Shown: one piece after another, positions 1 through 38,512 of the stretch
Numbering within the stretch: position 1 is the stretch's first letter
Layout of the letters: the number at the start of each line of letters is the position of its first letter
Assembly: GCA_030615855.1 (NCBI GenBank)
Contig: JAUWYL010000009.1
Location: 1 to 38,512 of the forward strand
Length of the DNA: 38,512 nt
Direction: 5' to 3'
Source: a bacterium
Lineage (GTDB): Bacteria; UBP18; UBA7526
Program-made: the position numbers and the translations under genes
The notes under the pieces: generated by a model
Databases searched by the model: none
What the model was told of the DNA's origin: nothing
What the model saw: the letters and a program-made list of their open reading frames with translations, nothing else

Positions 1-1319
1 CTGGAAAGAGACCAACCAAGAATGATGGTCTCAAATCTCTTCTTGTCTACGAACTCATTGATGAAGGCGGTCCACTCCACCACCCTGATCTTTACTCTTA
101 TCCCTACTTCCCTTAATCTTCTTTGAATGATCTCTGCCGTCTTCCTCCGAGCTTCATTTCCCTGATTGATGAGGATGGTGAACTCAAAAATTCTGTCCTC
201 TCTATCCAACCAGCCATCCCCATCACTATCCTCCCAGCCTGCCTGAGAGAGTAGCTCTTTCGCTTTCTCTGGGTTATAAGGGTAATGTTTCACATGCGGG
301 TTATAGGCCCAGGATTCTGGGGGAAAGGGGCCGGTGCCTACCCTTCCCAGACCCAATAATACCCCATCTATGATTTCCTCTTTATTTATAGCATAACTGA
401 TGGCCTGCCTCACCCTCTTATTCTTGAATCTGGGATCCAATAGATTATAGCCCAGATAGGTATAGCCGAAGCTGGGATACCTAAACTTATTGAAGTTCTT
501 CTTAAAGTAATTAGTATCGGTCTGCCTGGCGTATTGAATGGGGGTAAGTCCTGCCTCATCGATCCCCTCTGATTTCAGTTCCAGAAACATGGTCGCCTGA
601 TCAGGAATAATGCGATAGATGTATCGGGCGATATATGGCTTTCCCTCAAAATAATCCTCGTTTGCTTCTAAGATAATCCTATCCCCGGTGATCCACTCCT
701 TAAACTTATAGGGACCAGTACCTATGGGATGACGGCTGAATTGGGTAGTATTCAGATCCTCCTTCTCTAATAGGTGCTTGGGCATGATGGCCATTCCCCA
801 TGATGAAAGACCAGGAGAAAAGGGCTCCTTATAGATTACCCTAACAGTATAATCATCTGGTATCTCAATTCTTTCTATTCTTTCGAAGTCACCACTATAA
901 GGAGTCGGCACTTTGGGATCTATGAGCTTCTGGTAGGTAAATAAAACATCCTTAGAGGTAAAGGGCTCGCCATCATGCCACCTTACCCCTTTACGCAAGA
1001 AAAAGGTGACGACCAAACCATCCTTCGAAACCTCCCAGGATTGGGCAAGATCTTCCACTAACTCAATATTTTTATTATATTTCACCAGGCCATTGAAGAC
1101 CAATCCCACAATGTCACCAGAGGCACTATCTGAGGCTAAGATGGGAATTAGGTTCCGGGCGTCCCCGATAGAGCCCACCACAATGGCATCCCCATAGGCT
1201 GGTTCTCCAATCTCTTTTTTCACCGGAAGAGCCCCAATCTCTTCCTTTTTTCCACATCCAGTTACTAATAATATTCCCAATAAAAAAAATGCCGCTAAAA
1301 GCGGAACAATCTTCTTCAC
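1..1319 (-). CDS. Peptide/oligopeptide ABC transporter substrate-binding lipoprotein (family 5, AppA/OppA/DppA-like); runs off the window edge
   Basis: Not in the ORF track because it is truncated. Manual translation from GTG at 1319 gives MKKIVPLLAAFFLLGILLVTGCGKKEE...AYGDAIVVGSIGDARNLIPILASDSASGDIVGLVFNGLVKY, with a lipobox (VTGC) and family-5 SBP motifs. Confidence 0.9.
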   Translation of the reverse strand, partial: MKKIVPLLAAFFLLGILLVTGCGKKEEIGALPVKKEIGEPAYGDAIVVGSIGDARNLIPILASDSASGDIVGLVFNGLVKYNKNIELVEDLAQSWEVSKDGLVVTFFLRKGVRWHDGEPFTSKDVLFTYQKLIDPKVPTPYSGDFERIERIEIPDDYTVRVIYKEPFSPGLSSWGMAIMPKHLLEKEDLNTTQFSRHPIGTGPYKFKEWITGDRIILEANEDYFEGKPYIARYIYRIIPDQATMFLELKSEGIDEAGLTPIQYARQTDTNYFKKNFNKFRYPSFGYTYLGYNLLDPRFKNKRVRQAISYAINKEEIIDGVLLGLGRVGTGPFPPESWAYNPHVKHYPYNPEKAKELLSQAGWEDSDGDGWLDREDRIFEFTILINQGNEARRKTAEIIQRRLREVGIRVKIRVVEWTAFINEFVDKKRFETIILGWSLS

Positions 1320-1426
1320 CCCGCACCTTCTCCGTATTCTACTATTTTTATTTAACTACTGTGTTAACCTCTATACCGCTATACCCTCTTATTAAGAATA
1401 TAATTAAATATAAAGAAGGTGCGGGG
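1319..1426. mobile_element. MITE, 108 bp, 13-bp TIR CCCCGCACCTTCT, flanked by TTCA/TTCA
   Basis: Perfect terminal inverted repeats, 4-bp flanking direct repeat, and a closely similar copy at 11124-11232. Confidence 0.85.
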
Positions 1427-1444
1427 TTCATCCTATTTTTCTAG

Positions 1445-1933
1445 TCAGGCTAATTTTCTTACTCTCTTGCTCTTCTTCAAGTTTGCCAAAAGTTCTAAAA
1501 TAGATTTTCTCTTCGTGGGATGGGTGAGGTTGGGTTCCAGTTCCATTAGCGGAATGAGGACAAAGGCCCTTTTATGCATCTCGGGATGAGGAATGATTAA
1601 ATCCTTGACCTTTAATCTCAGATTGTCGTATAGAAGAATGTCTAAATCAATGGTTCTCGGTCCCCATCTGATGAACCTTTTCTTTCTCTTTAACTGCTTT
1701 TCAATATTTTTTAGAGTATTCAACAGTTGGCGAGGACTGAGATTAGTCTCTGCCATTAAGCAGGCGTTTACAAACCAGTCCTGCTTGACGTATCCCACTG
1801 GTTCTGTCTCATATAATGAAGAAATCTTTAATATCTTGATATCCTTTTTCTTACTCAATAACTTAATGGCTCTTCTTACATTTACTCTCTTTCTTCCCAA
1901 GTTAGAGCCTAAACAGATGTAAGCAATCGCCAC
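1445..1933 (-). CDS. folK: 2-amino-4-hydroxy-6-hydroxymethyldihydropteridine diphosphokinase
   Basis: AYICLGSNLG, YETEP and RWGPRTIDLDILL motifs. Confidence 0.95.
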   Translation of the reverse strand: MAIAYICLGSNLGRKRVNVRRAIKLLSKKKDIKILKISSLYETEPVGYVKQDWFVNACLMAETNLSPRQLLNTLKNIEKQLKRKKRFIRWGPRTIDLDILLYDNLRLKVKDLIIPHPEMHKRAFVLIPLMELEPNLTHPTKRKSILELLANLKKSKRVRKLA

Positions 1934-2301
1934 TATCTTCTCCGTCTTATCTCTACTGCTGCATAATCTAAGGGCCCAGCCAGTTTCACCTGGGGCTTTT
2001 TGACTCGAACCAGAATCTCTTCTATCTTAAAATTCTTTAAGATTTCTTGAGCAATATCTTGTGCTAAAGCCTCAAAGAGATGGTATTTCTTGGCTTCTAT
2101 TCTCTCCTTAATCAGGTTATAGACCTTCTCATAGTCTACTGTCTTTTCTAAATCATCTTTTTGGGCAGTTTCTTCTAAATTAAGAGAGAGTTCCACATCT
2201 AAGGAGATTTTTTGTCTTACTTCCCTCTCTTCCTTCTCCGCTCCCAGACGAGCATAGAGAACAATGCCCTTTAATAAGATTTTATCTTTTAAACTTCCCA
2301 A
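1933..2301 (-). CDS. folB: Dihydroneopterin aldolase (start uncertain)
   Basis: DDLEKTVDYEKV, LFEALAQDIA and VRVKKP motifs; directly upstream of folK. Confidence 0.9.
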   Translation of the reverse strand: MGSLKDKILLKGIVLYARLGAEKEEREVRQKISLDVELSLNLEETAQKDDLEKTVDYEKVYNLIKERIEAKKYHLFEALAQDIAQEILKNFKIEEILVRVKKPQVKLAGPLDYAAVEIRRRR

Positions 2302-2389
2302 GCATATCTCCAGAGATCTCTTTTATTTTCTTCCCTTCTACTATTCCATACTTTGCTCTATCTTCACCCAAAAATCTGGCATATCTCAT
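2282..2389 (-). pseudogene. 35-codon 5' fragment resembling the N-terminal (DUF2437-like) region of a fumarylacetoacetate-hydrolase-family protein
   Basis: ATG overlaps the dapB stop (ATGA). Translation MRYARFLGEDRAKYGIVEGKKIKEISGDMLGKFKR*; family assigned from recalled sequence pattern only. Confidence 0.55.
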
Positions 2390-3189
2390 TTAAGCTTAAG
2401 GACATCCTGCATATCGTAGAGGCCTTTCTTGGCTTTAACTATAAACTTTACTGCCCTCATGGCCCCCTGGGCAAAGGTATCCCTTGAATGGGCACGATGG
2501 GTAATCTCTATTCTCTCCCCGGTTCCGGCAAAGGTTATGGTATGTTCTCCCACGATGTCCCCAGCCCGGACAGCATGGATCCCGATCTCCTTCCTCGTTC
2601 TCTCGCCAGTCGCCCCCTTTCTTCCATAAACCCCGGCTTCTTTTAAGTTTCTTCCCAATGCCTTGGCTAAAATTTCTGCAATCCTAATGGCGGTTCCGGA
2701 AGGAGCATCCTTCTTCTTCCTGTGATGGGCCTCAACGATCTCAATATCGTAATCATCTCCTAAGACAGGGGCAATATCCTTTGCCAATTTGAATAAGAGG
2801 TTCACCCCCACGCTCATATTGGGAGCCATAACGCAAGGGATCTGGGTAGCGATCTCTTTAATCTCTTTCAGCTGCTCATCGCTGAAGCCAGTTGTTCCAA
2901 TGACCATGGCCTTGTTATGTTCAATGGCCATTCTTAGGTGATTTAAGGTGGTGTCTGGATCAGTGAACTCAATGAGCACTTCTCCTTCATCGATGATGTG
3001 CTCCAAGTCATCGCTTATCAGGACTCCTAATTTCCCCAATCCATTTACCTCTCCCGCATCCTTGCCGAAATTGGGATGGCCTTTCTTTTCCAAGGCACCA
3101 ACTAACTTAATCTCCTCATCATTCTTTATTGCTTTTATAATCCTGGCACCCATCCTTCCACAAGCACCGCTCACTATGGCTTTAATCAT
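2386..3189 (-). CDS. dapB: 4-hydroxy-tetrahydrodipicolinate reductase
   Basis: GACGRMG, GTTG and EAHHRKKKDAPSGTA motifs. Start moved to ATG 3189 behind AGGAGG. Confidence 0.95.
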   Translation of the reverse strand: MIKAIVSGACGRMGARIIKAIKNDEEIKLVGALEKKGHPNFGKDAGEVNGLGKLGVLISDDLEHIIDEGEVLIEFTDPDTTLNHLRMAIEHNKAMVIGTTGFSDEQLKEIKEIATQIPCVMAPNMSVGVNLLFKLAKDIAPVLGDDYDIEIVEAHHRKKKDAPSGTAIRIAEILAKALGRNLKEAGVYGRKGATGERTRKEIGIHAVRAGDIVGEHTITFAGTGERIEITHRAHSRDTFAQGAMRAVKFIVKAKKGLYDMQDVLKLK

Positions 3190-3202
3190 CCTTTCCTCCT
3201 GG

Positions 3203-3260
3203 ACACGGATTTCTTTATTCTGCCTACTACTTGGGATTAAATACACGGATTATCGCGGAT
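3203..3260. repeat. CACGGAT-type repeat arm downstream of the GxxExxY gene
   Basis: acacggat at 3203 and 3243, cgcggat at 3254. Confidence 0.85.
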
Positions 3261-3626
3261 TTAACCAAGAATCCTTCGTCTAATATCCAATTTTTCAGCA
3301 CCAAAGTTTACCAAGAAGCCTAATTTATAATTGGTCCCTTTCAGATAGTAATATAGTTGCTTCTCATAGACCTTAGGCATTTCGGGTACTGCTTTGATCT
3401 CAATAAGAATTTTATCTTCGATTACAAAATCTGGAACATATCTTCCAATACTTTTACCCTTGTAAGAAATTGATAATTGTGGCTCCTCCTTGAAAGAAAG
3501 ATTTCTTAACGTGAACTCTTTCACTAAAGCACGATGATAAATGACTTCTTTAAATCCTGGCCCTAAAGTATTATAGACCTCAAAGAAGGCTCCCCGAATT
3601 TTGTAGGTTAATTTTTCATACAACAT
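3261..3626 (-). CDS. GxxExxY protein (PD-(D/E)xK nuclease superfamily)
   Basis: GPGFKEVIY motif; PDFVIEDKILIEIK catalytic-type motif; LVNFG. Confidence 0.9.
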   Translation of the reverse strand: MLYEKLTYKIRGAFFEVYNTLGPGFKEVIYHRALVKEFTLRNLSFKEEPQLSISYKGKSIGRYVPDFVIEDKILIEIKAVPEMPKVYEKQLYYYLKGTNYKLGFLVNFGAEKLDIRRRILG

Positions 3627-3627
3627 T

Positions 3628-3667
3628 ATCCGTGTCTATCCGTGTTGTTATCCGTGTCTATCCGTGT
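3628..3667. repeat. ATCCGTGT x4 repeat arm upstream of the GxxExxY gene (inverted relative to 3203-3260)
   Basis: atccgtgtct atccgtgttgtt atccgtgtct atccgtgt. Confidence 0.9.
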
Positions 3668-4573
3668 TTAACTGTAGAAATCCATCAAGACCTTCTTCAG
3701 TTTCTCAACATTCTCTTCACTCATTGGTGATAAGGGAAGCCTTAATTCTGGGGTATCGAGTAGTCCCTGCAGGGCCATGGCAGTCTTCACTGGTATGGGA
3801 TTGGTCTCAATGAACATGGCCTTACATAAGGGAAAGATCTTATAGTGGACCTCTTTTGCCTTCTCTAAGTTTCCCTTATTAAACTCATCGACCAGGGCTG
3901 CCATCTCCGCCGGAACGAGGTTTGCCACCACAGAGATTACTCCCTTTCCTCCTAAGGCAAGCATGGGAAGGACGATAAAGTCATCCCCAGATATGAGGTC
4001 GAACTTATCTCCACAGAGTCCTACGATATCAGAAGCCTGCTTCAGATCGCCACTGGCCTCCTTTATGCCCACGATATTCTCTATCTTGGAGAGTTTGGCC
4101 ACCGTCTCGGGTAAGAGATTGACGCTTGTTCTTCCCGGAACATTATAGAGAACGATGGGAATATCCACCTCTTTAGCGATCTTCTCAAAGTGGAGATACA
4201 TCCCCTTCGGAGTGGGCTTATTGTAATAGGGGGTAATTATCAAGGCTCCATCTGCCCCAGCTTCTTTGGCATGCTTGGTCAAATTTAGTGCCTCCTCTGT
4301 ATTATTAGAGCCAGTTCCAGCGATTACCGGAACCTTCCGGGCCAGAGGCCCTTCCAGGCCGGAGGCCTTTCCCTTGGCCTCATCAATGACCACTTCCACT
4401 ACCTTCTCATGCTCCTCAAATGATAGGGTGGCACTCTCTCCCGTTGTTCCACAAGGGACAATAACATCCGTTCCATTCTTGATGTGGAAATCGACCAATT
4501 CCCTCAACTTCTTCTCATCCACCTTCCCCTCTTTAAATGGGGTAACTAAAGCCACCATAGAACCACTAAACAT
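3668..4573 (-). CDS. dapA: 4-hydroxy-tetrahydrodipicolinate synthase, with an 11-aa in-frame insertion
   Basis: GTTGES, YNVPGRT and GIKEASG motifs. Confidence 0.96.
   Translation of the reverse strand: MFSGSMVALVTPFKEGKVDEKKLRELVDFHIKNGTDVIVPCGTTGESATLSFEEHEKVVEVVIDEAKGKASGLEGPLARKVPVIAGTGSNNTEEALNLTKHAKEAGADGALIITPYYNKPTPKGMYLHFEKIAKEVDIPIVLYNVPGRTSVNLLPETVAKLSKIENIVGIKEASGDLKQASDIVGLCGDKFDLISGDDFIVLPMLALGGKGVISVVANLVPAEMAALVDEFNKGNLEKAKEVHYKIFPLCKAMFIETNPIPVKTAMALQGLLDTPELRLPLSPMSEENVEKLKKVLMDFYS
4333..4369. repeat. 33-bp palindromic element inside dapA
   Basis: CCTT direct repeats 33 bp apart; homologous to 18693-18725 and 24422-24458. Confidence 0.85.
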
Positions 4574-4590
4574 CCCTACACCTCCGTTTC

Positions 4591-4686
4591 AATGCAAATT
4601 GCAAAATTAACAGTCAGCAAGTCAAAGTTACTTATTCTCTCTTTTTCAATTTTGCATTGCTAATTTTGCATTTTTCATTTTGCACT
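4591..4686. repeat. Empty inverted short-repeat array (TGCAAA / TTTTGCA) between lysA and dapA
   Basis: aatgcaaattgcaaaa on the left; ttttgcat...ttttgcat...ttttgcac on the right. Confidence 0.7.
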
Positions 4687-4687
4687 G

Positions 4688-5956
4688 TTATATTTCTTCT
4701 CCTCTTATTAGGTCGCTGTAGTCTTCTCTTTTCCTAATGATGCGATATCTATCTTTTTTTACCAAAACTTCAGCCACTTTAGGTCGGGCATTGTAATTGG
4801 AAGACATACTGAAGCCATAGGCGCCAGCATCGAGAATGGCAAGTAAATCACCAGACTTTACTTCTGGTAGTTCCCTGTTTTTAGCGAAATAGTCTCCGCT
4901 CTCGCATACTGGGCCAACAATATCTACAGTAGTTCGGAGTTCGGAGTTCGTAGTTCGTAGTTTCTTGATGGAAATGATCTCGTGGTAGGCGTTATAAAGT
5001 GTGGGGCGGATGAGGTTATTCATTGCCGCATCGACAATAACAAAGGTTTTCTCTTTTGTCTTCTTGATATAAAGAACTTTTGTTACCAATATACCAGCAT
5101 CACCAATAATTGCCCTTCCTGGCTCAAGGATTATTCTATACTTCAATCTTTTAATTAAGGGTAACAACTTTTTAGCAAACTCCCCAGAAGTAGGTGCTTT
5201 CTCATCCTTTTTGTAACTTATTCCCAAACCTCCTCCAATATCCAGATACCTTAATTTAATTCCTTCTTTTTCTAATTCCTTTATCAGTTCAACAATTTTT
5301 TCTAAACTATCAACAAAGGGTTCTAATTCTGTAATCTGAGAGCCGATGTGCATATGGATTCCCATAGTCTCGATATTCTTTAGTTCTTCTGCTTTTTTAT
5401 AGGCTTCTTTCGCCCCCGATATATCGATGCCAAACTTACTCTTCGCCAAACCAGTAGAGATATGGGGATGGGTATTGGGATCAATATCTGGATTTATTCT
5501 CAAAGCAACGGATGCCTTTTTCTTTAATTTTCCTGCTATTTTATTAGTAAGTTCTAACTCTGGAATGGATTCCACATTGAGCATTAGGATATCACTCTTT
5601 AAAGCGTATTCAATCTCTTCTTGAGTTTTGCCCACTCCAGAGAAAACTATCTTCTTAGGATCTACTCCTACCTTTAATGCTTTGTAGAGTTCGCCTCCAG
5701 AAACGATATCTGCTCCTGCGCCCTGTTCCTTCAAAAGTTTGCAAATAGAGAGATTAGAGTTCGCCTTGTAGGAGTAGCAGATGAGATGGTCGATTTCCTT
5801 AAAAGCCTCATCAAAGGCTCGGTAATTATTCGCGATTCTCTTCTGACTATAGAGATAGAAAGGAGTCCCTACTTTTCTATCAACATCCTCGATTTTTACG
5901 TCCTCACAATATAATTCATTATCTCTGTAATCAAAACTTTTCATCACTGTAATCAT
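4688..5956 (-). CDS. lysA: Diaminopimelate decarboxylase
   Basis: YSYKAN, HMHIGSQ, GGG, EPGR, GPVCESGD and GAYG motifs. Confidence 0.96.
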   Translation of the reverse strand: MITVMKSFDYRDNELYCEDVKIEDVDRKVGTPFYLYSQKRIANNYRAFDEAFKEIDHLICYSYKANSNLSICKLLKEQGAGADIVSGGELYKALKVGVDPKKIVFSGVGKTQEEIEYALKSDILMLNVESIPELELTNKIAGKLKKKASVALRINPDIDPNTHPHISTGLAKSKFGIDISGAKEAYKKAEELKNIETMGIHMHIGSQITELEPFVDSLEKIVELIKELEKEGIKLRYLDIGGGLGISYKKDEKAPTSGEFAKKLLPLIKRLKYRIILEPGRAIIGDAGILVTKVLYIKKTKEKTFVIVDAAMNNLIRPTLYNAYHEIISIKKLRTTNSELRTTVDIVGPVCESGDYFAKNRELPEVKSGDLLAILDAGAYGFSMSSNYNARPKVAEVLVKKDRYRIIRKREDYSDLIRGEEI

Positions 5957-7293
5957 TTCTTTTTCACTGTCTCTTTTCCTTGGACAATGAGCCTCTTCAC
6001 ACTCTCCTTCGCTGTCCCACCCAAAGACTTCCGGGCAGCAATGCCCGCCTCTACTTTTATGGTCTCAAAGACATCCCGATCAAATAATTTAGAGTAGGTT
6101 TTAAAATCTTTCAAGGTTAAAGCATTCAAGCCCTTCTTCTTTTTGATGGTCTCTTTCACTAACTTACTCATTATCTGATGGGCCTTCCTGAAAGGCAAAC
6201 CCTTCTTCACTAAATAGTCTGCTAAATCGGTAGCCATAGAGAAGTCACCCTCCAGAAAAGCCAACATCCTCTTCTTATCTATCTTCATGGTATCGAGCAT
6301 CTGGGCATAGATGGATAGAGAATCCTTCAAGGTATCTACAGTATCGAATAGAGGAACTTTATCCTCCTGCATATCCCGATTGTAGGCTAAGGGTAAAGAC
6401 TTCATAGTGGTTAATAAACTCATCAGATTCCCATAGACCTTTCCCGTCTTTCCCCTTATGAGCTCACAGACATCCGGGTTCCTCTTCTGGGGCATGATGG
6501 AGGAGCCAGTGGTAAATGCTTCGGCAAGTTCGATAAAACCAAACTCCTTACTTGAGAAAAGGATGAGTTCCTCGCTTAACCTGGAAAGATGCATCATGAT
6601 TAGGGAAGCATGGGCTAAGAACTCAATAATAAAGTCCCTATCTGAGACAGCATCCATGCTGCTTGGGGCCACTTTGGAAAAGCCTAAGAGTCGGGCAGTA
6701 TATTCCCGGTCAATGGGATGGGAAGTTCCTGCTAAAGCAGCGGCTCCCAAGGGAGAGACATCCACCCGATCAAAGGTATTCAAAAGCCTCTCCCAATCCC
6801 TGTCGAGCATGAAGAAGTAGGCCATTATCCAGTGAGAGAATAGTATAGGCTGGGCATGCTGCAAGTGGGTATAACCAGGCATAACGACATCTATATTCTT
6901 CTCTGCTACTTTGAGAATACTCTTCTGCAAATTCCTGATTAACTTTGCAATCTCCTTTATTTCATCCCGCAAGAAGAGATGCATATCCAGAGTGATCTGG
7001 TCGTTTCGGCTCCGTCCAGTATGAAGCTTCGCTCCTATGTCCCCGATCTTCTCTATGAGCCTCTTCTCAATGTGGGTATGGATATCTTCCAAAGAAGGAT
7101 GAAACTCAAATTTTCCGGTTTTTATTTCCTTCTCTATCTCCTTCAAGGCTTTAACAATTATCTTCCCTTCAGAGTCGGCAATAATCTTACACTTGGTGAG
7201 CATCTTAACATGAGCAATGGAGCCCTGAATATCATACTTATAGAGCCTTTTGTCAAAGGAGATAGATTCCAAGAATTCCTCTATTTTTTTCAT
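5953..7293 (-). CDS. argH: Argininosuccinate lyase
   Basis: HTGRSRNDQ and GSSIMPQKRNPD motifs. Confidence 0.96.
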   Translation of the reverse strand: MKKIEEFLESISFDKRLYKYDIQGSIAHVKMLTKCKIIADSEGKIIVKALKEIEKEIKTGKFEFHPSLEDIHTHIEKRLIEKIGDIGAKLHTGRSRNDQITLDMHLFLRDEIKEIAKLIRNLQKSILKVAEKNIDVVMPGYTHLQHAQPILFSHWIMAYFFMLDRDWERLLNTFDRVDVSPLGAAALAGTSHPIDREYTARLLGFSKVAPSSMDAVSDRDFIIEFLAHASLIMMHLSRLSEELILFSSKEFGFIELAEAFTTGSSIMPQKRNPDVCELIRGKTGKVYGNLMSLLTTMKSLPLAYNRDMQEDKVPLFDTVDTLKDSLSIYAQMLDTMKIDKKRMLAFLEGDFSMATDLADYLVKKGLPFRKAHQIMSKLVKETIKKKKGLNALTLKDFKTYSKLFDRDVFETIKVEAGIAARKSLGGTAKESVKRLIVQGKETVKKK

Positions 7294-7294
7294 A

Positions 7295-8530
7295 CTATTT
7301 CTCCTTTGCCGCCTTTGGCGGCACCCCGCCCTTTGGCGGTGGCGCTATCTTTGCCTTTACCTTTAGGGGAAGACTTAAGATTTCTATGAAGCCCTTGGCC
7401 AATTTCTGATCGAAGATATCTCCTTTGCCATAGGTGGCCAGGGCCTGGCTATAGAGAGAATAAGGAGACTTTCGACCAACGACAATACAATCTCCTTTAT
7501 AGAGTTTGAGCCTCACGGTTCCTGTGACGTTCTTCTGGGTCTTTTCAATGAATTCATCCAGGGCCTTCTTTAAGGGAGAATGCCACATCCCGCCATAGAT
7601 GAGTTCGCTGTACTTCTTATCGACCAGTGCTTTGAACTCTAACGTCTGGCAGGTAAGGGTTAAATTCTCCATCTCCTTGTGGGCCAGATAAAGAATCCTT
7701 CCTGCTGGTGCCTCGTATATCTCCCTGGACTTTATTCCTACCACCCGAGATTCAATATGATCTACACGACCGACTCCATTCGCTCCCCCAATCTCATTCA
7801 ACTTAGCGATCAAATCTATTGGTTTATATTCTTTACCATCTATCTTCTTGGGAATCCCATCCTCAAAGTCGATCTCTAAGTAGGTAGGCTTATCCGGTGC
7901 TTTCTCTGGTGAAGTAGTCAATTGATAGATCTCCCCTGGCGGCTCCCTCCAGGGGTCTTCTAAAACACCACACTCGATAGAGACTCCCCAGAGATTCCTA
8001 TCAATACTGTAGGGAATCTCTTTGGTTGTCTTTAAAGGAACATTATGCTTCTTGGCATAATCCATCTCCTCTTCCCTGGTCTTTAGTTCCCATTCCCGAA
8101 CTGGAGCAAGAACCTTCATATCCGGGGCTAAGGCACTAATTGAGATCTCGAAGCGCACCTGGTCATTTCCCTTACCAGTGCAACCGTGTGCCACAGCATC
8201 CGCCTTCTCTTCCTTAGCCACTTCTACTAATGATTCTGCGATCAATGGTCGGGATAAAGCAGTAGCCAATAGATACTTATCCTCATAGATGGCATTGGCA
8301 CATAATCCCTTGAAGACAAAGTCTTTTACAAACCTTACCTTCAAATCCTTTACCACTACCTTCTCTGCCCCGATCTTAGCTGCTCTCTCTTTGGCATCCT
8401 CTAAGTCTTCTCCCTGTCCCAAGTCAGCTAAAAGAGCAATTATCGGAACCTTATACTTCTCCTGTAACCACTTCAAGATTACAGAGGTATCCAGCCCCCC
8501 AGAATAAGCCAGAACAATCTTTTTAATCAT
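7295..8530 (-). CDS. argG: Argininosuccinate synthase
   Basis: LAYSGGLDTS and HGCTGKGNDQVRFE motifs. Confidence 0.97.
   Translation of the reverse strand: MIKKIVLAYSGGLDTSVILKWLQEKYKVPIIALLADLGQGEDLEDAKERAAKIGAEKVVVKDLKVRFVKDFVFKGLCANAIYEDKYLLATALSRPLIAESLVEVAKEEKADAVAHGCTGKGNDQVRFEISISALAPDMKVLAPVREWELKTREEEMDYAKKHNVPLKTTKEIPYSIDRNLWGVSIECGVLEDPWREPPGEIYQLTTSPEKAPDKPTYLEIDFEDGIPKKIDGKEYKPIDLIAKLNEIGGANGVGRVDHIESRVVGIKSREIYEAPAGRILYLAHKEMENLTLTCQTLEFKALVDKKYSELIYGGMWHSPLKKALDEFIEKTQKNVTGTVRLKLYKGDCIVVGRKSPYSLYSQALATYGKGDIFDQKLAKGFIEILSLPLKVKAKIAPPPKGGVPPKAAKEK
7307..7342. repeat. Double-hairpin palindromic element in the 3' end of argG
   Basis: tgccgcc-ttt-ggcggca followed by ccccgcc-cttt-ggcggtgg; homolog at 19710-19742. 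Confidence 0.8.
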
Positions 8531-9459
8531 TATTTTCCTCCCATCAAAAGTACTAAGATTGCTTTTTGGACGTGGAGCCGATTCTCTGCCTGGTCGAAGA
8601 CCACCGAATGCGGCCCATCCATCACCCCATCCGTAATCTCCTCTCCCCGATGGGCAGGGAGACAGTGCATGACAATACAGTCCTTCTTTGCCTTTGAAAC
8701 CAGCTCTTCGTTCACCTGATAGGGATAGAAGATGCTCCTTCGCTCTGCGGCTTCTTCCTCCTTCCCCATACTTGCCCAGACATCGGTGTAGATAACATCT
8801 GCATCCTTTACCGCCTCAGATGGGTCTTCAAGGATGTTTATCTTTGTACTACTTATCATGGCCTCACCGCTTGCCCTCCTCACCACTGTCTCATTCGGTT
8901 GATAGCGAGAGGGGCAGGCGAGAGAGAGTTCTATCCCCATCTTGGCCGCCCCATAGCACCAGGAGTTGGCAACATTATTCCCGTCACCGACATAGGCCAC
9001 CTTTAGTTTCTTGAGCCTTCCCTTCTTCTCTCTTATGGTATAGAGATCAGATAACACCTGGCAGGGGTGAAGAAGATCAGATAAGCCATTTATCACTGGA
9101 ATGGTACTATACTTAGCCAAATCCTCTACATCCTGATGGTCATAGGTCCTGATCATTATCCCGTCCACATAACGGGAGAGGGTAAGTGCCGTATCCTTAA
9201 TCGTCTCTCCCCTTCGCAGTTGCAGATCCTGGGCACTCAAGAATAGAGCATATCCTCCCAACTGGTACATTCCGGCCTCGAAGGAAACCCTGGTCCTGGT
9301 AGAGGGCTTCTGAAAGATCATGGCCAATGTCGTATCCAATAACAGAAGATGCTCCTTCCTCTTCTTATGCAATTTTTTTAACTTCTTTGTCAGTTTGAAT
9401 ATCTGATTAATCTCTTTTGGCGTCAAATCAGCAATAGAGATTAAATCTTTATGTTTCAT
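8530..9459 (-). CDS. argF: Ornithine carbamoyltransferase
   Basis: KPSTRTR, HPCQ, SMG and HCLP motifs. Confidence 0.96.
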   Translation of the reverse strand: MKHKDLISIADLTPKEINQIFKLTKKLKKLHKKRKEHLLLLDTTLAMIFQKPSTRTRVSFEAGMYQLGGYALFLSAQDLQLRRGETIKDTALTLSRYVDGIMIRTYDHQDVEDLAKYSTIPVINGLSDLLHPCQVLSDLYTIREKKGRLKKLKVAYVGDGNNVANSWCYGAAKMGIELSLACPSRYQPNETVVRRASGEAMISSTKINILEDPSEAVKDADVIYTDVWASMGKEEEAAERRSIFYPYQVNEELVSKAKKDCIVMHCLPAHRGEEITDGVMDGPHSVVFDQAENRLHVQKAILVLLMGGK

Positions 9460-9496
9460 TGTTTTCTCCTTGGATCATAAGTTAACAAGAGACGTT

Positions 9497-9527
9497 ATGC
9501 GTTGATGCGTTTATGTGTTTATGCGTT
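9497..9527. repeat. ATGCGTT x4 arm (8-nt period) downstream of the four-helix-bundle gene
   Basis: atgcgttg atgcgttt atgtgttt atgcgtt. Confidence 0.85.
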
Positions 9528-9903
9528 AAGTCATTTTGCATTTTGTCAAATATCTAATGTAACCGTTAAGCACTTTACGCGTTCTAATACACAGATTATA
9601 TAATTTTTGACACTCTTTCAAAGGAGCCTGCTTTAGATCTCTGGCGGCAATAATATGGTTTCTGGTTTCTTCTAACGAACCCCGGGCTATACGACAAGAA
9701 TGAATATTCTCCTGCCAGTGGTATCTGCCGAATCCTTCGGCTATATTAGCCCCCACAGAGGAAGAAGAACGCTTCAGCTGTGCTATGCGATTGTATTTTT
9801 CATCTTCTGGAAGATATTTGACAAACTTATACACTTCTAACATTACTTGATGGGCTAATTTCCAAGCATCCAGATCTTCAAAATTGTCTATCTTTCCTAG
9901 CAT
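9526..9903 (-). CDS. Four-helix-bundle protein (23S rRNA-intervening-sequence protein family)
   Basis: FEDLDAWK, QLKRSSSSVGANIAEGFGR and IARGSLEE motifs. Confidence 0.9.
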   Translation of the reverse strand: MLGKIDNFEDLDAWKLAHQVMLEVYKFVKYLPEDEKYNRIAQLKRSSSSVGANIAEGFGRYHWQENIHSCRIARGSLEETRNHIIAARDLKQAPLKECQKLYNLCIRTRKVLNGYIRYLTKCKMT

Positions 9904-9917
9904 TCTTCTCTCCTTTT

Positions 9918-9945
9918 CGCATCAACGCATTTCGCATTAACGCAT
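9918..9945. repeat. AACGCAT arm upstream of the four-helix-bundle gene (inverse of 9497-9527)
   Basis: cgcatc aacgcat tt cgcatt aacgcat; overlaps the argD stop codon. Confidence 0.8.
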
Positions 9946-11124
9946 TCCGATCTTGCTAAATACTTCATCCAATACATCGATTACTCTATCTATTTCTTTT
10001 TTGGTTACAATCAAAGGTGGGACAAACCTCAGGACCTTATCTACGGTGCAGTTGATAAGGATCCCCTTCTCCTGACATTTACTAACAATATCCTTTCCTT
10101 CAAAATCCAATTCTACACCAATCATCAAACCCTTTCCCCGAACATTTTTAATAAAAGAATATTTCTTTTTAAGTTCTTTCAATTTTTCTATAAAATAATT
10201 GCCTACTTGGACGGCGTTTTCTATTAGTTTCTCCTCCAAAATGGCCTCCATCGCTGCACGGGCCGCGTTACAGGCAAGAGGATTGCCCCCGAAGGTAGAG
10301 GCATGGTCACCCGGAGAGAAATAAGAGGCGATCTTATCTTTAGTAATTATACAACCGATGGGAAAGCCTCCTCCCAGGCTCTTGGCCAAGGTCATAATAT
10401 CTGGCTCTATCCCATAATGCTCATAAGAGAATAACTTCCCTGTCCTTCCCATCCCGCACTGAATCTCATCCAAGATGAGTAAAAGGTTATTCTCATCACA
10501 CAACTTTCGAATACCTTTTAGATAATCATCTTTAGCAACATTTATTCCGCCTTCTCCTTGAATGGGTTCTAACATTATAGCCACCGTTCGACTGCTAATG
10601 ACTTCTTCTACTTTCTCCAAGTTATTAAAAGGAACGATCTTAAATCCCGGGGCTAAGGGGGCATAACCTTTTCTATACTTCTCCTGTCCAGTAGCGGTTA
10701 AGGTAGCCAATGTCCTTCCATGGAAGGAGCCCTCCATACAGATTATTTCATACCTCTTTCCCTTTCCATATTTGCGAGAGAGTTTTATGGCTGCCTCGTT
10801 GGCCTCTGCCCCACTATTACAGAAGAAGGACTTATCCCCAAATGAGTTCTCTGCCAATAGTTTTGCTAACTTTACTTGAGGCTCAATGTAATAGAGATTT
10901 GAAATATGCATTAACTGGCTAACTTGCTGCTGAATGGCCTTCACCACCTTTGAATGGCAATGACCCAATCCATTTACCGCAATCCCGGCCACGAAGTCTA
11001 GATACTCTTTCCCTTCACTATCCCAGACCTTTGTCCCCCTTCCCTTAACCAGGACCAGAGGAGCCCTCTTATAGGTATGAATCACATATTTTTCGTCTAA
11101 CTTCTTTACTTCTTCTGTCTTCAC
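9937..11124 (-). CDS. argD: Acetylornithine aminotransferase
   Basis: NSGAEANE, FHGRT, DEIQCGMGRTG and AKSLGGG motifs. Confidence 0.95.
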   Translation of the reverse strand: MKTEEVKKLDEKYVIHTYKRAPLVLVKGRGTKVWDSEGKEYLDFVAGIAVNGLGHCHSKVVKAIQQQVSQLMHISNLYYIEPQVKLAKLLAENSFGDKSFFCNSGAEANEAAIKLSRKYGKGKRYEIICMEGSFHGRTLATLTATGQEKYRKGYAPLAPGFKIVPFNNLEKVEEVISSRTVAIMLEPIQGEGGINVAKDDYLKGIRKLCDENNLLLILDEIQCGMGRTGKLFSYEHYGIEPDIMTLAKSLGGGFPIGCIITKDKIASYFSPGDHASTFGGNPLACNAARAAMEAILEEKLIENAVQVGNYFIEKLKELKKKYSFIKNVRGKGLMIGVELDFEGKDIVSKCQEKGILINCTVDKVLRFVPPLIVTKKEIDRVIDVLDEVFSKIGMR

Positions 11125-11232
11125 CCCGCACCTTCTCCGAATCCTATTATTTTTATTTAACTACTGTGCTAACCTCTATGTCCCCCCATACCCTCTTATT
11201 AAGAATATGATTGAATATAAGAAGGTGCGGGG
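11124..11232. mobile_element. MITE, 109 bp, second copy of 1319-1426
   Basis: Same 13-bp TIR and a closely similar internal sequence; flanks TTCA/TTTA. Confidence 0.85.
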
Positions 11233-11233
11233 T

Positions 11234-12085
11234 TTACTTCACAATCTCTGTTCCGATTCCTTTGTCGGTATAGATCTCTAAGAGAAGGGAATGGGGGATG
11301 CGACCATCTATGATGTGGGTCTTGGCTACCCCGGCCTTCAGGGCAGTGATGCAGGCCTTCACCTTGGGAATCATCCCGGCCTCGATGACTCCCTTTTCTA
11401 TCAACTTCTTAGCATCCTTAATCTTCAAGGTAGGTAAAAGAGTTTTGCCTTTATAGATACCCTTGACATCTGTTAAAAGAACCAATTTGTGGGCCTTCAA
11501 GGCGCTAGCGAGCTCTCCGGCAACCAGATCAGCATTCATATTATAGGTATGACCATCCTTGCCTGCTCCTATGGGAGAAATGACGGGAATGAAGTCCTGT
11601 TTGCCTAAGACATCTATGATGCCCGGATTAATGGATTCCACCTCTCCCACATAACCCATATCTTCACCTTTTTCGCCTAAGAGCTTCTTTGCCCGGATGA
11701 GGTTTCCATCTTTGCCACTTAGTCCGGCAGCATTCCCTCCGTTCTCATTGATTAGTTTCACGATCTCGGAGTTTATCTTGCCATCCAAGACCATCTCTAC
11801 GATTTCCGCTGTCTCCTTATCCGTAACCCTCAGCCCCTTGATGAACTCTGGCTTCTTGCCCAATTTCTTCATGAGTTCTGAGATCTGAGTCCCTCCCCCA
11901 TGAACCACGATCGGGTGCATACCCACATATTCCATGAAGATAATATCCTGGATGACGCTTCGCTTCAGATCCTCATGGATCATGGCGCTTCCCCCATATT
12001 TAATGACTACTGTCTTATCGTAGAAGGATTTGATATAGGGTAGAGCCTCCATCAAGACCTTTGCTTTCTTTATCGCCTCTTTCAT
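11234..12085 (-). CDS. argB: Acetylglutamate kinase
   Basis: VIKYGGSAM, VHGGG, NMNAD and GMIPKV motifs. Start moved to ATG 12085. Confidence 0.95.
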   Translation of the reverse strand: MKEAIKKAKVLMEALPYIKSFYDKTVVIKYGGSAMIHEDLKRSVIQDIIFMEYVGMHPIVVHGGGTQISELMKKLGKKPEFIKGLRVTDKETAEIVEMVLDGKINSEIVKLINENGGNAAGLSGKDGNLIRAKKLLGEKGEDMGYVGEVESINPGIIDVLGKQDFIPVISPIGAGKDGHTYNMNADLVAGELASALKAHKLVLLTDVKGIYKGKTLLPTLKIKDAKKLIEKGVIEAGMIPKVKACITALKAGVAKTHIIDGRIPHSLLLEIYTDKGIGTEIVK

Positions 12086-12092
12086 CTTTACA

Positions 12093-12130
12093 CCACAGAT
12101 TAACACAGATTAATTACAGATACTCACAGA
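12093..12130. repeat. CACAGAT x4 repeat arm
   Basis: cacagattaa cacagattaat tacagatact cacagat. Confidence 0.8.
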
Positions 12131-12165
12131 TCATTAAGCGGGTGACTCGGCAGATTTCTGTACTT

Positions 12166-12717
12166 TTAAAATTTTACTTCAGGAGCCCGCCTTACAGAAA
12201 CATCCTCTATCTCAAAGAACTCTGCCTTCTTGAAATTGAAGAGATTGGCGATGATCCTGTTAGGGAAGCGCTGAATGGCGATATTGAGTTTCGCCGTCCA
12301 ATCGTTGTAGTGGTTTCGGGCGAAGGATACCCTGTTCTCTGTTGAGGTAAGTTCTTCATGCAAGGTAAGCATATTCTGATTGGCCTTCAGATCGGGATAA
12401 TTCTCCACTACCGCGAAGAGGCTCTTTAGGGTCTGGGTGAGGAAATTCTCTGCCTTGGCCTGGTCCTGGACCCCAGAGGCACTGATCGCCTGGCTGCGGG
12501 CCTTGATCACGTTCTCCAGAACCTCCCGCTCATGCTTCAGATATCCCTTGGCCGTCTCCACCAGATTGGGGATAAGGTCATACCTCCTCTTAAGTTGGAC
12601 GTCGATCCCTGCCCAAGCATTCTTCAAGTGAGCCCGAAGGGAGATAAGGCGATTATAGGTAATGACTGCCCAGAGTATCGGGATAATAACGACCACTATC
12701 AAAACATAAATAATCAT
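12166..12717 (-). CDS. lemA: LemA family protein
   Basis: N-terminal TM segment; IDVQLKRRYDLIPNLV and ENYPDLKAN motifs. Confidence 0.93.
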   Translation of the reverse strand: MIIYVLIVVVIIPILWAVITYNRLISLRAHLKNAWAGIDVQLKRRYDLIPNLVETAKGYLKHEREVLENVIKARSQAISASGVQDQAKAENFLTQTLKSLFAVVENYPDLKANQNMLTLHEELTSTENRVSFARNHYNDWTAKLNIAIQRFPNRIIANLFNFKKAEFFEIEDVSVRRAPEVKF

Positions 12718-12732
12718 AAGTCACCTCCTTAA

Positions 12733-12860
12733 ACACGGATTTCTTACTTCACTTACTGCTTGAGTTTAAAAACACGGATTACACGATGCACTTCGTTGGC
12801 ATCGTAGGGTGCTTGAATAAATCAGGCAACGCCACGGATAAAATCTTAGACGCAGATTCA
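12733..12860. repeat. CACGGAT-type arm containing the ~50-bp unit and a GATGC hairpin
   Basis: acacggat x2, cacggat, cgcagat; hairpin acgatgc...gcatcgt at 12783-12805. Confidence 0.75.
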
Positions 12861-12877
12861 AATTCCGTTGCTTCAGA

Positions 12878-14563
12878 TTAGGCTATTTTCTTTCCTGCCA
12901 AATTATTCTCTATGGCGCACTGGAGGATCGCCAGTTCATCCTTATCGAACCAGGTTGCCTGGCATCCATAACATCTGTCCACCTCAATGGGATAGGCCAG
13001 GCTGTAGAAAGTGCGGCGCATCTCTTTAAGGCAGCTGGGACACTTGAGTTGAGGGAATTCTTTGGGCAATTTTTTCCACCTCTTGATGGTATACCTCTTA
13101 ACGTTCTTACCCACCATTTCCTTAGCCAACTTCAGTATGCGCTCCAAGAATACTCTTTCCTCTCTCAGTAGGATGCGTGCTACCTTATCATTCTCTAAAA
13201 ATTTACCCCCGCAGAACATGCAGCGATATACCGTTGTGCCCTCATATTCTTTCTCCAGGAGACACTGATTACATCTGGGACATCTCAGATTTCCGGTCGT
13301 TCTTCCTCTGATGCGCTTGGCGAGCATCTTGGAAAGTGAGGGATTCCGGAAGGCACGCTCCGCCTTTCCCTTGCCCTTTTGATATACCCAGGAGCTAGGC
13401 CTAAACCAGGAGAGGGCAACAAGCTGGGGCAGGGTATAGGGACCTTTCCAATTTCCCTCTTTATCGTGTGCATACCAGCTGCCTCTCCCTAAAGAGACCT
13501 TTTTAGGGGCCCTCCTCGCCTTCTTTAATCTTTTCTTGGCCTTTCTCTTCTCCTCCAAAACCCGGATCTCGCTATGGGCCATAGCGAGCAGTATCTTTAT
13601 TCTCTTACTTATTGGAGGATGAGTAGAGAAGAGGTCAGCCCATAACCCTTCACTCTCATCGAGTTCGTTTGCTCTGGGGTTCATAATGAAGAGGGATTCC
13701 AGACCATCCCCAATATCGCCTGAGCCCCTCCAATTTCTGGAGATCTCATAAAGGGCTTCTGCTAAACCTAAGGGATTTCGGTTAATGCGGACTGCTGTGG
13801 CATCGGCGCGATACTCCCTCTGCCGGGAGATGGTGAGCTTTATGAAGCGAGCCATACCCTGGAGAATGGAGAGAGTGAGATAGGTTACCACCGCCAAGGC
13901 CATTACCTGGGCACCCGCCCTCCCATAGTAGCGCCTCCCCCTACTCTCAAGTTGATTCCTTATCTTAGAAAGAATCAGGGCATAGACTCCGAAGAGGGAA
14001 CAGGTAATGGTATTCTGAAGGCAGTCCCCCTGAGCGATATGGGCTGTCTCGTGGGCTACTACGGCCTCCAATTGCGATCGATTCAGCCTTGAGATGAGGC
14101 CCTCGGTTACCCCGATAATTGCATTATTATCAAAGTCCGCCAGGGCGAAGGCATTCATTGCCAAAGTGGGCAAGACCATCCCTCTTATCTGGTAGCGGCT
14201 ACCAATGGCAACCGAGGCCTCTTCTACAATATTCCTCAGCCTCTGATGGTAGCGGTCCTTTCTATCTAAGGGCTTTGCTCCCAGACGCAGGATGAACTTC
14301 CCCAATAATCTGTTTAAAGAGAAGCGCAGATGGATTATGGCCGCCACTAAAGAGACGAAAAAGATAAATAGAATCTGAATCGGGGTTAGAGCAAAGCGAA
14401 TACTAAGACCTGGGTGAGATAATGCTATTCTAAATGTTATAAAGAATTTCAGGATATAGCCGAGTATTAAAGCGGTCAAAAAATAAAAGACAATTAAAAT
14501 GGCGAAGAGAAGGAATATCCTATAGCTTTTCTCTTGTTCTATCTCTACATAAGTAAGTGCCAT
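12878..14563 (-). CDS. HtpX-like M48 membrane metalloprotease with C-terminal GYF-like and two zinc-ribbon domains
   Basis: NAFA, HETAH (HExxH), SRQREYRAD and STHP motifs; WY...GPYTLPQL; CPRC..CMFC and CPSC..CYGC. Confidence 0.85.
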   Translation of the reverse strand: MALTYVEIEQEKSYRIFLLFAILIVFYFLTALILGYILKFFITFRIALSHPGLSIRFALTPIQILFIFFVSLVAAIIHLRFSLNRLLGKFILRLGAKPLDRKDRYHQRLRNIVEEASVAIGSRYQIRGMVLPTLAMNAFALADFDNNAIIGVTEGLISRLNRSQLEAVVAHETAHIAQGDCLQNTITCSLFGVYALILSKIRNQLESRGRRYYGRAGAQVMALAVVTYLTLSILQGMARFIKLTISRQREYRADATAVRINRNPLGLAEALYEISRNWRGSGDIGDGLESLFIMNPRANELDESEGLWADLFSTHPPISKRIKILLAMAHSEIRVLEEKRKAKKRLKKARRAPKKVSLGRGSWYAHDKEGNWKGPYTLPQLVALSWFRPSSWVYQKGKGKAERAFRNPSLSKMLAKRIRGRTTGNLRCPRCNQCLLEKEYEGTTVYRCMFCGGKFLENDKVARILLREERVFLERILKLAKEMVGKNVKRYTIKRWKKLPKEFPQLKCPSCLKEMRRTFYSLAYPIEVDRCYGCQATWFDKDELAILQCAIENNLAGKKIA

Positions 14564-14658
14564 CTTAGAAAATTTTCTTATCTTTCATTTTTTATAAAGC
14601 ATCTGCGGTCATTGCTTAATATTTATGCTCTCTCGGATGCCAGCGAAGCGCATCCGGC

Positions 14659-14689
14659 ATCTGCGTTGATATCTGCGATAATCTGCGTC
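14659..14689. repeat. ATCTGCG x3 repeat arm immediately 3' of tRNA-Glu
   Basis: atctgcgttgat atctgcgata atctgcgtc. Confidence 0.75.
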
Positions 14690-14690
14690 T

Positions 14691-14768
14691 TGGTAGCGCG
14701 TAGGGGATTCGAACCCCTGATCTCCGCCTTGAGAGGGCGGCGTCTTAAACCAGCTGGACTAACGCGCC
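14691..14768 (-). tRNA. tRNA-Glu (CTC)
   Basis: GGCGCGT...CCGCC-CTCTCAA-GGCGG...GGTTCGAATCC...ACGCGCT-ACCA cloverleaf with encoded CCA. Confidence 0.96.
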
Positions 14769-14793
14769 ATCTAAAAATTAGTTATTACTAAGT

Positions 14794-15393
14794 TTACTCT
14801 TTTCTAACATCTTCTTGAATATCTTGAACAAATTTAGCTAATTGACTTTTTGCTTTTTTGCTTCTATTAGAAATAAAATAAACATTTGTTTTTAAATATT
14901 GTCCAATCTGATACATCTCAAAATCACAGGTAAGGATTTTAGCTTTAAGTTGTTTACCTTCTGTTAATATTATAAAATCATTTAACTCAACATGTTTAAC
15001 TTTTCTTTTTCTTGGATACTCATCATATTTTTCTATGACCGAATCAATAGTTAATGGTGTACCACCCCACCTTATTGGTGGCCCTATTTTTGTAAGAACG
15101 GGTTTAAATTTTTTCATAAGTGTCATTTTTGGGCTTAAACGATACCCTTTTCTAAAGTATTCAATAAATTCAAAAAATGCGCTATGACTTACATATAATC
15201 CTATTCTATCCTTATACTGCCGTAGAAAATTGATTGCGGCCCAAACATCTCGGTGGTGGTGGTGTGAAGAATCACACAGAGGTATCAATATTGAGGTATC
15301 TAACAATACTTTTATTTCTTTCTTTTTTGTTCTTATTTTTCTGGGCCGTGAGCCCTTTGTTAGTGGTACTTTTTTATTGCTTGTCTTTGCCAT
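14794..15393 (-). CDS. PIN-domain (VapC-like) ribonuclease
   Basis: VLLDTSILI, EFIE, LNDFIIL and ILTCD acidic motifs; AT-rich. ATG 15393 lies behind GAGGTG. Confidence 0.8.
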   Translation of the reverse strand: MAKTSNKKVPLTKGSRPRKIRTKKKEIKVLLDTSILIPLCDSSHHHHRDVWAAINFLRQYKDRIGLYVSHSAFFEFIEYFRKGYRLSPKMTLMKKFKPVLTKIGPPIRWGGTPLTIDSVIEKYDEYPRKRKVKHVELNDFIILTEGKQLKAKILTCDFEMYQIGQYLKTNVYFISNRSKKAKSQLAKFVQDIQEDVRKE

Positions 15394-15426
15394 CCCATAC
15401 ACCTCTTAATAATCTTGATAGTTTGT

Positions 15427-15462
15427 AGGGCGGCGTCTTAAACCAGCTGGACTAACGCGCCA
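15427..15462 (-). repeat. Exact copy of the 5' half of tRNA-Glu (att-like direct repeat of 14734-14769)
   Basis: 36-bp identity, ending at CCCT just before the anticodon. Confidence 0.92.
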
Positions 15463-15474
15463 AAATTTCTGAAA

Positions 15475-15572
15475 GAAATTTTGATCTCGAGTCCAGGAAG
15501 TGGCCAAGAGACCTTAAAATACAACATGAAATTTTGATCTCGAATCCCGAACTTCATCGGGATGAGAGACCT
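15475..15572. repeat. Two tandem units GAAATTTTGATCTCGA...AGAGACCT
   Basis: Copies at 15475-15514 and 15528-15572; the second encloses the hairpin atcccga-acttca-tcgggat. Confidence 0.7.
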
Positions 15573-15581
15573 ATAATTTAG

Positions 15582-15662
15582 GTATAACATTTTTCGCGCT
15601 TACAACGTTGTGCCCATAAGAGGAAAATATATCTAAGGCCTTTTGTTTAACCTATGTTATGC
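15582..15662 (-). other. Degenerate attC-like site
   Basis: R'' GCATAAC ... R' GTTATAC. The R'' flank matches the putative cassette start at 16452-16469 at 13/18; L boxes are poor. Confidence 0.5.
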
Positions 15663-15673
15663 AAGCTGCAAAA

Positions 15674-16435
15674 TTATGATATTTTTCCTCTTTTAGATAA
15701 ATCTTTAAACATTCTATTTACAGAATCTATACAAACGGCAAAAAGATCTTGTACTTCATCAATACCATATTTAGCTTCAGGATGTTGTGTTGGATTTCTT
15801 TCGTTATATCTGATGCTATCTAAACTGTCTAACAGAGCTTTAGGGGGGGCATCTCTTCTTTTTCTTAAATGTTCAATTATATTACCCCACATCAGTGAAG
15901 CAACTCTTCCATATTTAACAATACTACAATAATAAAATCTAAGAACTCCTTCTGTACCTCTTAAAATATGAAATGCTGCTGCTGTAGGAAGATCAAATGC
16001 TATGCATTTGCCAGCTTCGCTAAAATCGAATTTGGCCAATAGGGGCATTCTTGAGAATACATTTTGAGCAAATAATTCTTGGATGTTATCCACTAATTTT
16101 TTAGTGTCATACCTTTTAGGAGTTATTAAATATGTGTACCGCATCTTCAGTTCAGCATCTAATGTTCTATCTATTTCGTCAACTGCTTCTGTTATTTTGG
16201 TCGCAAGTTTTAAATTTACTTTTTCCTTATTATTCATCTTTCTCAACTCTTTTTCAAGTTTACGTAAACCATCAGCTGCCTTTTTAGTAACTTCTAAATC
16301 TAGAATATCAAAATAGTTAAGAGTGTTTTCCAATGTTGCAAGTACATCTTGAACTGTCCTATTCGCTGATGAATATCTTAATAGACGGTAGTCATATCCA
16401 AAGGCATAATAATTAAATATTTCAGTTTTTTTCAT
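15674..16435 (-). CDS. Hypothetical protein with a C-terminal HEPN-like (RxxxxH) domain
   Basis: EAGKCIAFDLPTAAAFHILRGTE and RNPTQH motifs; AT-rich. ATG 16435 lies behind AGGAG. Confidence 0.7.
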   Translation of the reverse strand: MKKTEIFNYYAFGYDYRLLRYSSANRTVQDVLATLENTLNYFDILDLEVTKKAADGLRKLEKELRKMNNKEKVNLKLATKITEAVDEIDRTLDAELKMRYTYLITPKRYDTKKLVDNIQELFAQNVFSRMPLLAKFDFSEAGKCIAFDLPTAAAFHILRGTEGVLRFYYCSIVKYGRVASLMWGNIIEHLRKRRDAPPKALLDSLDSIRYNERNPTQHPEAKYGIDEVQDLFAVCIDSVNRMFKDLSKRGKIS

Positions 16436-16500
16436 TCTATCTCCTTTTATAATTTGTATCTTGCCTAATTTGTTCGTCAATTTCTATTGAAACTGGCCTG

Positions 16501-16526
16501 CCAACCGAAGCCCTAGCGAAGGTTGG
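16501..16526. repeat. REP-like hairpin CCAACC-N14-GGTTGG adjoining the tRNA-Gln 3'-end copy
   Basis: ccaacc gaagccctagcgaa ggttgg. Confidence 0.6.
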
Positions 16527-16534
16527 CTGCGGGA
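16524..16534 (-). repeat. 11-bp copy of the tRNA-Gln 3' end (TCCCGCAGCCA)
   Basis: Identical to 16938-16948. Confidence 0.8.
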
Positions 16535-16536
16535 TA

Positions 16537-16595
16537 GGCGAACGGTTGAGTTTACCGGCGCGGGTCAGTGCGTATGGTGAAACGAAGTGCTAGGA
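16537..16595 (-). other. Integron attC site (59-base element)
   Basis: TCCTAGC-5nt-GTTTCACC-19nt-GGTAAAC-6nt-GTTCGCC. L''/L' pair with one extrahelical base, and the gene stop lies in R''. Confidence 0.85.
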
Positions 16596-16930
16596 AGCAA
16601 TTGTTTCTTCGGTTTCCCTTCGCTTTTTCATGCGCTTGTTCAACAAGTAACAAACTATTGCTGAAACCAAAAGAACGGGGAATCCTAAACCGGAGAGCAT
16701 CGGAATAATGAGCAAAGCCCACGCGTGGTACTCATCCATGGGGCCGCCCTGCAAGATTGCAGTGCCATAGTAAATAATGATGGGATTGACTATTGACAGA
16801 AGAAGGAGAAGGCCAACAAGTTTGGGGACACGCTTTGCCAAAAACCCTGCGACAACTCCTGCAACAACGTTTACCAGGAATAACGCTGACCATTCTAAAA
16901 TATTTGTTGGCATAAATTCCTGCTTCCTAA
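16543..16930 (-). mobile_element. Integron gene cassette carrying one small membrane-protein gene
   Basis: Starts G/TTAGGAAGCA, complementary at 10/11 to TGCTTCCTAGC at the R'' end; ends at the G/TT of attC R'. Confidence 0.82.
16590..16913 (-). CDS. Small multi-pass membrane protein (107 aa, hypothetical)
   Basis: MPTNILEWSALFLVNVVAG... with about 3-4 hydrophobic segments. The longer ORF-track start crosses the tRNA and is rejected. Confidence 0.75.
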   Translation of the reverse strand: MPTNILEWSALFLVNVVAGVVAGFLAKRVPKLVGLLLLLSIVNPIIIYYGTAILQGGPMDEYHAWALLIIPMLSGLGFPVLLVSAIVCYLLNKRMKKRRETEETIAS

Positions 16931-16937
16931 CCTGGAA

Positions 16938-17011
16938 TGGCTGCGGGACCAGGATTCGAACCTGGGCGACGAGATCCAGAATCTCGCATCCTACCGCTAG
17001 ATGATCCCGCA
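16938..17011 (-). tRNA. tRNA-Gln (CTG)
   Basis: TGCGGGA...CGAGA-TTCTGGA-TCTCG...CCAGGTTCGAATCCTGG-TCCCGCA-GCCA. Confidence 0.96.
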
Positions 17012-17037
17012 AATAAGCTTCACTTCGTTCAACAAAA

Positions 17038-17102
17038 CGCGGATACAAACAGATTGCTGCGGATTCAGACGAATATAATGTCTGTGTGCATCCGTTAATC
17101 TG
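17038..17102. repeat. Degenerate empty CGGAT/ATCCG inverted array in the tRNA leader
   Basis: cgcggat, acagat, gcggat followed by tctgtg, atccgt, atctgc. Confidence 0.55.
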
Positions 17103-17109
17103 CTTGTTT

Positions 17110-17138
17110 ATAATAACATATGTAGAGCAAAATAGCAA
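17110..17138 (-). promoter_or_regulatory. Putative sigma70 promoter for the tRNA operon
   Basis: TTGCTA-17nt-TATTAT with a TG extension. Confidence 0.6.
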
Positions 17139-17143
17139 AATTT

Positions 17144-18547
17144 TTAGAGCACTTTTTTCAGGCGTTCTATGGTTCTCTCTTTGCCCAGGAGCTCGATGGT
17201 CTCAAATAATGGGGGGCTTATTGTCTGTCCAGTGAGGGCTACTCGGATGGCCTGGGCTCCTATCTTAGGCTTTATCTGGAATACTTCTAATTCTTTCCTA
17301 ATTATTTCTTCTATCCCCCTCTCCTTAAATTGTTTTAACTCAGATAGTTTCTCTTTTACTTCTTTTAAGAAGGGCTTGATTTCTTTCTTTAAGAACTTCT
17401 CTTTTACTTTCTTATCAAAGGTTATTTCTTCAGTGAAGAAGAATCCAGCATAATCTATGATCTGGCCGATATACTTCAGACGCTCTCCCACTGCCCTTAC
17501 AATCCTTTCTATCCATCTCCTCCTTTCTGGACTAATCTCCTTTGGCAGAAGTTTCTTCTTCTTTAGATAATCGGTGACCAAATCTACAATTTTTTCTGGA
17601 GCGGTCTCTTTAAGATAGTGGCCGTTCATCCACTCTAACTTTTTGGGATCGAAGACCGCTGGGTTTCTGCTCACATGCTCTAAGGAGAACCTTTCGATTA
17701 GCTCTTCTTGAGTAAAGAGCTGCTTTGACTCATGCGTCCCCCAGCCAAGAAGAGCAAGGTAGTTTATTAGGGCCTGGGGTAGATACCCCATCTCTCTATA
17801 CTGACTGACCGCCACCGCCCCATGACGCTTGGATAGGGGTGTATGGTCGCTTCCCAGGATCATGGGGAGGTGAGCAAACTTAGGTAGATCAAAGCCTAAG
17901 GCCTGATAGACCAGTATCTGTCTGGGGGTATTGGGAAGATGGTCCTCTCCCCTTATTACATGGCTGACCTTCATCAAAACGTCATCGATGATGCAGGCAA
18001 AGTTATAGGTAGGAACATCATCCGATTTGAGCAAGACGAAATCATCCAGGAGTTTGTTCTCAAACTCAATCTTTCCTCTAACTACATCATTCAGGATCGT
18101 CTTTCCCGTTGAGGGCGATCTAAGCCTCAAAGCAGGCTTCCTTCCCTGTCTGGTATATTCCCTCTTTTGTTCCTCAGTTAGATTGCGGCACCTCCCGTCA
18201 TACCTATAGGCTCCCTTTCTTCTCCTATCTTTGAGCTCTTCTGGAGTGCAGTAACAGAGATAGGCCTTTCCTTCTTCTAAGAGTTTATCACCATATTTCT
18301 TATAGATATCCAATCGTTCCATCTGGAAGTATGGCCCCTCATCCCACTCTAAATCCAGCCACTTCATACTCTCTAGGATATCAGCAATCGACTCCTTTGT
18401 TGACCTCTTTTTATCCGTATCCTCAATACGCAGGATGAACTTGCCCTTATGATGCCGGGCAAAGAGCCAGTTAAAGAGAGCGGTCCTCACTCCCCCGATA
18501 TGGAGACGTCCTGTTGGAGATGGCGCGAATCTTACCCTAACTTCCAT
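17144..18547 (-). CDS. gltX: Glutamate--tRNA ligase
   Basis: RFAPSPTG, HIGG and LSKR motifs. Confidence 0.97.
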   Translation of the reverse strand: MEVRVRFAPSPTGRLHIGGVRTALFNWLFARHHKGKFILRIEDTDKKRSTKESIADILESMKWLDLEWDEGPYFQMERLDIYKKYGDKLLEEGKAYLCYCTPEELKDRRRKGAYRYDGRCRNLTEEQKREYTRQGRKPALRLRSPSTGKTILNDVVRGKIEFENKLLDDFVLLKSDDVPTYNFACIIDDVLMKVSHVIRGEDHLPNTPRQILVYQALGFDLPKFAHLPMILGSDHTPLSKRHGAVAVSQYREMGYLPQALINYLALLGWGTHESKQLFTQEELIERFSLEHVSRNPAVFDPKKLEWMNGHYLKETAPEKIVDLVTDYLKKKKLLPKEISPERRRWIERIVRAVGERLKYIGQIIDYAGFFFTEEITFDKKVKEKFLKKEIKPFLKEVKEKLSELKQFKERGIEEIIRKELEVFQIKPKIGAQAIRVALTGQTISPPLFETIELLGKERTIERLKKVL

Positions 18548-18557
18548 CCTTCACTCC

Positions 18558-19826
18558 TCAGGTCCTATAATGAGCATTGATCTTCACATAATCCGAGGTT
18601 AGATCACAGGTCCAAATCTTAGTATTTTCTTTTCCCAGATTTAAATCCACTATTATCTTAATCTCTTTCCCCTTTAGAATCTTCTTTGCCTCCCTCCGGG
18701 TCAGAGACCCTCTTGGGTCGGAGACTTCTTCACTGAATTTAGCGCTACAACCTTTGGAGGCTAACTTTAAATCCCCAAGATAGATATCTACTTTGTTCTC
18801 TTCTATTTTGACTCCGCTATTCCCGATGGCAGCCATTATTCTTCCCCAGTTGGCATCCTCTCCAAAGATGGCGGTCTTAACCAAAAGGGAATTAGCGATA
18901 GAGAAGGCAATCCTCTTTGCATCTTCCAATTTTAGGGCATTTTTGACTTCAATCTCGATGAACTTTGTCGCTCCCTCTCCATCTTTAACAATCATCTTGG
19001 CCAATTTTAGAGTCACTTCATCCAACCCAGAGGAGAACTTCTTAAAGTCTTCATTTTCTTTATCGACCTCTTCATTCTCCGCCAAACCATTGGCCAAAAT
19101 GACAACCATATCGTTGGTGCTCTCTTCTCCATCAACTGTAATCATATTGAATGACTTAGCGATAGAAGACTTTAGTGCCTTTTTCAATAATTCGCCACCA
19201 ATCGCCACATCCGTAGTAATAAAAGAGAGCATGGTGGCAAGGTGAGGGAAGATCATCCCTGCCCCCTTTGCCATTCCTCCAATAACAGACCTCTTACCAC
19301 CTATATTCAACTCTACCGCTACCTCTTTAGGGAAAGTATCAGTGGTCATTATTGCGCTTGCTGCATCACCACCCCCCTCTCCACTCAACTTACCTTTTGC
19401 CTCCTTTATTCCTTCGATAATCTTATCCATAGGCAGGAAAGTGCCGATGGTCCCTGTAGAAGTAACTAAAACATCTTCTTTCTCTATGCCCAGTATTTGT
19501 GCCGTCGCTTGAGTCATCTCTTCTGCATCCTCTAATCCTTTCTTTCCTGTTGCAGCATTGGCAATACCTGAGTTTATGACAATTGCCTGGGCCTTTCCAT
19601 CCTTAATATGTTCGGCACTTACTTTTAGGGGGGCAGCCTTAACCTGGTTAGTGGTGAATAATGCTGTAGCCCTTGCCATAACCTCGGAGTAGATTAAGGC
19701 TAAGTCTTTTGCCGCCTCGGCGGCACCCCGCTTCAGCGGTGGCTTTCCCCCTTTCTTAATCCCACAAGAAATCCCCGCAGCCTTAAAACCGCGGGGAGCA
19801 GTAATCCCACCCTCGATTTCTTTCAT
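18558..19826 (-). CDS. argJ: Bifunctional ornithine acetyltransferase/N-acetylglutamate synthase, with two 11-aa insertions
   Basis: IMTTDT, KGAGMI...ATML, DGEGATK and DANWGR motifs. Confidence 0.95.
   Translation of the reverse strand: MKEIEGGITAPRGFKAAGISCGIKKGGKPPLKRGAAEAAKDLALIYSEVMARATALFTTNQVKAAPLKVSAEHIKDGKAQAIVINSGIANAATGKKGLEDAEEMTQATAQILGIEKEDVLVTSTGTIGTFLPMDKIIEGIKEAKGKLSGEGGGDAASAIMTTDTFPKEVAVELNIGGKRSVIGGMAKGAGMIFPHLATMLSFITTDVAIGGELLKKALKSSIAKSFNMITVDGEESTNDMVVILANGLAENEEVDKENEDFKKFSSGLDEVTLKLAKMIVKDGEGATKFIEIEVKNALKLEDAKRIAFSIANSLLVKTAIFGEDANWGRIMAAIGNSGVKIEENKVDIYLGDLKLASKGCSAKFSEEVSDPRGSLTRREAKKILKGKEIKIIVDLNLGKENTKIWTCDLTSDYVKINAHYRT
18693..18725. repeat. 33-bp palindromic element inside argJ
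   Basis: cctccgggtcagagaccctcttgggtcggagac; encodes VSDPRGSLTRR. Confidence 0.85.
19710..19742. repeat. 33-bp double-hairpin element inside argJ
   Basis: tgccgcc-tc-ggcggca followed by ccccgc-ttca-gcggtgg; encodes PPLKRGAAEAA. Confidence 0.85.
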
Positions 19827-19840
19827 ATCCTTCCCCTTAG

Positions 19841-19940
19841 ACGCGGATAATCACAGATTTTCTACGGATAATCGCGGATAAATCCGTGCTAATCCGTGTT
19901 TAATATACCCAAGCAGTAAGTAAAACGAAAAAATCCGTGT
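19841..19940. repeat. Empty CACGGAT/ATCCGTG inverted array between argC and argJ
   Basis: Four left units, then atccgtg units including the ~50-bp unit. Confidence 0.85.
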
Positions 19941-20987
19941 TCAGGGGGTGATCCCGGGAGATTCTAATCCCAGTGTCTCCTTAAAACCATACATAATATT
20001 CATATTCTGTACTGCCTGACCACTGGCTCCTTTTACTAAGTTATCTATGGCCGATACGATAATGGCCCGATTCGTTCGCTCATCTACTTTAATTCCGACA
20101 TCACAGTAGTTCGATCCATAGACATTTTTTGTCTCTGGAAAAGTGCCTTTCTCCAAGATTCGGACAAATGGTTCCTTTTTATAGAAGTTTTGATATAGTT
20201 TTATGATCTCTTCCTCCTTCATCTTTTTGGTTAAGTTAAGGTAAATAGTAGAGAGTATCCCCCGGTTCATGGGAAGGAGATGGGGAGTGAAGGAAATCTT
20301 GATCTCCTTCTTTGCCAATTTAGATAGTTCCTGCTCTATTTCTGGGGTATGGCGATGGGTAGCGATGGAGTAGGCCTTGACATTCTCATTGCACTCTGGA
20401 TAGTGAGCGACCATAGAGGGAACCCTTCCTGCCCCCGTGGCACCAGATAGAGAATTGGCAATGATATTCTCAGTCTCCACTATCTTATTTACTAAAAGCG
20501 GTGCCACGCCGAGGATAATGCCCGTGGGATAGCATCCAGGATTGGCTATTAGGTTTGCCTTCTTTATCTTCTCTTTATAGAGCTCTGGTAATCCATAGAC
20601 CGCTTGGGGGTTTAGTTTCTTACTCTCTTCTGTATGGGGAGCATACCACTCTTCATAGATCTTAAGGTCGTCAAAGCGGAAGTCGGCACTTAGATCAATG
20701 ACCTTCTTCCCCAACTTGATGAATTGGGGCACAAACTTCAAGGATACCTTATGGGGAAGGGCAAGGAATATGAGATCACTCTCCTTTGCCATATCATTAA
20801 TATCTAAATCAGTACATACCAAATTGATCCTTCCCTTTAAAGAAGGAAAGATATCGGATATTTCCTGAGGTTTTCCATCCATCTTGGCCGCTAATTTGGT
20901 AATCTTTACCTCCGGATGGCCCAGAAGTATCCTGATGAGTTCTATTCCGGCATATCCTGTAGCACCAGCAATCCCTACTTTAATCAT
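19941..20987 (-). CDS. argC: N-acetyl-gamma-glutamyl-phosphate reductase
   Basis: GATGYAG, ANPGCYPT and DNLVKGASGQA motifs. Confidence 0.96.
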   Translation of the reverse strand: MIKVGIAGATGYAGIELIRILLGHPEVKITKLAAKMDGKPQEISDIFPSLKGRINLVCTDLDINDMAKESDLIFLALPHKVSLKFVPQFIKLGKKVIDLSADFRFDDLKIYEEWYAPHTEESKKLNPQAVYGLPELYKEKIKKANLIANPGCYPTGIILGVAPLLVNKIVETENIIANSLSGATGAGRVPSMVAHYPECNENVKAYSIATHRHTPEIEQELSKLAKKEIKISFTPHLLPMNRGILSTIYLNLTKKMKEEEIIKLYQNFYKKEPFVRILEKGTFPETKNVYGSNYCDVGIKVDERTNRAIIVSAIDNLVKGASGQAVQNMNIMYGFKETLGLESPGITP

Positions 20988-21007
20988 CTTTCCCTCACTT
21001 TGTTCGG

Positions 21008-21181
21008 AAGTAAAAAGTAAAAAGTAAAAATTTGAAAACTGTTAACAGAAATCTGAAAACTGTAGTGAAATTAGAAACCGGAAAACTGTTTTCGGTTTTC
21101 TCTACTGATTTCTGTTTTCTAATAACCGATTTCCGTCCTCTCCAGATAACCGACTATTGACTATGGACTATTGACTATTGA
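21008..21181. repeat. Compound short-repeat region (AAGTAAA x3; GAAAAC/GTTTTC inverted array; GACTATT x4)
   Basis: Units read directly in the rpsI-argC spacer. Confidence 0.8.
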
Positions 21182-21193
21182 TCTCGTCCATCG

Positions 21194-21601
21194 TTATCGT
21201 TTCGTCCACTGGAAGCGCTTCCTAGCTCCCTTCTGACCGTACTTCTTCCTCTCCTTCATCCTGGGATCCCGGGTCAAAAGTCCTGCCTTCTTTAATATTG
21301 GTCCAAAGGATTCGTCTGCCTGGGTTAGGGCACGAGAGATGCCATGTCGCAGGGCCTCTGCCTGACCGGAGTTCCCTCCCCCATTCACCCGAACGAAGAT
21401 ATCGAATTTATCACCTGTTTTAGTAATTTCCAAAGGCTGCTTAATGATTATTCTCTGAATCTCCTGAGGGAAGTATTCCTCCAAAGGCTTCCTGTTAACG
21501 AGTATCTGCCCCTTCCCGGGAATTAGTCTCACCCTTGCTATGGCATCCTTCCTTCTCCCTGTTCCCTGATATTGGGTTATCTTTTTCTGTTTCTTAACCA
21601 T
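21194..21601 (-). CDS. rpsI: 30S ribosomal protein S9
   Basis: GTGRRK, GGGNSGQ and ERKKYG...QWTKR motifs. Confidence 0.97.
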
Positions 21602-22040
21602 TTATTTTTTTCACCTCTATTTGAACCGGATTCTGTGCCTCATGAGGATGCTCGTTCCCTTTATAGACCCTTAGTTTTTTAAACATTGCTCTTCCCAATT
21701 TCGTCTTGGGAAGCATCCCCTTGACTGCCAATTCTATTACCTTCTCCGGCTTCTCTTTTAATAACCTATCATACCTTATGGACTTCAACCCTCCCGGATA
21801 ACCAGAGTGACGGCGATAGTACTTCTGCTCCAACTTTTTCCCGGTTAGGACGACTTGAGAGGCGTTGATTACTATTACGTGATCCCCGGTATCGACATGT
21901 GGAGTATAGATAGGCTTGTGCTTTCCTCTCAAGATGGTAGCTGCTTTTACTGCTACCTTACCCAGGACCTTTCCTTTGGCATCTATGATATACCACTTTC
22001 TCTTAATATCCTCTTTCTTAGCACTATATGTCTTCTCCAT
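21594..22040 (-). CDS. rplM: 50S ribosomal protein L13
   Basis: [15 protein letters not shown] and HSGYPGG motifs. Start moved to ATG 22040. Confidence 0.97.
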
Positions 22041-22064
22041 ATTTTTCTCCCTAATTAACTTCAA

Positions 22065-22093
22065 ATTATATTATAAAATCAATTCTCTGTCAA
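22065..22093 (-). promoter_or_regulatory. Consensus sigma70 promoter of rplM-rpsI
   Basis: TTGACA-17nt-TATAAT. Confidence 0.9.
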
Positions 22094-22122
22094 CCCCACC
22101 CCTCCCTTAGACAAGATAGGTA

Positions 22123-22189
22123 ACCACGGATTTCACAGATTCTCACGGATTAATACTTAAAAATCTGTCCAATCCGTCTAATCCGTGGT
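22123..22189. repeat. Empty CACGGAT/ATCCGTG inverted array
   Basis: cacggat, cacagat, cacggat followed by atctgt, atccgt, atccgtg. Confidence 0.85.
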
Positions 22190-22220
22190 TTCATTGAAGT
22201 TCCGGAGCTTAGATATAAAC

Positions 22221-22249
22221 ATTATGTCACAAAGCAGGAGCGGGGTCAA
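22221..22249 (-). promoter_or_regulatory. Second, upstream sigma70-type promoter
   Basis: TTGACC-17nt-CATAAT with a TG extension. Confidence 0.65.
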
Positions 22250-22303
22250 GTTTTGCTTTTTAATTCCTAAAAACGAAGATAATTCATCTCTCGTATAGAA
22301 ACA

Positions 22304-22340
22304 ACAAAAAGGGGTTTCGATGGTTCGAAACCCCTTTTGT
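22304..22340. terminator. Intrinsic terminator after the SPFH gene
   Basis: aaaaaggggtttcga-tggt-tcgaaaccccttttg. Confidence 0.85.
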
Positions 22341-22363
22341 CTGCTACAGGAAAATAATATCCC

Positions 22364-23260
22364 TTAACTCTTTTTCTCTTCCTTTGGAGTTTCCTTCGTC
22401 TCCTTGAACAATTCGCTTATGCCAGCTATGCTTCCCAGAACCCCGGTTGTCTCTAATGGCAGGAAAATCTTAGTCGCCTTGCCATCGGCAATCTTCTGCA
22501 AAGCCTCAAGGTACTTTATGGCAACTAAGTCATTGGTCGGTCTCCCCTTATGTATGGCTCCATAAACGTTTTCAATGGCTTGGGCCTCACCCTGAGCAAC
22601 GAGAATCTTAGCCTGTCGGCTGCCTTCTGCCCTCAGAATCTCGGCCTGCTTCTCACCGTCTGCTCTTAGGATAGCGGCCTGTTTTACTCCCTCAGCCTCC
22701 AGGATGACAGCTCGCTTTGTCCTCTCCGCCTTCATCTGTCTGCTCATGGCCTCAGTAATATCCTTAGGTGGATCGATCTTCTGAAGTTCGACCCGGGTGA
22801 CTTTAACCCCCCATTTATCCGTGGCTTCATCCAGCACCATGCGAAGTTGCTCATTTATTCGGTTACGTGAAGTCAGGGTCTGGTCAAGTTGCATCTCACC
22901 GATAACATTTCTCAGGTTGGTCTGGGCCAATTTTAAGGCAGCTAACTCAAAACGCGCTACATTATAGGTGACCTTGAAGGGATCGGTTATCTGGAAGTAA
23001 ATGACGGCATCTACGGTAACCAAAACATTATCCTTGGTGATTACATCCTGGGGCGGCACATCGATGACCCGTTCCCGCACATCCACCTTCCTGATGGTTT
23101 CTATCAAGGGGAAGATGAAGGCCAGTCCGGAATCCTCAGTGCGCACAAACTTACCCAGCCTCTCTACCAGACCCTTTTCAAAGGGACGGATGATCCGCAG
23201 GGCCTTGGTCCCAAAGATAATTACCAGGACAACCAAGCCAATAATTACTGGTCCTATCAT
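22364..23260 (-). CDS. SPFH/band-7 (QmcA/stomatin-like) membrane protein
   Basis: VERLGKF, QDVITKDNV, WGVKVTRVE and QMKAER motifs. Confidence 0.92.
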   Translation of the reverse strand: MIGPVIIGLVVLVIIFGTKALRIIRPFEKGLVERLGKFVRTEDSGLAFIFPLIETIRKVDVRERVIDVPPQDVITKDNVLVTVDAVIYFQITDPFKVTYNVARFELAALKLAQTNLRNVIGEMQLDQTLTSRNRINEQLRMVLDEATDKWGVKVTRVELQKIDPPKDITEAMSRQMKAERTKRAVILEAEGVKQAAILRADGEKQAEILRAEGSRQAKILVAQGEAQAIENVYGAIHKGRPTNDLVAIKYLEALQKIADGKATKIFLPLETTGVLGSIAGISELFKETKETPKEEKKS

Positions 23261-23279
23261 AATACTACCTCCTTTCTCT

Positions 23280-23717
23280 TCATTTTTGAACTACTAAGTG
23301 GGTTCCTTTTACCTCCCGTATCTTCACCTTTTCTCCCGCGGCGATCCTTTCCTTAGCTTCCGCACGCCACTTCTCACCTTCCACTATAACCATACCCATC
23401 TTCTCGGGTTCGATCGTCTCCACTACCTGAGCCTCTTTGCTCAGCAATGCGTCAATAGTGGTGCGCTTTGCCGAAACCTTTTTTTCCAACCTGCGAACTA
23501 AGGGGCGACTACCTAAAATTAAAAGCGCAGAAAGGATAACAAAGACCAGCCAGGAAACCCACCAGATTTCAGTGAAGAGGGTACTGATCCCGGCTAATAG
23601 GGCCCCCAATCCTAAGCAGACAAAGAAGAAGGTGCCTGGTGTCAAAATCTCGGCAATGATGAGAATTACACCGGCGGCAACCCAGTAAACCCAGGGATCA
23701 ATGGTAAAAGGATTCAT
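23280..23717 (-). CDS. NfeD-like (YbbJ-type) membrane protein
   Basis: AEILTPG, TM segments and a C-terminal GEKWRAE OB-fold; paired with the SPFH gene. Confidence 0.9.
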   Translation of the reverse strand: MNPFTIDPWVYWVAAGVILIIAEILTPGTFFFVCLGLGALLAGISTLFTEIWWVSWLVFVILSALLILGSRPLVRRLEKKVSAKRTTIDALLSKEAQVVETIEPEKMGMVIVEGEKWRAEAKERIAAGEKVKIREVKGTHLVVQK

Positions 23718-23760
23718 TTCCCTCCTCCATTATTTAGTATCTTCATTCTCTTATGCTAAA

Positions 23761-23789
23761 ACTCTACCACGACTATTCTATAAAGTCAA
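23761..23789 (-). promoter_or_regulatory. Putative promoter of nfeD-SPFH
   Basis: TTGACT-17nt-TAGAGT with a TG extension. Confidence 0.7.
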
Positions 23790-23830
23790 GTTTAATTTCT
23801 AACGTGATGCTACTTTATCATTCCCAAATG

Positions 23831-23864
23831 CCCGCTAAAGCGGGATTCTGGCTAAAGCCAGAAT
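23831..23864. repeat. Intergenic double-hairpin element
   Basis: cccgc-taaa-gcggg followed by attctggc-taaa-gccagaat. Confidence 0.7.
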
Positions 23865-23882
23865 AGCCCGGGAATGTGGGAA

Positions 23883-24039
23883 CAAGATATCCCCTTCGGG
23901 GATACTTCCATAGGGGTTTTACCCCTCTGGCGGTCGGCAAAGTCATACTTTGCCTCCCTGTCACCCCTTGGGGGAAAGCAGATTCTTTCCCCCAAACCCC
24001 CTAATCCTCAGCATCGGAGTTGTTGAAATTCCGATGCTT
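23883..24039 (-). repeat. 157-bp multi-hairpin repeat (candidate structured RNA), copy 3' of truA
   Basis: About 7 mismatches to 24897-25053; five hairpins. Confidence 0.9.
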
Positions 24040-24044
24040 TGAGA

Positions 24045-24878
24045 CTAATATCCTACTTTTATGAGATAAAGGCCTTTGGCAAGAGCAGTGGGACCGGCGA
24101 ATCTGCGATTGCGGGCCTTTATGATCTCTTTTACCTTAGAAGGACTGATCTTTCCCTTTCCCACCTCAATTAGAGTTCCCACAATGGTGCGCACCATTCC
24201 ATAGAGGAAGCCGTCGGCCTCAACGTTGATAAAAATGGCTCTGCCATTTTTTCGCATATCGCATATTGCATATCGCATATCGCTTTGAGAAGTTATGGAA
24301 AGTTTTGTGATGGTGCGGACTGGACTTCTAACACTAGAGCCTGAGAGTTGAAAAGAGGAGAAGTTATGCTTACCCATTAGATGCTTTGCTCCTTCTCTCA
24401 TGGCCTTTAGATTGAGTTTGTAGGGTCTCCGACCCAGAGGGGTCTCTGCCCCGGAGGGAATATAGAGGACATAATCCTTTAGGAATGGTGAAGGTGTGGA
24501 GTCCTGATAGATGACATATCTATAGTGCTTGCTCTTGGCATCGAATTGGGCGTGAAATCTTTCTTTTACTCGCTGAGCATTTTTGATAGCAATGTCTTTA
24601 GGAAACATACTGTTTAGGGCCTTTTTAAATTCCTCTGGGGTCATCTTGCTCTTTGTCCTGAAGTTTGCCACCTGACCTAAAGCATGAACCCCGGCATCCG
24701 TTCTCCCCGCCCCAATTACTTTAATCTTCTCCTCAGTGATTTTACTCAATGCTGCCTCTAAAACTCCCTGTATCGTCTTCTTCTGAAGCTTGGAGCCTGT
24801 AGCCTGAAGCCTCTCCTGTCTCTGCCACCCCCTATAATTCGTCCCTTCATATTCAATAACGAGTCTTATATTCTGCAT
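24045..24878 (-). CDS. truA: tRNA pseudouridine(38-40) synthase, with three repeat-derived insertions
   Basis: YEGTNYRGWQ, GAGRTDAGVHA and FLYGMVR motifs. Confidence 0.95.
   Translation of the reverse strand: MQNIRLVIEYEGTNYRGWQRQERLQATGSKLQKKTIQGVLEAALSKITEEKIKVIGAGRTDAGVHALGQVANFRTKSKMTPEEFKKALNSMFPKDIAIKNAQRVKERFHAQFDAKSKHYRYVIYQDSTPSPFLKDYVLYIPSGAETPLGRRPYKLNLKAMREGAKHLMGKHNFSSFQLSGSSVRSPVRTITKLSITSQSDMRYAICDMRKNGRAIFINVEADGFLYGMVRTIVGTLIEVGKGKISPSKVKEIIKARNRRFAGPTALAKGLYLIKVGY
24422..24458. repeat. 33-bp palindromic element inside truA (opposite orientation to the dapA and argJ copies)
   Basis: AGGG direct repeats 33 bp apart; removal restores IPYK. Confidence 0.85.
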
Positions 24879-24896
24879 TAATTTGCCCCACTACAC

Positions 24897-25053
24897 CAAG
24901 ATATCCCCTTCGGGGATACTTCCATAGGGGTTTTACCCCTCTGGCGGTCGGCAAAGTCATACTTTGCCTCCCTGTCACCCCCTGGGGGCAAGCAGATTCT
25001 TTCCCCCAGACCCCCTAATCCTCAGCATCGGAATTATTACAATTCCGATGCTT
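24897..25053 (-). repeat. 157-bp multi-hairpin repeat, copy 5' of truA
   Basis: Direct repeat of 23883-24039. Confidence 0.9.
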
Positions 25054-25059
25054 CAAATT

Positions 25060-25088
25060 ATATTATCACAAATCCCTCTTTTCGTCAA
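25060..25088 (-). promoter_or_regulatory. Putative promoter of the repeat-truA transcript
   Basis: TTGACG-17nt-TAATAT with a TG extension. Confidence 0.7.
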
Positions 25089-25089
25089 A

Positions 25090-25139
25090 CCCCATTAGAA
25101 AGCTCTTGTCATGAATTACGTTAGAACTTTCTAACGGGA
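25090..25139. mobile_element. Short degenerate MITE-like element
   Basis: CCCCATTAGAAAG...CTTTCTAACGGGA inverted ends; flanks CAAA/TAAA. Confidence 0.55.
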
Positions 25140-25142
25140 TAA

Positions 25143-25178
25143 ACAAAAAGCCCCCGATTTATCTAGGGGCTATTTTGT
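25143..25178 (-). terminator. Intrinsic terminator of the DUF2089 operon
   Basis: AGCCCC...GGGGCT hairpin followed by TTTTG on the minus strand. Confidence 0.7.
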
Positions 25179-25255
25179 CTTTGTTAAGAAATCTTTTTAT
25201 CTATCTTTTTTTTGTAATTTTATTTTGGCTAAGGAAATCCTTTTTATATAACTGG

Positions 25256-26050
25256 TTATTTTAGTTTTTTGAGTTGTTCTCGGGCCTTAGTGGCCCAGGT
25301 GGTTTTGGGATATTCTTTTATTAGTTTCTCATATTCTTTTATTGCCCGAGGATACATCTTGTTAAATTGGTAATTCTCTCCCAGGGTATAGAGGGCCTTT
25401 GCCTTTTCCTCGGAGGTTAATGGAATTTTCTTTTCCAGTTTTTTGAGGGATTTTGCTGCTGATTCTCTCGTATAGTAACGGTTTCTACCCGTTCGTTTAT
25501 CATAATAATACTTTGGGTCTTTTAGGGCTTTTTTTAATACTGGTATCGCTCTTGTGTCTCCTAATTTACCTAATGCTTCAGCAGTAACCCTGCGGACAAC
25601 CTCATTCTCATCACTCATTGCCTTAATTAGTGGTTCTACTGCCCCTTCATCCTTTATGACACCTAAGGCTTTAGCCGCTTCCCAGCGACGGGTAAAAGGA
25701 TTACTTTGATCCTGAAGGGCCTCGATTAGTGCTGGAACAGCAGGCTTTCCAATTTTAATCAATACATTCAATGCTTTAAACTGATCTCCTGTTCCAAGCT
25801 GGGAGATTTCTCTATCTATCTTCCTTTGCAATTTTACCTTGGGCAAATGAACAGCTAATAATCCCCCAATGATGACTAAGGCAATTACCGTTATCAAAAT
25901 GCTAACAATCTTCGTCTTGGGTTTCCTGACTCTCCTTTCTTTCTCTGTAGCAGCTGATTCATCTAATGCCTTTAGCAATTTCTCACTCTGCTCTTTAGTG
26001 ATCTTCCCTTCCCTTAGCATCCTCTCTATCCTCTCTCTTTCCTTTTCCAT
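25256..26050 (-). CDS. Membrane-anchored protein: SHOCT-like N-terminus, TM helix, HEAT/PBS repeats, C-terminal TPR
   Basis: IERMLREGKITKEQ; AVPALIEAL and AVEPLIKAM repeats; LIKEYPKT. Confidence 0.8.
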   Translation of the reverse strand: MEKERERIERMLREGKITKEQSEKLLKALDESAATEKERRVRKPKTKIVSILITVIALVIIGGLLAVHLPKVKLQRKIDREISQLGTGDQFKALNVLIKIGKPAVPALIEALQDQSNPFTRRWEAAKALGVIKDEGAVEPLIKAMSDENEVVRRVTAEALGKLGDTRAIPVLKKALKDPKYYYDKRTGRNRYYTRESAAKSLKKLEKKIPLTSEEKAKALYTLGENYQFNKMYPRAIKEYEKLIKEYPKTTWATKAREQLKKLK

Positions 26051-26084
26051 CTCTTCCTCCTTATTACTTTTGCCTGCGTTTTAA

Positions 26085-26234
26085 TTATTGTTTGGTTTCT
26101 ATTTCTTCAAGGAGCGATTGCACATAGGGGGCTAACTTTCTCCCTCTGTGGTCAATGCTCTCTGGATATTTTTCTAACAGTTGTCTAAGGACTTTCTTTG
26201 TCTTATCCTCAGCCAAAAATCTTACATACTTCAT
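26085..26234 (-). pseudogene. 49-aa chimeric remnant ORF
   Basis: MKYVRFLAEDKTK (30/39 nt identical to the start of 2282-2389) followed by KVLRQLLEKYPESIDHRG..., a TPR-tail-like segment. Confidence 0.5.
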
Positions 26235-26276
26235 CAATATTTGTTATTCTCTCATTCGTGCGAATGATTCCACGAC

Positions 26277-27623
26277 TTATTTTAATGCATACTGGGCTCT
26301 ACGAATTGCTTTTAATAATATTTTATCTTTTTCTTCTACAGTTTCAGCAAATTTTAAAACGTATTTGTATTCCTTCTCAGCCTCTTTTGTTAAACCTTTT
26401 TTATCATAAGCCCAGCCTAGCTCTACATGTATCCAGGCAATTACCCAAGGTGTCTCTGGCTTTTCTTCCAATGCCTTCTTAAAACTGGCAATGGCCTGAT
26501 CATATTGACCTTCACGATAGTAATTTTCTCCTTTTCTGTAATATTGCCAAGCCTCGGTCTTACAGAGCTCCTTTCTAGTTATTTCCTCTTTCCAAGCCTT
26601 ATATTCTTCAGCAGTTGCTTCAGTTAAAATAAATGAGACTTCGCTTTCTACATCTACCTCCCAACTCTGTTCCCTTCCTTTTCTAAGGTGTTTATAAATC
26701 CTCTTTTCTCCACTAGTAACTTTCCCCTCCATCTTAACAATTCTTCCTCTATCATAAGCAAAGTATGCGGTTAGTGCTCTGTTGATTTTAAAATCTTTGA
26801 TGGTTGCCTCTGCCTTTTTGCCAAATCCTGGCATCAAAACTTTTCCTTTTTGCATGGGCACTTCTATGCTTCCCACCCTTATTATCTTGGCACAATCATA
26901 GCCTCCTAATTTTTCGAAACCAACTAAACTATTTTTAAACCGAATGGTTAGTGGTGGGGTATCGAAGAGAAAAGAGGTTAACTGTGCATCGTTCGTCCAT
27001 GAATCGCCAACCTTAACCTTTTTCTCTGGCAAGAGAGGGAAAAACTGACCCGTTATGGAAGGCAACCCTAATTCTTTAAATATTGCTTTACATTCTTCCC
27101 AATTCTTCATCTCTGTTTTCCCTTGTTTGGTTATGTTCATTAATATTGGTCTATGACCAAAATCAAAGAATTCACTTGTTTTTTCTCCGTTCTTTTCTTT
27201 CTCTATTACCCCCTCAATAGTCATGCTCGCTTGGGCCACTCCTTTATCATCAACATCTTTTATTTTAATTGTACGATATGTTTCTGTTCTAAAATTTGTT
27301 ATTCTCGGCTTTCTATAAGCCATTTTAAATTCTACTTTTCCCATTGCTATTTCCTTATGTCGTAGGACATCTCCCTTCTTGACTTTATACTCTAACCTTA
27401 CCCTTTTCTTAGAAAGTTGAGAAACTACAACTAAGCCTCCAATAATAATGAGACCAACCATTACTGCTGAAATACTAATAACCTTCATTCTGGACTTTTT
27501 TATAGCCTTTTTCTTCTCTGCGGCAGTTGATTCCTCCAATGCCTTTAATAGTTTCTCGCTCTGCTCTTTGCTAATCTTCCCTTCCCTTAGCATCCTCTCT
27601 ATCCTCTCTCTTTCCTTTTCCAT
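26277..27623 (-). CDS. Membrane-anchored protein: SHOCT-like N-terminus, TM helix, beta-rich domain, C-terminal TPRs
   Basis: Same N-terminus as 25256-26050; LPEKKVKVGDSW; YYRKGENYYREGQYDQAIASFKKAL. Confidence 0.8.
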   Translation of the reverse strand: MEKERERIERMLREGKISKEQSEKLLKALEESTAAEKKKAIKKSRMKVISISAVMVGLIIIGGLVVVSQLSKKRVRLEYKVKKGDVLRHKEIAMGKVEFKMAYRKPRITNFRTETYRTIKIKDVDDKGVAQASMTIEGVIEKEKNGEKTSEFFDFGHRPILMNITKQGKTEMKNWEECKAIFKELGLPSITGQFFPLLPEKKVKVGDSWTNDAQLTSFLFDTPPLTIRFKNSLVGFEKLGGYDCAKIIRVGSIEVPMQKGKVLMPGFGKKAEATIKDFKINRALTAYFAYDRGRIVKMEGKVTSGEKRIYKHLRKGREQSWEVDVESEVSFILTEATAEEYKAWKEEITRKELCKTEAWQYYRKGENYYREGQYDQAIASFKKALEEKPETPWVIAWIHVELGWAYDKKGLTKEAEKEYKYVLKFAETVEEKDKILLKAIRRAQYALK

Positions 27624-27636
27624 CGTTTCCCTCCTT

Positions 27637-28278
27637 TTATCTCCAGAATAGTACGAATAATGAAATGGGAATTAAATTACCGAGAAAATGACAAGTAATT
27701 GCTGACAACAATCCTCCTCTAATATAAACATAGCAGAGAACTAATCCCATCAAAAAAGCTATGAGAAATCCTGATCCATGGATTGCCCCAAATAAAAGAG
27801 ACGAGATAATAGCACTTAAACTTAAATACAAAATTGGACTTTTTAGAACTTTTGACAATGGCCAGGCAATCAACGAGAATAAAAATAACCTAAACATTAC
27901 TTCTTCAGTCAAACCAGCCCTAAGGGATAAAAAAGGAATATCTGCTATTGTTAAAGACTTTAACCATGGTGCTGCAGTCATAGCTTGACTTCTCCCAAAA
28001 TAGTAGATAAGAGAATTTGCTAAGATTACCAGCACTCCAATAATAGCTAAATTTCTCCAATTTACACTTCCTTTGGGCAGTAGTGCTGGCAAGCCTATAA
28101 AAGAGCTGACTGTTAGACCGAGGATGACCAAAATAAAAAATATAAGAAACTCACTTAAGAAGATACTTTGATTGTTCATCCCGTGATAAAACTGGAGTTT
28201 TAATATGGGAAGAATACGGGTATCACAAATTAGAATGAGTAGAGTAATAACAAAAGCTAATAGAATCTTTTTCGCCAT
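27637..28278 (-). CDS. CPBP (CAAX/Abi-type) intramembrane protease
   Basis: EEVMFR, FGAIH and HFLGN motifs. Confidence 0.88.
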   Translation of the reverse strand: MAKKILLAFVITLLILICDTRILPILKLQFYHGMNNQSIFLSEFLIFFILVILGLTVSSFIGLPALLPKGSVNWRNLAIIGVLVILANSLIYYFGRSQAMTAAPWLKSLTIADIPFLSLRAGLTEEVMFRLFLFSLIAWPLSKVLKSPILYLSLSAIISSLLFGAIHGSGFLIAFLMGLVLCYVYIRGGLLSAITCHFLGNLIPISLFVLFWR

Positions 28279-28291
28279 TATTTTCTCCTCC

Positions 28292-28651
28292 CTATAATTG
28301 TTTTATCAAATCTGCTGCTTCCTCTGCTGATAGTTTTCCCTCTTCTACCGCATCTAATATCTGACCCTTCTGCTCTTCTAGAGGCTTCATCTTTCCCTTT
28401 AAGGCCTCAATGACCCTATCCAATCTATTGCGCACTGTGGGATAGGAAACATTCAACTTCTTGGCCATCTCTTTTAGGCTTCCGCTTGATAAGACAAAGA
28501 GTTCAATGAACCTCTGCTGCTCTGTATTCAGTTGGGATAATCTCGAAATAGGAAACTTTCCCTCAATGGCTACTTTACAGGAAGTGCATCTCAATCTCTC
28601 AATCTCCATCTTCCCATAACAATAAGGACATCTTCCGGATAATCTATTCAT
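28292..28651 (-). CDS. DUF2089 family zinc-ribbon/HTH protein
   Basis: CPYC..CTSC, GSLKEMAKKLNVSYPTVRNRLD, and a SHOCT-like tail. Confidence 0.88.
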   Translation of the reverse strand: MNRLSGRCPYCYGKMEIERLRCTSCKVAIEGKFPISRLSQLNTEQQRFIELFVLSSGSLKEMAKKLNVSYPTVRNRLDRVIEALKGKMKPLEEQKGQILDAVEEGKLSAEEAADLIKQL

Positions 28652-28683
28652 CTTCCTCTCCTCTAATTTCAGTTTCTAAATAC

Positions 28684-28712
28684 AATATAACCCATAACTT
28701 CAACTTTGTCAA
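28684..28712 (-). promoter_or_regulatory. Promoter of the DUF2089 operon
   Basis: TTGACA-17nt-TATATT. Confidence 0.8.
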
Positions 28713-28889
28713 GTCTTTTTTTAACTTTTTTCATTTTATTATAAATTAACCTCAATTTATCTCATATTTCCAAATTCTCAATAATTTGAAAATAAGAGAA
28801 GAATAGTAAAGTAGACAGACTAGGAAAGTAGGTCGAAAAAGAGGGAACCCCCATTTTATAGGGGGCTGGTTGCTTTTGTCTTTCTTGGT

Positions 28890-29936
28890 TTAGATTAGAT
28901 TCTTTTTTATTAAAAGTTCGGCGATCTGGATGGTGTTCAGGGCCGCTCCCTTCCTTAGGTTATCCGAGACCACCCAGAGGTTAAGGCCATTGGGTATCGA
29001 TTCGTCCTCTCTTATTCTTCCCACGAATGTTTCGTCCTTTCCTGCGGCATCGATAGGGATGGGATACTTTGATTCTTTTGGATCATCAATAACAACTACT
29101 CCAGGTGTCTTAGATAGTATCTCCTTAGCCTTTTTTGCAGTTAATTTCCTTTCTGTTTCAATGTTTATGGCTTCGGAATGGCCGATATAGACCGGAACCC
29201 TCACACAGGTAGCGGTTATTCGGATAGAATCGTCCTCCATAATCTTTCTGGTCTCATTTACCATCTTCATCTCTTCCTTGGTATAACCGCTCTCAATGAA
29301 ATCATCTATCTGAGGTATTACATTAAAGGCGATTTGATAAGGCAAAACCTGTTTGGCTGTTTCACTTTCCCACTTTCCCACTTTCCCACTTTCTCGCTTG
29401 TTCATTATCTCTTCCGTCTCTTGACGGAGTTGCTCCATGGCCTCCCTTCCCCAGCCAGAGACAGACTGGTAGGAAGAGACCACAATCCTTTTGACTTTAG
29501 CAGCATCGTGCAAGGGCTTTAAGACTACTACCATCTGGATGGTGGAACAGTTAGGATTGGCGATGATCCCTTTATGTTTCTCTAAAGCAAGAGGATTTAC
29601 TTCGGGAACGACTAAGGGGACCTCGGGATCCATTCTCCAGGCGCTGGAATTATCAACAACCACTGTTTTTGACTTAACAGCAATGGGAGCAAACTTTTTG
29701 CTGATCTCTGCTCCAATACTGAATAGAGCAATATCTACATCCTTAAAGGAATCAGGGGTCAATTCTTCTACAATTACATCTTTATCCTTGAACTTTAATC
29801 TCTTTCCCGCTGATCTCTTAGAGGCCAGGAGTTTGATCTTTTTAATGGGAAAGTTTCTCTCCTCTAATATCTTAATCATTTCCTGACCAACAGCACCCGT
29901 TGCCCCAACCACAGCAGTGTTATACTCTCTCATCAA
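28890..29936 (-). CDS. asd: Aspartate-semialdehyde dehydrogenase
   Basis: GATGAVG, ANPNCST and DNLRKGAA motifs. Confidence 0.96.
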
Positions 29937-30343
29937 AACTCTCCCTTATCTTTTGCCTTAAAGTAGTCTTCTAAAATTTTGTTATGATCGAAGACTAAAT
30001 CTTTTGGTATTTCGTTTCTCTCGAAGACCCCTATCTCAGAAGCATCAGTAGAGGCCTTTGGTGCCCCAGAAGAAGTAGCAATGAAGACCGTAGTTACGGT
30101 ATGCCACCTGGGATCCCTATCTAAGGTAGAATAGGTATGGAACTGCCCCTTTAGTTCTACATCTAAGGAGGTCTCCTCCTTTGCCTCCCTTATGGCACAA
30201 TCTTCGAGACTTTCTCCATAGTCTAAGAAGCCACCGGGTAAGGCCCAGCCCACCGGAGGATTCTTCCTTTTGATCAGAACAATTCCTTTATCTTCTAACT
30301 CAATAATAATATCTGCTGTTATTCGCGGTTTTCTCTTCTCCAT
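29933..30343 (-). CDS. NUDIX hydrolase
   Basis: Nudix box [28 protein letters not shown] motif. Confidence 0.92.
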
Positions 30344-30352
30344 CTTACATTC

Positions 30353-30388
30353 AACGGGCAAACCGGCTAACCGGCCAACTGGCTAACC
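30353..30388. repeat. 8-mer tandem array AAC(C/G/T)GGC(T/A/C)
   Basis: aacgggca aaccggct aaccggcc aactggct aacc. Confidence 0.75.
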
Positions 30389-30395
30389 TATCCCC

Positions 30396-31454
30396 TTATA
30401 CGAAACTGGCTACCAGGTCTCCCACTTCACTTGTGGAAAGACCCATCTTTCCTGCTCCCAGGCTCTTTATCTTTCCCGTCTCCAGAGCTTTGATGATTGC
30501 CCCTTCAACTAATTGAGCGCCTTTCTCCTCTCCCAATATCTCAAGCATCATCCCGCAGGCAGCAATGGTAGCCAAAGGACAGATGACGTTCTTTCCCGTA
30601 TACTTGGGAGCAGAACCGTGGATAGGCTCAAACATAGAAACCCCTTCGGGATTGATATTCCCACCAGCTGCGATTCCCATCCCTCCCTGAACCATAGCCC
30701 CCAGATCAGTGATAATATCCCCAAACATATTCCCAGTGACGATGACATCGAACCATTCGGGGTTCTTCACCATCCACATACATATGGCATCCACATGGGC
30801 ATAGTCCTTCTTAATATCTGGGTATTTTTTCTCCCCCATCTCATTAAATGCTCTCTCCCATAGGTCATAGACATTGGTCAAGACATTCGTCTTCCCACAC
30901 AAAGTCACCTTCTTGTCCTTATTTCTCTTCTTAGCATACTCAAAGGCATACCTCAGACACCTATCTACTTCCCTTCTGGTATATCTCATTACCTGGGTGG
31001 CCACCTCGTCCTCTGTTCCCTTATCCTTTATCTCTCCTTCTCCTTTGTATAGACCAGATGTATTCTCCCTCACCACAACGAAATCAATATCCTCTGGCCC
31101 TTTATCCTTAACCGGGGTCTCGACCCCGGGATAGAGCTTGACCGGTCTTAAGTTTATATACTGATCGAGGCCAAAGCGTAGTTTGAGAAGTAAGCCCTTC
31201 TCCAGTATTCCTGGTTTAACATCCGGATGGCCTACAGAGCCGAGATAGATGGCATCCATCTTTTTCATCTCTTCTAGGGCAGAATCTGGTAAGACTTCAC
31301 CAGTCTTTAAGTATCTATTTCCACCGAAGTCATAGTTTATAAATTCGAACTTGATGTTCTCCTTCTTAGCAACCGCTTTAAGAATTTTTAAACCCTCTAT
31401 TATTATCTCTGGTCCCACTCCATCTCCAGGGATCACGGCAATTTTATACATCAC
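30396..31454 (-). CDS. leuB: 3-isopropylmalate dehydrogenase
   Basis: [14 protein letters not shown] and FEPIHGSAP motifs; leu operon context. Confidence 0.9.
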
Positions 31455-31935
31455 TTTTCCTCACGTATCTCATCAAGCCTCCAAAGGAGATTATCCTCTT
31501 TAAAAATCTTGGGAAGGGCTGAACTCGATAGATTCTCTTTTTAGTAACGTTTCTAATCTCTCCCTTATTCAGATCAATCTGTAGGATGTCGTTCTGCCTC
31601 GCCTCTTTTGCTGCTTCTTTGCTTTCCAATATGGGCAGACCCATATTGATGCAGTTCCTGAAGAAGATTCTGGCAAAGGAGGCAGCGATAACGCAAGAGA
31701 CACTACACCCCTTTATTGCTAAGGGGGCATGCTCCCGGGAACTAGCACAGCCGAAGTTCTTCCCAGCAACGACGATGTCTCCTGGTTTTACCTTCCGGGC
31801 AAAGTTTTTGCTTCTTCCTTCCAGGCAGTGCCTGGCTAATTCTTTGGGATTAGTGGTTACCAGATACTTCGCGGGGATGATCTCATCGGTATTGACATCA
31901 TCCCCGAACTTATGAACCTTTCCCTTAAATTTCAC
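31444..31935 (-). CDS. leuD: 3-isopropylmalate dehydratase small subunit
   Basis: DVNTDEIIP and NFGCASSREHA motifs. Confidence 0.93.
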   Translation of the reverse strand: MKFKGKVHKFGDDVNTDEIIPAKYLVTTNPKELARHCLEGRSKNFARKVKPGDIVVAGKNFGCASSREHAPLAIKGCSVSCVIAASFARIFFRNCINMGLPILESKEAAKEARQNDILQIDLNKGEIRNVTKKRIYRVQPFPRFLKRIISFGGLMRYVRKSDV

Positions 31936-31954
31936 CTAATCAAATCTTCCTTCC

Positions 31955-32040
31955 ATACACGGATGATCACGGATTTTTTACGGATGATCACGGATTAAAT
32001 CCGTGCTAATCTGTGCCTTTTAATCTGTGCCTATCCGTGT
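31955..32040. repeat. Empty CACGGAT/ATCCGTG inverted array (4+4 units)
   Basis: Read directly; centre GGATTAAATCC. Confidence 0.9.
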
Positions 32041-32042
32041 AA

Positions 32043-32258
32043 TTAATCAAATTTTGATGCCTCAAGATGTTTCTTAATCTCATCCCTCAAGAGGCCGACG
32101 AGCTCCTCATCCGTTTGCTTGATCTTCTTCCAGATCTCCTGACAGGATGGGCATTCAGCAGCATCTTCGATGCACTTGTCATAGCGGGCAAGTCCTCTTG
32201 ACTTTATGGCCAGGGCTGAGATCAGATTGTAGTTAAGGTTCTTTAACATCTTTCTCAC
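32043..32258 (-). CDS. Small hypothetical helical protein (half-ferritin-like, CxxC)
   Basis: NYNLISAL...YDKCIEDAAECPSCQEIWKKI. Confidence 0.65.
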   Translation of the reverse strand: MRKMLKNLNYNLISALAIKSRGLARYDKCIEDAAECPSCQEIWKKIKQTDEELVGLLRDEIKKHLEASKFD

Positions 32259-32530
32259 CTCCCTTCTATAGGCTTCATCCCTTCTCTGGCAAAGATGTTT
32301 ACAATATAGTCTTTGCTTATACTTATCCTTTCCACCCTATATTTCCAGGTCTCATGAGCCCGGATAGCAGTGACGGTAGCATCGACTACGACAACAAATT
32401 TCTTGGCGGGATTGAGGGTTACGAAGTCAGGCAGACTTCGGCAACCGGGGGGAAGGGTTACCCAGCCCTCCACCTTACAATTTGGGAGATAGATCACAAT
32501 CTCCTTCTTCTCTCCTTCAATCTCTTCCAT
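32255..32530 (-). CDS. Small hypothetical protein
   Basis: ORF with AGGAGG RBS, coupled to the downstream gene by a GTGA overlap. Confidence 0.7.
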   Translation of the reverse strand: MEEIEGEKKEIVIYLPNCKVEGWVTLPPGCRSLPDFVTLNPAKKFVVVVDATVTAIRAHETWKYRVERISISKDYIVNIFAREGMKPIEGR

Positions 32531-32547
32531 TTCTCATTCCTCCTTTG

Positions 32548-32609
32548 ATACACGGATAATCACTGATTCTTTACGGATGGTCACGGATTAAATCCGTGTT
32601 GATCCGTGT
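32548..32609. repeat. Empty CACGGAT/ATCCGTG inverted array
   Basis: 47/51 identical to 31955-32005; 39 bp identical to 37731-37769. Confidence 0.9.
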
Positions 32610-32610
32610 T

Positions 32611-33909
32611 TTAGATTTTTGCGGGATGGGCGATCCTTCCTTTAAGGGCACTGGCAGCAGCAATTGCTGGATTGGAGAGGTAGACCTCTGATTTAGGATG
32701 GCCCATACGGCCTTTAAAGTTCCTGTTTGTGGTTGCTAGGGCCTTTTCCCCTTCTGCTAAGACCCCCATATGGCCACCGAGACAGGGACCACAGGTAGGG
32801 GTAGAAACCACCCCTCCTGCCTCTAAGAATATCTCGGTCAATCCTTCCTTTACTGCCTGAAGATAGATATTCTGTGTAGCAGGAATGATGATGAGTCTTA
32901 TATAAGAGGGGATTTTCCTTCCCTTCAAAACTTTGGCCGCAATTCTCAAATCCTCCATCCTTCCATTGGTGCAGGAGCCGATGACTACCTGATCTAAAGG
33001 GATATTTCCTACTTCACTCACTGGTTTGGTATTTGAAGGTAGATGGGGAAGGGCAACCTGAGGTTCGATCTTGGAGCAATCGTACTTTCTTATCTCACAA
33101 TAATTGGCATCGGGATCGCTCGTTGGCAGTGAACAGTGAACAGTGTCCGCCAGAGGCGGATCAGCCTTCGGCTGAAACAGTGAACAGTGTTTCTTTGCAT
33201 ATTCGAGAGTGATTTTGTCGGGAGCAATAATTCCTGACTTTGCTCCGGCCTCGATGGCCATATTACACATACTGAATCTAGAATCCATGGAAAGGCTGGA
33301 GACCGCCTCTCCGGTAAATTCCATGGTTTTATATAGGGCGCCATCTACCCCAATATCACCAATAGTGTAGAGGATGAGGTCCTTCCCACTCACCCATTTG
33401 TTTAGTTTTCCACGATAGATGAATCTTATTGTCTCTGGAACCTTGAACCAGAGTTTCCCAGTAATCATTACTGCTGCTAAGTCTGTCGAACCCACGCCAG
33501 CAGAAAAAGCACCCAAAGCACCATAGGTACAGGTATGACTATCTGCACCAATGATTAAATCCCCGGGCCCTACAATTCCCTGTTCAGGAAGGAGAGCATG
33601 CTCTATCCCCATCCTCCCCACATCAAAGTAATATTTAAGATTCTGTTCTTTAGCAAAGTCCCTTAAGATCTTCGCTTGTTGGGCAGAAGGAGCATCCTTA
33701 TTGGGAGTGAAGTGATCGGGAACTAAGACGACTTTGCTTCTGTCAAAGACCTTCTTTACCCCGGACTTTCTAAACTCCTCTATAGCCAGGGGGGCGGTGA
33801 TATCATTCCCTAAAGCAATATCTACCTTGGCCTCAATGAACTCCCCTGGCTCCACCCTCTTCTTTCCCGCATGGGCAGCCAGTATCTTCTCTGTTATGGT
33901 AAGACCCAC
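32611..33909 (-). CDS. leuC: 3-isopropylmalate dehydratase large subunit, with a repeat-derived insertion
   Basis: [16 protein letters not shown] and CGPCLG motifs. Confidence 0.95.
33127..33189. repeat. CAGTGAA x5 array with a nested 30-bp double hairpin, inside leuC
   Basis: tccgccagaggcgga + tcagccttcggctga at 33146-33175. Confidence 0.88.
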
Positions 33910-33942
33910 AATAAATCCTTCGGATTAAAAGTTAACAGTTTA

Positions 33943-34050
33943 CCCCGTAAGACTTTTTAGCTAAAAACTTTTTCAGTCAGTTATATAATTATTATTCACG
34001 CTACTGAACCCTCAGAATTGGCAATAACTTTTCTGAAAAGTCCAACGGGG
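33943..34050. mobile_element. MITE, 108 bp, TIR CCCCGT(AA/TG)GACTTTT, flanked by TTTA/TTTA
   Basis: 13/15 TIR and a 4-bp direct repeat; sits inside a heptamer array. Confidence 0.75.
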
Positions 34051-34141
34051 TTTACAGTGTACGGTTCACAGTAAAAAATTTAGAAAGGAAAGACTGTTAG
34101 ATATCGCTTTACTAACTGGTTACTGTAAACTATTGCTATAC

Positions 34142-35656
34142 TTATCGCCTCCGATAGACGAGACGATTCAGGGCATTGATATAGGCCTTGGCTGAAGCCT
34201 CAATGACATCTGTTGAAGCACCATGGCCAGTAATGGTCTCTCCTTTACTCTCTATCTTTACGATGACCTCTCCTAAGGCCTCCTTACCACCGGTCACTCC
34301 CCTTAGAGCATAGTCAACTAATCTGCACTTTATCTTAATAATCTTATCTATCGCTTTGTAGCAGGCATCTACTGGACCATCACCAGTGGCCGTCTCTTCA
34401 ATTATCTTGCCTTTTTTCTTTATTCTAATTCTCGCCTCTGGAGTGACCTTTGTTCCGCTTCTAATCTCCATATCCTCTAAGATAAAGGTATCGGGAATCA
34501 TACGGACCTCGTCCTCAATGATGGCCTCCAGGTCCTCATCAAAGACCTCTTTCTTCTTATCTGCTAAACTCTTGAATCGGACGAAGGCCTTATTCAAGTC
34601 TTCGTTAGAAAGCTCAGTATAGCCCAGTTCCTCCAATCTCTTCCTGAAGGCATGCCTTCCCGAGTGTTTCCCCAGGACCAACTTGGTCCCGGCAATGCCT
34701 ACCGACTGGGGGGTCATGATCTCATAGGTGATCCTCTTTGCCAATACCCCATGCTGATGGATCCCTGCCTCATGGGCAAATGCATTGGCACCCACGATGG
34801 CCTTATTGGGCTGAACCAAAATCCCGGTAAGACCACTTACTAATCTTGACGTCTTATAGATCTCCTTGGTCTTTATTCCGGTTACTTTATTGAAAGTATC
34901 TTTCCTGGTCCTCAGGGCCATAACGATCTCCTCTAATGAGGCATTCCCGGCTCTCTCCCCAATGCCGTTTATGGTGCACTCCACCTGGGTAGCACCATTC
35001 AAGATGGCTGCTAAGGAGTTGGCCACTGCCAGGCCTAAGTCATTGTGGCAGTGGATGCTTATTACTGCCTGGCCGATATTGGGAACCTCTTGAGTTATTC
35101 CTCTAATTAATTTTCCAAACTCTACTGGCGTAGCATAGCCCACGGTATCGGGAATGTTGACTGTCGTTGCTCCGGCATCGATTACTGCCTCTACTACTTG
35201 ATATAAGAATTGGGGCTCTGTCCTTGAGGCATCCTCTGGAGAGAATTCAACATCATTGGTAAACTTCTTGGCATACTTCACCCCTTCTACAGCAAGCCTT
35301 AAGATTTCCTCCTTGGCCTTTTTTAGTTTATACTTCATATGAATCTTTGAGGTGGCTAAGAAGACATGGATCCTGGGCTTCTTAGAATACTTTACCGCAT
35401 TCCAGGCCCTTTGTATATCCTCCTTCTTGGCCCTTGCCAATCCAGTGATGATGGGCCCTTTCACTTCCTTGGCGACAAGCTTTACTGCCTCAAAGTCACC
35501 GGGTGAGGAGATGGGAAAGCCGCCCTCAATGATATCCACCCCTAATCTTGCGAGCTGCTTGGCAATCTCTAACTTCTCCTGGATATTCAAACTCGCCCCT
35601 GGGGATTGTTCTCCATCTCTCAGGGTAGTATCAAAAATCAATATCCGCTCAGCCAT
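34142..35656 (-). CDS. leuA: 2-isopropylmalate synthase
   Basis: [20 protein letters not shown] and LGKHSGR motifs. Start moved to ATG 35656. Confidence 0.96.
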
Positions 35657-35679
35657 CTCTTTTCTCCTTATAATTAATA

Positions 35680-35765
35680 CACTGATTAGCACTGATTCTA
35701 TTATACGGATTAGCACTGATTTAATCTGTGCTCATCTGTCTCTTTCAATCCGTGCTCATCCGTGC
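35680..35765. repeat. Empty CACTGAT/ATCCGTG inverted array; overlaps the ilvC stop
   Basis: Four left and four right units. Confidence 0.88.
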
Positions 35766-36754
35766 TTTTTTATGAAGGGCATCATGCTGCGTAGTTCCTT
35801 GCCCACCTTCTCTATTAAGTGCTTCTTCTCCCTCTCTCTCAGTTCATTGAACTTCGGGCACCCCTTTTCATTCTCAGCGATCCATTCCTTAGCAAAGGAG
35901 CCGTCTTTAACTTCAGATAGTATCTTCTTCATCTCGTCTCGAACTGCCTGAGTAATGACTCTCTTTCCTCTGGTAAGATCGCCATATTCTGCGGTATCCG
36001 AGACGGAGTATCTCATCCAAGTAATTCCTCCTTCATAGATGAGGTCGGTGATGAGTTTTAGCTCATGTAAACATTCGAAGTAGGCGATCTCTGGCTGGTA
36101 TCCTGCTTCAACTAAGGTGTCGAAGGCAGATTTAATGAGCTCGCTTACTCCTCCACAGAGGATGACCTGCTCCCCGAAGAGGTCGGTCTCTGTCTCCTCA
36201 GTGAAGGTGGTCTCGATTACTCCCGCCCGGGTGCAACCGATCCCCTTAGCATAGGCCAAGGCGATATCCTTCGCCTTTCCCGTATAATCCTGCTCCACAG
36301 CAACCAGGGCTGGGGTCCCTTTCCCTTCAGTAAACATTCTTCTCACTAAATGGCCTGGCCCCTTGGGAGCAATCATGAAGACATCGATATTCTTGGGAGG
36401 AACGATCTCTTTGAACCTAATATTGAAGCCATGGGAAAAGGCCAAAGCATTCCCTTCCTTTAAATGGGGTTCAATATCCTTCTTATATACCTTACCTTGA
36501 GCGGTATCTGGTATCAGAATCTGGATGATATCTGCCTCCTTCGCTGCTTGAGCACAAGGAACTGGCTTAAAGCCATGTTTTGCTGCCAGTTGATAATTAT
36601 CTGTTCCTTCCACTTCACTCACTATGACATCGAGTCCTGAATCCCTCAGGTTTTGGGCCTGGGCATGACCCTGTGAACCATAGCCAATGATGGCGATTCT
36701 TTTCCTTTTCAAGAGATCCAAATTAGCATCCTTCTCATAATAGACTTTTGCCAT
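35756..36754 (-). CDS. ilvC: Ketol-acid reductoisomerase
   Basis: GYGSQG, APKGPGH and [10 protein letters not shown] motifs. Start moved to ATG 36754. Confidence 0.97.
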
Positions 36755-36777
36755 TCCATACCTCCCTTCGGTCGATG

Positions 36778-36815
36778 CACTGATTAGCACCGATTACTAC
36801 GGATTAGCACTGATT
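36778..36815. repeat. CACTGAT-type arm (x4) downstream of the second GxxExxY gene
   Basis: cactgattag caccgatta ctacggattag cactgatt. Confidence 0.88.
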
Positions 36816-37200
36816 AGCCATAAATTTTTCGTTTTACTTCCAGTCTTCTGGCTCCGAAGTTTGCTAATAGAACCAGTCTATATTTGGAGCCCCTAACATA
36901 GTAATAAATCTGATCCAGCATTGTTTTTGCTATGGCAGGAACCGCTTTTATCTCAAGGATTACTTTATCATCTATGATGAAATCAGGTTTATAGATACCT
37001 ACTGTTTCTCCCCGATAGGTTACTTTAAGTACCTTTTCTGTTTTAAATGGTATTTTTAGATGTTTAAGTTCAATGGCTATAGCATTATGGTAGACTGTTT
37101 CCTTATGCACCGGACCTAATGCTTTATGAATCTCATACAAGGCCCCTCTTATTTTATATGTCAAACCTTCATATAATAGTTGTCGTTTTTCTGTGCTCAT
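36814..37200 (-). CDS. GxxExxY protein (PD-(D/E)xK nuclease superfamily)
   Basis: GPVHKETVY and PDFIIDDKVILEIK motifs; paralog of 3261-3626. Confidence 0.9.
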   Translation of the reverse strand: MSTEKRQLLYEGLTYKIRGALYEIHKALGPVHKETVYHNAIAIELKHLKIPFKTEKVLKVTYRGETVGIYKPDFIIDDKVILEIKAVPAIAKTMLDQIYYYVRGSKYRLVLLANFGARRLEVKRKIYG

Positions 37201-37228
37201 CCGTTACTCAATCCGTGCTAATCCGTGT
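37190..37228. repeat. ATCCGTG-type arm (x4) upstream of the second GxxExxY gene; contains its ATG
   Basis: tctgtgctc atccgttactca atccgtgcta atccgtgt. Confidence 0.88.
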
Positions 37229-37232
37229 CTAT

Positions 37233-37715
37233 TTATTTGCTGCCCTTAGGCAGGGCGATCTTGCCCGTGCGACTCAAGGTCTTTATGCCAAAGGGTCTTA
37301 AGAGATCTAAAATAGTTTGGATCCTATCCTCTTCTCCCACGATTTCGATGGTTATCGTCTTCTCTCCCACGTCAGCGATCCTGGCCTCGGGAAAGTTATT
37401 GACGACCTGCAGGATCTGGGGTTTGGTTCCCTTTGTTAGCGCGATCTTGACCAATAATAGCTCTCTTGCGATGGGCTTCTCCCCCACGAAGTCAGCGATT
37501 TTGATGACATCGATTAGTTTATGGAGCTGCTTCGTCACCTGTTCTAAGACCCGGTCATCTCCCTCCACAACTAAGGTCATTCTTGAAGTATCCGGGTTCT
37601 CTGTCTCCCCCACTGCCAGAGAATTGATATTGAATCCCCTTGCGCTGAATAGCCCAGAGATCCTTGCCAGAACCCCCGGTTTATTCTCTACCAAAACATT
37701 AATGATATGCTTCAT
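37233..37715 (-). CDS. ilvN: Acetolactate synthase small (regulatory) subunit
   Basis: VENKPGVLARISGLFSARGFNI and SRTG motifs. Confidence 0.95.
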   Translation of the reverse strand: MKHIINVLVENKPGVLARISGLFSARGFNINSLAVGETENPDTSRMTLVVEGDDRVLEQVTKQLHKLIDVIKIADFVGEKPIARELLLVKIALTKGTKPQILQVVNNFPEARIADVGEKTITIEIVGEEDRIQTILDLLRPFGIKTLSRTGKIALPKGSK

Positions 37716-37729
37716 TCTTCACCTCCGGT

Positions 37730-37787
37730 GCACGGATAATCACTGATTCTTTACGGATGGTCACGGATTTAATCCGTGCTCATCTGT
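37730..37787. repeat. Empty CACGGAT/ATCCGTG inverted array
   Basis: Near-identical to 32551-32598. Confidence 0.9.
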
Positions 37788-37790
37788 TAT

Positions 37791-38512
37791 TTAAGCGAGG
37801 CCGCGGAGCATCTCAGTGAGAGGTGCTCCACCAGGAACCATGGGAAAGACATTCGCCTCTGGATCGACGATAAAGTCTAAGACTACTGGCTTATTGATGG
37901 AGATCGCTTTCTTCAGGGCAGGAACAACCTCTTTATCCTTCTCCACCCTGATTCCCACTGCTCCATAGGCCTCGGCTACTTTGACAAAGTCCGGATTTCC
38001 ACTCAAATCAACGGCAGAGTATCTCCTCTTATAGAAGAGTTCCTGCCACTGTCTGACCAGACCCAAATAGCCATTATCCAAAATAGCCACCTTTACCGGT
38101 ATCTTATTATGGACACAGGTAGCCAGTTCCTGAATGTTCATTTGAAAACTTCCATCCCCAGCAATATCGAAGACGACCTTCTTTGGACAACCCACCTTGG
38201 CCCCGATGCTCGCGGGAAAGCCATAGCCCATGGTGCCCAGTCCACCAGAGGATAGGAAGGTCCGGGGCTTGGTATACTGATAATACTGGGCAGCCCACAT
38301 CTGGTTCTGACCCACCTCAGTAGCGATAATGGCCTCACCCTCAGTCACCTCATAGATTTTCTCCACAACGTATTGAGGCTTCAGCTTTCCGCCCTTTGTA
38401 TAGGTCAGGGGATGGTTGTTCTTCCACTGCGCAATCTGCTTTAACCAGGCAGATATCTTGGGTTTAGTGACGATCTTGTTGAGTTCTCTTAAGACGTTCT
38501 TCACATCCCCCA
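37791..38512 (-). CDS. ilvB: Acetolactate synthase large subunit, C-terminal part (5' end outside window)
   Basis: EVGQNQMW, SGGLGTMGYG, GDGSFQMN and VRQWQ motifs. Confidence 0.95.
   Translation of the reverse strand, partial: GDVKNVLRELNKIVTKPKISAWLKQIAQWKNNHPLTYTKGGKLKPQYVVEKIYEVTEGEAIIATEVGQNQMWAAQYYQYTKPRTFLSSGGLGTMGYGFPASIGAKVGCPKKVVFDIAGDGSFQMNIQELATCVHNKIPVKVAILDNGYLGLVRQWQELFYKRRYSAVDLSGNPDFVKVAEAYGAVGIRVEKDKEVVPALKKAISINKPVVLDFIVDPEANVFPMVPGGAPLTEMLRGLA

Follow-up and report, generated by a model that had tools for sequence, protein, structure and literature searches.

A GxxExxY nuclease gene between mirrored repeat arms: a proposed mobile element of a kind not yet described

A REP-associated tyrosine transposase (RAYT) is a Y1 HUH enzyme whose gene is flanked by inverted short repeats. 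Each repeat (REP) is a single GC-rich hairpin, variants are genome- and clade-specific and lie near gene ends, and palindromic doublets that lack a gene (REPINs), numbering from tens to hundreds, are found mostly between genes. Multiple subterminal binding sites, inverted at both ends, occur in Tn7, Mu and the plant CACTA/Ac elements, with MITEs as gene-less derivatives, and I-Ssp6803I is an example of the PD-(D/E)xK homing endonucleases that are free-standing or intron-borne. The elements described here lie in a stretch of 38,512 nt, the window (GCA_030615855.1, contig JAUWYL010000009.1, positions 1 to 38,512; GTDB Bacteria; UBP18; UBA7526). They resemble REP/REPIN systems in that one or a few protein genes are flanked by an inverted repeat that is also present without a gene, in genome- or clade-specific variants near gene ends. 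They differ in that the protein is a ~120-aa PD-(D/E)xK nuclease and not a Y1 HUH transposase, for which reason membership in the RAYT family was rejected; each arm comprises 3-4 heptamer units in tandem, with a period of 8-10; the ORF fills the centre without spare sequence; and a single genome carries several diverged gene copies, every one having an arm type of its own. With Tn7, Mu, CACTA/Ac and MITEs they share several short repeats inverted at both ends and gene-less derivatives that outnumber autonomous copies, but the whole element is ~450 nt, has no DDE or other known transposase, and offers one 5-bp candidate target-site duplication. As with PD-(D/E)xK homing endonucleases, a small nuclease gene is centred in an otherwise uninterrupted site, filled and empty alleles occur, and a sharp identity boundary resembles a conversion tract; here, however, the putative "site" is a multicopy palindromic repeat instead of a unique conserved gene, there is no intron or intein, and fold matches of the protein model are generic only (Z at most 7.6).

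In 23S rRNA intervening sequences (IVSs), a small S23p ORF occupies the loop of a stem formed by terminal inverted repeats, and a sporadic distribution suggests horizontal transfer (PMC4990558). These too place a small ORF between inverted repeats, and one gene of the window (9526-9903) belongs to the same protein family (S23p, PF05635) and is framed likewise. Our elements, in contrast, lie between protein-coding genes of amino-acid operons and not in rRNA helices, their arms are tandem unit arrays, the GxxExxY protein is unrelated, and the RNA-pairing signature was not found.

An earlier note on this DNA had pointed to CACGGAT-type arms, and the positions it gave were borne out. The window holds 32 copies of CACGGAT on both strands, against 2.2 expected (100 dinucleotide shuffles: mean 2.20, maximum 6). 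The units form period-10 arrays, mostly of 4 units, arranged as convergent inverted pairs (Table 1). The motif proved to be broader than CACGGAT, a degenerate YRCNGAT that also takes the forms CACAGAT, CGCGGAT, CACTGAT, TACGGAT and CGCAGAT, and modules of ~33 nt and ~50 nt occasionally interrupt the series. A spacing of about one helical turn holds for this lineage, with its period of 10, but is lineage-specific; periods elsewhere range over 8-10, so helical phasing is not strict. Arms do hug stop codons inside operons, the first unit beginning 1-5 nt past the stop codon of the upstream gene (in transcript orientation) at dapA, leuC, argC, ilvN, ilvC and orf71, and an ACAGAT unit 3 nt past that of ilvB. 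A count across the window's own genome (G000) gave 252 YRCNGAT arrays (141 two-unit, 38 three-unit, 69 four-unit, 3 five-unit and 1 six-unit) against ~6 in the control, in which three order-3 Markov genomes together yielded 17 two-unit arrays. Polarity is fixed: forward-then-inverted junctions of adjacent arrays number 38, in 38 elements (including one "+-+"), with a centre of 0-3 nt in 20, and the opposite order occurs once only, within the "+-+" element. Every class of intergenic region harbours array elements, none being avoided. The genome contains many further tandem-unit palindrome families, mostly without a gene, and "private" arm types mostly have 0-4 gene-less copies each.

Table 1. 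Repeat arms, cassettes and gene-less elements of the window
Feature	Positions	Strand	Description
Cassette 1 arm, gene's 3′ side	3204-3260		CACGGAT (3204), ~33-nt module, CACGGAT (3244), CGCGGAT (3254); adjoins ORF stop codon
GxxExxY / PDDEXK_3 gene 1, 121 aa	3261-3626	-	Between dapA (3668-4573) and dapB (2386-3246)
Cassette 1 arm, gene's 5′ side	3628-3666		4 ATCCGTG units, spacing 10, 12, 10 nt
Four-helix-bundle cassette	9490-9945	-	Gene 9526-9903, PF05635/TIGR02436; period ~8
Solo arm, argB/next gene	12094-12131		4 CACAGAT/TACAGAT units; G001 site naive (20 nt)
Solo arm	12734-12839		Units split by 33-nt module and ~50-nt module bearing a hairpin
Solo arm	14659-14687		3 ATCTGCG units, 4 nt 3′ of tRNA-Glu (14691-14768, minus strand)
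Degenerate arm	17037-17066 (about)		CGCGGAT, ACAGAT, TGCGGAT; 26 nt upstream of tRNA-Gln (16938-17011, minus strand)
Gene-less, argJ/argC	19842-19939		4 forward and 2 inverted units, ~33-nt module, 1 inverted unit
Gene-less, upstream of rplM	22125-22187		Missing at orthologous G002 site (naive)
Gene-less, leuD/small ORF	31958-32039		4 + 4 units, 3-nt centre
Gene-less, abuts leuC stop	32551-32608		4 + 2 units, centre TAA
Gene-less, ilvC/leuA	35680-35764		CACTGAT-type arm and ATCCGTG arm
Cassette 2 arm, gene's 3′ side	36778-36814		CACTGAT, CACCGAT, TACGGAT, CACTGAT; last unit overlaps stop codon
GxxExxY / PDDEXK_3 gene 2, 128 aa	36814-37200	-	Between ilvN (37233-37715) and ilvC (35756-36790)
Cassette 2 arm, gene's 5′ side	37199-37227		ATCCGTT (overlaps start codon), ATCCGTG at 37211 and 37221
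Gene-less, ilvB/ilvN	37731-37778		4 forward units, centre TTA, 1 exact and 1 degenerate inverted unit

Both GxxExxY genes of the window are, as had been described, enclosed by inverted arms with start and stop codons abutting or inside them, and each ORF fills the whole gap between its two arms. The 5′ arm of cassette 1 begins 1 nt after the ORF start codon and ends 1 nt short of the dapA stop. Forward and inverted arrays frame 6/6 GxxExxY genes in G000, and the cassettes show no transposase gene. Assignment to the PD-(D/E)xK superfamily was upheld by matches of genes 1 and 2 to PF13366 (E = 4.7e-37 and 3.8e-30) and TIGR04256 (1.5e-37 and 3.7e-31), and both proteins keep the PD...E-I-K motif. 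Across 52 homologues D66 and K78 never vary, and conservation of E76 is at least 90%. The AF2 model of gene 1 (pLDDT 96.4) has a restriction-endonuclease-like fold, with tRNA-splicing endonucleases as weak matches (Z 5.3-6.1).

The six gene-less arm pairs and three single arms listed in the earlier note were all found, the feature at 17037 being a degenerate arm, and the identity of 32551-32589 with 37731-37769 is exact over 39 nt. Relatives (G001-G005) were compared. At the argJ/argC element the G002 ortholog carries CGCWGAT units. Upstream of rplM, AGATA on either side of the extra segment in G000 is the one 5-bp candidate target duplication; in two other naive/occupied pairs no clear duplication was seen. 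The CACTGAT-type arm at ilvC/leuA is confined to G000 and G002, and the ATCCGTG arm is also in G004 and G005. The site of the solo arm at 12734-12839 is naive in G001 and in one of two G002 contigs, and solo 4-unit arms beside stop codons are conserved across genera.

A parallel cassette carries a four-helix-bundle gene. The arm on the gene's 5′ side has 4 ATGCGT-type units and overlaps the argD stop, the arm on the 3′ side has 4 ACGCAT-type units, and the cassette is missing at this junction in G001, G002, G004 and G005. Genes of this 23S-IVS/Avd-like family are unrelated to GxxExxY and have the same framing with other units, so the framing is wider than GxxExxY. Cassettes were also seen nested in other arm pairs (C30:13711, C2:23475 and ilvC|ilvN of G002).

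Beyond this lineage, 40 of 75 GxxExxY loci from very diverse phyla had inverted arms above the 95th percentile of a shuffled-partner null (median 30 vs 16), and 35 did not pass this test; CACNGAN is the core common to the arms across phyla. At least two CACNGA upstream with at least two TCNGTG downstream were found at 21 loci, and the opposite arrangement at 1. In 11/23 loci the array begins within -7 to +6 nt of the stop codon, and 14/21 diverse loci have an array immediately before the start codon, at most 25 nt away. Planctomycete loci repeat the upstream array in direct orientation on both sides and have no inverted partner. The association of arms with the gene, which the earlier note had proposed to check, held across 151 genomes, mostly one per family (39 GxxExxY-positive, 112 negative). 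Triple-unit arrays occurred in 26/39 positive and 17/112 negative genomes (Fisher p = 4e-9), being absent from 13 of the positives, and at least four arrays in 19/39 and 1/112 (p = 2e-12); with the window's own family left out, 21/33 and 16/33 positives remained. These counts are inflated by other tandem repeats in G061, G075 and G136 (38 control hits in G136), and the reversed-pattern control gave 0 in most genomes. One negative genome, G144, has 24 arrays. On a quick protein tree of few columns, with clade and arm labels set by the analyst, arm-type labels change 17 times against 43.4 in shuffles (0/200 as low), and on this evidence arm type follows protein clade rather than host phylum. The hosts of the CACAGAG clade include Acidobacteriota, Planctomycetota, Chloroflexota, Betaproteobacteria and a Methanoperedens archaeon, and the six GxxExxY genes of G000 represent three clades, each with clade-typical arms.

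Filled and empty alleles, also proposed for checking, are present at both junctions of the window. At the dapA-dapB junction G000 and G004 have the gene, and G001, G002 and G005 lack it; 1-2 units remain in these "empty" alleles, which therefore provide no clean pre-insertion site for filled cassettes. At ilvN-ilvC the gene is present in G000 and G005, and the alleles of G002 and G003 are gene-less. Between G000 and G004, cassette 1 is 96.7% identical (12/366 mismatches) and its 5′ arm matches at 41/41 nt, whereas identity is 86.9% for dapB and 87.0-89.4% for dapA and falls off at the arms; pieces from 4 metagenome runs (4 studies) likewise give ~96-97.5% for the cassette and ~87-92% for the flanks. 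Judged by these identities, cassette 1 was recently exchanged between genomes. The genomes are recombination mosaics, leuA being 98% identical between G000 and G002 and its neighbours 90%, so a high-identity tract alone is no proof of element-driven transfer. The ilv cassette has diverged like its flanks (88.1% vs 87.3-87.8%) and thus looks vertically inherited. Array subfamily ratios vary by genome. At three junctions orthologous elements have CACGGAT-type units in G000 and CGCWGAT-type units in G002, and both G001 and G002 contain GxxExxY genes with CGCAGAT arms.

These observations could have other sources. The gene may be a passenger, with tandem-unit palindromes arising and spreading through another agent (a transposase of another kind, or slippage and template switching in quasi-palindromes) and small selfish ORFs landing or staying in hairpin centres. 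The many other, mostly gene-free unit families and the framing of two unrelated protein families mean that some general process could create such arms; the nested cassettes, the few gene-less copies of most private arm types, and G144 point the same way. Yet GxxExxY arms share their core across phyla while the arms of four-helix-bundle genes are built of other units, arm type goes with protein clade even inside one genome, arrays are strongly linked to gene presence, and the cassettes have no visible transposase gene; we regard a passenger as unlikely. A domesticated, now immobile system, in which GxxExxY, with or without an active nuclease, would bind intergenic arrays sequence-specifically for a host function (operon punctuation, nucleoid organisation or autoregulation) with the gene among its own operators, seems quite unlikely. 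It would suit the arrays placed just upstream of start codons even without an inverted partner, the conserved solo arms, the vertical look of the ilv cassette and the presence of arrays in all intergenic classes. It fits poorly with filled and empty alleles in close relatives, the recent exchange of one cassette, a patchy distribution (39/151 genomes) with phyla mixed in the protein tree, and a conserved catalytic triad, and the different array families at the same junction by genome indicate rapid turnover and no conserved regulon.

The remaining alternative places the element in RNA, as for 23S rRNA intervening sequences: the arms would pair in the operon transcript into a long stem with the ORF as its loop, excision or regulation would fall to RNase III or to the encoded nuclease, and arrays would be kept for stem formation. 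G:U-type mismatches on the sense strand show no excess over A:C-type, at 42 vs 40 in 40 GxxExxY loci and 63 vs 71 in 51 four-helix-bundle loci, and the better fold is on the sense strand in 7/13 cassettes and on the antisense in 6/13, which tells against the mRNA stem suggested in the earlier note. The arms of 13 cassettes can nonetheless pair (duplex energies -11.6 to -56.7 kcal/mol), start and stop codons in or beside them mean that pairing would occlude translation signals, the weak fold matches to tRNA-splicing endonucleases count in favour of this reading, and the similarly framed four-helix-bundle family is the ORF of 23S IVS stem-loops cut by RNase III (PMC4990558). Set against this are the direct arrays of Planctomycete loci, solo arms conserved by themselves, a cross-phylum unit core and clade-tracking arm type that a mere stem would not need, and a search of Rfam that matched no family. 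We consider action in RNA likewise quite unlikely.

Architecture, genome-wide amplification, conservation across phyla, array-gene co-occurrence, arm type following protein clade, filled/empty polymorphism and one recently exchanged cassette are established by sequence comparison, and the reading we favour, at somewhat better than an even chance, is a compact selfish or mobile cassette acting in DNA, a nuclease with cognate arrays and many gene-less copies. The logic would be that of RAYT and REPIN with another protein family: the earlier pairing of an autonomous gene with non-autonomous arm pairs agrees with the co-occurrence, the filled and empty alleles and the identity of cassette 1, and kinship with RAYTs falls away. 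A cassette would have 3-4 short units (core CACNGAN, period 8-10) on one side, a ~120-aa GxxExxY ORF exactly filling the centre, and the same array inverted on the other. The nuclease may recognise the unit of its own arms, several protomers lining each arm, and cut at or between arm pairs; a filled copy could then convert a gene-less arm pair to a filled one in a homing-like manner, the arms doubling as recognition sites and short homology. Gene-less arm pairs would be non-autonomous copies, with dispersal, replacement and homogenisation all happening in trans. That the protein binds and cuts, which way and by what chemistry the element moves, and how gene-less copies arrive at new sites are inferences. 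Taken together, the nuclease gene and its mirrored repeat arms most probably make up a mobile element of a kind not described before.

In the window, two GxxExxY ORFs each fill the interval separating a forward arm from an inverted one, and their start and stop codons lie inside the innermost repeat units or 0-2 nt away from them. The arrays are runs of a degenerate unit, YRCNGAT, recurring every 10 nt; a forward run is followed by an inverted run, and this polarity is fixed. CACGGAT occurs 32 times in the window, against 2.2 expected. The window, an entire 38.5-kb contig from a genome of 1.375 Mb and 44% G+C, holds a long amino-acid biosynthesis cluster (ilvB-ilvN-ilvC-leuA-leuC-leuD-leuB-asd ... 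argC-argJ-gltX ... argB-argD-argF-argG-argH-lysA-dapA-dapB-folB-folK), and every one of its genes lies on the minus strand. An earlier note on this DNA had placed the ORFs and arms, reported a 39-nt identity between copies and read a PD...EIK motif in both ORFs; coordinates, identity and motif were all confirmed in the sequence.

Features of the window, in order of position (nt)
Feature	Position	Strand	Setting
Conserved ~33-nt module	3211-3243, 12741-12772, 19899-19932		between two CACGGAT units
GxxExxY ORF, cassette 1	3261-3626	-	dapA-dapB
Four-helix-bundle element	9490-9945		argD/argF interval
Four-helix-bundle gene (TIGR02436, PF05635)	9526-9903	-	argD/argF interval
~50-nt module with its own hairpin	12780-12832		between two units
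Arms adjoining tRNA genes	14659-14768, 16938-17066		4 nt 3′ of tRNA-Glu, 26 nt 5′ of tRNA-Gln
Other tandem-unit palindromes	21000-21190		
Gene-less element	22125-22187		upstream of rplM
Gene-less arm pair	31958-32039		beside the small ORFs
Two small overlapping ORFs (71, 91 aa)	32043-32530		leuC/leuD interval
Gene-less arm pair	32551-32608		beside the small ORFs
High-identity patch	34116-36300		leuA-ilvC
GxxExxY ORF, cassette 2	36814-37200	-	ilvN-ilvC

The source genome (G000) contains 347 copies of CACGGAT and 252 arrays of at least two units, and three order-3 Markov genomes used as a control gave 17 two-unit arrays in total. Full arms preferentially have four units (69 arrays); just 4 exceed that length. 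Under a strict pattern the arrays form 208 clusters. Adjacent arrays meet in 38 forward-then-inverted junctions and in one of the opposite order, which lies within a single '+-+' element; the junction centre is 0-3 nt in 20 of the 38, most commonly AA or TAA. Eighty CACGGAT clusters lie elsewhere in the genome. Intergenic clusters (142 tandem, 13 divergent, 3 convergent) showed no clear shift from the background, in which 1149 of 1291 neighbouring pairs are co-directional, in a test based on crude ORF calls, which partly account for the 48 of 208 clusters scored as coding. No Rfam family matched the arms, the only Rfam matches in the window being two tRNAs. Many other tandem-unit palindrome families, mostly gene-less, are also present, with units such as GGTTACG, TTTACGG, GGGTTAG, CGGTTAA, GACTATT and GTAAAAA, in the window and on G000 contigs C33, C10, C22, C20 and C27.

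All six GxxExxY genes of G000 are framed, by units that differ among genes: CACGGAT in three, mixed CAACAGAT/CACGGAT, ACGAAGA and CACTGAAGA in the others. The framing is real and far broader than the window. We surveyed 80 GxxExxY loci from species-representative genomes, 75 of which had enough flank to score, by comparing the 120 nt upstream with the reverse complement of the 120 nt downstream and setting the threshold at 95% of mismatched partners. The inverted-arm score exceeded it in 40 of 75 loci (median 30, versus 16 for the null), and 35 failed the test. Hosts include Cyanobacteriota, Bacteroidota, Acidobacteriota, Planctomycetota, Chloroflexota, Thermodesulfobacteriota, Nitrospinota, Patescibacteria, Verrucomicrobiota, Pseudomonadota and one Methanoperedens archaeon. 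A core, CACNGAN, is common to the units (CACGGAT, CACAGAT, CACAGAG, CACAGAA, CACGGAA, CACGAAA), and their polarity is consistent: CACNGA upstream with TCNGTG downstream, at least two of each, was found in 21 loci and the reverse arrangement in 1. Contrary to the inverted pattern, four planctomycete loci repeat the upstream array downstream in direct orientation. When all 1267 ORFs were scanned de novo for inverted flanks, ordinary genes lying between two gene-less palindromes confounded the result, which was discarded; cassette 1 fell outside the top 60 because the 33-nt module interrupts its 3′ arm.

In planctomycete loci L050, L076, L061 and L062 the upstream module (TAGCCACAGAG ... three CACAGAG units ... 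ATG) reappears in direct orientation past the stop codon, and in L076 the downstream copy carries a start codon, as though tandem cassettes had lost a gene. In L047, L074, L078, L095 and other loci of the CACAGAG clade, TAG precedes the outermost unit at both ends (TAGCCACAGAG ... CTCTGTGGCTA), and in 6 loci the first downstream unit overlaps the ORF stop codon by 7 nt, so stop codons at the borders may be supplied or exploited by the element.

Co-occurrence was measured by running the TIGR04256 profile and a triple-unit pattern on the same 151 genomes, nearly all of different families. At least one array was present in 26 of 39 GxxExxY-positive genomes and in 17 of 112 negative ones, 14 of these 17 being single matches; at least four were present in 19 and 1, respectively (Fisher p = 4e-9 and 2e-12, with little change when the organism's own family was excluded). 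The expectation in the earlier note that arm motif and gene would be associated across genomes was thus borne out. Thirteen positive genomes had no triple-unit array. The backwards-read control was zero in most genomes and non-zero in G044, G063, G086, G101, G135 and G136 (38 control matches in G136), and most array matches in G061 and G075 belong to other tandem repeats. One 99% complete genome, G144, has 24 triple-unit CACNGA arrays although no GxxExxY protein was matched in it at E up to 1e-10, which makes it a natural case for studying arrays where the gene is missing. In some genomes 77-183 arrays accompany 1-3 GxxExxY genes, so that the gene-less excess is not special to the G000 lineage.

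Arm type follows the protein tree. On a maximum-likelihood tree built quickly from 131 columns of 81 proteins, arm class changed 17 times against 43.4 for shuffled labels, none of 200 shuffles going so low; this clustering is inflated by near-copies and depends on four author-set classes and a tree with many unresolved forks. All 18 CACAGAG loci fall within a single 21-member clade drawn from five bacterial phyla plus the archaeon; 5 of 7 CACGAAA loci form one clade, to which the G000 gene at C30:58337 belongs; and the CACGGAT genes of G000 cluster with genes from Omnitrophota, Elusimicrobiota and Planctomycetota. This argues that arms travel or co-evolve with the gene and are not merely host-supplied hairpins.

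The two window ORFs match PF13366 (127.4 and 105.1 bits; cut-off 22) and TIGR04256 (128.5 and 107.9 bits; cut-off 35) over their full length. Across 52 aligned sequences the G..E..Y motif is retained, with no variation at D66 or K78 and with conservation of at least 90% at E76. An AlphaFold (AF2) model (pLDDT 96.4) has a minimal restriction-endonuclease-like fold, and motif and modelled fold together place the proteins in the PD-(D/E)xK superfamily, as predicted nucleases. The best fold matches were the nuclease domains of BpuSI, DrdV, TT1808, BglII, Cas4 and Hjc (Z 6.4-7.6), with tRNA-splicing endonucleases ranking lower. These matches are generic (type IIG/IIL, DUF820-like, Cas4, lambda exonuclease, Hjc; Foldseek best E 1.4e-3, VIA-align best Z 7.6), and neither Foldseek nor VIA-align gave an informative nearest neighbour, and a PDB sequence search returned 0 matches at E up to 1. 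Our literature search for GxxExxY, PDDEXK_3, TIGR04256 or PF13366 found passing mentions and no dedicated study: the family is a 'function unknown' row in a table of PMC3424549, and a neighbour gene within a reverse-transcriptase survey. Among the matches listed it found no paper linking PDDEXK proteins with intergenic inverted-repeat miniature elements and, in main texts outside subscription journals, no description of tandem-unit arms around GxxExxY or four-helix-bundle genes.

Filled and empty alleles, which the earlier note had proposed to seek in relatives, were found at both cassette sites among five genomes of the same family (G001-G005). At dapA-dapB, G000 and G004 carry the gene, whereas G001, G002 and G005 have a spacer of 30-38 nt in which one or two units persist beside the dapA stop. 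ilvN-ilvC is filled in G000 and G005; G002 carries there a 145-nt gene-less 4+4 element of CGCTGAT/ATCTGCG units with a second small palindrome nested at its centre, and G003 an unrelated 113-nt inverted repeat. At both sites the ORF splits its putative target, the pattern of a homing gene.

The dapA-dapB cassette is 96.7% identical between G000 and G004, and its 5′ arm 41/41, compared with flanking identities of 86.9% in dapB and 87.0-89.4% in dapA. In 50-nt bins identity is 90-100% over 3236-3685 and 82% in the adjoining bin on each side. The contrast recurs in contigs of four metagenomes, each from a different study, where cassette pieces are ~96-97.5% alike and flank pieces ~87-92%. In one run (X2), two contigs join 3199/3204 to 3668/3669 with the cassette absent. 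A contig from another (X5) linking 3260 to 3628, exactly minus the ORF, was not counted: its depth is 2.1 and its shorter side only 30 nt, and it could represent a gene-less element at another site. The ilv cassette has diverged equally with its flanks (88.1%). The leuA-ilvC patch is 98% identical between G000 and G002 (contig C67), versus 90-95% in neighbouring genes; homologous-recombination mosaics are common in this lineage, a caution when the dapA-dapB tract is read as element-driven transfer.

Gene-less elements turn over among these genomes. At argJ|argC, on the leuC side and at ilvC|ilvN, the G002 elements share the G000 layout but consist of CGCWGAT units, and at argC|rpsI and argF|argD the array family differs in every genome. 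CACGGAT and CGCWGAT pairs number, respectively, 82 and 65 in G000, 23 and 36 in G001, 19 and 113 in G002, 1 and 3 in G003, 48 and 55 in G004, and 22 and 15 in G005; GxxExxY genes with CGCAGAT arms are present in G001 and G002. The site upstream of rplM is naive in G002; in G000 it contains ~78 additional nt, within which lies a gene-less element, and AGATA flanks this addition on each side.

The arrays also hold smaller modules. The ~33-nt module, which contains a ...TTACTTACTGCTTGGG-like sequence, yields genome-wide spacings of 39-41 nt and is duplicated in the dapB-side arm of G004. The ~50-nt module, also found on G000 contig C30 near 126850, is present in G000 and G004 and missing from the orthologous G002 element, which indicates a nested insertion in the arm. 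The two small ORFs between leuC and leuD match no family above cut-off and are flanked on both sides by gene-less arm pairs; the leuD|leuC gap is 3 nt in G001, the same two ORFs occur in G002 and one in G003, and the pair resembles a further module that was inserted and is carried between arm pairs. In G002 the lemA-like|htpX junction exists in two versions (C19, C85; L215, L219), arm-occupied (110 nt) and naive (25 nt), reflecting either strain heterogeneity in the bin or duplication.

The framing is not peculiar to GxxExxY, although the kind of unit is specific to each protein family. The four-helix-bundle gene in the window, of the Avd-like '23S rRNA intervening sequence protein' family, lies between four ATGCGT-type and four inverted ACGCAT-type units of period ~8, the first of which overlaps the argD stop; the cassette is found at argF|argD only in G000, the gene being absent there from G001, G002, G004 and G005. 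All 7 such genes of G000 with both flanks visible are framed by an array and its inverse, with a unit private to each. In other phyla 51 of 77 loci, from a search seeded with a single protein because the family alignment was too divergent, scored above the null 95th percentile, with units mostly of the AGTNAT/GTCAT/GTTAT kind and period 7-8. On G000 contig C44 near 17100 a four-helix-bundle cassette follows a tRNA-like 3′ end, and GTTACTA, the arm unit of one such gene, has 23 clusters elsewhere. The family has been described as an ORF-in-stem-loop intervening sequence cut by RNase III (PMC4990558) and as resembling Avd (PMC10053308).

We lean towards reading the PD-(D/E)xK nuclease and its cognate arrays as an autonomous/non-autonomous pair acting on DNA, with putative binding and cleavage and a putative route of spread; three rivals are live. 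An RNA-stem element would draw on arm pairing, predicted at -11.6 to -56.7 kcal/mol. The sense strand folds better in only 7 of 13 cassettes, showing no bias, and aligned arm positions carry no sense-strand excess of G:U-type over A:C-type mismatches (42 vs 40 for GxxExxY, 63 vs 71 for four-helix-bundle genes) in a test insensitive to weak bias. The mRNA-stem variant in the earlier note gained no support from these comparisons. Together with conserved solo arms, the direct planctomycete arrays and the cross-phylum unit core, they point to arms that would serve sequence recognition on DNA rather than a selected mRNA stem. A passenger-gene model and a domesticated binding system are the other two.

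Among known systems, the comparison with RAYT/REPIN made in the earlier note holds for its logic, a gene between inverted copies of a repeat that is dispersed gene-less in G000, and fails for the protein: RAYT is an IS200/IS605-like Y1 (HUH) transposase, whereas the window proteins match PF13366 and TIGR04256 alone. A MITE or cut-and-paste transposon would share the inverted arms; AGATA upstream of rplM is a possible 5-bp target duplication judged against naive G002, and the naive/occupied pairs at argB|next gene and lemA-like|htpX are ambiguous, with no clear duplication. The cassettes resemble homing endonuclease genes in their filled and empty alleles and in the gene-less arm pairs with 0-3-nt centres; the 96.7-100% identity tract confined to the dapA-dapB cassette, against ~87% flanks, would be only indirect evidence of cleavage and repair copying, both putative here. 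On the favoured reading the cassette would work like a homing gene with multicopy targets, without belonging to that family. Known 23S rRNA intervening sequences, unlike these cassettes, sit in a 23S rRNA helix and not between protein-coding genes.

A broader and distinctly speculative reading, to which we give rather little weight, is that GxxExxY and the unrelated four-helix-bundle (S23p/Avd-like) proteins might be engines of an unrecognised, very widespread super-class of mini-elements. A protein of ~120 aa would read its own tandem 'word' (CACNGAN at period 8-10, or AGTNAT-like at period 7-8), one protomer per unit, and mirrored arrays would serve self-copying and the seeding and homogenising of hundreds of gene-less arrays. 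If so, many 'orphan' intergenic tandem-unit palindromes of compact genomes and the ORF-bearing 23S intervening sequences would share one mechanism, and the unit-protein pairs would be a natural set of small, re-targetable sequence readers.

For GxxExxY (PF13366/TIGR04256), a large multi-copy family without known function, the analysis provides a testable role: it would act as nuclease in a small cassette, the cognate arrays of which are spread through intergenic spacers of many phyla, with up to 183 arrays in one genome. If this is confirmed, a new protein family would join the few known to generate and sustain interspersed repeats in bacteria, some of the intergenic 'junk' within essential operons would be accounted for as a class, and the long-standing question of 23S rRNA intervening sequences that contain ORFs would be tied to the same architecture. 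It would also supply small sequence-specific DNA readers whose specificity apparently varies by clade.

Follow-up and report, generated by a model that had tools for sequence, protein, structure and literature searches.

The 33-bp insert in dapA, argJ and truA

The window, a stretch of 38,512 nucleotides, contains the genes for DapA, ArgJ and TruA, each carrying a short insert (Table 1). All three host proteins exceeded the NCBIfam equivalog cut-offs (DapA 386.9 bits, ArgJ 496.9, TruA 205.2). The sites are copies of one 33-bp family, which is much richer in G+C than the window (37–48%). The dapA copy together with its target (4333-4369, plus strand) reads CCTTCCGGGCCAGAGGCCCTTCCAGGCCGGAGG followed by CCTT, and the argJ copy reads CCCTCCGGGTCAGAGACCCTCTTGGGTCGGAGA on the plus strand; the matches to our covariance model had E values of 3.9e-13 for dapA, 5.8e-12 for argJ and 3.3e-13 for truA. 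When the 16-nt core TCCGGGNCAGAGRCCC was searched with up to two mismatches, four matches were found at the dapA, argJ and truA sites, in comparison to a mean of 0.09 in shuffled sequences, none of 100 reaching four. This confirms the first-pass annotation, which had described the same element at all three sites, with truA in the opposite orientation, and places the shared sequence far beyond chance.

Table 1. Positions of the 33-bp copies, their target words and their host genes in the window
Feature	Position	Strand	Remarks
dapA host gene	3668..4573	-	301 aa, intact
33-bp copy in dapA	4333..4365	+	antisense to gene; cut point ambiguous over 4 nt
CCTT target word of dapA copy	4366..4369	+	present in empty sites
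argJ host gene	18558..19826	-	422 aa, intact
33-bp copy in argJ	18692..18725	+	antisense; 18692-18724 or 18693-18725 (1-nt ambiguity)
truA host gene	24045..24878	-	277 aa, intact
CCCT target word 3' of truA copy	24422..24425	-	G002 empty site reads CCAT
33-bp copy in truA	24426..24458	-	sense to gene; cut point ambiguous by 2 nt

Judging from the reading frames, the inserts would be translated as 11 extra residues: (K)ASGLEGPLAR(K) in DapA, VSDPRGSLTRR in ArgJ and SGAETPLGRRP in TruA, the three unrelated peptides that had been noted before. The mapping of an insert on a protein structure, suggested at the same time, was carried out for DapA. In an alignment with 2ehh the insert forms an 11-residue gap, and in the structural model it lies between H52-66 and E83-86, with a mean pLDDT of 60 at residues 71-80 vs 94.6 for the whole model. 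The DapA insert is thus predicted to form a loop of low confidence that links a helix to a strand, in a fold otherwise modelled with confidence.

Copies across the genome and in other lineages

The genome of the window (G000, 1.375 Mb) was compared with five relatives of the same genus or family (G001-G005). It holds 19 copies at 14 loci, classified by the covariance model as 15 intact and four interrupted. Eleven of the 14 loci lie inside long ORFs that are intact housekeeping genes, including those for DapA, ArgJ, TruA, TsaD, DnaX, RecR, YchF and aspartate kinase, and all 11 host proteins passed NCBIfam equivalog or subfamily cut-offs. The other three loci look intergenic, so that the earlier statement that the copies are in coding sequence holds for the window but not for the entire genome. 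Among the genic copies eight are antisense and three sense; their frames differ and their peptides are unrelated. Some copies are nested, one within the loop of another. With respect to the replication strand, inferred by GC skew, the orientations were 9 vs 5, which makes a strand-bias test uninformative.

In ten of 15 copies all six frames are free of stop codons, and the element has a length divisible by three. Owing to these two properties, insertions in tolerant surface loops of essential enzymes would survive and be read as 11 residues. It could be argued that the 33 nt are untranslated, either because they are cut out of the mRNA or because the ribosome skips them, with the proteins left unchanged. 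Such a route is conceivable given the strong local hairpins; however, we consider it highly improbable, since copies lie in genes in both orientations, which would not be equally tolerable for an RNA-level signal, and since the multiple-of-three length and stop-free frames point to selection for read-through, which would be needless if the insert were removed.

The family is abundant in sediment metagenomes of other lineages, where most copies lie within loops of other hairpins. Near-identical copies occur in unrelated lineages, which suggests efficient and specific propagation. In a broad sample of genomes outside the taxonomic family, three of 395 had a match, one each and with one mismatch; the arms of these matches are unpaired and they are therefore likely due to chance.

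Sequence and fold of the element

The layout of the family is CYYTCC-X-AGA-X'-YYY(Y)-X-GGA-GN, in which X is GGGNC or GAGNC, and it contains the 5-nt inverted pair CTCCG...CGGAG. Over 15 copies the two 5-bp helices showed 89% pairing, with 18 cells altered on both sides, a result matched by none of 500 shuffles, while slid controls paired at 28-66%. The compensatory stem changes reported in the first-pass annotation are therefore borne out. Furthermore, covariation links the 5' CYY to the leading three bases of arm 3, with 97.6% of cells paired and four altered on both sides; one of 500 shuffles was equally high. The same link was found in 80 metagenome loci, in which 55 copies combine CTCTCC with GAG-type arms (GAGCC in 52) and 24 combine CCCTCC with GGG-type arms (GGGCC in 20). 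The pairing stems of the supposed palindrome are real, but the four arms alternate and form a double hairpin, not a single palindrome. The folding energies of the copies were not unusual when compared with shuffles (z -1.3 to 0.0), and folding energy was dropped as a proof of structure.

Filled and empty sites in related genomes

Our comparison revealed that genomes of the same genus or family are shorter at 10 of the 14 loci, by precisely 33 bp or, where a pair is nested, by 66 bp. The dapA site is empty in all five relatives (G001-G005), with an exact 33-bp gap, and also in contigs of runs X2 and X3. The X2 contig, with eight differences over 365 nt, jumps from 4332 to 4366; this empty allele belongs to a strain from a sister sample that is ~98% identical. 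G002 and G005 lack 33 bp in argJ (empty site in G005: ...TTTGCCT^CTTCTTC), and G001, G002 and G003 lack 33 bp in truA. At the argJ site the reads gave no joint among the joints listed. AKGKVP in DapA and YIPYKL in TruA, which had been expected to be restored by removal of the inserts, are seen in the empty sites of the relatives. Other loci that are empty in relatives are those in the genes for TsaD, aspartate kinase, DnaX and a PilM-like protein, as well as RecR and YchF (66 bp each), and two of the three copies in GspE are missing from G001. Conversely, relatives hold copies of their own elsewhere, ten with an exact 33-bp gap in G000 and one with a 66-bp gap. The latter, a composite in G002 (C30) that is missing from the G000 ortholog, is nearly identical to the composite in GspE of G000. 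Since the two species carry this 66-bp composite at unrelated loci, its two parts seem to be mobilised together.

Each insertion lengthens the site by precisely 33 bp, or by 66 bp when the pair is nested, and these comparisons show that insertion has been recent and repeated in this genus. The inserts are missing from orthologs in relatives even when the proteins are 91-96% identical, which is difficult to reconcile with a selected functional module, whether a motif of the protein or a hairpin that acts in RNA or DNA as, for instance, an attenuator, binding site or recombination site. The stem covariation, indicating maintained pairing, and the presence of copies in many lineages would suit such a module, yet the copies occur in both orientations and in different frames, yielding unrelated peptides, and unrelated genes, spacers and other copies of the element all contain them. 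We regard a module of this kind as very improbable. The copies most probably represent a mobile DNA element, 33 bp in length, that carries no gene and is non-autonomous. The suggestion of a selfish element much smaller than the Rickettsia palindromic elements (RPEs) and adding peptide loops in a similar manner is supported by the exact presence and absence at the ten loci, the copies of relatives that G000 lacks, the empty dapA allele of the nearly identical strain, the nested and composite copies and the modelled DapA loop.

Junctions and target word

Insertion takes place immediately 5' of a pyrimidine word similar to CCTT, which in turn resembles the 5' end of the element itself. The empty sites read ^CCTT in dapA, TsaD, RecR, DnaX and two further loci (L124 and L139), and ^CCTC, ^CCCTCT, ^CTCTC or ^CTTC in other cases. 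In dapA, the CCTT target completes the fourth arm of the copy (AGGCC-GGA-GG|CCT). Four-base repeats 33 bp apart had been noted in dapA and truA. The repeats are present, CCTT in dapA and CCCT in truA, but there is no fixed-length target duplication: the junction word is shared over anything between 1 and 6 nt, with 2 nt for the nested cases. A model of a 4-bp target-site duplication with a 29-bp core was ruled out by the nested cases and by TsaD, aspartate kinase and argJ. The left word follows the element subfamily and not the target, although it is sometimes target-like, as in the PilM copy (CCCTCT), and a CYYT-like word follows every donor copy. In relatives, the flanks of copies in coding targets showed no excess pairing (2.08 vs 2.08); a small excess in G000 is due to the nested copies.

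These junctions raise the question of whether copies arise by template switching (copy choice) with no dedicated enzyme. A nascent strand ending at CYYT would jump to a donor at its identical 5' word, copy through the hairpins, which would stall it, and return at the CYYT that follows the donor. The variable junction identity of 1-6 nt, the occasional target-like left word and the CYYT-like word after every donor fit this process, as does the lack of any transposase family found in the six genomes, and composite units are accounted for equally well. Nevertheless, a precise switch between unlinked loci would have to occur twice, and this at least 19 times within one small genome; the left word would not be expected to track the subfamily, insertion into hairpin loops is not predicted, and the near-identical copies in unrelated lineages imply efficient and specific propagation. 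Template switching is an unlikely explanation in our judgement.

Search for a mobilising enzyme

Elements of the IS200/IS605 type insert next to a specific word of 4-5 nt and leave no target duplication. Based on this resemblance, the 33-bp element might be a minimal derivative of IS200/IS605 or of REP/RAYT (PATE- or REPIN-like), moved as single-stranded DNA by peel-and-paste, with the Y1 HUH enzyme missing from incomplete assemblies. Consistent with such an origin are the two similar hairpins, the precise empty alleles without target duplication, and insertion beside a defined short word, ARGG^ on the bottom strand, with which the element itself also terminates. On the other hand, the Y1_Tnp domain (PF01797; RAYT and IS200/IS605) was found in none of the six genomes of the phylum, which are 53-94% complete, so that this result is not proof of absence; the control search was positive in six of 14 known genomes. 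No Y1 transposase is encoded by the 141 ORFs that neighbour metagenome copies, and TnpB and IS110 families were not found in G000. No parent insertion sequence was found among the families searched (Y1, TnpB and IS110). In addition, the GTAG or CGTC tag is present in none of the 15 aligned copies, and 11 of the 14 loci lie within genes, in contrast to the extragenic REPs. Overall, we consider this derivation rather improbable.

Other enzymes were also considered. Due to the similarity of the target to the poxvirus CCCTT site, we searched for a type IB topoisomerase, and rejected it as a candidate, with PF01028 found in 0/6 genomes of the phylum (53-94% complete). Two small GIY-YIG ORFs in G000 are flanked by inverted repeats of their own and not by the 33-bp element, and none of the 141 ORFs adjoining metagenome copies encodes GIY-YIG. 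A Pfam scan of these ORFs revealed no enriched nuclease or transposase.

Comparison with known small elements

Small dispersed repeats (SDR) of cyanobacteria, which Elhai et al. reportedly described in 2008, are said to be mobile units of 21-27 nt associated with hairpins; the 33-bp element differs from them in host phylum and in sequence. The double-hairpin elements (DHEs) of Allomyces mitochondria, attributed to Paquin et al. in 2000, are likewise said to be very small mobile units of two hairpins. The GC clusters of yeast mitochondria include GC42, which has the short target word AG (PMC4478555). Like DHEs and GC clusters, the 33-bp element is a small GC-rich two-hairpin or stem-loop unit in an AT-richer genome, found also inside genes, mobile by presence and absence between relatives, with short target words and no known transposase. 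In contrast to these organellar units, it resides on a bacterial chromosome (a metagenome-assembled genome with dapA, argJ and dnaX), and it has a CCTT-like target and a permuted cycle of four arms, as proposed below.

RPEs are palindromic gene-less repeats of about 100-150 bp that encode a conserved peptide and lie in frame in unrelated metabolic and housekeeping genes, where they are compatible with protein folding (PMC10969869). The 33-bp element is also found in frame in unrelated housekeeping genes that remain intact (11 host genes). Compared by description, it is shorter than RPEs, its peptides vary by frame and orientation, and its hosts are free-living uncultured sediment bacteria.

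REPs and REPINs are imperfect palindromes of 20-40 bp that are dispersed, show stem covariation and are thought to move as single strands (PMC3733652, PMC3116915); the first of these sources gives GTAG or CGTC as the REP tag. The 33-bp element is similarly small and dispersed, with covarying stems; however, it is untagged and mostly intragenic, its two hairpins follow each other in direct and not inverted order, and RAYT was not found in the six genomes. It shares with IS200/IS605-derived PATEs the subterminal hairpins, the lack of duplication and, at most resolvable sites, a ^CCTT-like target, but not a cognate TnpA (Y1) in the genomes searched. Classical MITEs, derivatives of DDE insertion sequences, differ in having a fixed-length target-site duplication. 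Within the limited body of literature covered, no bacterial in-frame double-hairpin element of ~33 bp was found described.

A possible mode of movement

Given the covariation of the 5' trinucleotide with arm 3, the moving form may be a single strand folded on itself: four 5-nt arms, complementary to one another and linked by the loops AGA, TCT(Y), GGA and TCC, would close into a 33-nt cycle. Neither a circular nor a single-stranded form of the element was observed. The chromosomal copies would then represent this cycle opened inside arm 4, i.e., a circularly permuted four-arm unit. The cycle would recombine with a target word CYYT matching the opened arm, and by virtue of this match the target would re-complete the second hairpin. 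Cutting and joining would be performed by an enzyme supplied in trans; with no transposase of its own, the element could rely on a housekeeping enzyme, for instance a recombinase of the Xer type, a topoisomerase, or an activity from replication or repair. That the element is a self-templating, single-stranded 33-nt cycle of four arms, carrying its own target word and integrated by a housekeeping enzyme wherever a CYYT completes an arm, is a tentative proposal that we hold with considerable doubt.

Since no known transposase family was found and the unit looks like a closed, permuted cycle, the element may reveal an undescribed mode of moving DNA. It lowers the size floor for mobile DNA in bacteria to 33 bp, much less than the length of RPEs and MITEs. 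Such inserts can mislead gene calling, ortholog alignment and strain typing in metagenome-assembled genomes. The filled and empty alleles, together with nesting and composites, provide a natural system for studying loop gain in essential enzymes, and selfish DNA that repeatedly adds loops is a route to new protein sequence. If the four-arm cycle is correct, the element would represent the smallest known class of bacterial mobile DNA, and the cycle would explain both its spread through many uncultivated lineages and the steady gain of 11-residue loops.

Presence and absence of the element among relatives

The first-pass annotation had named one element in dapA, argJ and truA, and all three copies were found there. 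Its core, TCCGGGNCAGAGRCCC (≤2 mismatches), gave 4 matches at these three window sites against a mean of 0.09 in shuffled sequence, and 0 of 100 shuffles reached 4. The host genes are intact and score above the NCBIfam equivalog cut-offs, and the minus strand carries every gene in this region of the window. Comparison within the phylum set, six genomes in total, revealed empty sites in relatives at these and further loci, in agreement with the exact 33-bp insertion first proposed for dapA, argJ and truA. By our reading of the hits, G001 carries about 15 elements, G002 five, and G004 and G005 one each, with no convincing copy in G003. When 20 element loci of the relatives were set against G000, the genome that contains the window, 15 were comparable; an exact 33-bp gap was seen in ten, a 66-bp gap in one and a 36-bp gap in one, and insertions in the TrmD tail, the C26 spacer and the middle GspE copy were common to both. 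A 66-bp composite in G002 (contig C30) is missing from the G000 ortholog, although a nearly identical composite is present in GspE of G000; on this comparison, a nested pair appears to travel as a single unit whose limits are the ends of the outer element.

Metagenome contigs revealed the empty dapA allele as well. Those of the sister sample X2 (8 differences in 365 nt) skip from 4332 to 4366, with four ambiguous letters, and two contigs of sample X3 make the same jump. No such joint was present among contigs of the presumed source run, X1, contig data that could miss rare alleles. The 33-bp insertion is real, recent and mobile.

Element loci and other repeats, with window coordinates or G000 contig positions, and target words and relatives with empty sites where read
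Feature	Position	Strand	Remark	Target	Empty in
dapA	3668-4573	-	one copy	^CCTT	two same-genus and three same-family genomes (91-96% identity, exactly 33 bp missing)
argJ	18558-19826	-	one copy	^CTTC	G002, G005
truA	24045-24878	-	one copy	^CC(A/C)T	G001, G002, G003
TsaD				^CCTT	G001, G003, G005
Aspartate kinase				^CTTC	G001, G002, G003
TrmD			C-terminal tail		
RecR			nested pair (66 bp)	^CCTT	G001-G003
DnaX				^CCTT	G002
YchF			nested pair (66 bp)	^CCTC	all five by match lengths, three by alignment
PilM/GspL-like				^CCCTCT	G001, G002, G003
GspE			three copies: one adjacent, one nested		
L124, L139				^CCTT	
66-bp composite				^CTCTC	
leuC	32611-33909	-	ORF intact, 432 aa		
Second-family copy	33147-33174		inside leuC		
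Low-GC stretch	~14770-16940		GC 0.377		
ORFs	14794-15402; 15674-16480				
CTGCCCRCCGAAG repeat	C32 (L114 ~1500-1560)		DnaX linker		
Third small repeat	C26:22866; C26:26005; C35:17696; C44:63719				
AACTTRTY arrays	C8:1763; C9:14663; C13:6131; C44:32517		examples		
CCTCCGGGGCCTCCAGGCC	C30 ~66800-66825		aspartate kinase		
GIY-YIG ORFs	C35:39292-39489; C30:56620-56802		~80-90 aa		

Anatomy of the element

The 15 uninterrupted genome-wide copies could be aligned without difficulty to the consensus CYYTCC-X-AGA-X'-YYY(Y)-X-GGA-GN(C), where X is GGGCC, GGGTC, GGGGC, GAGCC or GAGGC and X' its complement, and within one copy the four arms vary jointly. Pairing in the two 5-bp helices was 89.3%, with both sides changed in 18 cells and 0 of 500 shuffles as high, which confirms the compensatory stem changes noticed earlier; slid registers, used as a control, paired at 28-66%. 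The initial 3 bases (CCC, CCT or CTC) were 97.6% paired with the initial 3 bases of arm 3, with 4 double changes and 1 of 500 shuffles as high. Among 80 metagenome loci, CTCTCC accompanies GAG-type arms (55 copies, GAGCC in 52) and CCCTCC accompanies GGG-type arms (24 copies, GGGCC in 20). The covariation and the linkage lead us to interpret the 5' CYY as the tail of arm 4. If the 3' terminus (…GGA-GN) were joined to the 5' terminus (CYY-TCC…), a perfect second hairpin would be restored, and the unit may be a 32-33-nt closed cycle with the order X-AGA-X'-TCT-X-GGA-X'-TCC. The folding energy of element 37-mers is unremarkable for such GC-richness (z -1.3 to 0.0), and rival folds exist, for example an outer CTCCG:CGGAG stem with a hairpin in the middle.

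Genome-wide census and predicted effect on proteins

A covariance model of the 15 intact copies was searched against G000 (1.375 Mb, 45 contigs, 93.6% complete) and recovered these plus 4 copies interrupted by a nested copy, giving 19 elements at 14 loci. All three window copies are coding, as the first-pass annotation had it; genome-wide this extends to 11 of the 14 loci, which lie inside long ORFs that are all bona fide genes, while 3 are apparently intergenic. With a coding fraction of 0.885 by a crude ORF-based estimate, unbiased insertion would place roughly this share of the 14 loci in genes, and the element is not visibly depleted from them. At eight of the coding loci the element is antisense to the gene and at three it is sense; it falls in several frames, which would yield unrelated peptides, and 10 of the 15 intact copies are stop-free in all six.

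In alignments with PDB relatives, the DapA insert stands out as 11 cleanly gapped residues flanked by AxG and (K/R)(V/I)xVIAGTG, and the ArgJ and TruA inserts fall within regions already gapped. In an AlphaFold2 model of DapA (42 sequences; mean pLDDT 94.6), residues 71-80 average 60, and the insert follows helix 52-66 and precedes strand 83-86, at the N terminus of a barrel strand.

Junctions and target words

Junctions were read from the empty sites of relatives. The inserted 33 nt start at the element's CYYTCC, and the bases that follow in the target resemble this word. The stretch identical between insert start and 3' flank varies from 1 to 6 nt (2 nt in four nested cases), and a fixed-length target duplication is therefore ruled out. 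The left word tracks the subfamily: CCTT accompanies an arm 3 of AGGCC type, CCCT accompanies GGG and CTCT accompanies GAG. It is therefore part of the element. In the PilM copy the left word is CCCTCT, as in its target, which shows that exchange can take place within the shared word. The base preceding the insertion point is mostly T or A, and pyrimidines abound in the surrounding top-strand sequence (top strand of the element). In this Lys/Glu-rich proteome such sequence is the antisense of GAA/AAG/AGG codons, in agreement with the 8:3 orientation bias.

Occurrence in other lineages and possible mechanism

An exact-pattern scan of metagenome contigs detected at least 120 stretches with the element, from which the 80 loci were retrieved. 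Outside the nearest 70 bp, their flanks fall into 75 distinct clusters. By tblastn against G000 (E≤1e-5), 59 had no match and 21 matched: L194, a TrmD tail, is the same lineage as G000 (90% identity), two match through the element's own codons alone, and 18 lie at 30-61% identity. At least one copy (L177) is in frame within the GatB gene of another lineage, and the pattern occurs on five viral contigs. Across 395 species genomes of other families there were just three single one-mismatch matches, with arms unpaired; the carriers are therefore particular lineages, mostly uncultivated. Many metagenome copies are nested, either in another copy or in a larger hairpin's loop, and flanking complementarity was 4.17 bp versus 2.80 (sd 0.15) with shuffled partners, reaching ≥5 bp in 24 of 78 copies.

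Insertion is end-defined, exact and repeated, at CYYT-like words and hairpin loops and without fixed duplication. Such a pattern may reflect a folded single-strand intermediate, possibly cyclic, that would recombine through a short word which its opened arm 4 has in common with the target. Transposase-free template switching is a serious rival, as it predicts the variable microhomology at the junctions; however, it predicts neither the hairpin-loop preference nor the spread across lineages. As for an enzyme acting on the putative folded intermediate, Y1/RAYT and type IB topoisomerase genes were found in 0 of the 6 genomes of the phylum, TnpB and IS110 were absent from G000, and no nuclease or transposase was enriched beside the 80 metagenome copies. 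GIY-YIG nucleases were considered as mobilisers and rejected, the repeats flanking the two small G000 genes being unrelated to the element. Each of these genes is enclosed by its own G/C-rich inverted repeat, as though it occupied a long hairpin's loop.

Other repeats

The genome also contains 12 copies of a second family of double hairpins, CCGCC-NNN-GGCGG-AT-CAGCC-NNN-GGCTG, mostly amid 7-nt tandem arrays. Its window copy, inside an intact LeuC ORF that exceeds the 419-position profile, is probably a further in-frame insert. All relatives have the hairpin repeat CTGCCCRCCGAAG...GCGTAGGYGGG within the coding sequence of DnaX, and G001 and G004 have a second copy near the site of the 33-bp element in G000. 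A third small repeat, GCCCC-AGA-GGGGC-GAGACCTCGCC-TTCGG-CGGGC, has at least 4 copies, and an 8-nt unit, AACTTRTY, forms tandem arrays at many sites. In aspartate kinase, the native CCTCCGGGGCCTCCAGGCC adjoining the insertion is conserved across all the relatives and looks like one half of the element; at the G000 insertion spot, G004 (L300) shows a tandem duplication of 9 bp (CTCCAGGCC). The low-GC stretch of the window, probably an islet specific to the strain, is uncovered in related strains of samples X2-X4; one X3 contig fuses 14769 to 16941, and the two ORFs of the stretch matched no NCBIfam family.

Comparison with known elements

The element behaves similarly to mitochondrial double-hairpin elements, such as those reported from Allomyces. 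According to PMC10969869, Rickettsia palindromic elements (RPEs) are ~150 bp long, with 44 in-frame insertions in R. conorii, and our element functionally behaves like them; the earlier view of an RPE-like, much smaller selfish element holds at 33 bp. A similar likeness is seen to mitochondrial GC clusters as described in PMC4478555. The element lacks defining features of an RPE, of REP/RAYT and of a classical MITE, and in the literature searched no bacterial double-hairpin element of ~33 bp inserted in frame was described. It is an unusually small, new element of a kind already known.

Follow-up and report, generated by a model that had tools for sequence, protein, structure and literature searches.

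The attC sites of integron cassettes consist of an R'' box with the consensus RYYYAAC, complementary to a core R' box with the consensus GTTRRRY, and have a total length of roughly 57-141 nt. Isolated cassettes have been studied by Loot et al., whose journal version reportedly appeared in Nature Microbiology in 2024. As far as the accessible text of their preprint goes (Loot et al., 2023; 10.1101/2022.09.11.507474), 3400 isolated cassettes, named SALINs, are present in RefSeq genomes, and some phyla hold only SALINs. The same text reports that IntI1, IntI2 and IntI3 place attC cassettes at loci throughout the E. coli genome that fit the consensus GWT, termed attG, and that hotspots among these have an added CRGM at positions +6 to +9 that is not required of all sites.

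Here we analyse a locus in the window, that is, the whole stretch of 38,512 nt of contig JAUWYL010000009.1 (assembly GCA_030615855.1, lineage UBP18; UBA7526). Our reading, which we hold to be likely, is that a lone integron-type cassette was inserted by recombination between its attC site and a genomic GTT, that is, in attG-type manner, at the G/TT of a decayed duplicate of the 3' end of tRNA-Gln. The element, made of one ORF and one attC with no integrase nearby, is a SALIN and belongs to an already described class. Compared with SALINs and attG sites as the accessible part of the preprint presents them, it has the same composition, the same lack of IntI and attI in the vicinity, a GWT target cut between G and TT (its GTT fits the consensus at positions -1 to +2), an intergenic location close to a promoter and a host phylum without integrons. 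It differs in that the GTT lies in the remnant of a tRNA T-arm, that CRGM is absent at +6 to +9, where the window reads CTAT (1/4 match), that the R'' triplet has decayed, and that the host has a 1.4-Mb genome and belongs to a candidate phylum of six species. The features of the locus are collected in Table 1.

Table 1. Coordinates of the cassette, its attC-like site, the target and the surrounding genes (positions in the window unless another locus is named).
Feature	Position	Strand	Basis or remark
gltX	18547-17144	minus	followed downstream by tRNA-Gln(CTG)
Sigma-70-like promoter match upstream of tRNA-Gln	17110-17138	minus	9/12 consensus positions plus TG extension
tRNA-Gln (anticodon CTG), intact, CCA encoded	16938-17011	minus	ARAGORN; Rfam RF00005, 56.7 bits
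Target, left half TTCCAGG (5' strand of the T-stem copy plus G of G/TT)	16931-16937	minus	direct reading
Cassette, 388 bp, from TT... to ...G	16543-16930	minus	GTT at both borders
ORF P0001, 107 aa	16590-16913	minus	translation; sole ORF of the insert
attC-like site, 59 nt, imperfect palindrome	16537-16595	minus	reading, circular-junction fold, null control
R'' TCCTAGC	16595-16589	minus	
Spacer after R'', 5 nt	16588-16584	minus	
L'' with one extra base	16583-16576	minus	
Loop, 19 nt	16575-16557	minus	
L'	16556-16550	minus	
Spacer before R', 6 nt	16549-16544	minus	
Hybrid R' GTTCGCC	16543-16537	minus	
Target, right half (TTCG, CCTA, exact 11-nt copy of the tRNA acceptor end with CCA)	16524-16542	minus	
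Native hairpin GCCAACC ... GGTTGGC	16500-16527	minus	directly 3' of tRNA-Gln in relatives
RHS-repeat protein and P0010 region	L150 830-5288		

Read directly on the minus strand, the attC-like site has the layout 7-5-8-19-7-6-7, in which L'' and L' form a stem of 7 bp with only one extrahelical base. Furthermore, 10 of the 11 bases that open the cassette (16931-16921) are complementary to 16599-16589. Both features had been proposed in a first-pass annotation of this DNA, and all of its elements were found in their places. Its description of the site as a textbook attC holds for the layout and is overstated in three respects: the R'' triplet is AGC, as against the conserved AAC; the present R', GTTCGCC, does not pair with R''; and the integrated site folds no better than shuffled sequences (z -0.5 to -1.7). 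In this hybrid R' the TTCGCC of the target replaces the TTAGGA of the cassette itself, and the reconstituted R' would read GTTAGGA, with an A and no pyrimidine at the seventh base. Taken as a unit, the insert is one ORF and an attC-like site bounded by G/TT, the site being within the usual range of attC lengths.

We also computed the fold of the circular junction, which reaches -14.0 kcal/mol for the bottom strand (z -3.3) and -11.4 kcal/mol for the top strand (z -2.7). The structure has two stems, an outer one of 9-11 bp and an inner one from which a single G bulges, as well as internal loops and a terminal loop. As a null set we drew 3000 random GTT..GTT pairs, 300-500 nt apart, from the same genome (G000). 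None of them reached a complementarity of 10/11, 17 reached 9/11, and 46 attained -14.0 kcal/mol. By our estimate, about 6% of GTTs would have an inner stem of this kind by chance; since it is that common, the case rests on the outer complementarity together with the independently established borders and the homologues of the cassette gene. Searches for related sites gave no attC match in Rfam within 14000-19000, and blastn of the attC region against plasmids found no related attC, only two short matches (E 0.2 and 0.8).

The G/TT insertion point lies 9 nt downstream of the intact tRNA-Gln. When the flanks are joined without the insert, they agree with the last 28 nt of tRNA-Gln at 23 of 24 aligned positions, with one gap of 3 nt and one of 1 nt, which bears out the earlier suggestion that excision would leave a degenerate copy of the tRNA 3' end. 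In the right half of the target, TCCCGCAGCCA is an exact 11-nt copy of the end of tRNA-Gln (16534-16524), and the insert is hence bracketed by 11 identical nucleotides of the acceptor end in direct orientation (16948-16938 and 16534-16524). The left half, TTCCAGG, is homologous to the CCA-TCCCAGG of the corresponding spacer in G004, a genome of another genus. The sequence of the native hairpin is found directly after the CCA end of the real tRNA-Gln in G005 and G003, and the copy at 16534-16524 therefore carries the original downstream flank. Judged from these alignments, the target is a decayed duplicate of the T-arm and acceptor end of tRNA-Gln, and its GTT is that of the T-loop.

The phylum is represented in our genome set by six species (G000-G005), G000 being the genome of the window (93.6% complete). 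The distance between tRNA-Gln and tRNA-Glu is 2169 nt in the window versus 1-161 nt in all five other genomes of the family. None of these five carries the cassette, as expected if relatives retain the empty allele that the first-pass annotation had suggested looking for. Four of them (G001, G002, G003 and G005) have no scar either, and G004 has the scar without the cassette. There, tRNA-Gln is followed by two tandem units, beginning CCA-TCCCAGGTTCGCCTG and CCA-TATAGGTTCGCCTG, and the joined flanks of the window match them straight across the junction at 20 of 23 positions (unit 2) and 17 of 23 (unit 1). Because the units of G004 are uninterrupted across the GTT, the scar exists without an insert, and the insert of the window is located exactly at the GTT of the scar, between G and TT as had been proposed from the window alone; the match with the G004 motif confirms the junction independently. 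An empty target has thus been kept in a sister genus, which resolves the junction to single-base precision and makes the locus a clean instance in nature of integron cassettes entering by genome insertion. Within the family, two genomes have the motif GTTCGCCTRYCCCG, G000 with one copy and G004 with two, and it is absent from the other four. The scars of G000 and G004 both lack the same two segments of the tRNA end and are therefore homologous or derived from related elements, their distribution across the family being patchy.

Other matches to the scar were discarded. A second one in G000, on contig C18 (14 nt to the G004 motif), is the end of a coding frame and was judged a coincidence, and a scan of genome contigs with a 16-mer of the scar motif was too unspecific, with 120+ unrelated matches across phyla. 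A 43-mer pattern of tRNA-Gln had no match in metagenome contigs and yielded no further relatives. The G004 locus itself (L009 100-420, in tRNA orientation) has many partial tRNA copies around tRNA-Gln. An 18-nt fragment of the tRNA 5' end is duplicated upstream of the intact gene, each of the two tandem T-arm/acceptor units downstream has a hairpin with the stem YCCCGT...ACGGGR, and the last unit, whose 3' end resembles that of tRNA-Gln in G005, abuts tRNA-Glu.

The gene carried by the insert provides a further line of evidence. P0001 matches no Pfam or PADLOC model, and used as a query it found relatives in none of 60 other genomes searched. A phmmer search of 1.84 billion representatives returned 10 relatives of 95-178 aa (E 1e-16 to 4e-4), all unnamed and rare, with the invariant residues G23, Y48, W65 and P71; in a protein atlas the best score was 0.88, to hypothetical proteins. 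A scan with P0008 gave two matches that were rejected as family members, both being 21-residue matches to the signal peptide of unrelated proteins of ~410 aa. Among the four family loci that we read, three (L149, L151 and L152) have the relative in a cassette, between core site and attC site, as an integron-type cassette would be expected to, which upholds the initial identification of the insert as one; the fourth, L150, does not. In L149, from a Spartobacteria MAG, P0003 (42% identity) starts 2 nt after GTTAGAT and its stop lies within ATCTAAC, which is itself complementary to the start at 9 of 9 positions. The attC that follows has an L'' with one extra base that pairs with L', and ends in GTTAGGC. 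The cassette stands alone here, with a nuoC-like gene on one side and a phosphorylase gene on the other. L151 and L152, two metagenome contigs, carry P0006 and a 76% relative in cassette arrays with uniform attC sites of 82-144 nt. An ORF start just past the core site is common to the family cassettes and the window, and a stop in R'' is shared with the window in one case. Compared with these sedentary chromosomal integron arrays, the insert of the window has the same gene family, an ORF that starts a few bases past the GTT core and one extra L'' base; on the other hand, the attC sites of the arrays are longer, uniform and in series, whereas that of the window is 59 nt long, unrelated in sequence and alone.

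As for the mechanism, IntI would have acted in trans, maybe brought by a mobile element that was present only transiently; alternatively, the insertion may have occurred in an ancestor or a donor. The recombining partners would have been the folded bottom strand of the attC and the GTT of the scar in double-stranded form. With the integron-integrase model TIGR02249 (cut-off 265 bits), none of the six phylum genomes has an integron integrase above the cut-off; the best score in the phylum is 89.7 bits, and the best matches are Xer-like proteins of 295-353 aa. As no IntI was found in these six genomes, the catalyst is one that we infer. Neither intI nor attI lies beside the cassette, as they would in a complete integron. 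Cassettes hence reach a candidate phylum of six species with genomes of 1.1-1.4 Mb in which no integron integrase was found. One Xer-like tyrosine recombinase was found in G000 (295 aa, on C30) and two in each of G001-G004, and a second one in G000 may be merely unassembled given the completeness of the genome.

Once inserted, the cassette may have become hard to excise, as the hybrid R' and the change in R'' would leave no R-box stem. The first-pass annotation had attributed such a lock-in to the AAC to AGC change of R'', which is plausible; a mismatched hybrid R', as supplied by the target, would be enough to weaken the R box, so that lock-in can be explained without the change in R''. A deviant R'' triplet is also present in two of the five natural array attC sites that were read. 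The stop codon of P0001 is a TAG inside R'', and because the AAC to AGC change turns TAA into TAG, the stop codon survives it.

The ORF has no promoter of its own and would be transcribed by read-through from the gltX/tRNA-Gln promoter. A scan found 8 promoter-like sites of this kind versus 8.6 expected from shuffles, and the site upstream of tRNA-Gln is a match to the consensus only. No terminator-like site was found on the minus strand from tRNA-Gln to the ORF, and P0001 has its own AGGA-type ribosome-binding site. Given the promoter-like site upstream and the lack of terminator-like sites, read-through expression of P0001 is predicted and likely. A place 9 nt behind a tRNA would give the promoterless gene a strong promoter, and this may explain why the cassette was retained. 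Hydropathy gives P0001 about three hydrophobic segments, pointing to a small 3-TM protein. In the remaining family locus, L150 (Verrucomicrobiota MAG), the gene of an RHS-repeat protein of 1381 aa is followed after about 25 nt by P0010 (33% identity), which has no attC. For the C-terminal domain of the RHS protein, the searches gave no PDB relative and just one PLA2-like match below threshold (PF08398, E 0.22). A gene directly behind an RHS protein is in the usual position of an immunity gene, a lead that hints by analogy that P0001 is possibly an orphan immunity protein.

The spacer between the two tRNAs holds three separate single-gene insertions within 2.2 kb. One of the other two is a low-GC insert of 693 bp between exact direct repeats of 36 nt (14734-14769 and 15427-15462), which correspond to the 5' half of tRNA-Glu and end just before the anticodon. 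Its one ORF, of 202 aa, weakly matches a PIN domain (E 6e-4, below cut-off), and the insert contains no integrase. The third insertion, at about 15580-16456, has an ORF of 268 aa with a weak match to DUF4303 (E 0.0097, below cut-off) and weak PADLOC matches to CARF, DndD and Csx1 models (E 6e-4 to 9e-3). Native spacer sequence is repeated imperfectly, in direct orientation, on either side of this insertion (ATAC..AAATTATA). We looked for attC features at the 268-aa and PIN-like gene insertions and found none.

These neighbours bear on a second reading of the locus, in which the T-arm copy is a preferred landing pad and tRNA remnants recruit hairpin cassettes through an integrase or the Xer recombinase of the host. 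The same scar motif at the same place in two genera, the clustering of three insertions in 2.2 kb, and a phylum that has Xer-like recombinases and no IntI that we could find would all be consistent with it. It nevertheless concerns one case, the scars of G004 carry no cassette, and in the accessible text of the preprint IntI requires only GWT (10.1101/2022.09.11.507474); moreover, L149 holds a lone cassette of this gene family with no tRNA inside 10 kb. We consider this reading improbable. The general link from tRNA scars to cassette capture, drawn in the first-pass annotation, is not supported by this single case, and the cassette of L149 does not share the tRNA context. The accompanying idea that the T-loop GTT served as a substitute for attI stands as to the identity of the T-arm, and nothing here shows a role for it beyond the supply of a GTT, GWT being all that the published integrases need as far as that text goes. 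A literature search, judged from the one paper in its listing, on peptide deformylases, gave no sign of tRNA T-arms as targets of cassettes, and the T-arm angle is an anecdote so far. In its broadest form, that decayed T-arm copies are recurrent landing pads for single-stranded hairpin cassettes, possibly through host Xer and expressed from the tRNA promoter, the proposal appears very unlikely to us; if true, it would amount to an integron-free system of cassette capture in a reduced-genome phylum that lacks integrases.

The locus could also be the remnant of a tRNA-targeting integrative element, a unit of 414 bp that a tyrosine integrase recombined with the 3' end of tRNA-Gln, producing the 11-nt direct repeats, with the attC-like hairpin as part of its attachment region or a terminator. 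Islands with tyrosine integrases likewise have a duplicated tRNA 3' end whose displaced copy adjoins the native flank, as do the exact 11-nt repeats here, and the PIN-like gene lies between exact tRNA-Glu repeats close by. Such elements differ from the insert of the window, which has one promoterless ORF with an attC-like end and is inserted at a GTT inside the duplicate, not at its edge. No integrase gene was found in or near the unit, the flanks in G004 are contiguous across the GTT in a scar that has no insert, and the complementarity of the start to R'' and the cassette-borne homologues would be left unexplained. This makes an integrative element quite unlikely. Finally, a chance resemblance, in which an ordinary lineage-specific small ORF happens to precede an irregular hairpin, would fit the non-significant fold of the integrated site, the non-canonical R'' triplet and the lack of P0001 in 60 other genomes, but is already disfavoured and highly improbable given that none of 3000 random pairs equals the 10/11 complementarity, that G004 confirms the borders and that homologues are found in cassette arrays.

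Returning to the inserted cassette, it can be followed in other samples. Run X1 is possibly the source sample of the genome and is not independent. In run X4 a contig has tRNA-Glu and tRNA-Gln joined with one base between them, as in G001. No contig with the scar and without the cassette was seen in the community runs, which does not speak against the presence of such an allele because contigs drop rare variants. In run X8, from another study, a 787-nt contig carries 16539-16957 with 9 differences in 419 nt, which shows that the same cassette persists in a second sample. This contig skips from 15537 to 16507, the site of the 268-aa gene, and hence has the cassette and lacks the neighbouring insertion. 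Upstream of the tRNA, the interval between gltX and tRNA-Gln (17013-17106) is a dispersed repeat of about 80-95 nt, with copies at 73-82% identity on contigs C30, C44 and C6 of the same genome and in G002, G004 and G005; the copies elsewhere do not adjoin tRNAs.

Follow-up and report, generated by a model that had tools for sequence, protein, structure and literature searches.

Why should truA, a housekeeping gene in conserved synteny whose orthologues in the related genomes G001-G003 are 73-86% identical, be bracketed by two nearly identical copies of a strongly folded sequence? In the window, by which we mean the whole stretch of 38,512 nt that was analysed, the gene and its surroundings are organized as follows:

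23280..23717, minus strand: NfeD-like gene, 145 aa, downstream of truA and on the same strand (PF01957, E 3e-12)
23883..24039, minus strand: copy a of the repeat, 157 nt, reading AAGCATCGG...GGGGATATCTTG on the minus strand; 5 nt past the truA stop and upstream of the NfeD-like gene
23905..23932, minus strand: core hairpin P4 (CGCCAGAGGGG, loop, CCCCTATGGAAG) of copy a, from fold and alignment; at 24919-24946 in copy b
23958..23967, minus strand: core motif GGGGTGACAG of copy a, invariant in 7/7 copies and within the cross-phylum pattern described below; at 24972-24981 in copy b
24045..24878, minus strand: truA, tRNA pseudouridine synthase, 277 aa (open reading frame; PF01416, E 7.5e-46)
24897..25053, minus strand: copy b of the repeat, 157 nt, between the promoter-like -10 of truA and its ribosome-binding region; 18 nt before the ATG
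25060..25088, minus strand: sigma-70-like promoter (TTGACG, 17 nt, TAATAT, with TG before the -10), from consensus match and conservation in G001
25256..26050, minus strand: HEAT/TPR repeat protein gene, 264 aa, upstream of truA and on the same strand (open reading frame and profile match)

A repeat search recovered the two direct repeats as one family of two copies whose starts are 1014 nt apart, and by alignment they are identical at 150 of 157 positions (7 differences, 96%), as the initial annotation had estimated. Read along the strand on which truA is transcribed, copy b (25053 to 24897) precedes the gene and copy a (24039 to 23883) follows it. The distances proposed earlier also held: the TAG stop of truA occupies 24047-24045, leaving a gap of 5 nt to copy a, and the TAATAT hexamer resembling a -10 element, whose last base on the minus strand is 25060, is separated from copy b by 6 nt, where 6-7 nt had been given. 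The promoter match is weak by itself, as shuffles gave 2.5 +/- 1.7 promoter-like sites and the scan of the real sequence 5; the sequence is conserved upstream of truA in G001, and it is therefore likely to be the native truA promoter, now located upstream of copy b. Five hairpins were predicted in the repeat, including all five stems named from the sequence, and fold stability relative to shuffles, evaluated for both strands, gave z values of -7.17 and -6.23, with none of 200 shuffles as stable. A scan of positions 23500-25500 against Rfam 15 at E<=1 returned only SNORD75 (22.6 bits, gathering value 50) and Betaproteobacteria-1 (21.1 bits, gathering value 49.4), both of which are noise, in agreement with the initial annotation, which had not recognised the repeat as tRNA, tmRNA, RNase P, SRP, or a riboswitch. 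The Rfam families without a match also include the ribozymes, RtT, HEARO, and the IS605-orfB motifs.

The position of the repeats had raised the possibility of an RNA dedicated to truA, either acting in cis in autoregulation of the pseudouridine synthase or serving as its substrate, and of direct repeats that allow excision or amplification of the gene. The two copies do bracket truA exactly, from the predicted transcription start to 5 nt past the stop codon, and they are mutual closest relatives (96%, compared with at most 93% to any other copy). However, the genome-wide count does not agree with such a role. The CM matches of copy a (23881-24045, 193.6 bits) and copy b (24895-25059, 200 bits) are two of seven full copies on six contigs of the 1.37-Mb source genome (G000), and the five further full copies lie at unrelated loci. 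In addition, 45 CM matches were found in five related genomes (12, 10, 20, 1, and 2; all 5/5 positive), compared with matches in only 1 of 55 unrelated genomes. All copies examined in the relatives also adjoin genes unrelated to truA, with the sole exception of one G001 copy within a truA promoter fragment. Furthermore, truA of G002 and G003 has no adjacent copy, and the TruA protein is conserved whether or not copies are present. Many scattered copies unrelated to truA, which the initial annotation itself had named as evidence against its proposal, are thus what was found, and together with the presence of the core in other phyla they indicate that nothing about the element is specific to truA. 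No joint deleting truA occurred among the contigs of four metagenome runs, which, as a search of contigs only, is a weak test of excision. We therefore consider a dedicated role very improbable. It is even less credible that the pair is an assembly artefact, with a collapsed or chimeric repeat assigned to both flanks of truA. Unitigs from short reads are broken within the repeat, and the G001 metagenome-assembled genome (MAG) contains an odd duplicated promoter fragment, both of which could point in that direction. Nevertheless, a 938-nt unitig of run X1, possibly the source sample, extends without any difference from the interior of copy a across truA to within copy b, unitigs leading from the flank into the copy exist in X1 on both outer sides, and unitigs of X4, from another study, cross from the flank into copy a and from truA into copy b. 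Both copies, for which read support had been sought, thereby have support at the level of unitigs.

The insertion sites differ among close relatives. For instance, the copies L024, L034, L035, L037, and L025 of the related genomes correspond to empty sites in G000. Conversely, the truA 3' site occupied by copy a is empty in G001, G002, and G003, and the truA 5' site occupied by copy b is empty in G002 and G003 and also at the intact truA of G001, in which the element lies 0.95 kb upstream, inside the duplicated promoter fragment. Metagenome contigs also carry both sites in the empty state: an X2 contig joins 23882 to 24044, skipping 161 nt at copy a, and contigs of X2 and X3 join 24893 to 25060, skipping 166 nt at copy b. 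The truA 3' junction is not perfectly clean, since the filled allele has 1-2 extra bases relative to the empty alleles. Some sites have been used repeatedly, as L037 of G001 and L025 of G003 occupy one common insertion site, and three sites in G000 carry a different subfamily member where G001 or G002 carry the core type. In one case the element has entered a coding region: one copy lies in frame within a Wzy_C/TPR gene and encodes residues ~265-336 in G000 and G002, and these residues are absent from the orthologues of G001, G003, and G005.

These results make it quite likely that the two repeats represent a mobile element that is non-autonomous and has no gene, and not a truA-specific RNA. 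Its two insertions beside truA may have been independent events or the result of a local hop. Of the other suggestion of the initial annotation, an unannotated structured RNA or non-autonomous element, the reading as a structured, non-autonomous element is borne out by the dispersed copies, by the strong covariation of the helices, and by the lack of a matching Rfam family. With regard to truA itself this is an ordinary outcome, a selfish repeat on both sides of a housekeeping gene. The insertion polymorphism indicates that the element is still moving, both between sister species and within a sediment population.

The element is 157 nt long here and 120-250 nt elsewhere, and its boundaries are precise, with one hairpin at each end. 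The ends take the form AAGYATCGGAAYTT ... YTATCTTG, or CTAG|TGGTGCCC ... GTGCACTAG. The 3' end is CTTG in 26 of 27 copies, and among 26 copies the left-flank tetranucleotide is TTTG 11 times and CTTG 4 times (15/26 together). This preference is loose, because the left flank is neither TTTG nor CTTG in the other 11 (TCA, CTG, TGG, GAG, or similar), and the empty sites of L024 and of the truA 3' insertion contain TCA only. Copies with TCA or CTG at the left flank keep TTG at the right end. This right-hand TTG is hence part of the element itself and not duplicated target, and with a constant right-hand TTG and a variable left flank the insertion makes no target-site duplication. Terminal inverted repeats are likewise absent from the ends (AAGCATCGG... 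and ...GGGGATATCTTG), the two end hairpins differ, and the similarity between the ends amounts at most to an imperfect AAG(A)TATC.

Insertion sites are often the short spacer from a stop codon to the ribosome-binding site of the next gene. In a table of 28 copies, compiled with a simple open reading frame heuristic and including orthologous copies that are not independent, the nearest reading frames were all co-oriented with the folded strand for 23 copies, one of which (L028) is flanked by a spurious reading frame running across a tRNA gene. The exceptions were three copies with one co-oriented and one opposite neighbor, one copy opposite to both, and two orthologous copies located antisense inside a gene. 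This bias is one relative to gene direction; complete genomes, in which orientation could be compared with the direction of replication, gave only 2-3 pattern matches each. The common orientation of the folded strand and the neighboring genes suggests, from position, that the element is carried within host transcripts. At truA it would thus add a structured leader of 157 nt on the 5' side and a structured trailer on the 3' side, and its effect on the gene is probably neutral or a modest shift in mRNA stability or translation. The element therefore appears to remodel transcripts, as judged from its location, and in the in-frame case even a protein, in very small genomes.

Covariation, one of the checks suggested at the outset, gave a strongly positive result for the fold. 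Among the seven copies of the source genome, 10 of 49 pairs are compensatory, and among 31 distinct rows of the family, 97.7% of cells are paired and 22 of 49 pairs changed on both sides. None of 500 shuffles reached the family values, and slid controls were only 35-58% paired. G-U cells (28) outnumber A-C cells (11), and one U-G pair is kept in 26 rows. A G-rich strand yields more G-U pairs by composition alone, and this measure is therefore not independent; the G-U excess and the co-orientation could stem from selection at the level of RNA instead of single-strand DNA. The two unpaired G-runs were also compared with C-runs or the P2 loop for a pseudoknot, and none was supported, since a partial UAGGGG/CCCCUA pairing is not kept in other subfamilies.

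The middle of the element is a core that is conserved across phyla, and hairpin 3 and the end hairpins are swappable modules. The core pattern, GGGGUGACAG-hairpin-CGCCAGAGGGG..CCCCnAUGG, was found at more than 118 loci, where about 8 chance matches are estimated at uniform base composition. Of 70 distinct sequences examined, 57 passed both the P2 and P4 filters, and only two of the 13 failures (L077 and L126) looked like chance matches. In 61 aligned sequences, the CCCCnATGG columns, which lie outside the search pattern, are invariant or at least 90% conserved, and P3 takes 55 distinct sequences. Across phyla, about 30 nt of junctions and an internal loop do not vary, and the helices around them covary freely. 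The labels of the genomes that carry this structured core, with identical unpaired nucleotides, include Planctomycetota, Acidobacteriota, Omnitrophota, Patescibacteria, and Clostridia, among others, in addition to the candidate phylum of the source genome. The family has no entry in Rfam 15, and no description of the element was found in a literature search. When 20 loci from other phyla were scanned against Rfam, nothing overlapped the core, and the neighboring tRNA, tmRNA, and group I intron were matched. The core pattern was found in none of the viral contigs searched, and blastn gave no match of the element in phage and plasmid records.

How such an element would move is a separate question, for which we tentatively favor, by analogy and at less than even odds, a mobility like that of IS91/IS200-type HUH elements, through single-strand or rolling-circle transposition. 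In this scheme a transposase supplied in trans would cut after a tetranucleotide beside a subterminal hairpin at both ends, and the target would resemble the 3' end of the element. For the IS91 family and its mini-IS derivatives (IS91, IS801, and IS1294; HUH Y2, rolling-circle), one account describes the lack of target duplication, a 5'-CTTG or 5'-GTTC target adjoining oriIS, a terIS marked by a subterminal palindrome and a tetranucleotide, and end fragments of 82-89 bp that suffice for transposition in trans (PMC13181058). The element resembles this family in having neither target duplication nor terminal inverted repeats, a CTTG/GTTC-type tetranucleotide at one end, although the preference is partial in the element (TTTG/CTTG, 15/26), and subterminal palindromes at both ends (PMC13181058). 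In contrast to the element, IS91 ends have no conserved structured core of ~90 nt, and the ends of an IS91 copy inspected in a Holophagaceae genome are unrelated to it. PATEs of the IS200/IS605 type and REP/REPIN-RAYT sequences are strand-specific, multi-copy, and intergenic, often within operons, have end hairpins and no target duplication, and insert 3' of a short sequence resembling their own 3' cleavage site. The element shares with them the strand specificity, the end hairpins, the lack of target duplication, the multiple copies, the intergenic location, often within operons, and a target resembling its own 3' end; however, it is much longer and more structured than REPs and has no GTAG-type REP head.

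The search for a corresponding enzyme covered family genomes that are MAGs of 53-94% completeness, and such assemblies often lose IS copies. The Y1 transposase (PF01797), or a RAYT gene, was not found in the four family genomes tested (G000-G003), and PF01797 is present in G012. Y2/IS91 (PF04986) was found in 0/6 family genomes but also in 0/14 control genomes, and hence this negative result is weak. Nothing above the cut-off was found for TnpB in the family genomes, reverse transcriptase was found in 0/6, and the only serine recombinase (548 aa, in G000) has no link to the element. Five other genomes holding the element encode Y1 (three) or Y2 (the other two), and at the transposase loci inspected in such genomes the ends are unrelated to the element. 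Movement by an HUH enzyme would make this a non-autonomous element of the IS91/IS200 type that is widespread and has an unusually elaborate scaffold. Should no enzyme turn up, the element would be a candidate for a new ribozyme or for a new way of hijacking host enzymes.

Two other readings concern the same observations. A miniature integrative element could be moved by a tyrosine integrase or by the host Xer, in the manner of a cis-mobilisable element (CIME) or of an Xer-exploiting element, such that a circle joining ..TATCTTG/AAGCAT.. would recombine with look-alike chromosomal sites; in other phyla a tRNA gene would provide this site in its 3' part. In G001 the truA 5' site in its empty state, ATATATTG^AGTATT, does resemble a circle junction of ATATCTTG with AGGTAT or AAGCAT, sites are used repeatedly as noted above, and a tyrosine recombinase is encoded in every family genome. 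Moreover, the Omnitrophota and Planctomycetota relatives follow an intact tRNA or tmRNA gene, 17-22 nt of whose 3' end are repeated after the element, which is the classic attL/attR signature of integrases. However, the only such enzyme of G000 (295 aa), encoded outside the contig of the window at a distance of ~140 kb from the nearest copy, looks like a housekeeping Xer, and none of the copies examined has an integrase beside it. Left flank and right end match imperfectly in young copies, insertions also occurred at poorly matching sites (for example, TTTTCA^AAG and TAGTCA^TTC), a strand-asymmetric folding signal is not expected for recombination of double-stranded DNA, and neither the viral contigs nor the phage or plasmid records contained the element. 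For these reasons we regard recombinase-mediated movement as rather unlikely.

Alternatively, the core might be a functional RNA module, either a new self-cleaving ribozyme or the site of a universal RNA-handling protein, and the element would persist by acting in host transcripts, for example in processing or stabilising mRNA and tRNA precursors. The combination of ~30 invariant junction and internal-loop nucleotides with freely covarying helices is typical of ribozymes and of RNAs that bind proteins, nearly every copy has the orientation of its flanking genes or of an upstream tRNA, the excess of G-U over A-C cells and the conserved U-G pair would fit an RNA, and no transposase was found in the family genomes. 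On the other hand, presence and absence across sister genomes and within one population argue against an essential role in the host, one copy within a gene is translated from its opposite strand, and a return from RNA to DNA would need a reverse transcriptase, for which the search was negative. With no Rfam match and with the composition-dependent G-U measure, this explanation appears distinctly improbable. In a further reading, unlikely in our judgement, a new class of mobile element without a protein would have the cross-phylum core (G-run, P2, GGGGUGACAG, P3, CGCCAGAGGGG..CCCCnAUGG) as its active part, whether as catalytic RNA or as single-strand DNA in folded form, and this core would process itself from host transcripts or recruit a universal host enzyme. 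An element of ~150 nt would then have spread over at least eight phyla without a transposase of its own, and the truA, in-frame, and tRNA-tailed copies would all be forms of it.

Several known types of element or motif were considered and rejected. A classical MITE, derived from an IS with a DDE transposase, does not agree with the lack of terminal inverted repeats and target duplication. An integron gene cassette or attC site is not indicated, as the copies occur singly at scattered loci, truA keeps its synteny as a housekeeping gene, and G000 has only one tyrosine recombinase. For an IS110-type element with a bridge RNA, the DEDD recombinase (PF01548) was found as one fragment in G003 and not in the other five family genomes. 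GIY-YIG units (C30:56.6 kb and C35:39.3 kb), considered as partners, are bounded by inverted repeats of the CCCCGCCCCC/GGGGGCGGGG type that are unrelated to the element ends. A hammerhead ribozyme, judged by eye from the CUGANGA/GAAA layout, was dismissed because CCGAGGA copies break its core and position 17 would be G.

The non-autonomous mobile element proposed here also resembles other small repeats in its effects on the host. Both the Rickettsia palindromic elements (RPEs) and the Correia elements of Neisseria are short repeats rich in hairpins; they can lie in frame within genes and are co-transcribed with their neighbors, and Correia elements have terminal inverted repeats and a TA duplication. 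Like these, the in-frame copy lengthens the Wzy_C domain of a membrane protein by ~57 residues. However, the element has no sequence relation to either, has neither terminal inverted repeats nor a TA duplication, and occurs in many phyla.

Many of the cross-phylum copies are located behind tRNA genes, and the tRNA-linked relatives are sometimes in tandem. In E. coli, the tyrT repeats give rise to RtT RNA (Rfam RF00391). The tRNA-linked relatives are similar to these repeats and to CIME-type accretion in lying behind a tRNA or tmRNA gene and ending in a copy of its 3' end, whereas cmscan gave no match to RtT, the window copies have no tRNA-derived sequence, and no integrase is nearby. The 5' arm of the tRNA-linked copies is complementary, in reverse, to the T-arm, in many cases apart from two mismatches at the center; the window copies have no such arm. 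The tRNA-linked relatives also carry an extra hairpin directly after the GTTC of the T-loop copy.

The repeats around truA are real and highly structured, and represent two copies of a mobile element without genes. The repeat search found a single long direct-repeat family between 23000 and 26000, with two 157-nt copies that are 96% identical and start 1014 nt apart; seven differences were counted on the alignment, so that 150 of 157 positions match. The bracketing of truA by 157-nt direct repeats described in the initial annotation, one copy 5 nt after the stop codon (TAG, 24047-24045) and the other 6-7 nt from a -10 box, was thus reproduced, the box being a consensus match whose sequence is also present before truA in G001, a relative of the same family. 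The features are as follows.

Promoter-like site, ending at 25060, minus strand: TTGACG -35, TG, TAATAT -10; consensus match only, 6 nt ahead of copy b
Copy b, 25053 down to 24897, minus strand: element copy upstream of truA in the direction of transcription (23883-24039 and 24897-25053 are the two repeat units)
truA, 24045..24878, minus strand: TruA pseudouridine synthase (ORF; PF01416, E 7.5e-46)
Copy a, 24039 down to 23883, minus strand: element copy downstream of truA

When copy a was folded, both strands were more stable than expected (z of -7.17 and -6.23), none of 200 dinucleotide shuffles being equally stable, and all five stems listed earlier from inspection appeared in the predicted folds. 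On the strand co-oriented with truA, the element starts with AAGCATCGG and is arranged as follows.

P1: 12-bp hairpin, first part of the element
Unpaired stretch after P1: GAGGAUUAGGGGGU
P2: UUUGGGGGAAAG..CUUUCCCCCAA
Unpaired stretch after P2: GGGGUGACAG
P3: hairpin, for which three unrelated hairpins substitute among the seven copies of the window's own genome (G000)
P4: CGCCAGAGGGG, loop, CCCCUAUGG, with a conserved G-A mismatch
P5: AAGUAUCCCC GAA GGGGAUAUCUU, then a final G

Compensatory changes were found in 10 of 49 pairs among the seven G000 copies. In three copies from G003 (L025, L030, L036), the variable middle that includes P3 consists of runs of N. Across 31 distinct family sequences, in an alignment fitted to the covariance model and therefore flattering to the structure, helix covariation was strong, with 97.7% of cells paired and 22 of 49 pairs altered on both sides. 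Such values did not occur in any of 500 shuffles, and only 35-58% of cells were paired when the structure was slid. The excess of G-U over A-C cells (28 vs 11) and one U-G pair retained in 26 rows indicate that the strand co-oriented with truA is the one that folds, as RNA or as single-stranded DNA. According to heuristic ORF calls for 28 copies, the nearest ORFs are all co-oriented with the element for 23 copies (including the G001 locus L028, whose flanking ORF is spurious and crosses a tRNA gene), three copies have one co-oriented and one opposite neighbour, one is opposite to both, and two orthologous copies lie antisense within a gene. For six copies, the next start codon begins 13-17 nt after the element or is overlapped by it to a depth of 4 nt, so that the element lies immediately 5' of the ribosome-binding site.

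Because copy b lies between the native truA promoter and the ribosome-binding region, truA mRNA should begin with a 157-nt, five-hairpin leader, while copy a puts the same structure on the 3' side of truA, ahead of an NfeD-like gene. Since neither strand of the element contains a hairpin followed by a U-run, transcription is likely to read through it. The element may thereby influence the stability or translation of truA mRNA. The proposal that it is a regulator of truA did not hold, because copies are dispersed, truA in two relatives (G002 and G003) lacks them, and empty alleles occur in public sequencing runs. Within the truA coding sequence there is a run of GCATATC/GCATATT heptamers (24247-24285); a contig of run X2 has a 39-nt indel nearby (24419-24459), and G002 TruA is 10 residues shorter. 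The interval separating copy a from the NfeD-like gene contains two further small hairpins (23822-23870), CCCGC-TAAA-GCGGG and ATTCTGGC-TAAA-GCCAGAAT, which are kept in the empty G002 locus and thus represent a separate, older repeat layer.

In G000 (1.375 Mb, 45 contigs, 44% G+C), a DNA search found seven copies, 78-100% identical, on six contigs, and a covariance model built from them recovered the same seven full copies and no others. This count agrees with the earlier suggestion of a structured element and disagrees with a specific tie to truA, as the other five copies lie at unrelated loci. When 60 other genomes were searched, the model matched in all five of the same family (12, 10, 20, 1, and 2 matches) and in only one of 55 unrelated genomes (G012), whose two weak matches keep only AAGGGGTGACAG, a hairpin, then ACGCCAGAGGGGC..GCCCCTATGGAA. 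The truA loci fetched from three relatives have no copy on either side in G002 and G003, and both sites adjacent to the intact truA of G001 are empty. The sole copy in the G001 truA region is found 0.95 kb upstream, where the promoter and leader of truA are duplicated together with the first 33 nt of the gene, and it has exactly the junctions of the window. Insertion at the truA promoter is thus common, in some form, to two species of the same genus; among the loci compared, only the window has the one behind truA. The G001 duplicates (contig C8, locus L040, minus strand, 3240-3490 vs 2330-2400, the upstream one filled) are about 0.9 kb apart, with a 160-aa ORF and a terminator-like hairpin between them, and the two leaders differ considerably; this arrangement may stem from recombination with a filled allele or from a chimeric MAG assembly.

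Comparison of the flanks of 21 copies from relatives with G000 identified empty G000 counterparts at four sites (L024, L034, L035, and the one occupied in both G001, L037, and G003 of another genus, L025), while L029 is orthologous to the copy on G000 contig C30. Empty alleles of the window's own sites were also found: in an X2 contig, 23882 is followed directly by 24044, so that 161 nt are missing at the truA 3' site, and at the 5' site contigs of X2 and X3 pass straight from 24893 to 25060, omitting 166 nt. Read support, which bears on the mis-assembly considered earlier, was obtained for the filled junctions from unitigs of X1 (possibly the source sample) and X4 (another study). No joint deleting truA between the repeats was among those listed for public-run contigs on the window. 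Read depth over the element was 10-50x that of its flanks, indicating that the family is abundant in those communities.

The 3' end is CTTG in 26 of 27 copies, and the four bases 5' of the element are TTTG in 11 of 26 and CTTG in four of 26. A target duplication was ruled out: the left flank is TCA at the truA 3' site and L024, and CTG at L028, inside a tRNA D-loop remnant, while the right end is still TTG, and the matching empty sites contain the left version alone, so the TTG belongs to the element. Terminal inverted repeats were not found in it. Relatives in Holophagaceae follow the same end rule with another word (left flank CTAG or TAG, end ..GTGCACTAG). At L028 (G001 C60, 1483-1880), an outer tRNA-like gene (GCCGCCA...TGGCGGCACCA) is broken twice, by an element of the 157-nt family in the D-loop and by an insert with an intact tRNA-Glu(UUC) between inverted repeats (CCCCGAGGTGCGCTAAA), which looks like a replacement tRNA carried by another small element; the matching G000 site (C2:51300-51400) holds a plain tRNA-Glu(UUC).

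The absence of duplication, the end hairpins, and insertion 3' of a word repeated at the element's 3' end match the rule followed by HUH single-strand transposons. Transposition of this type is the leading candidate mechanism, although less likely than not. In the IS91 family (PMC13181058), target duplication is absent, the targets next to oriIS are 5'-CTTG (IS91) and 5'-GTTC (IS801, IS1294), terIS is marked by a palindrome plus a tetranucleotide, ends of 82-89 bp are enough for transposition, and single-stranded and double-stranded circles are produced during transposition; the same two words recur here, as the CTTG of the element and as GTTC in the T-loop of tRNA-linked forms. Genes for Y2 (IS91-type) transposases were not found in six family genomes, nor in the control genomes of that search, and Y1 (IS200/IS605-type) genes were not found in four, these absences being weak evidence in incomplete MAGs. 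Each of five other genomes with the element has Y1 or Y2 genes, and the transposase loci inspected there have ends unrelated to it. It is unlikely that the element is a mini integrative element driven by a recombinase; G000 encodes a single Xer-like tyrosine recombinase and one large serine recombinase. A mechanism centred on RNA appears somewhat less likely still. Searches of the family genomes for IS110, TnpB, and reverse transcriptase gave only one fragment.

The C30 copy lies within a 785-aa ORF, translated from the element's opposite strand, and the Wzy_C match is stretched, the 149 positions of the profile extending over 248 residues. In G001, G003, and G005 the orthologue is one uninterrupted reading frame without residues about 265-336, and G002 has the insertion too. 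These observations fit a tolerated protein loop, as in Rickettsia palindromic elements, rather than an intron.

A scan of one genome per GTDB species with the core pattern (GGGGTGACAG N{12,42} CGCCAGAGGGG) matched at least 118 stretches, where about 8 would be expected by chance by our own estimate at uniform base composition. Eighty loci were fetched, giving 70 distinct sequences with enough flank, of which 57 passed both the P2 and P4 3'-strand filters; among the 13 failures only L077 and L126 look like chance matches, the others being variants with insertions or truncations. An alignment of 61 sequences combined 51 of the 57, nine window-family copies, and one from G012, leaving out L084, L086, L088, L095, and L128 (P2 insertion) and L111 (nearly the same as L071). 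In it, every column of CCCCnATGG, which is outside the search pattern, is either invariant or conserved in at least 90% of sequences, the P2 hairpin is present in 61/61, and P3 has 55 distinct sequences, 52 of the 61 folding to a hairpin of at least 4 bp, with covarying flanking bases (CG 32, GC 11, UA 11). Record titles among the matches listed include Planctomycetota orders, Holophagaceae/Geothrix and other Acidobacteriota, Omnitrophota, Patescibacteria, Elusimicrobia, Rokubacteria, Clostridia, Marinamargulisbacteria, and UBP18. The window's five-hairpin type, ending in ..TATCTTG and preceded by a sequence resembling TATCTTG, is also present in Clostridia and one Planctomycetales MAG. An intact tRNA or tmRNA gene precedes the element in Omnitrophota, Planctomycetota, and Patescibacteria; in tRNA-linked forms the T-arm recurs as its reverse complement in the 5' arm, and the 3' end is a copy of the tRNA 3' part, with an additional hairpin at several loci directly behind the GTTC of the copied T-loop. 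Recent spread is indicated in one Geothrix genome, whose 16 pattern matches fall into a few nearly identical subtypes.

No Rfam family covers the core, in the window region or in loci from other phyla, in agreement with its earlier description as unannotated; the family is uncatalogued in Rfam 15, and no description was found in the literature searched. Searches for the pattern in 2.9 million viral contigs, and for the element in plasmid and phage collections, gave no match. What is new here is the end/target rule and the shared core, which ties the in-frame and tRNA-tailed forms together. Such an unusually widespread, uncatalogued family is of wider interest than its truA context implies. Some Holophagaceae/Geothrix copies (L084, L086, L087, L088, L095, L128) carry extra structured inserts, a second one of about 70 nt (..GAGGCTCCAGG..GCGTGCGATACCTGGAGG..) being nested in the P2 loop and another placed after CCCCGATG, so the family accepts nested modules. 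At L170 (a Velamenicoccus archaeovorus record, ~1680-1800, minus strand), the first 15 nt of tRNA-Val (GGGCGCGTAGCTCAG) are repeated, with unrelated hairpins after them, about 110 nt ahead of the intact gene, and the element behind that gene ends early, after CGCCAGAGGGG.

At three sites filled in relatives (L018, L031, L038), G000 holds a different element with a common left end, AAGYATCGGAAYTT, and an interior of heptamer repeats; the right end (..ATATCTTG) is also common in one of the three, on C41 at the L018 site. This left end recurs at those sites and at least 12 further G000 sites, by which the 157-nt type is, judged from its termini, one subfamily of the G000 intergenic hairpin cassettes.

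Intergenic cassette superfamily, left end ARGYATCGGAAYTT: G000 C41:14708, C18:15500, C44:58185, C7:11869, C20:30446, C36:11090, C43:31256
Short forms: G000 C10:4388, C25:1224, C33:16735, C36:9047

Most members have the right end (GAGGC)YTATCTTG, and the interior is formed either by long hairpins built from heptamer repeats or by one small hairpin. Three of them sit where G001 or G002 carry the 157-nt core type.
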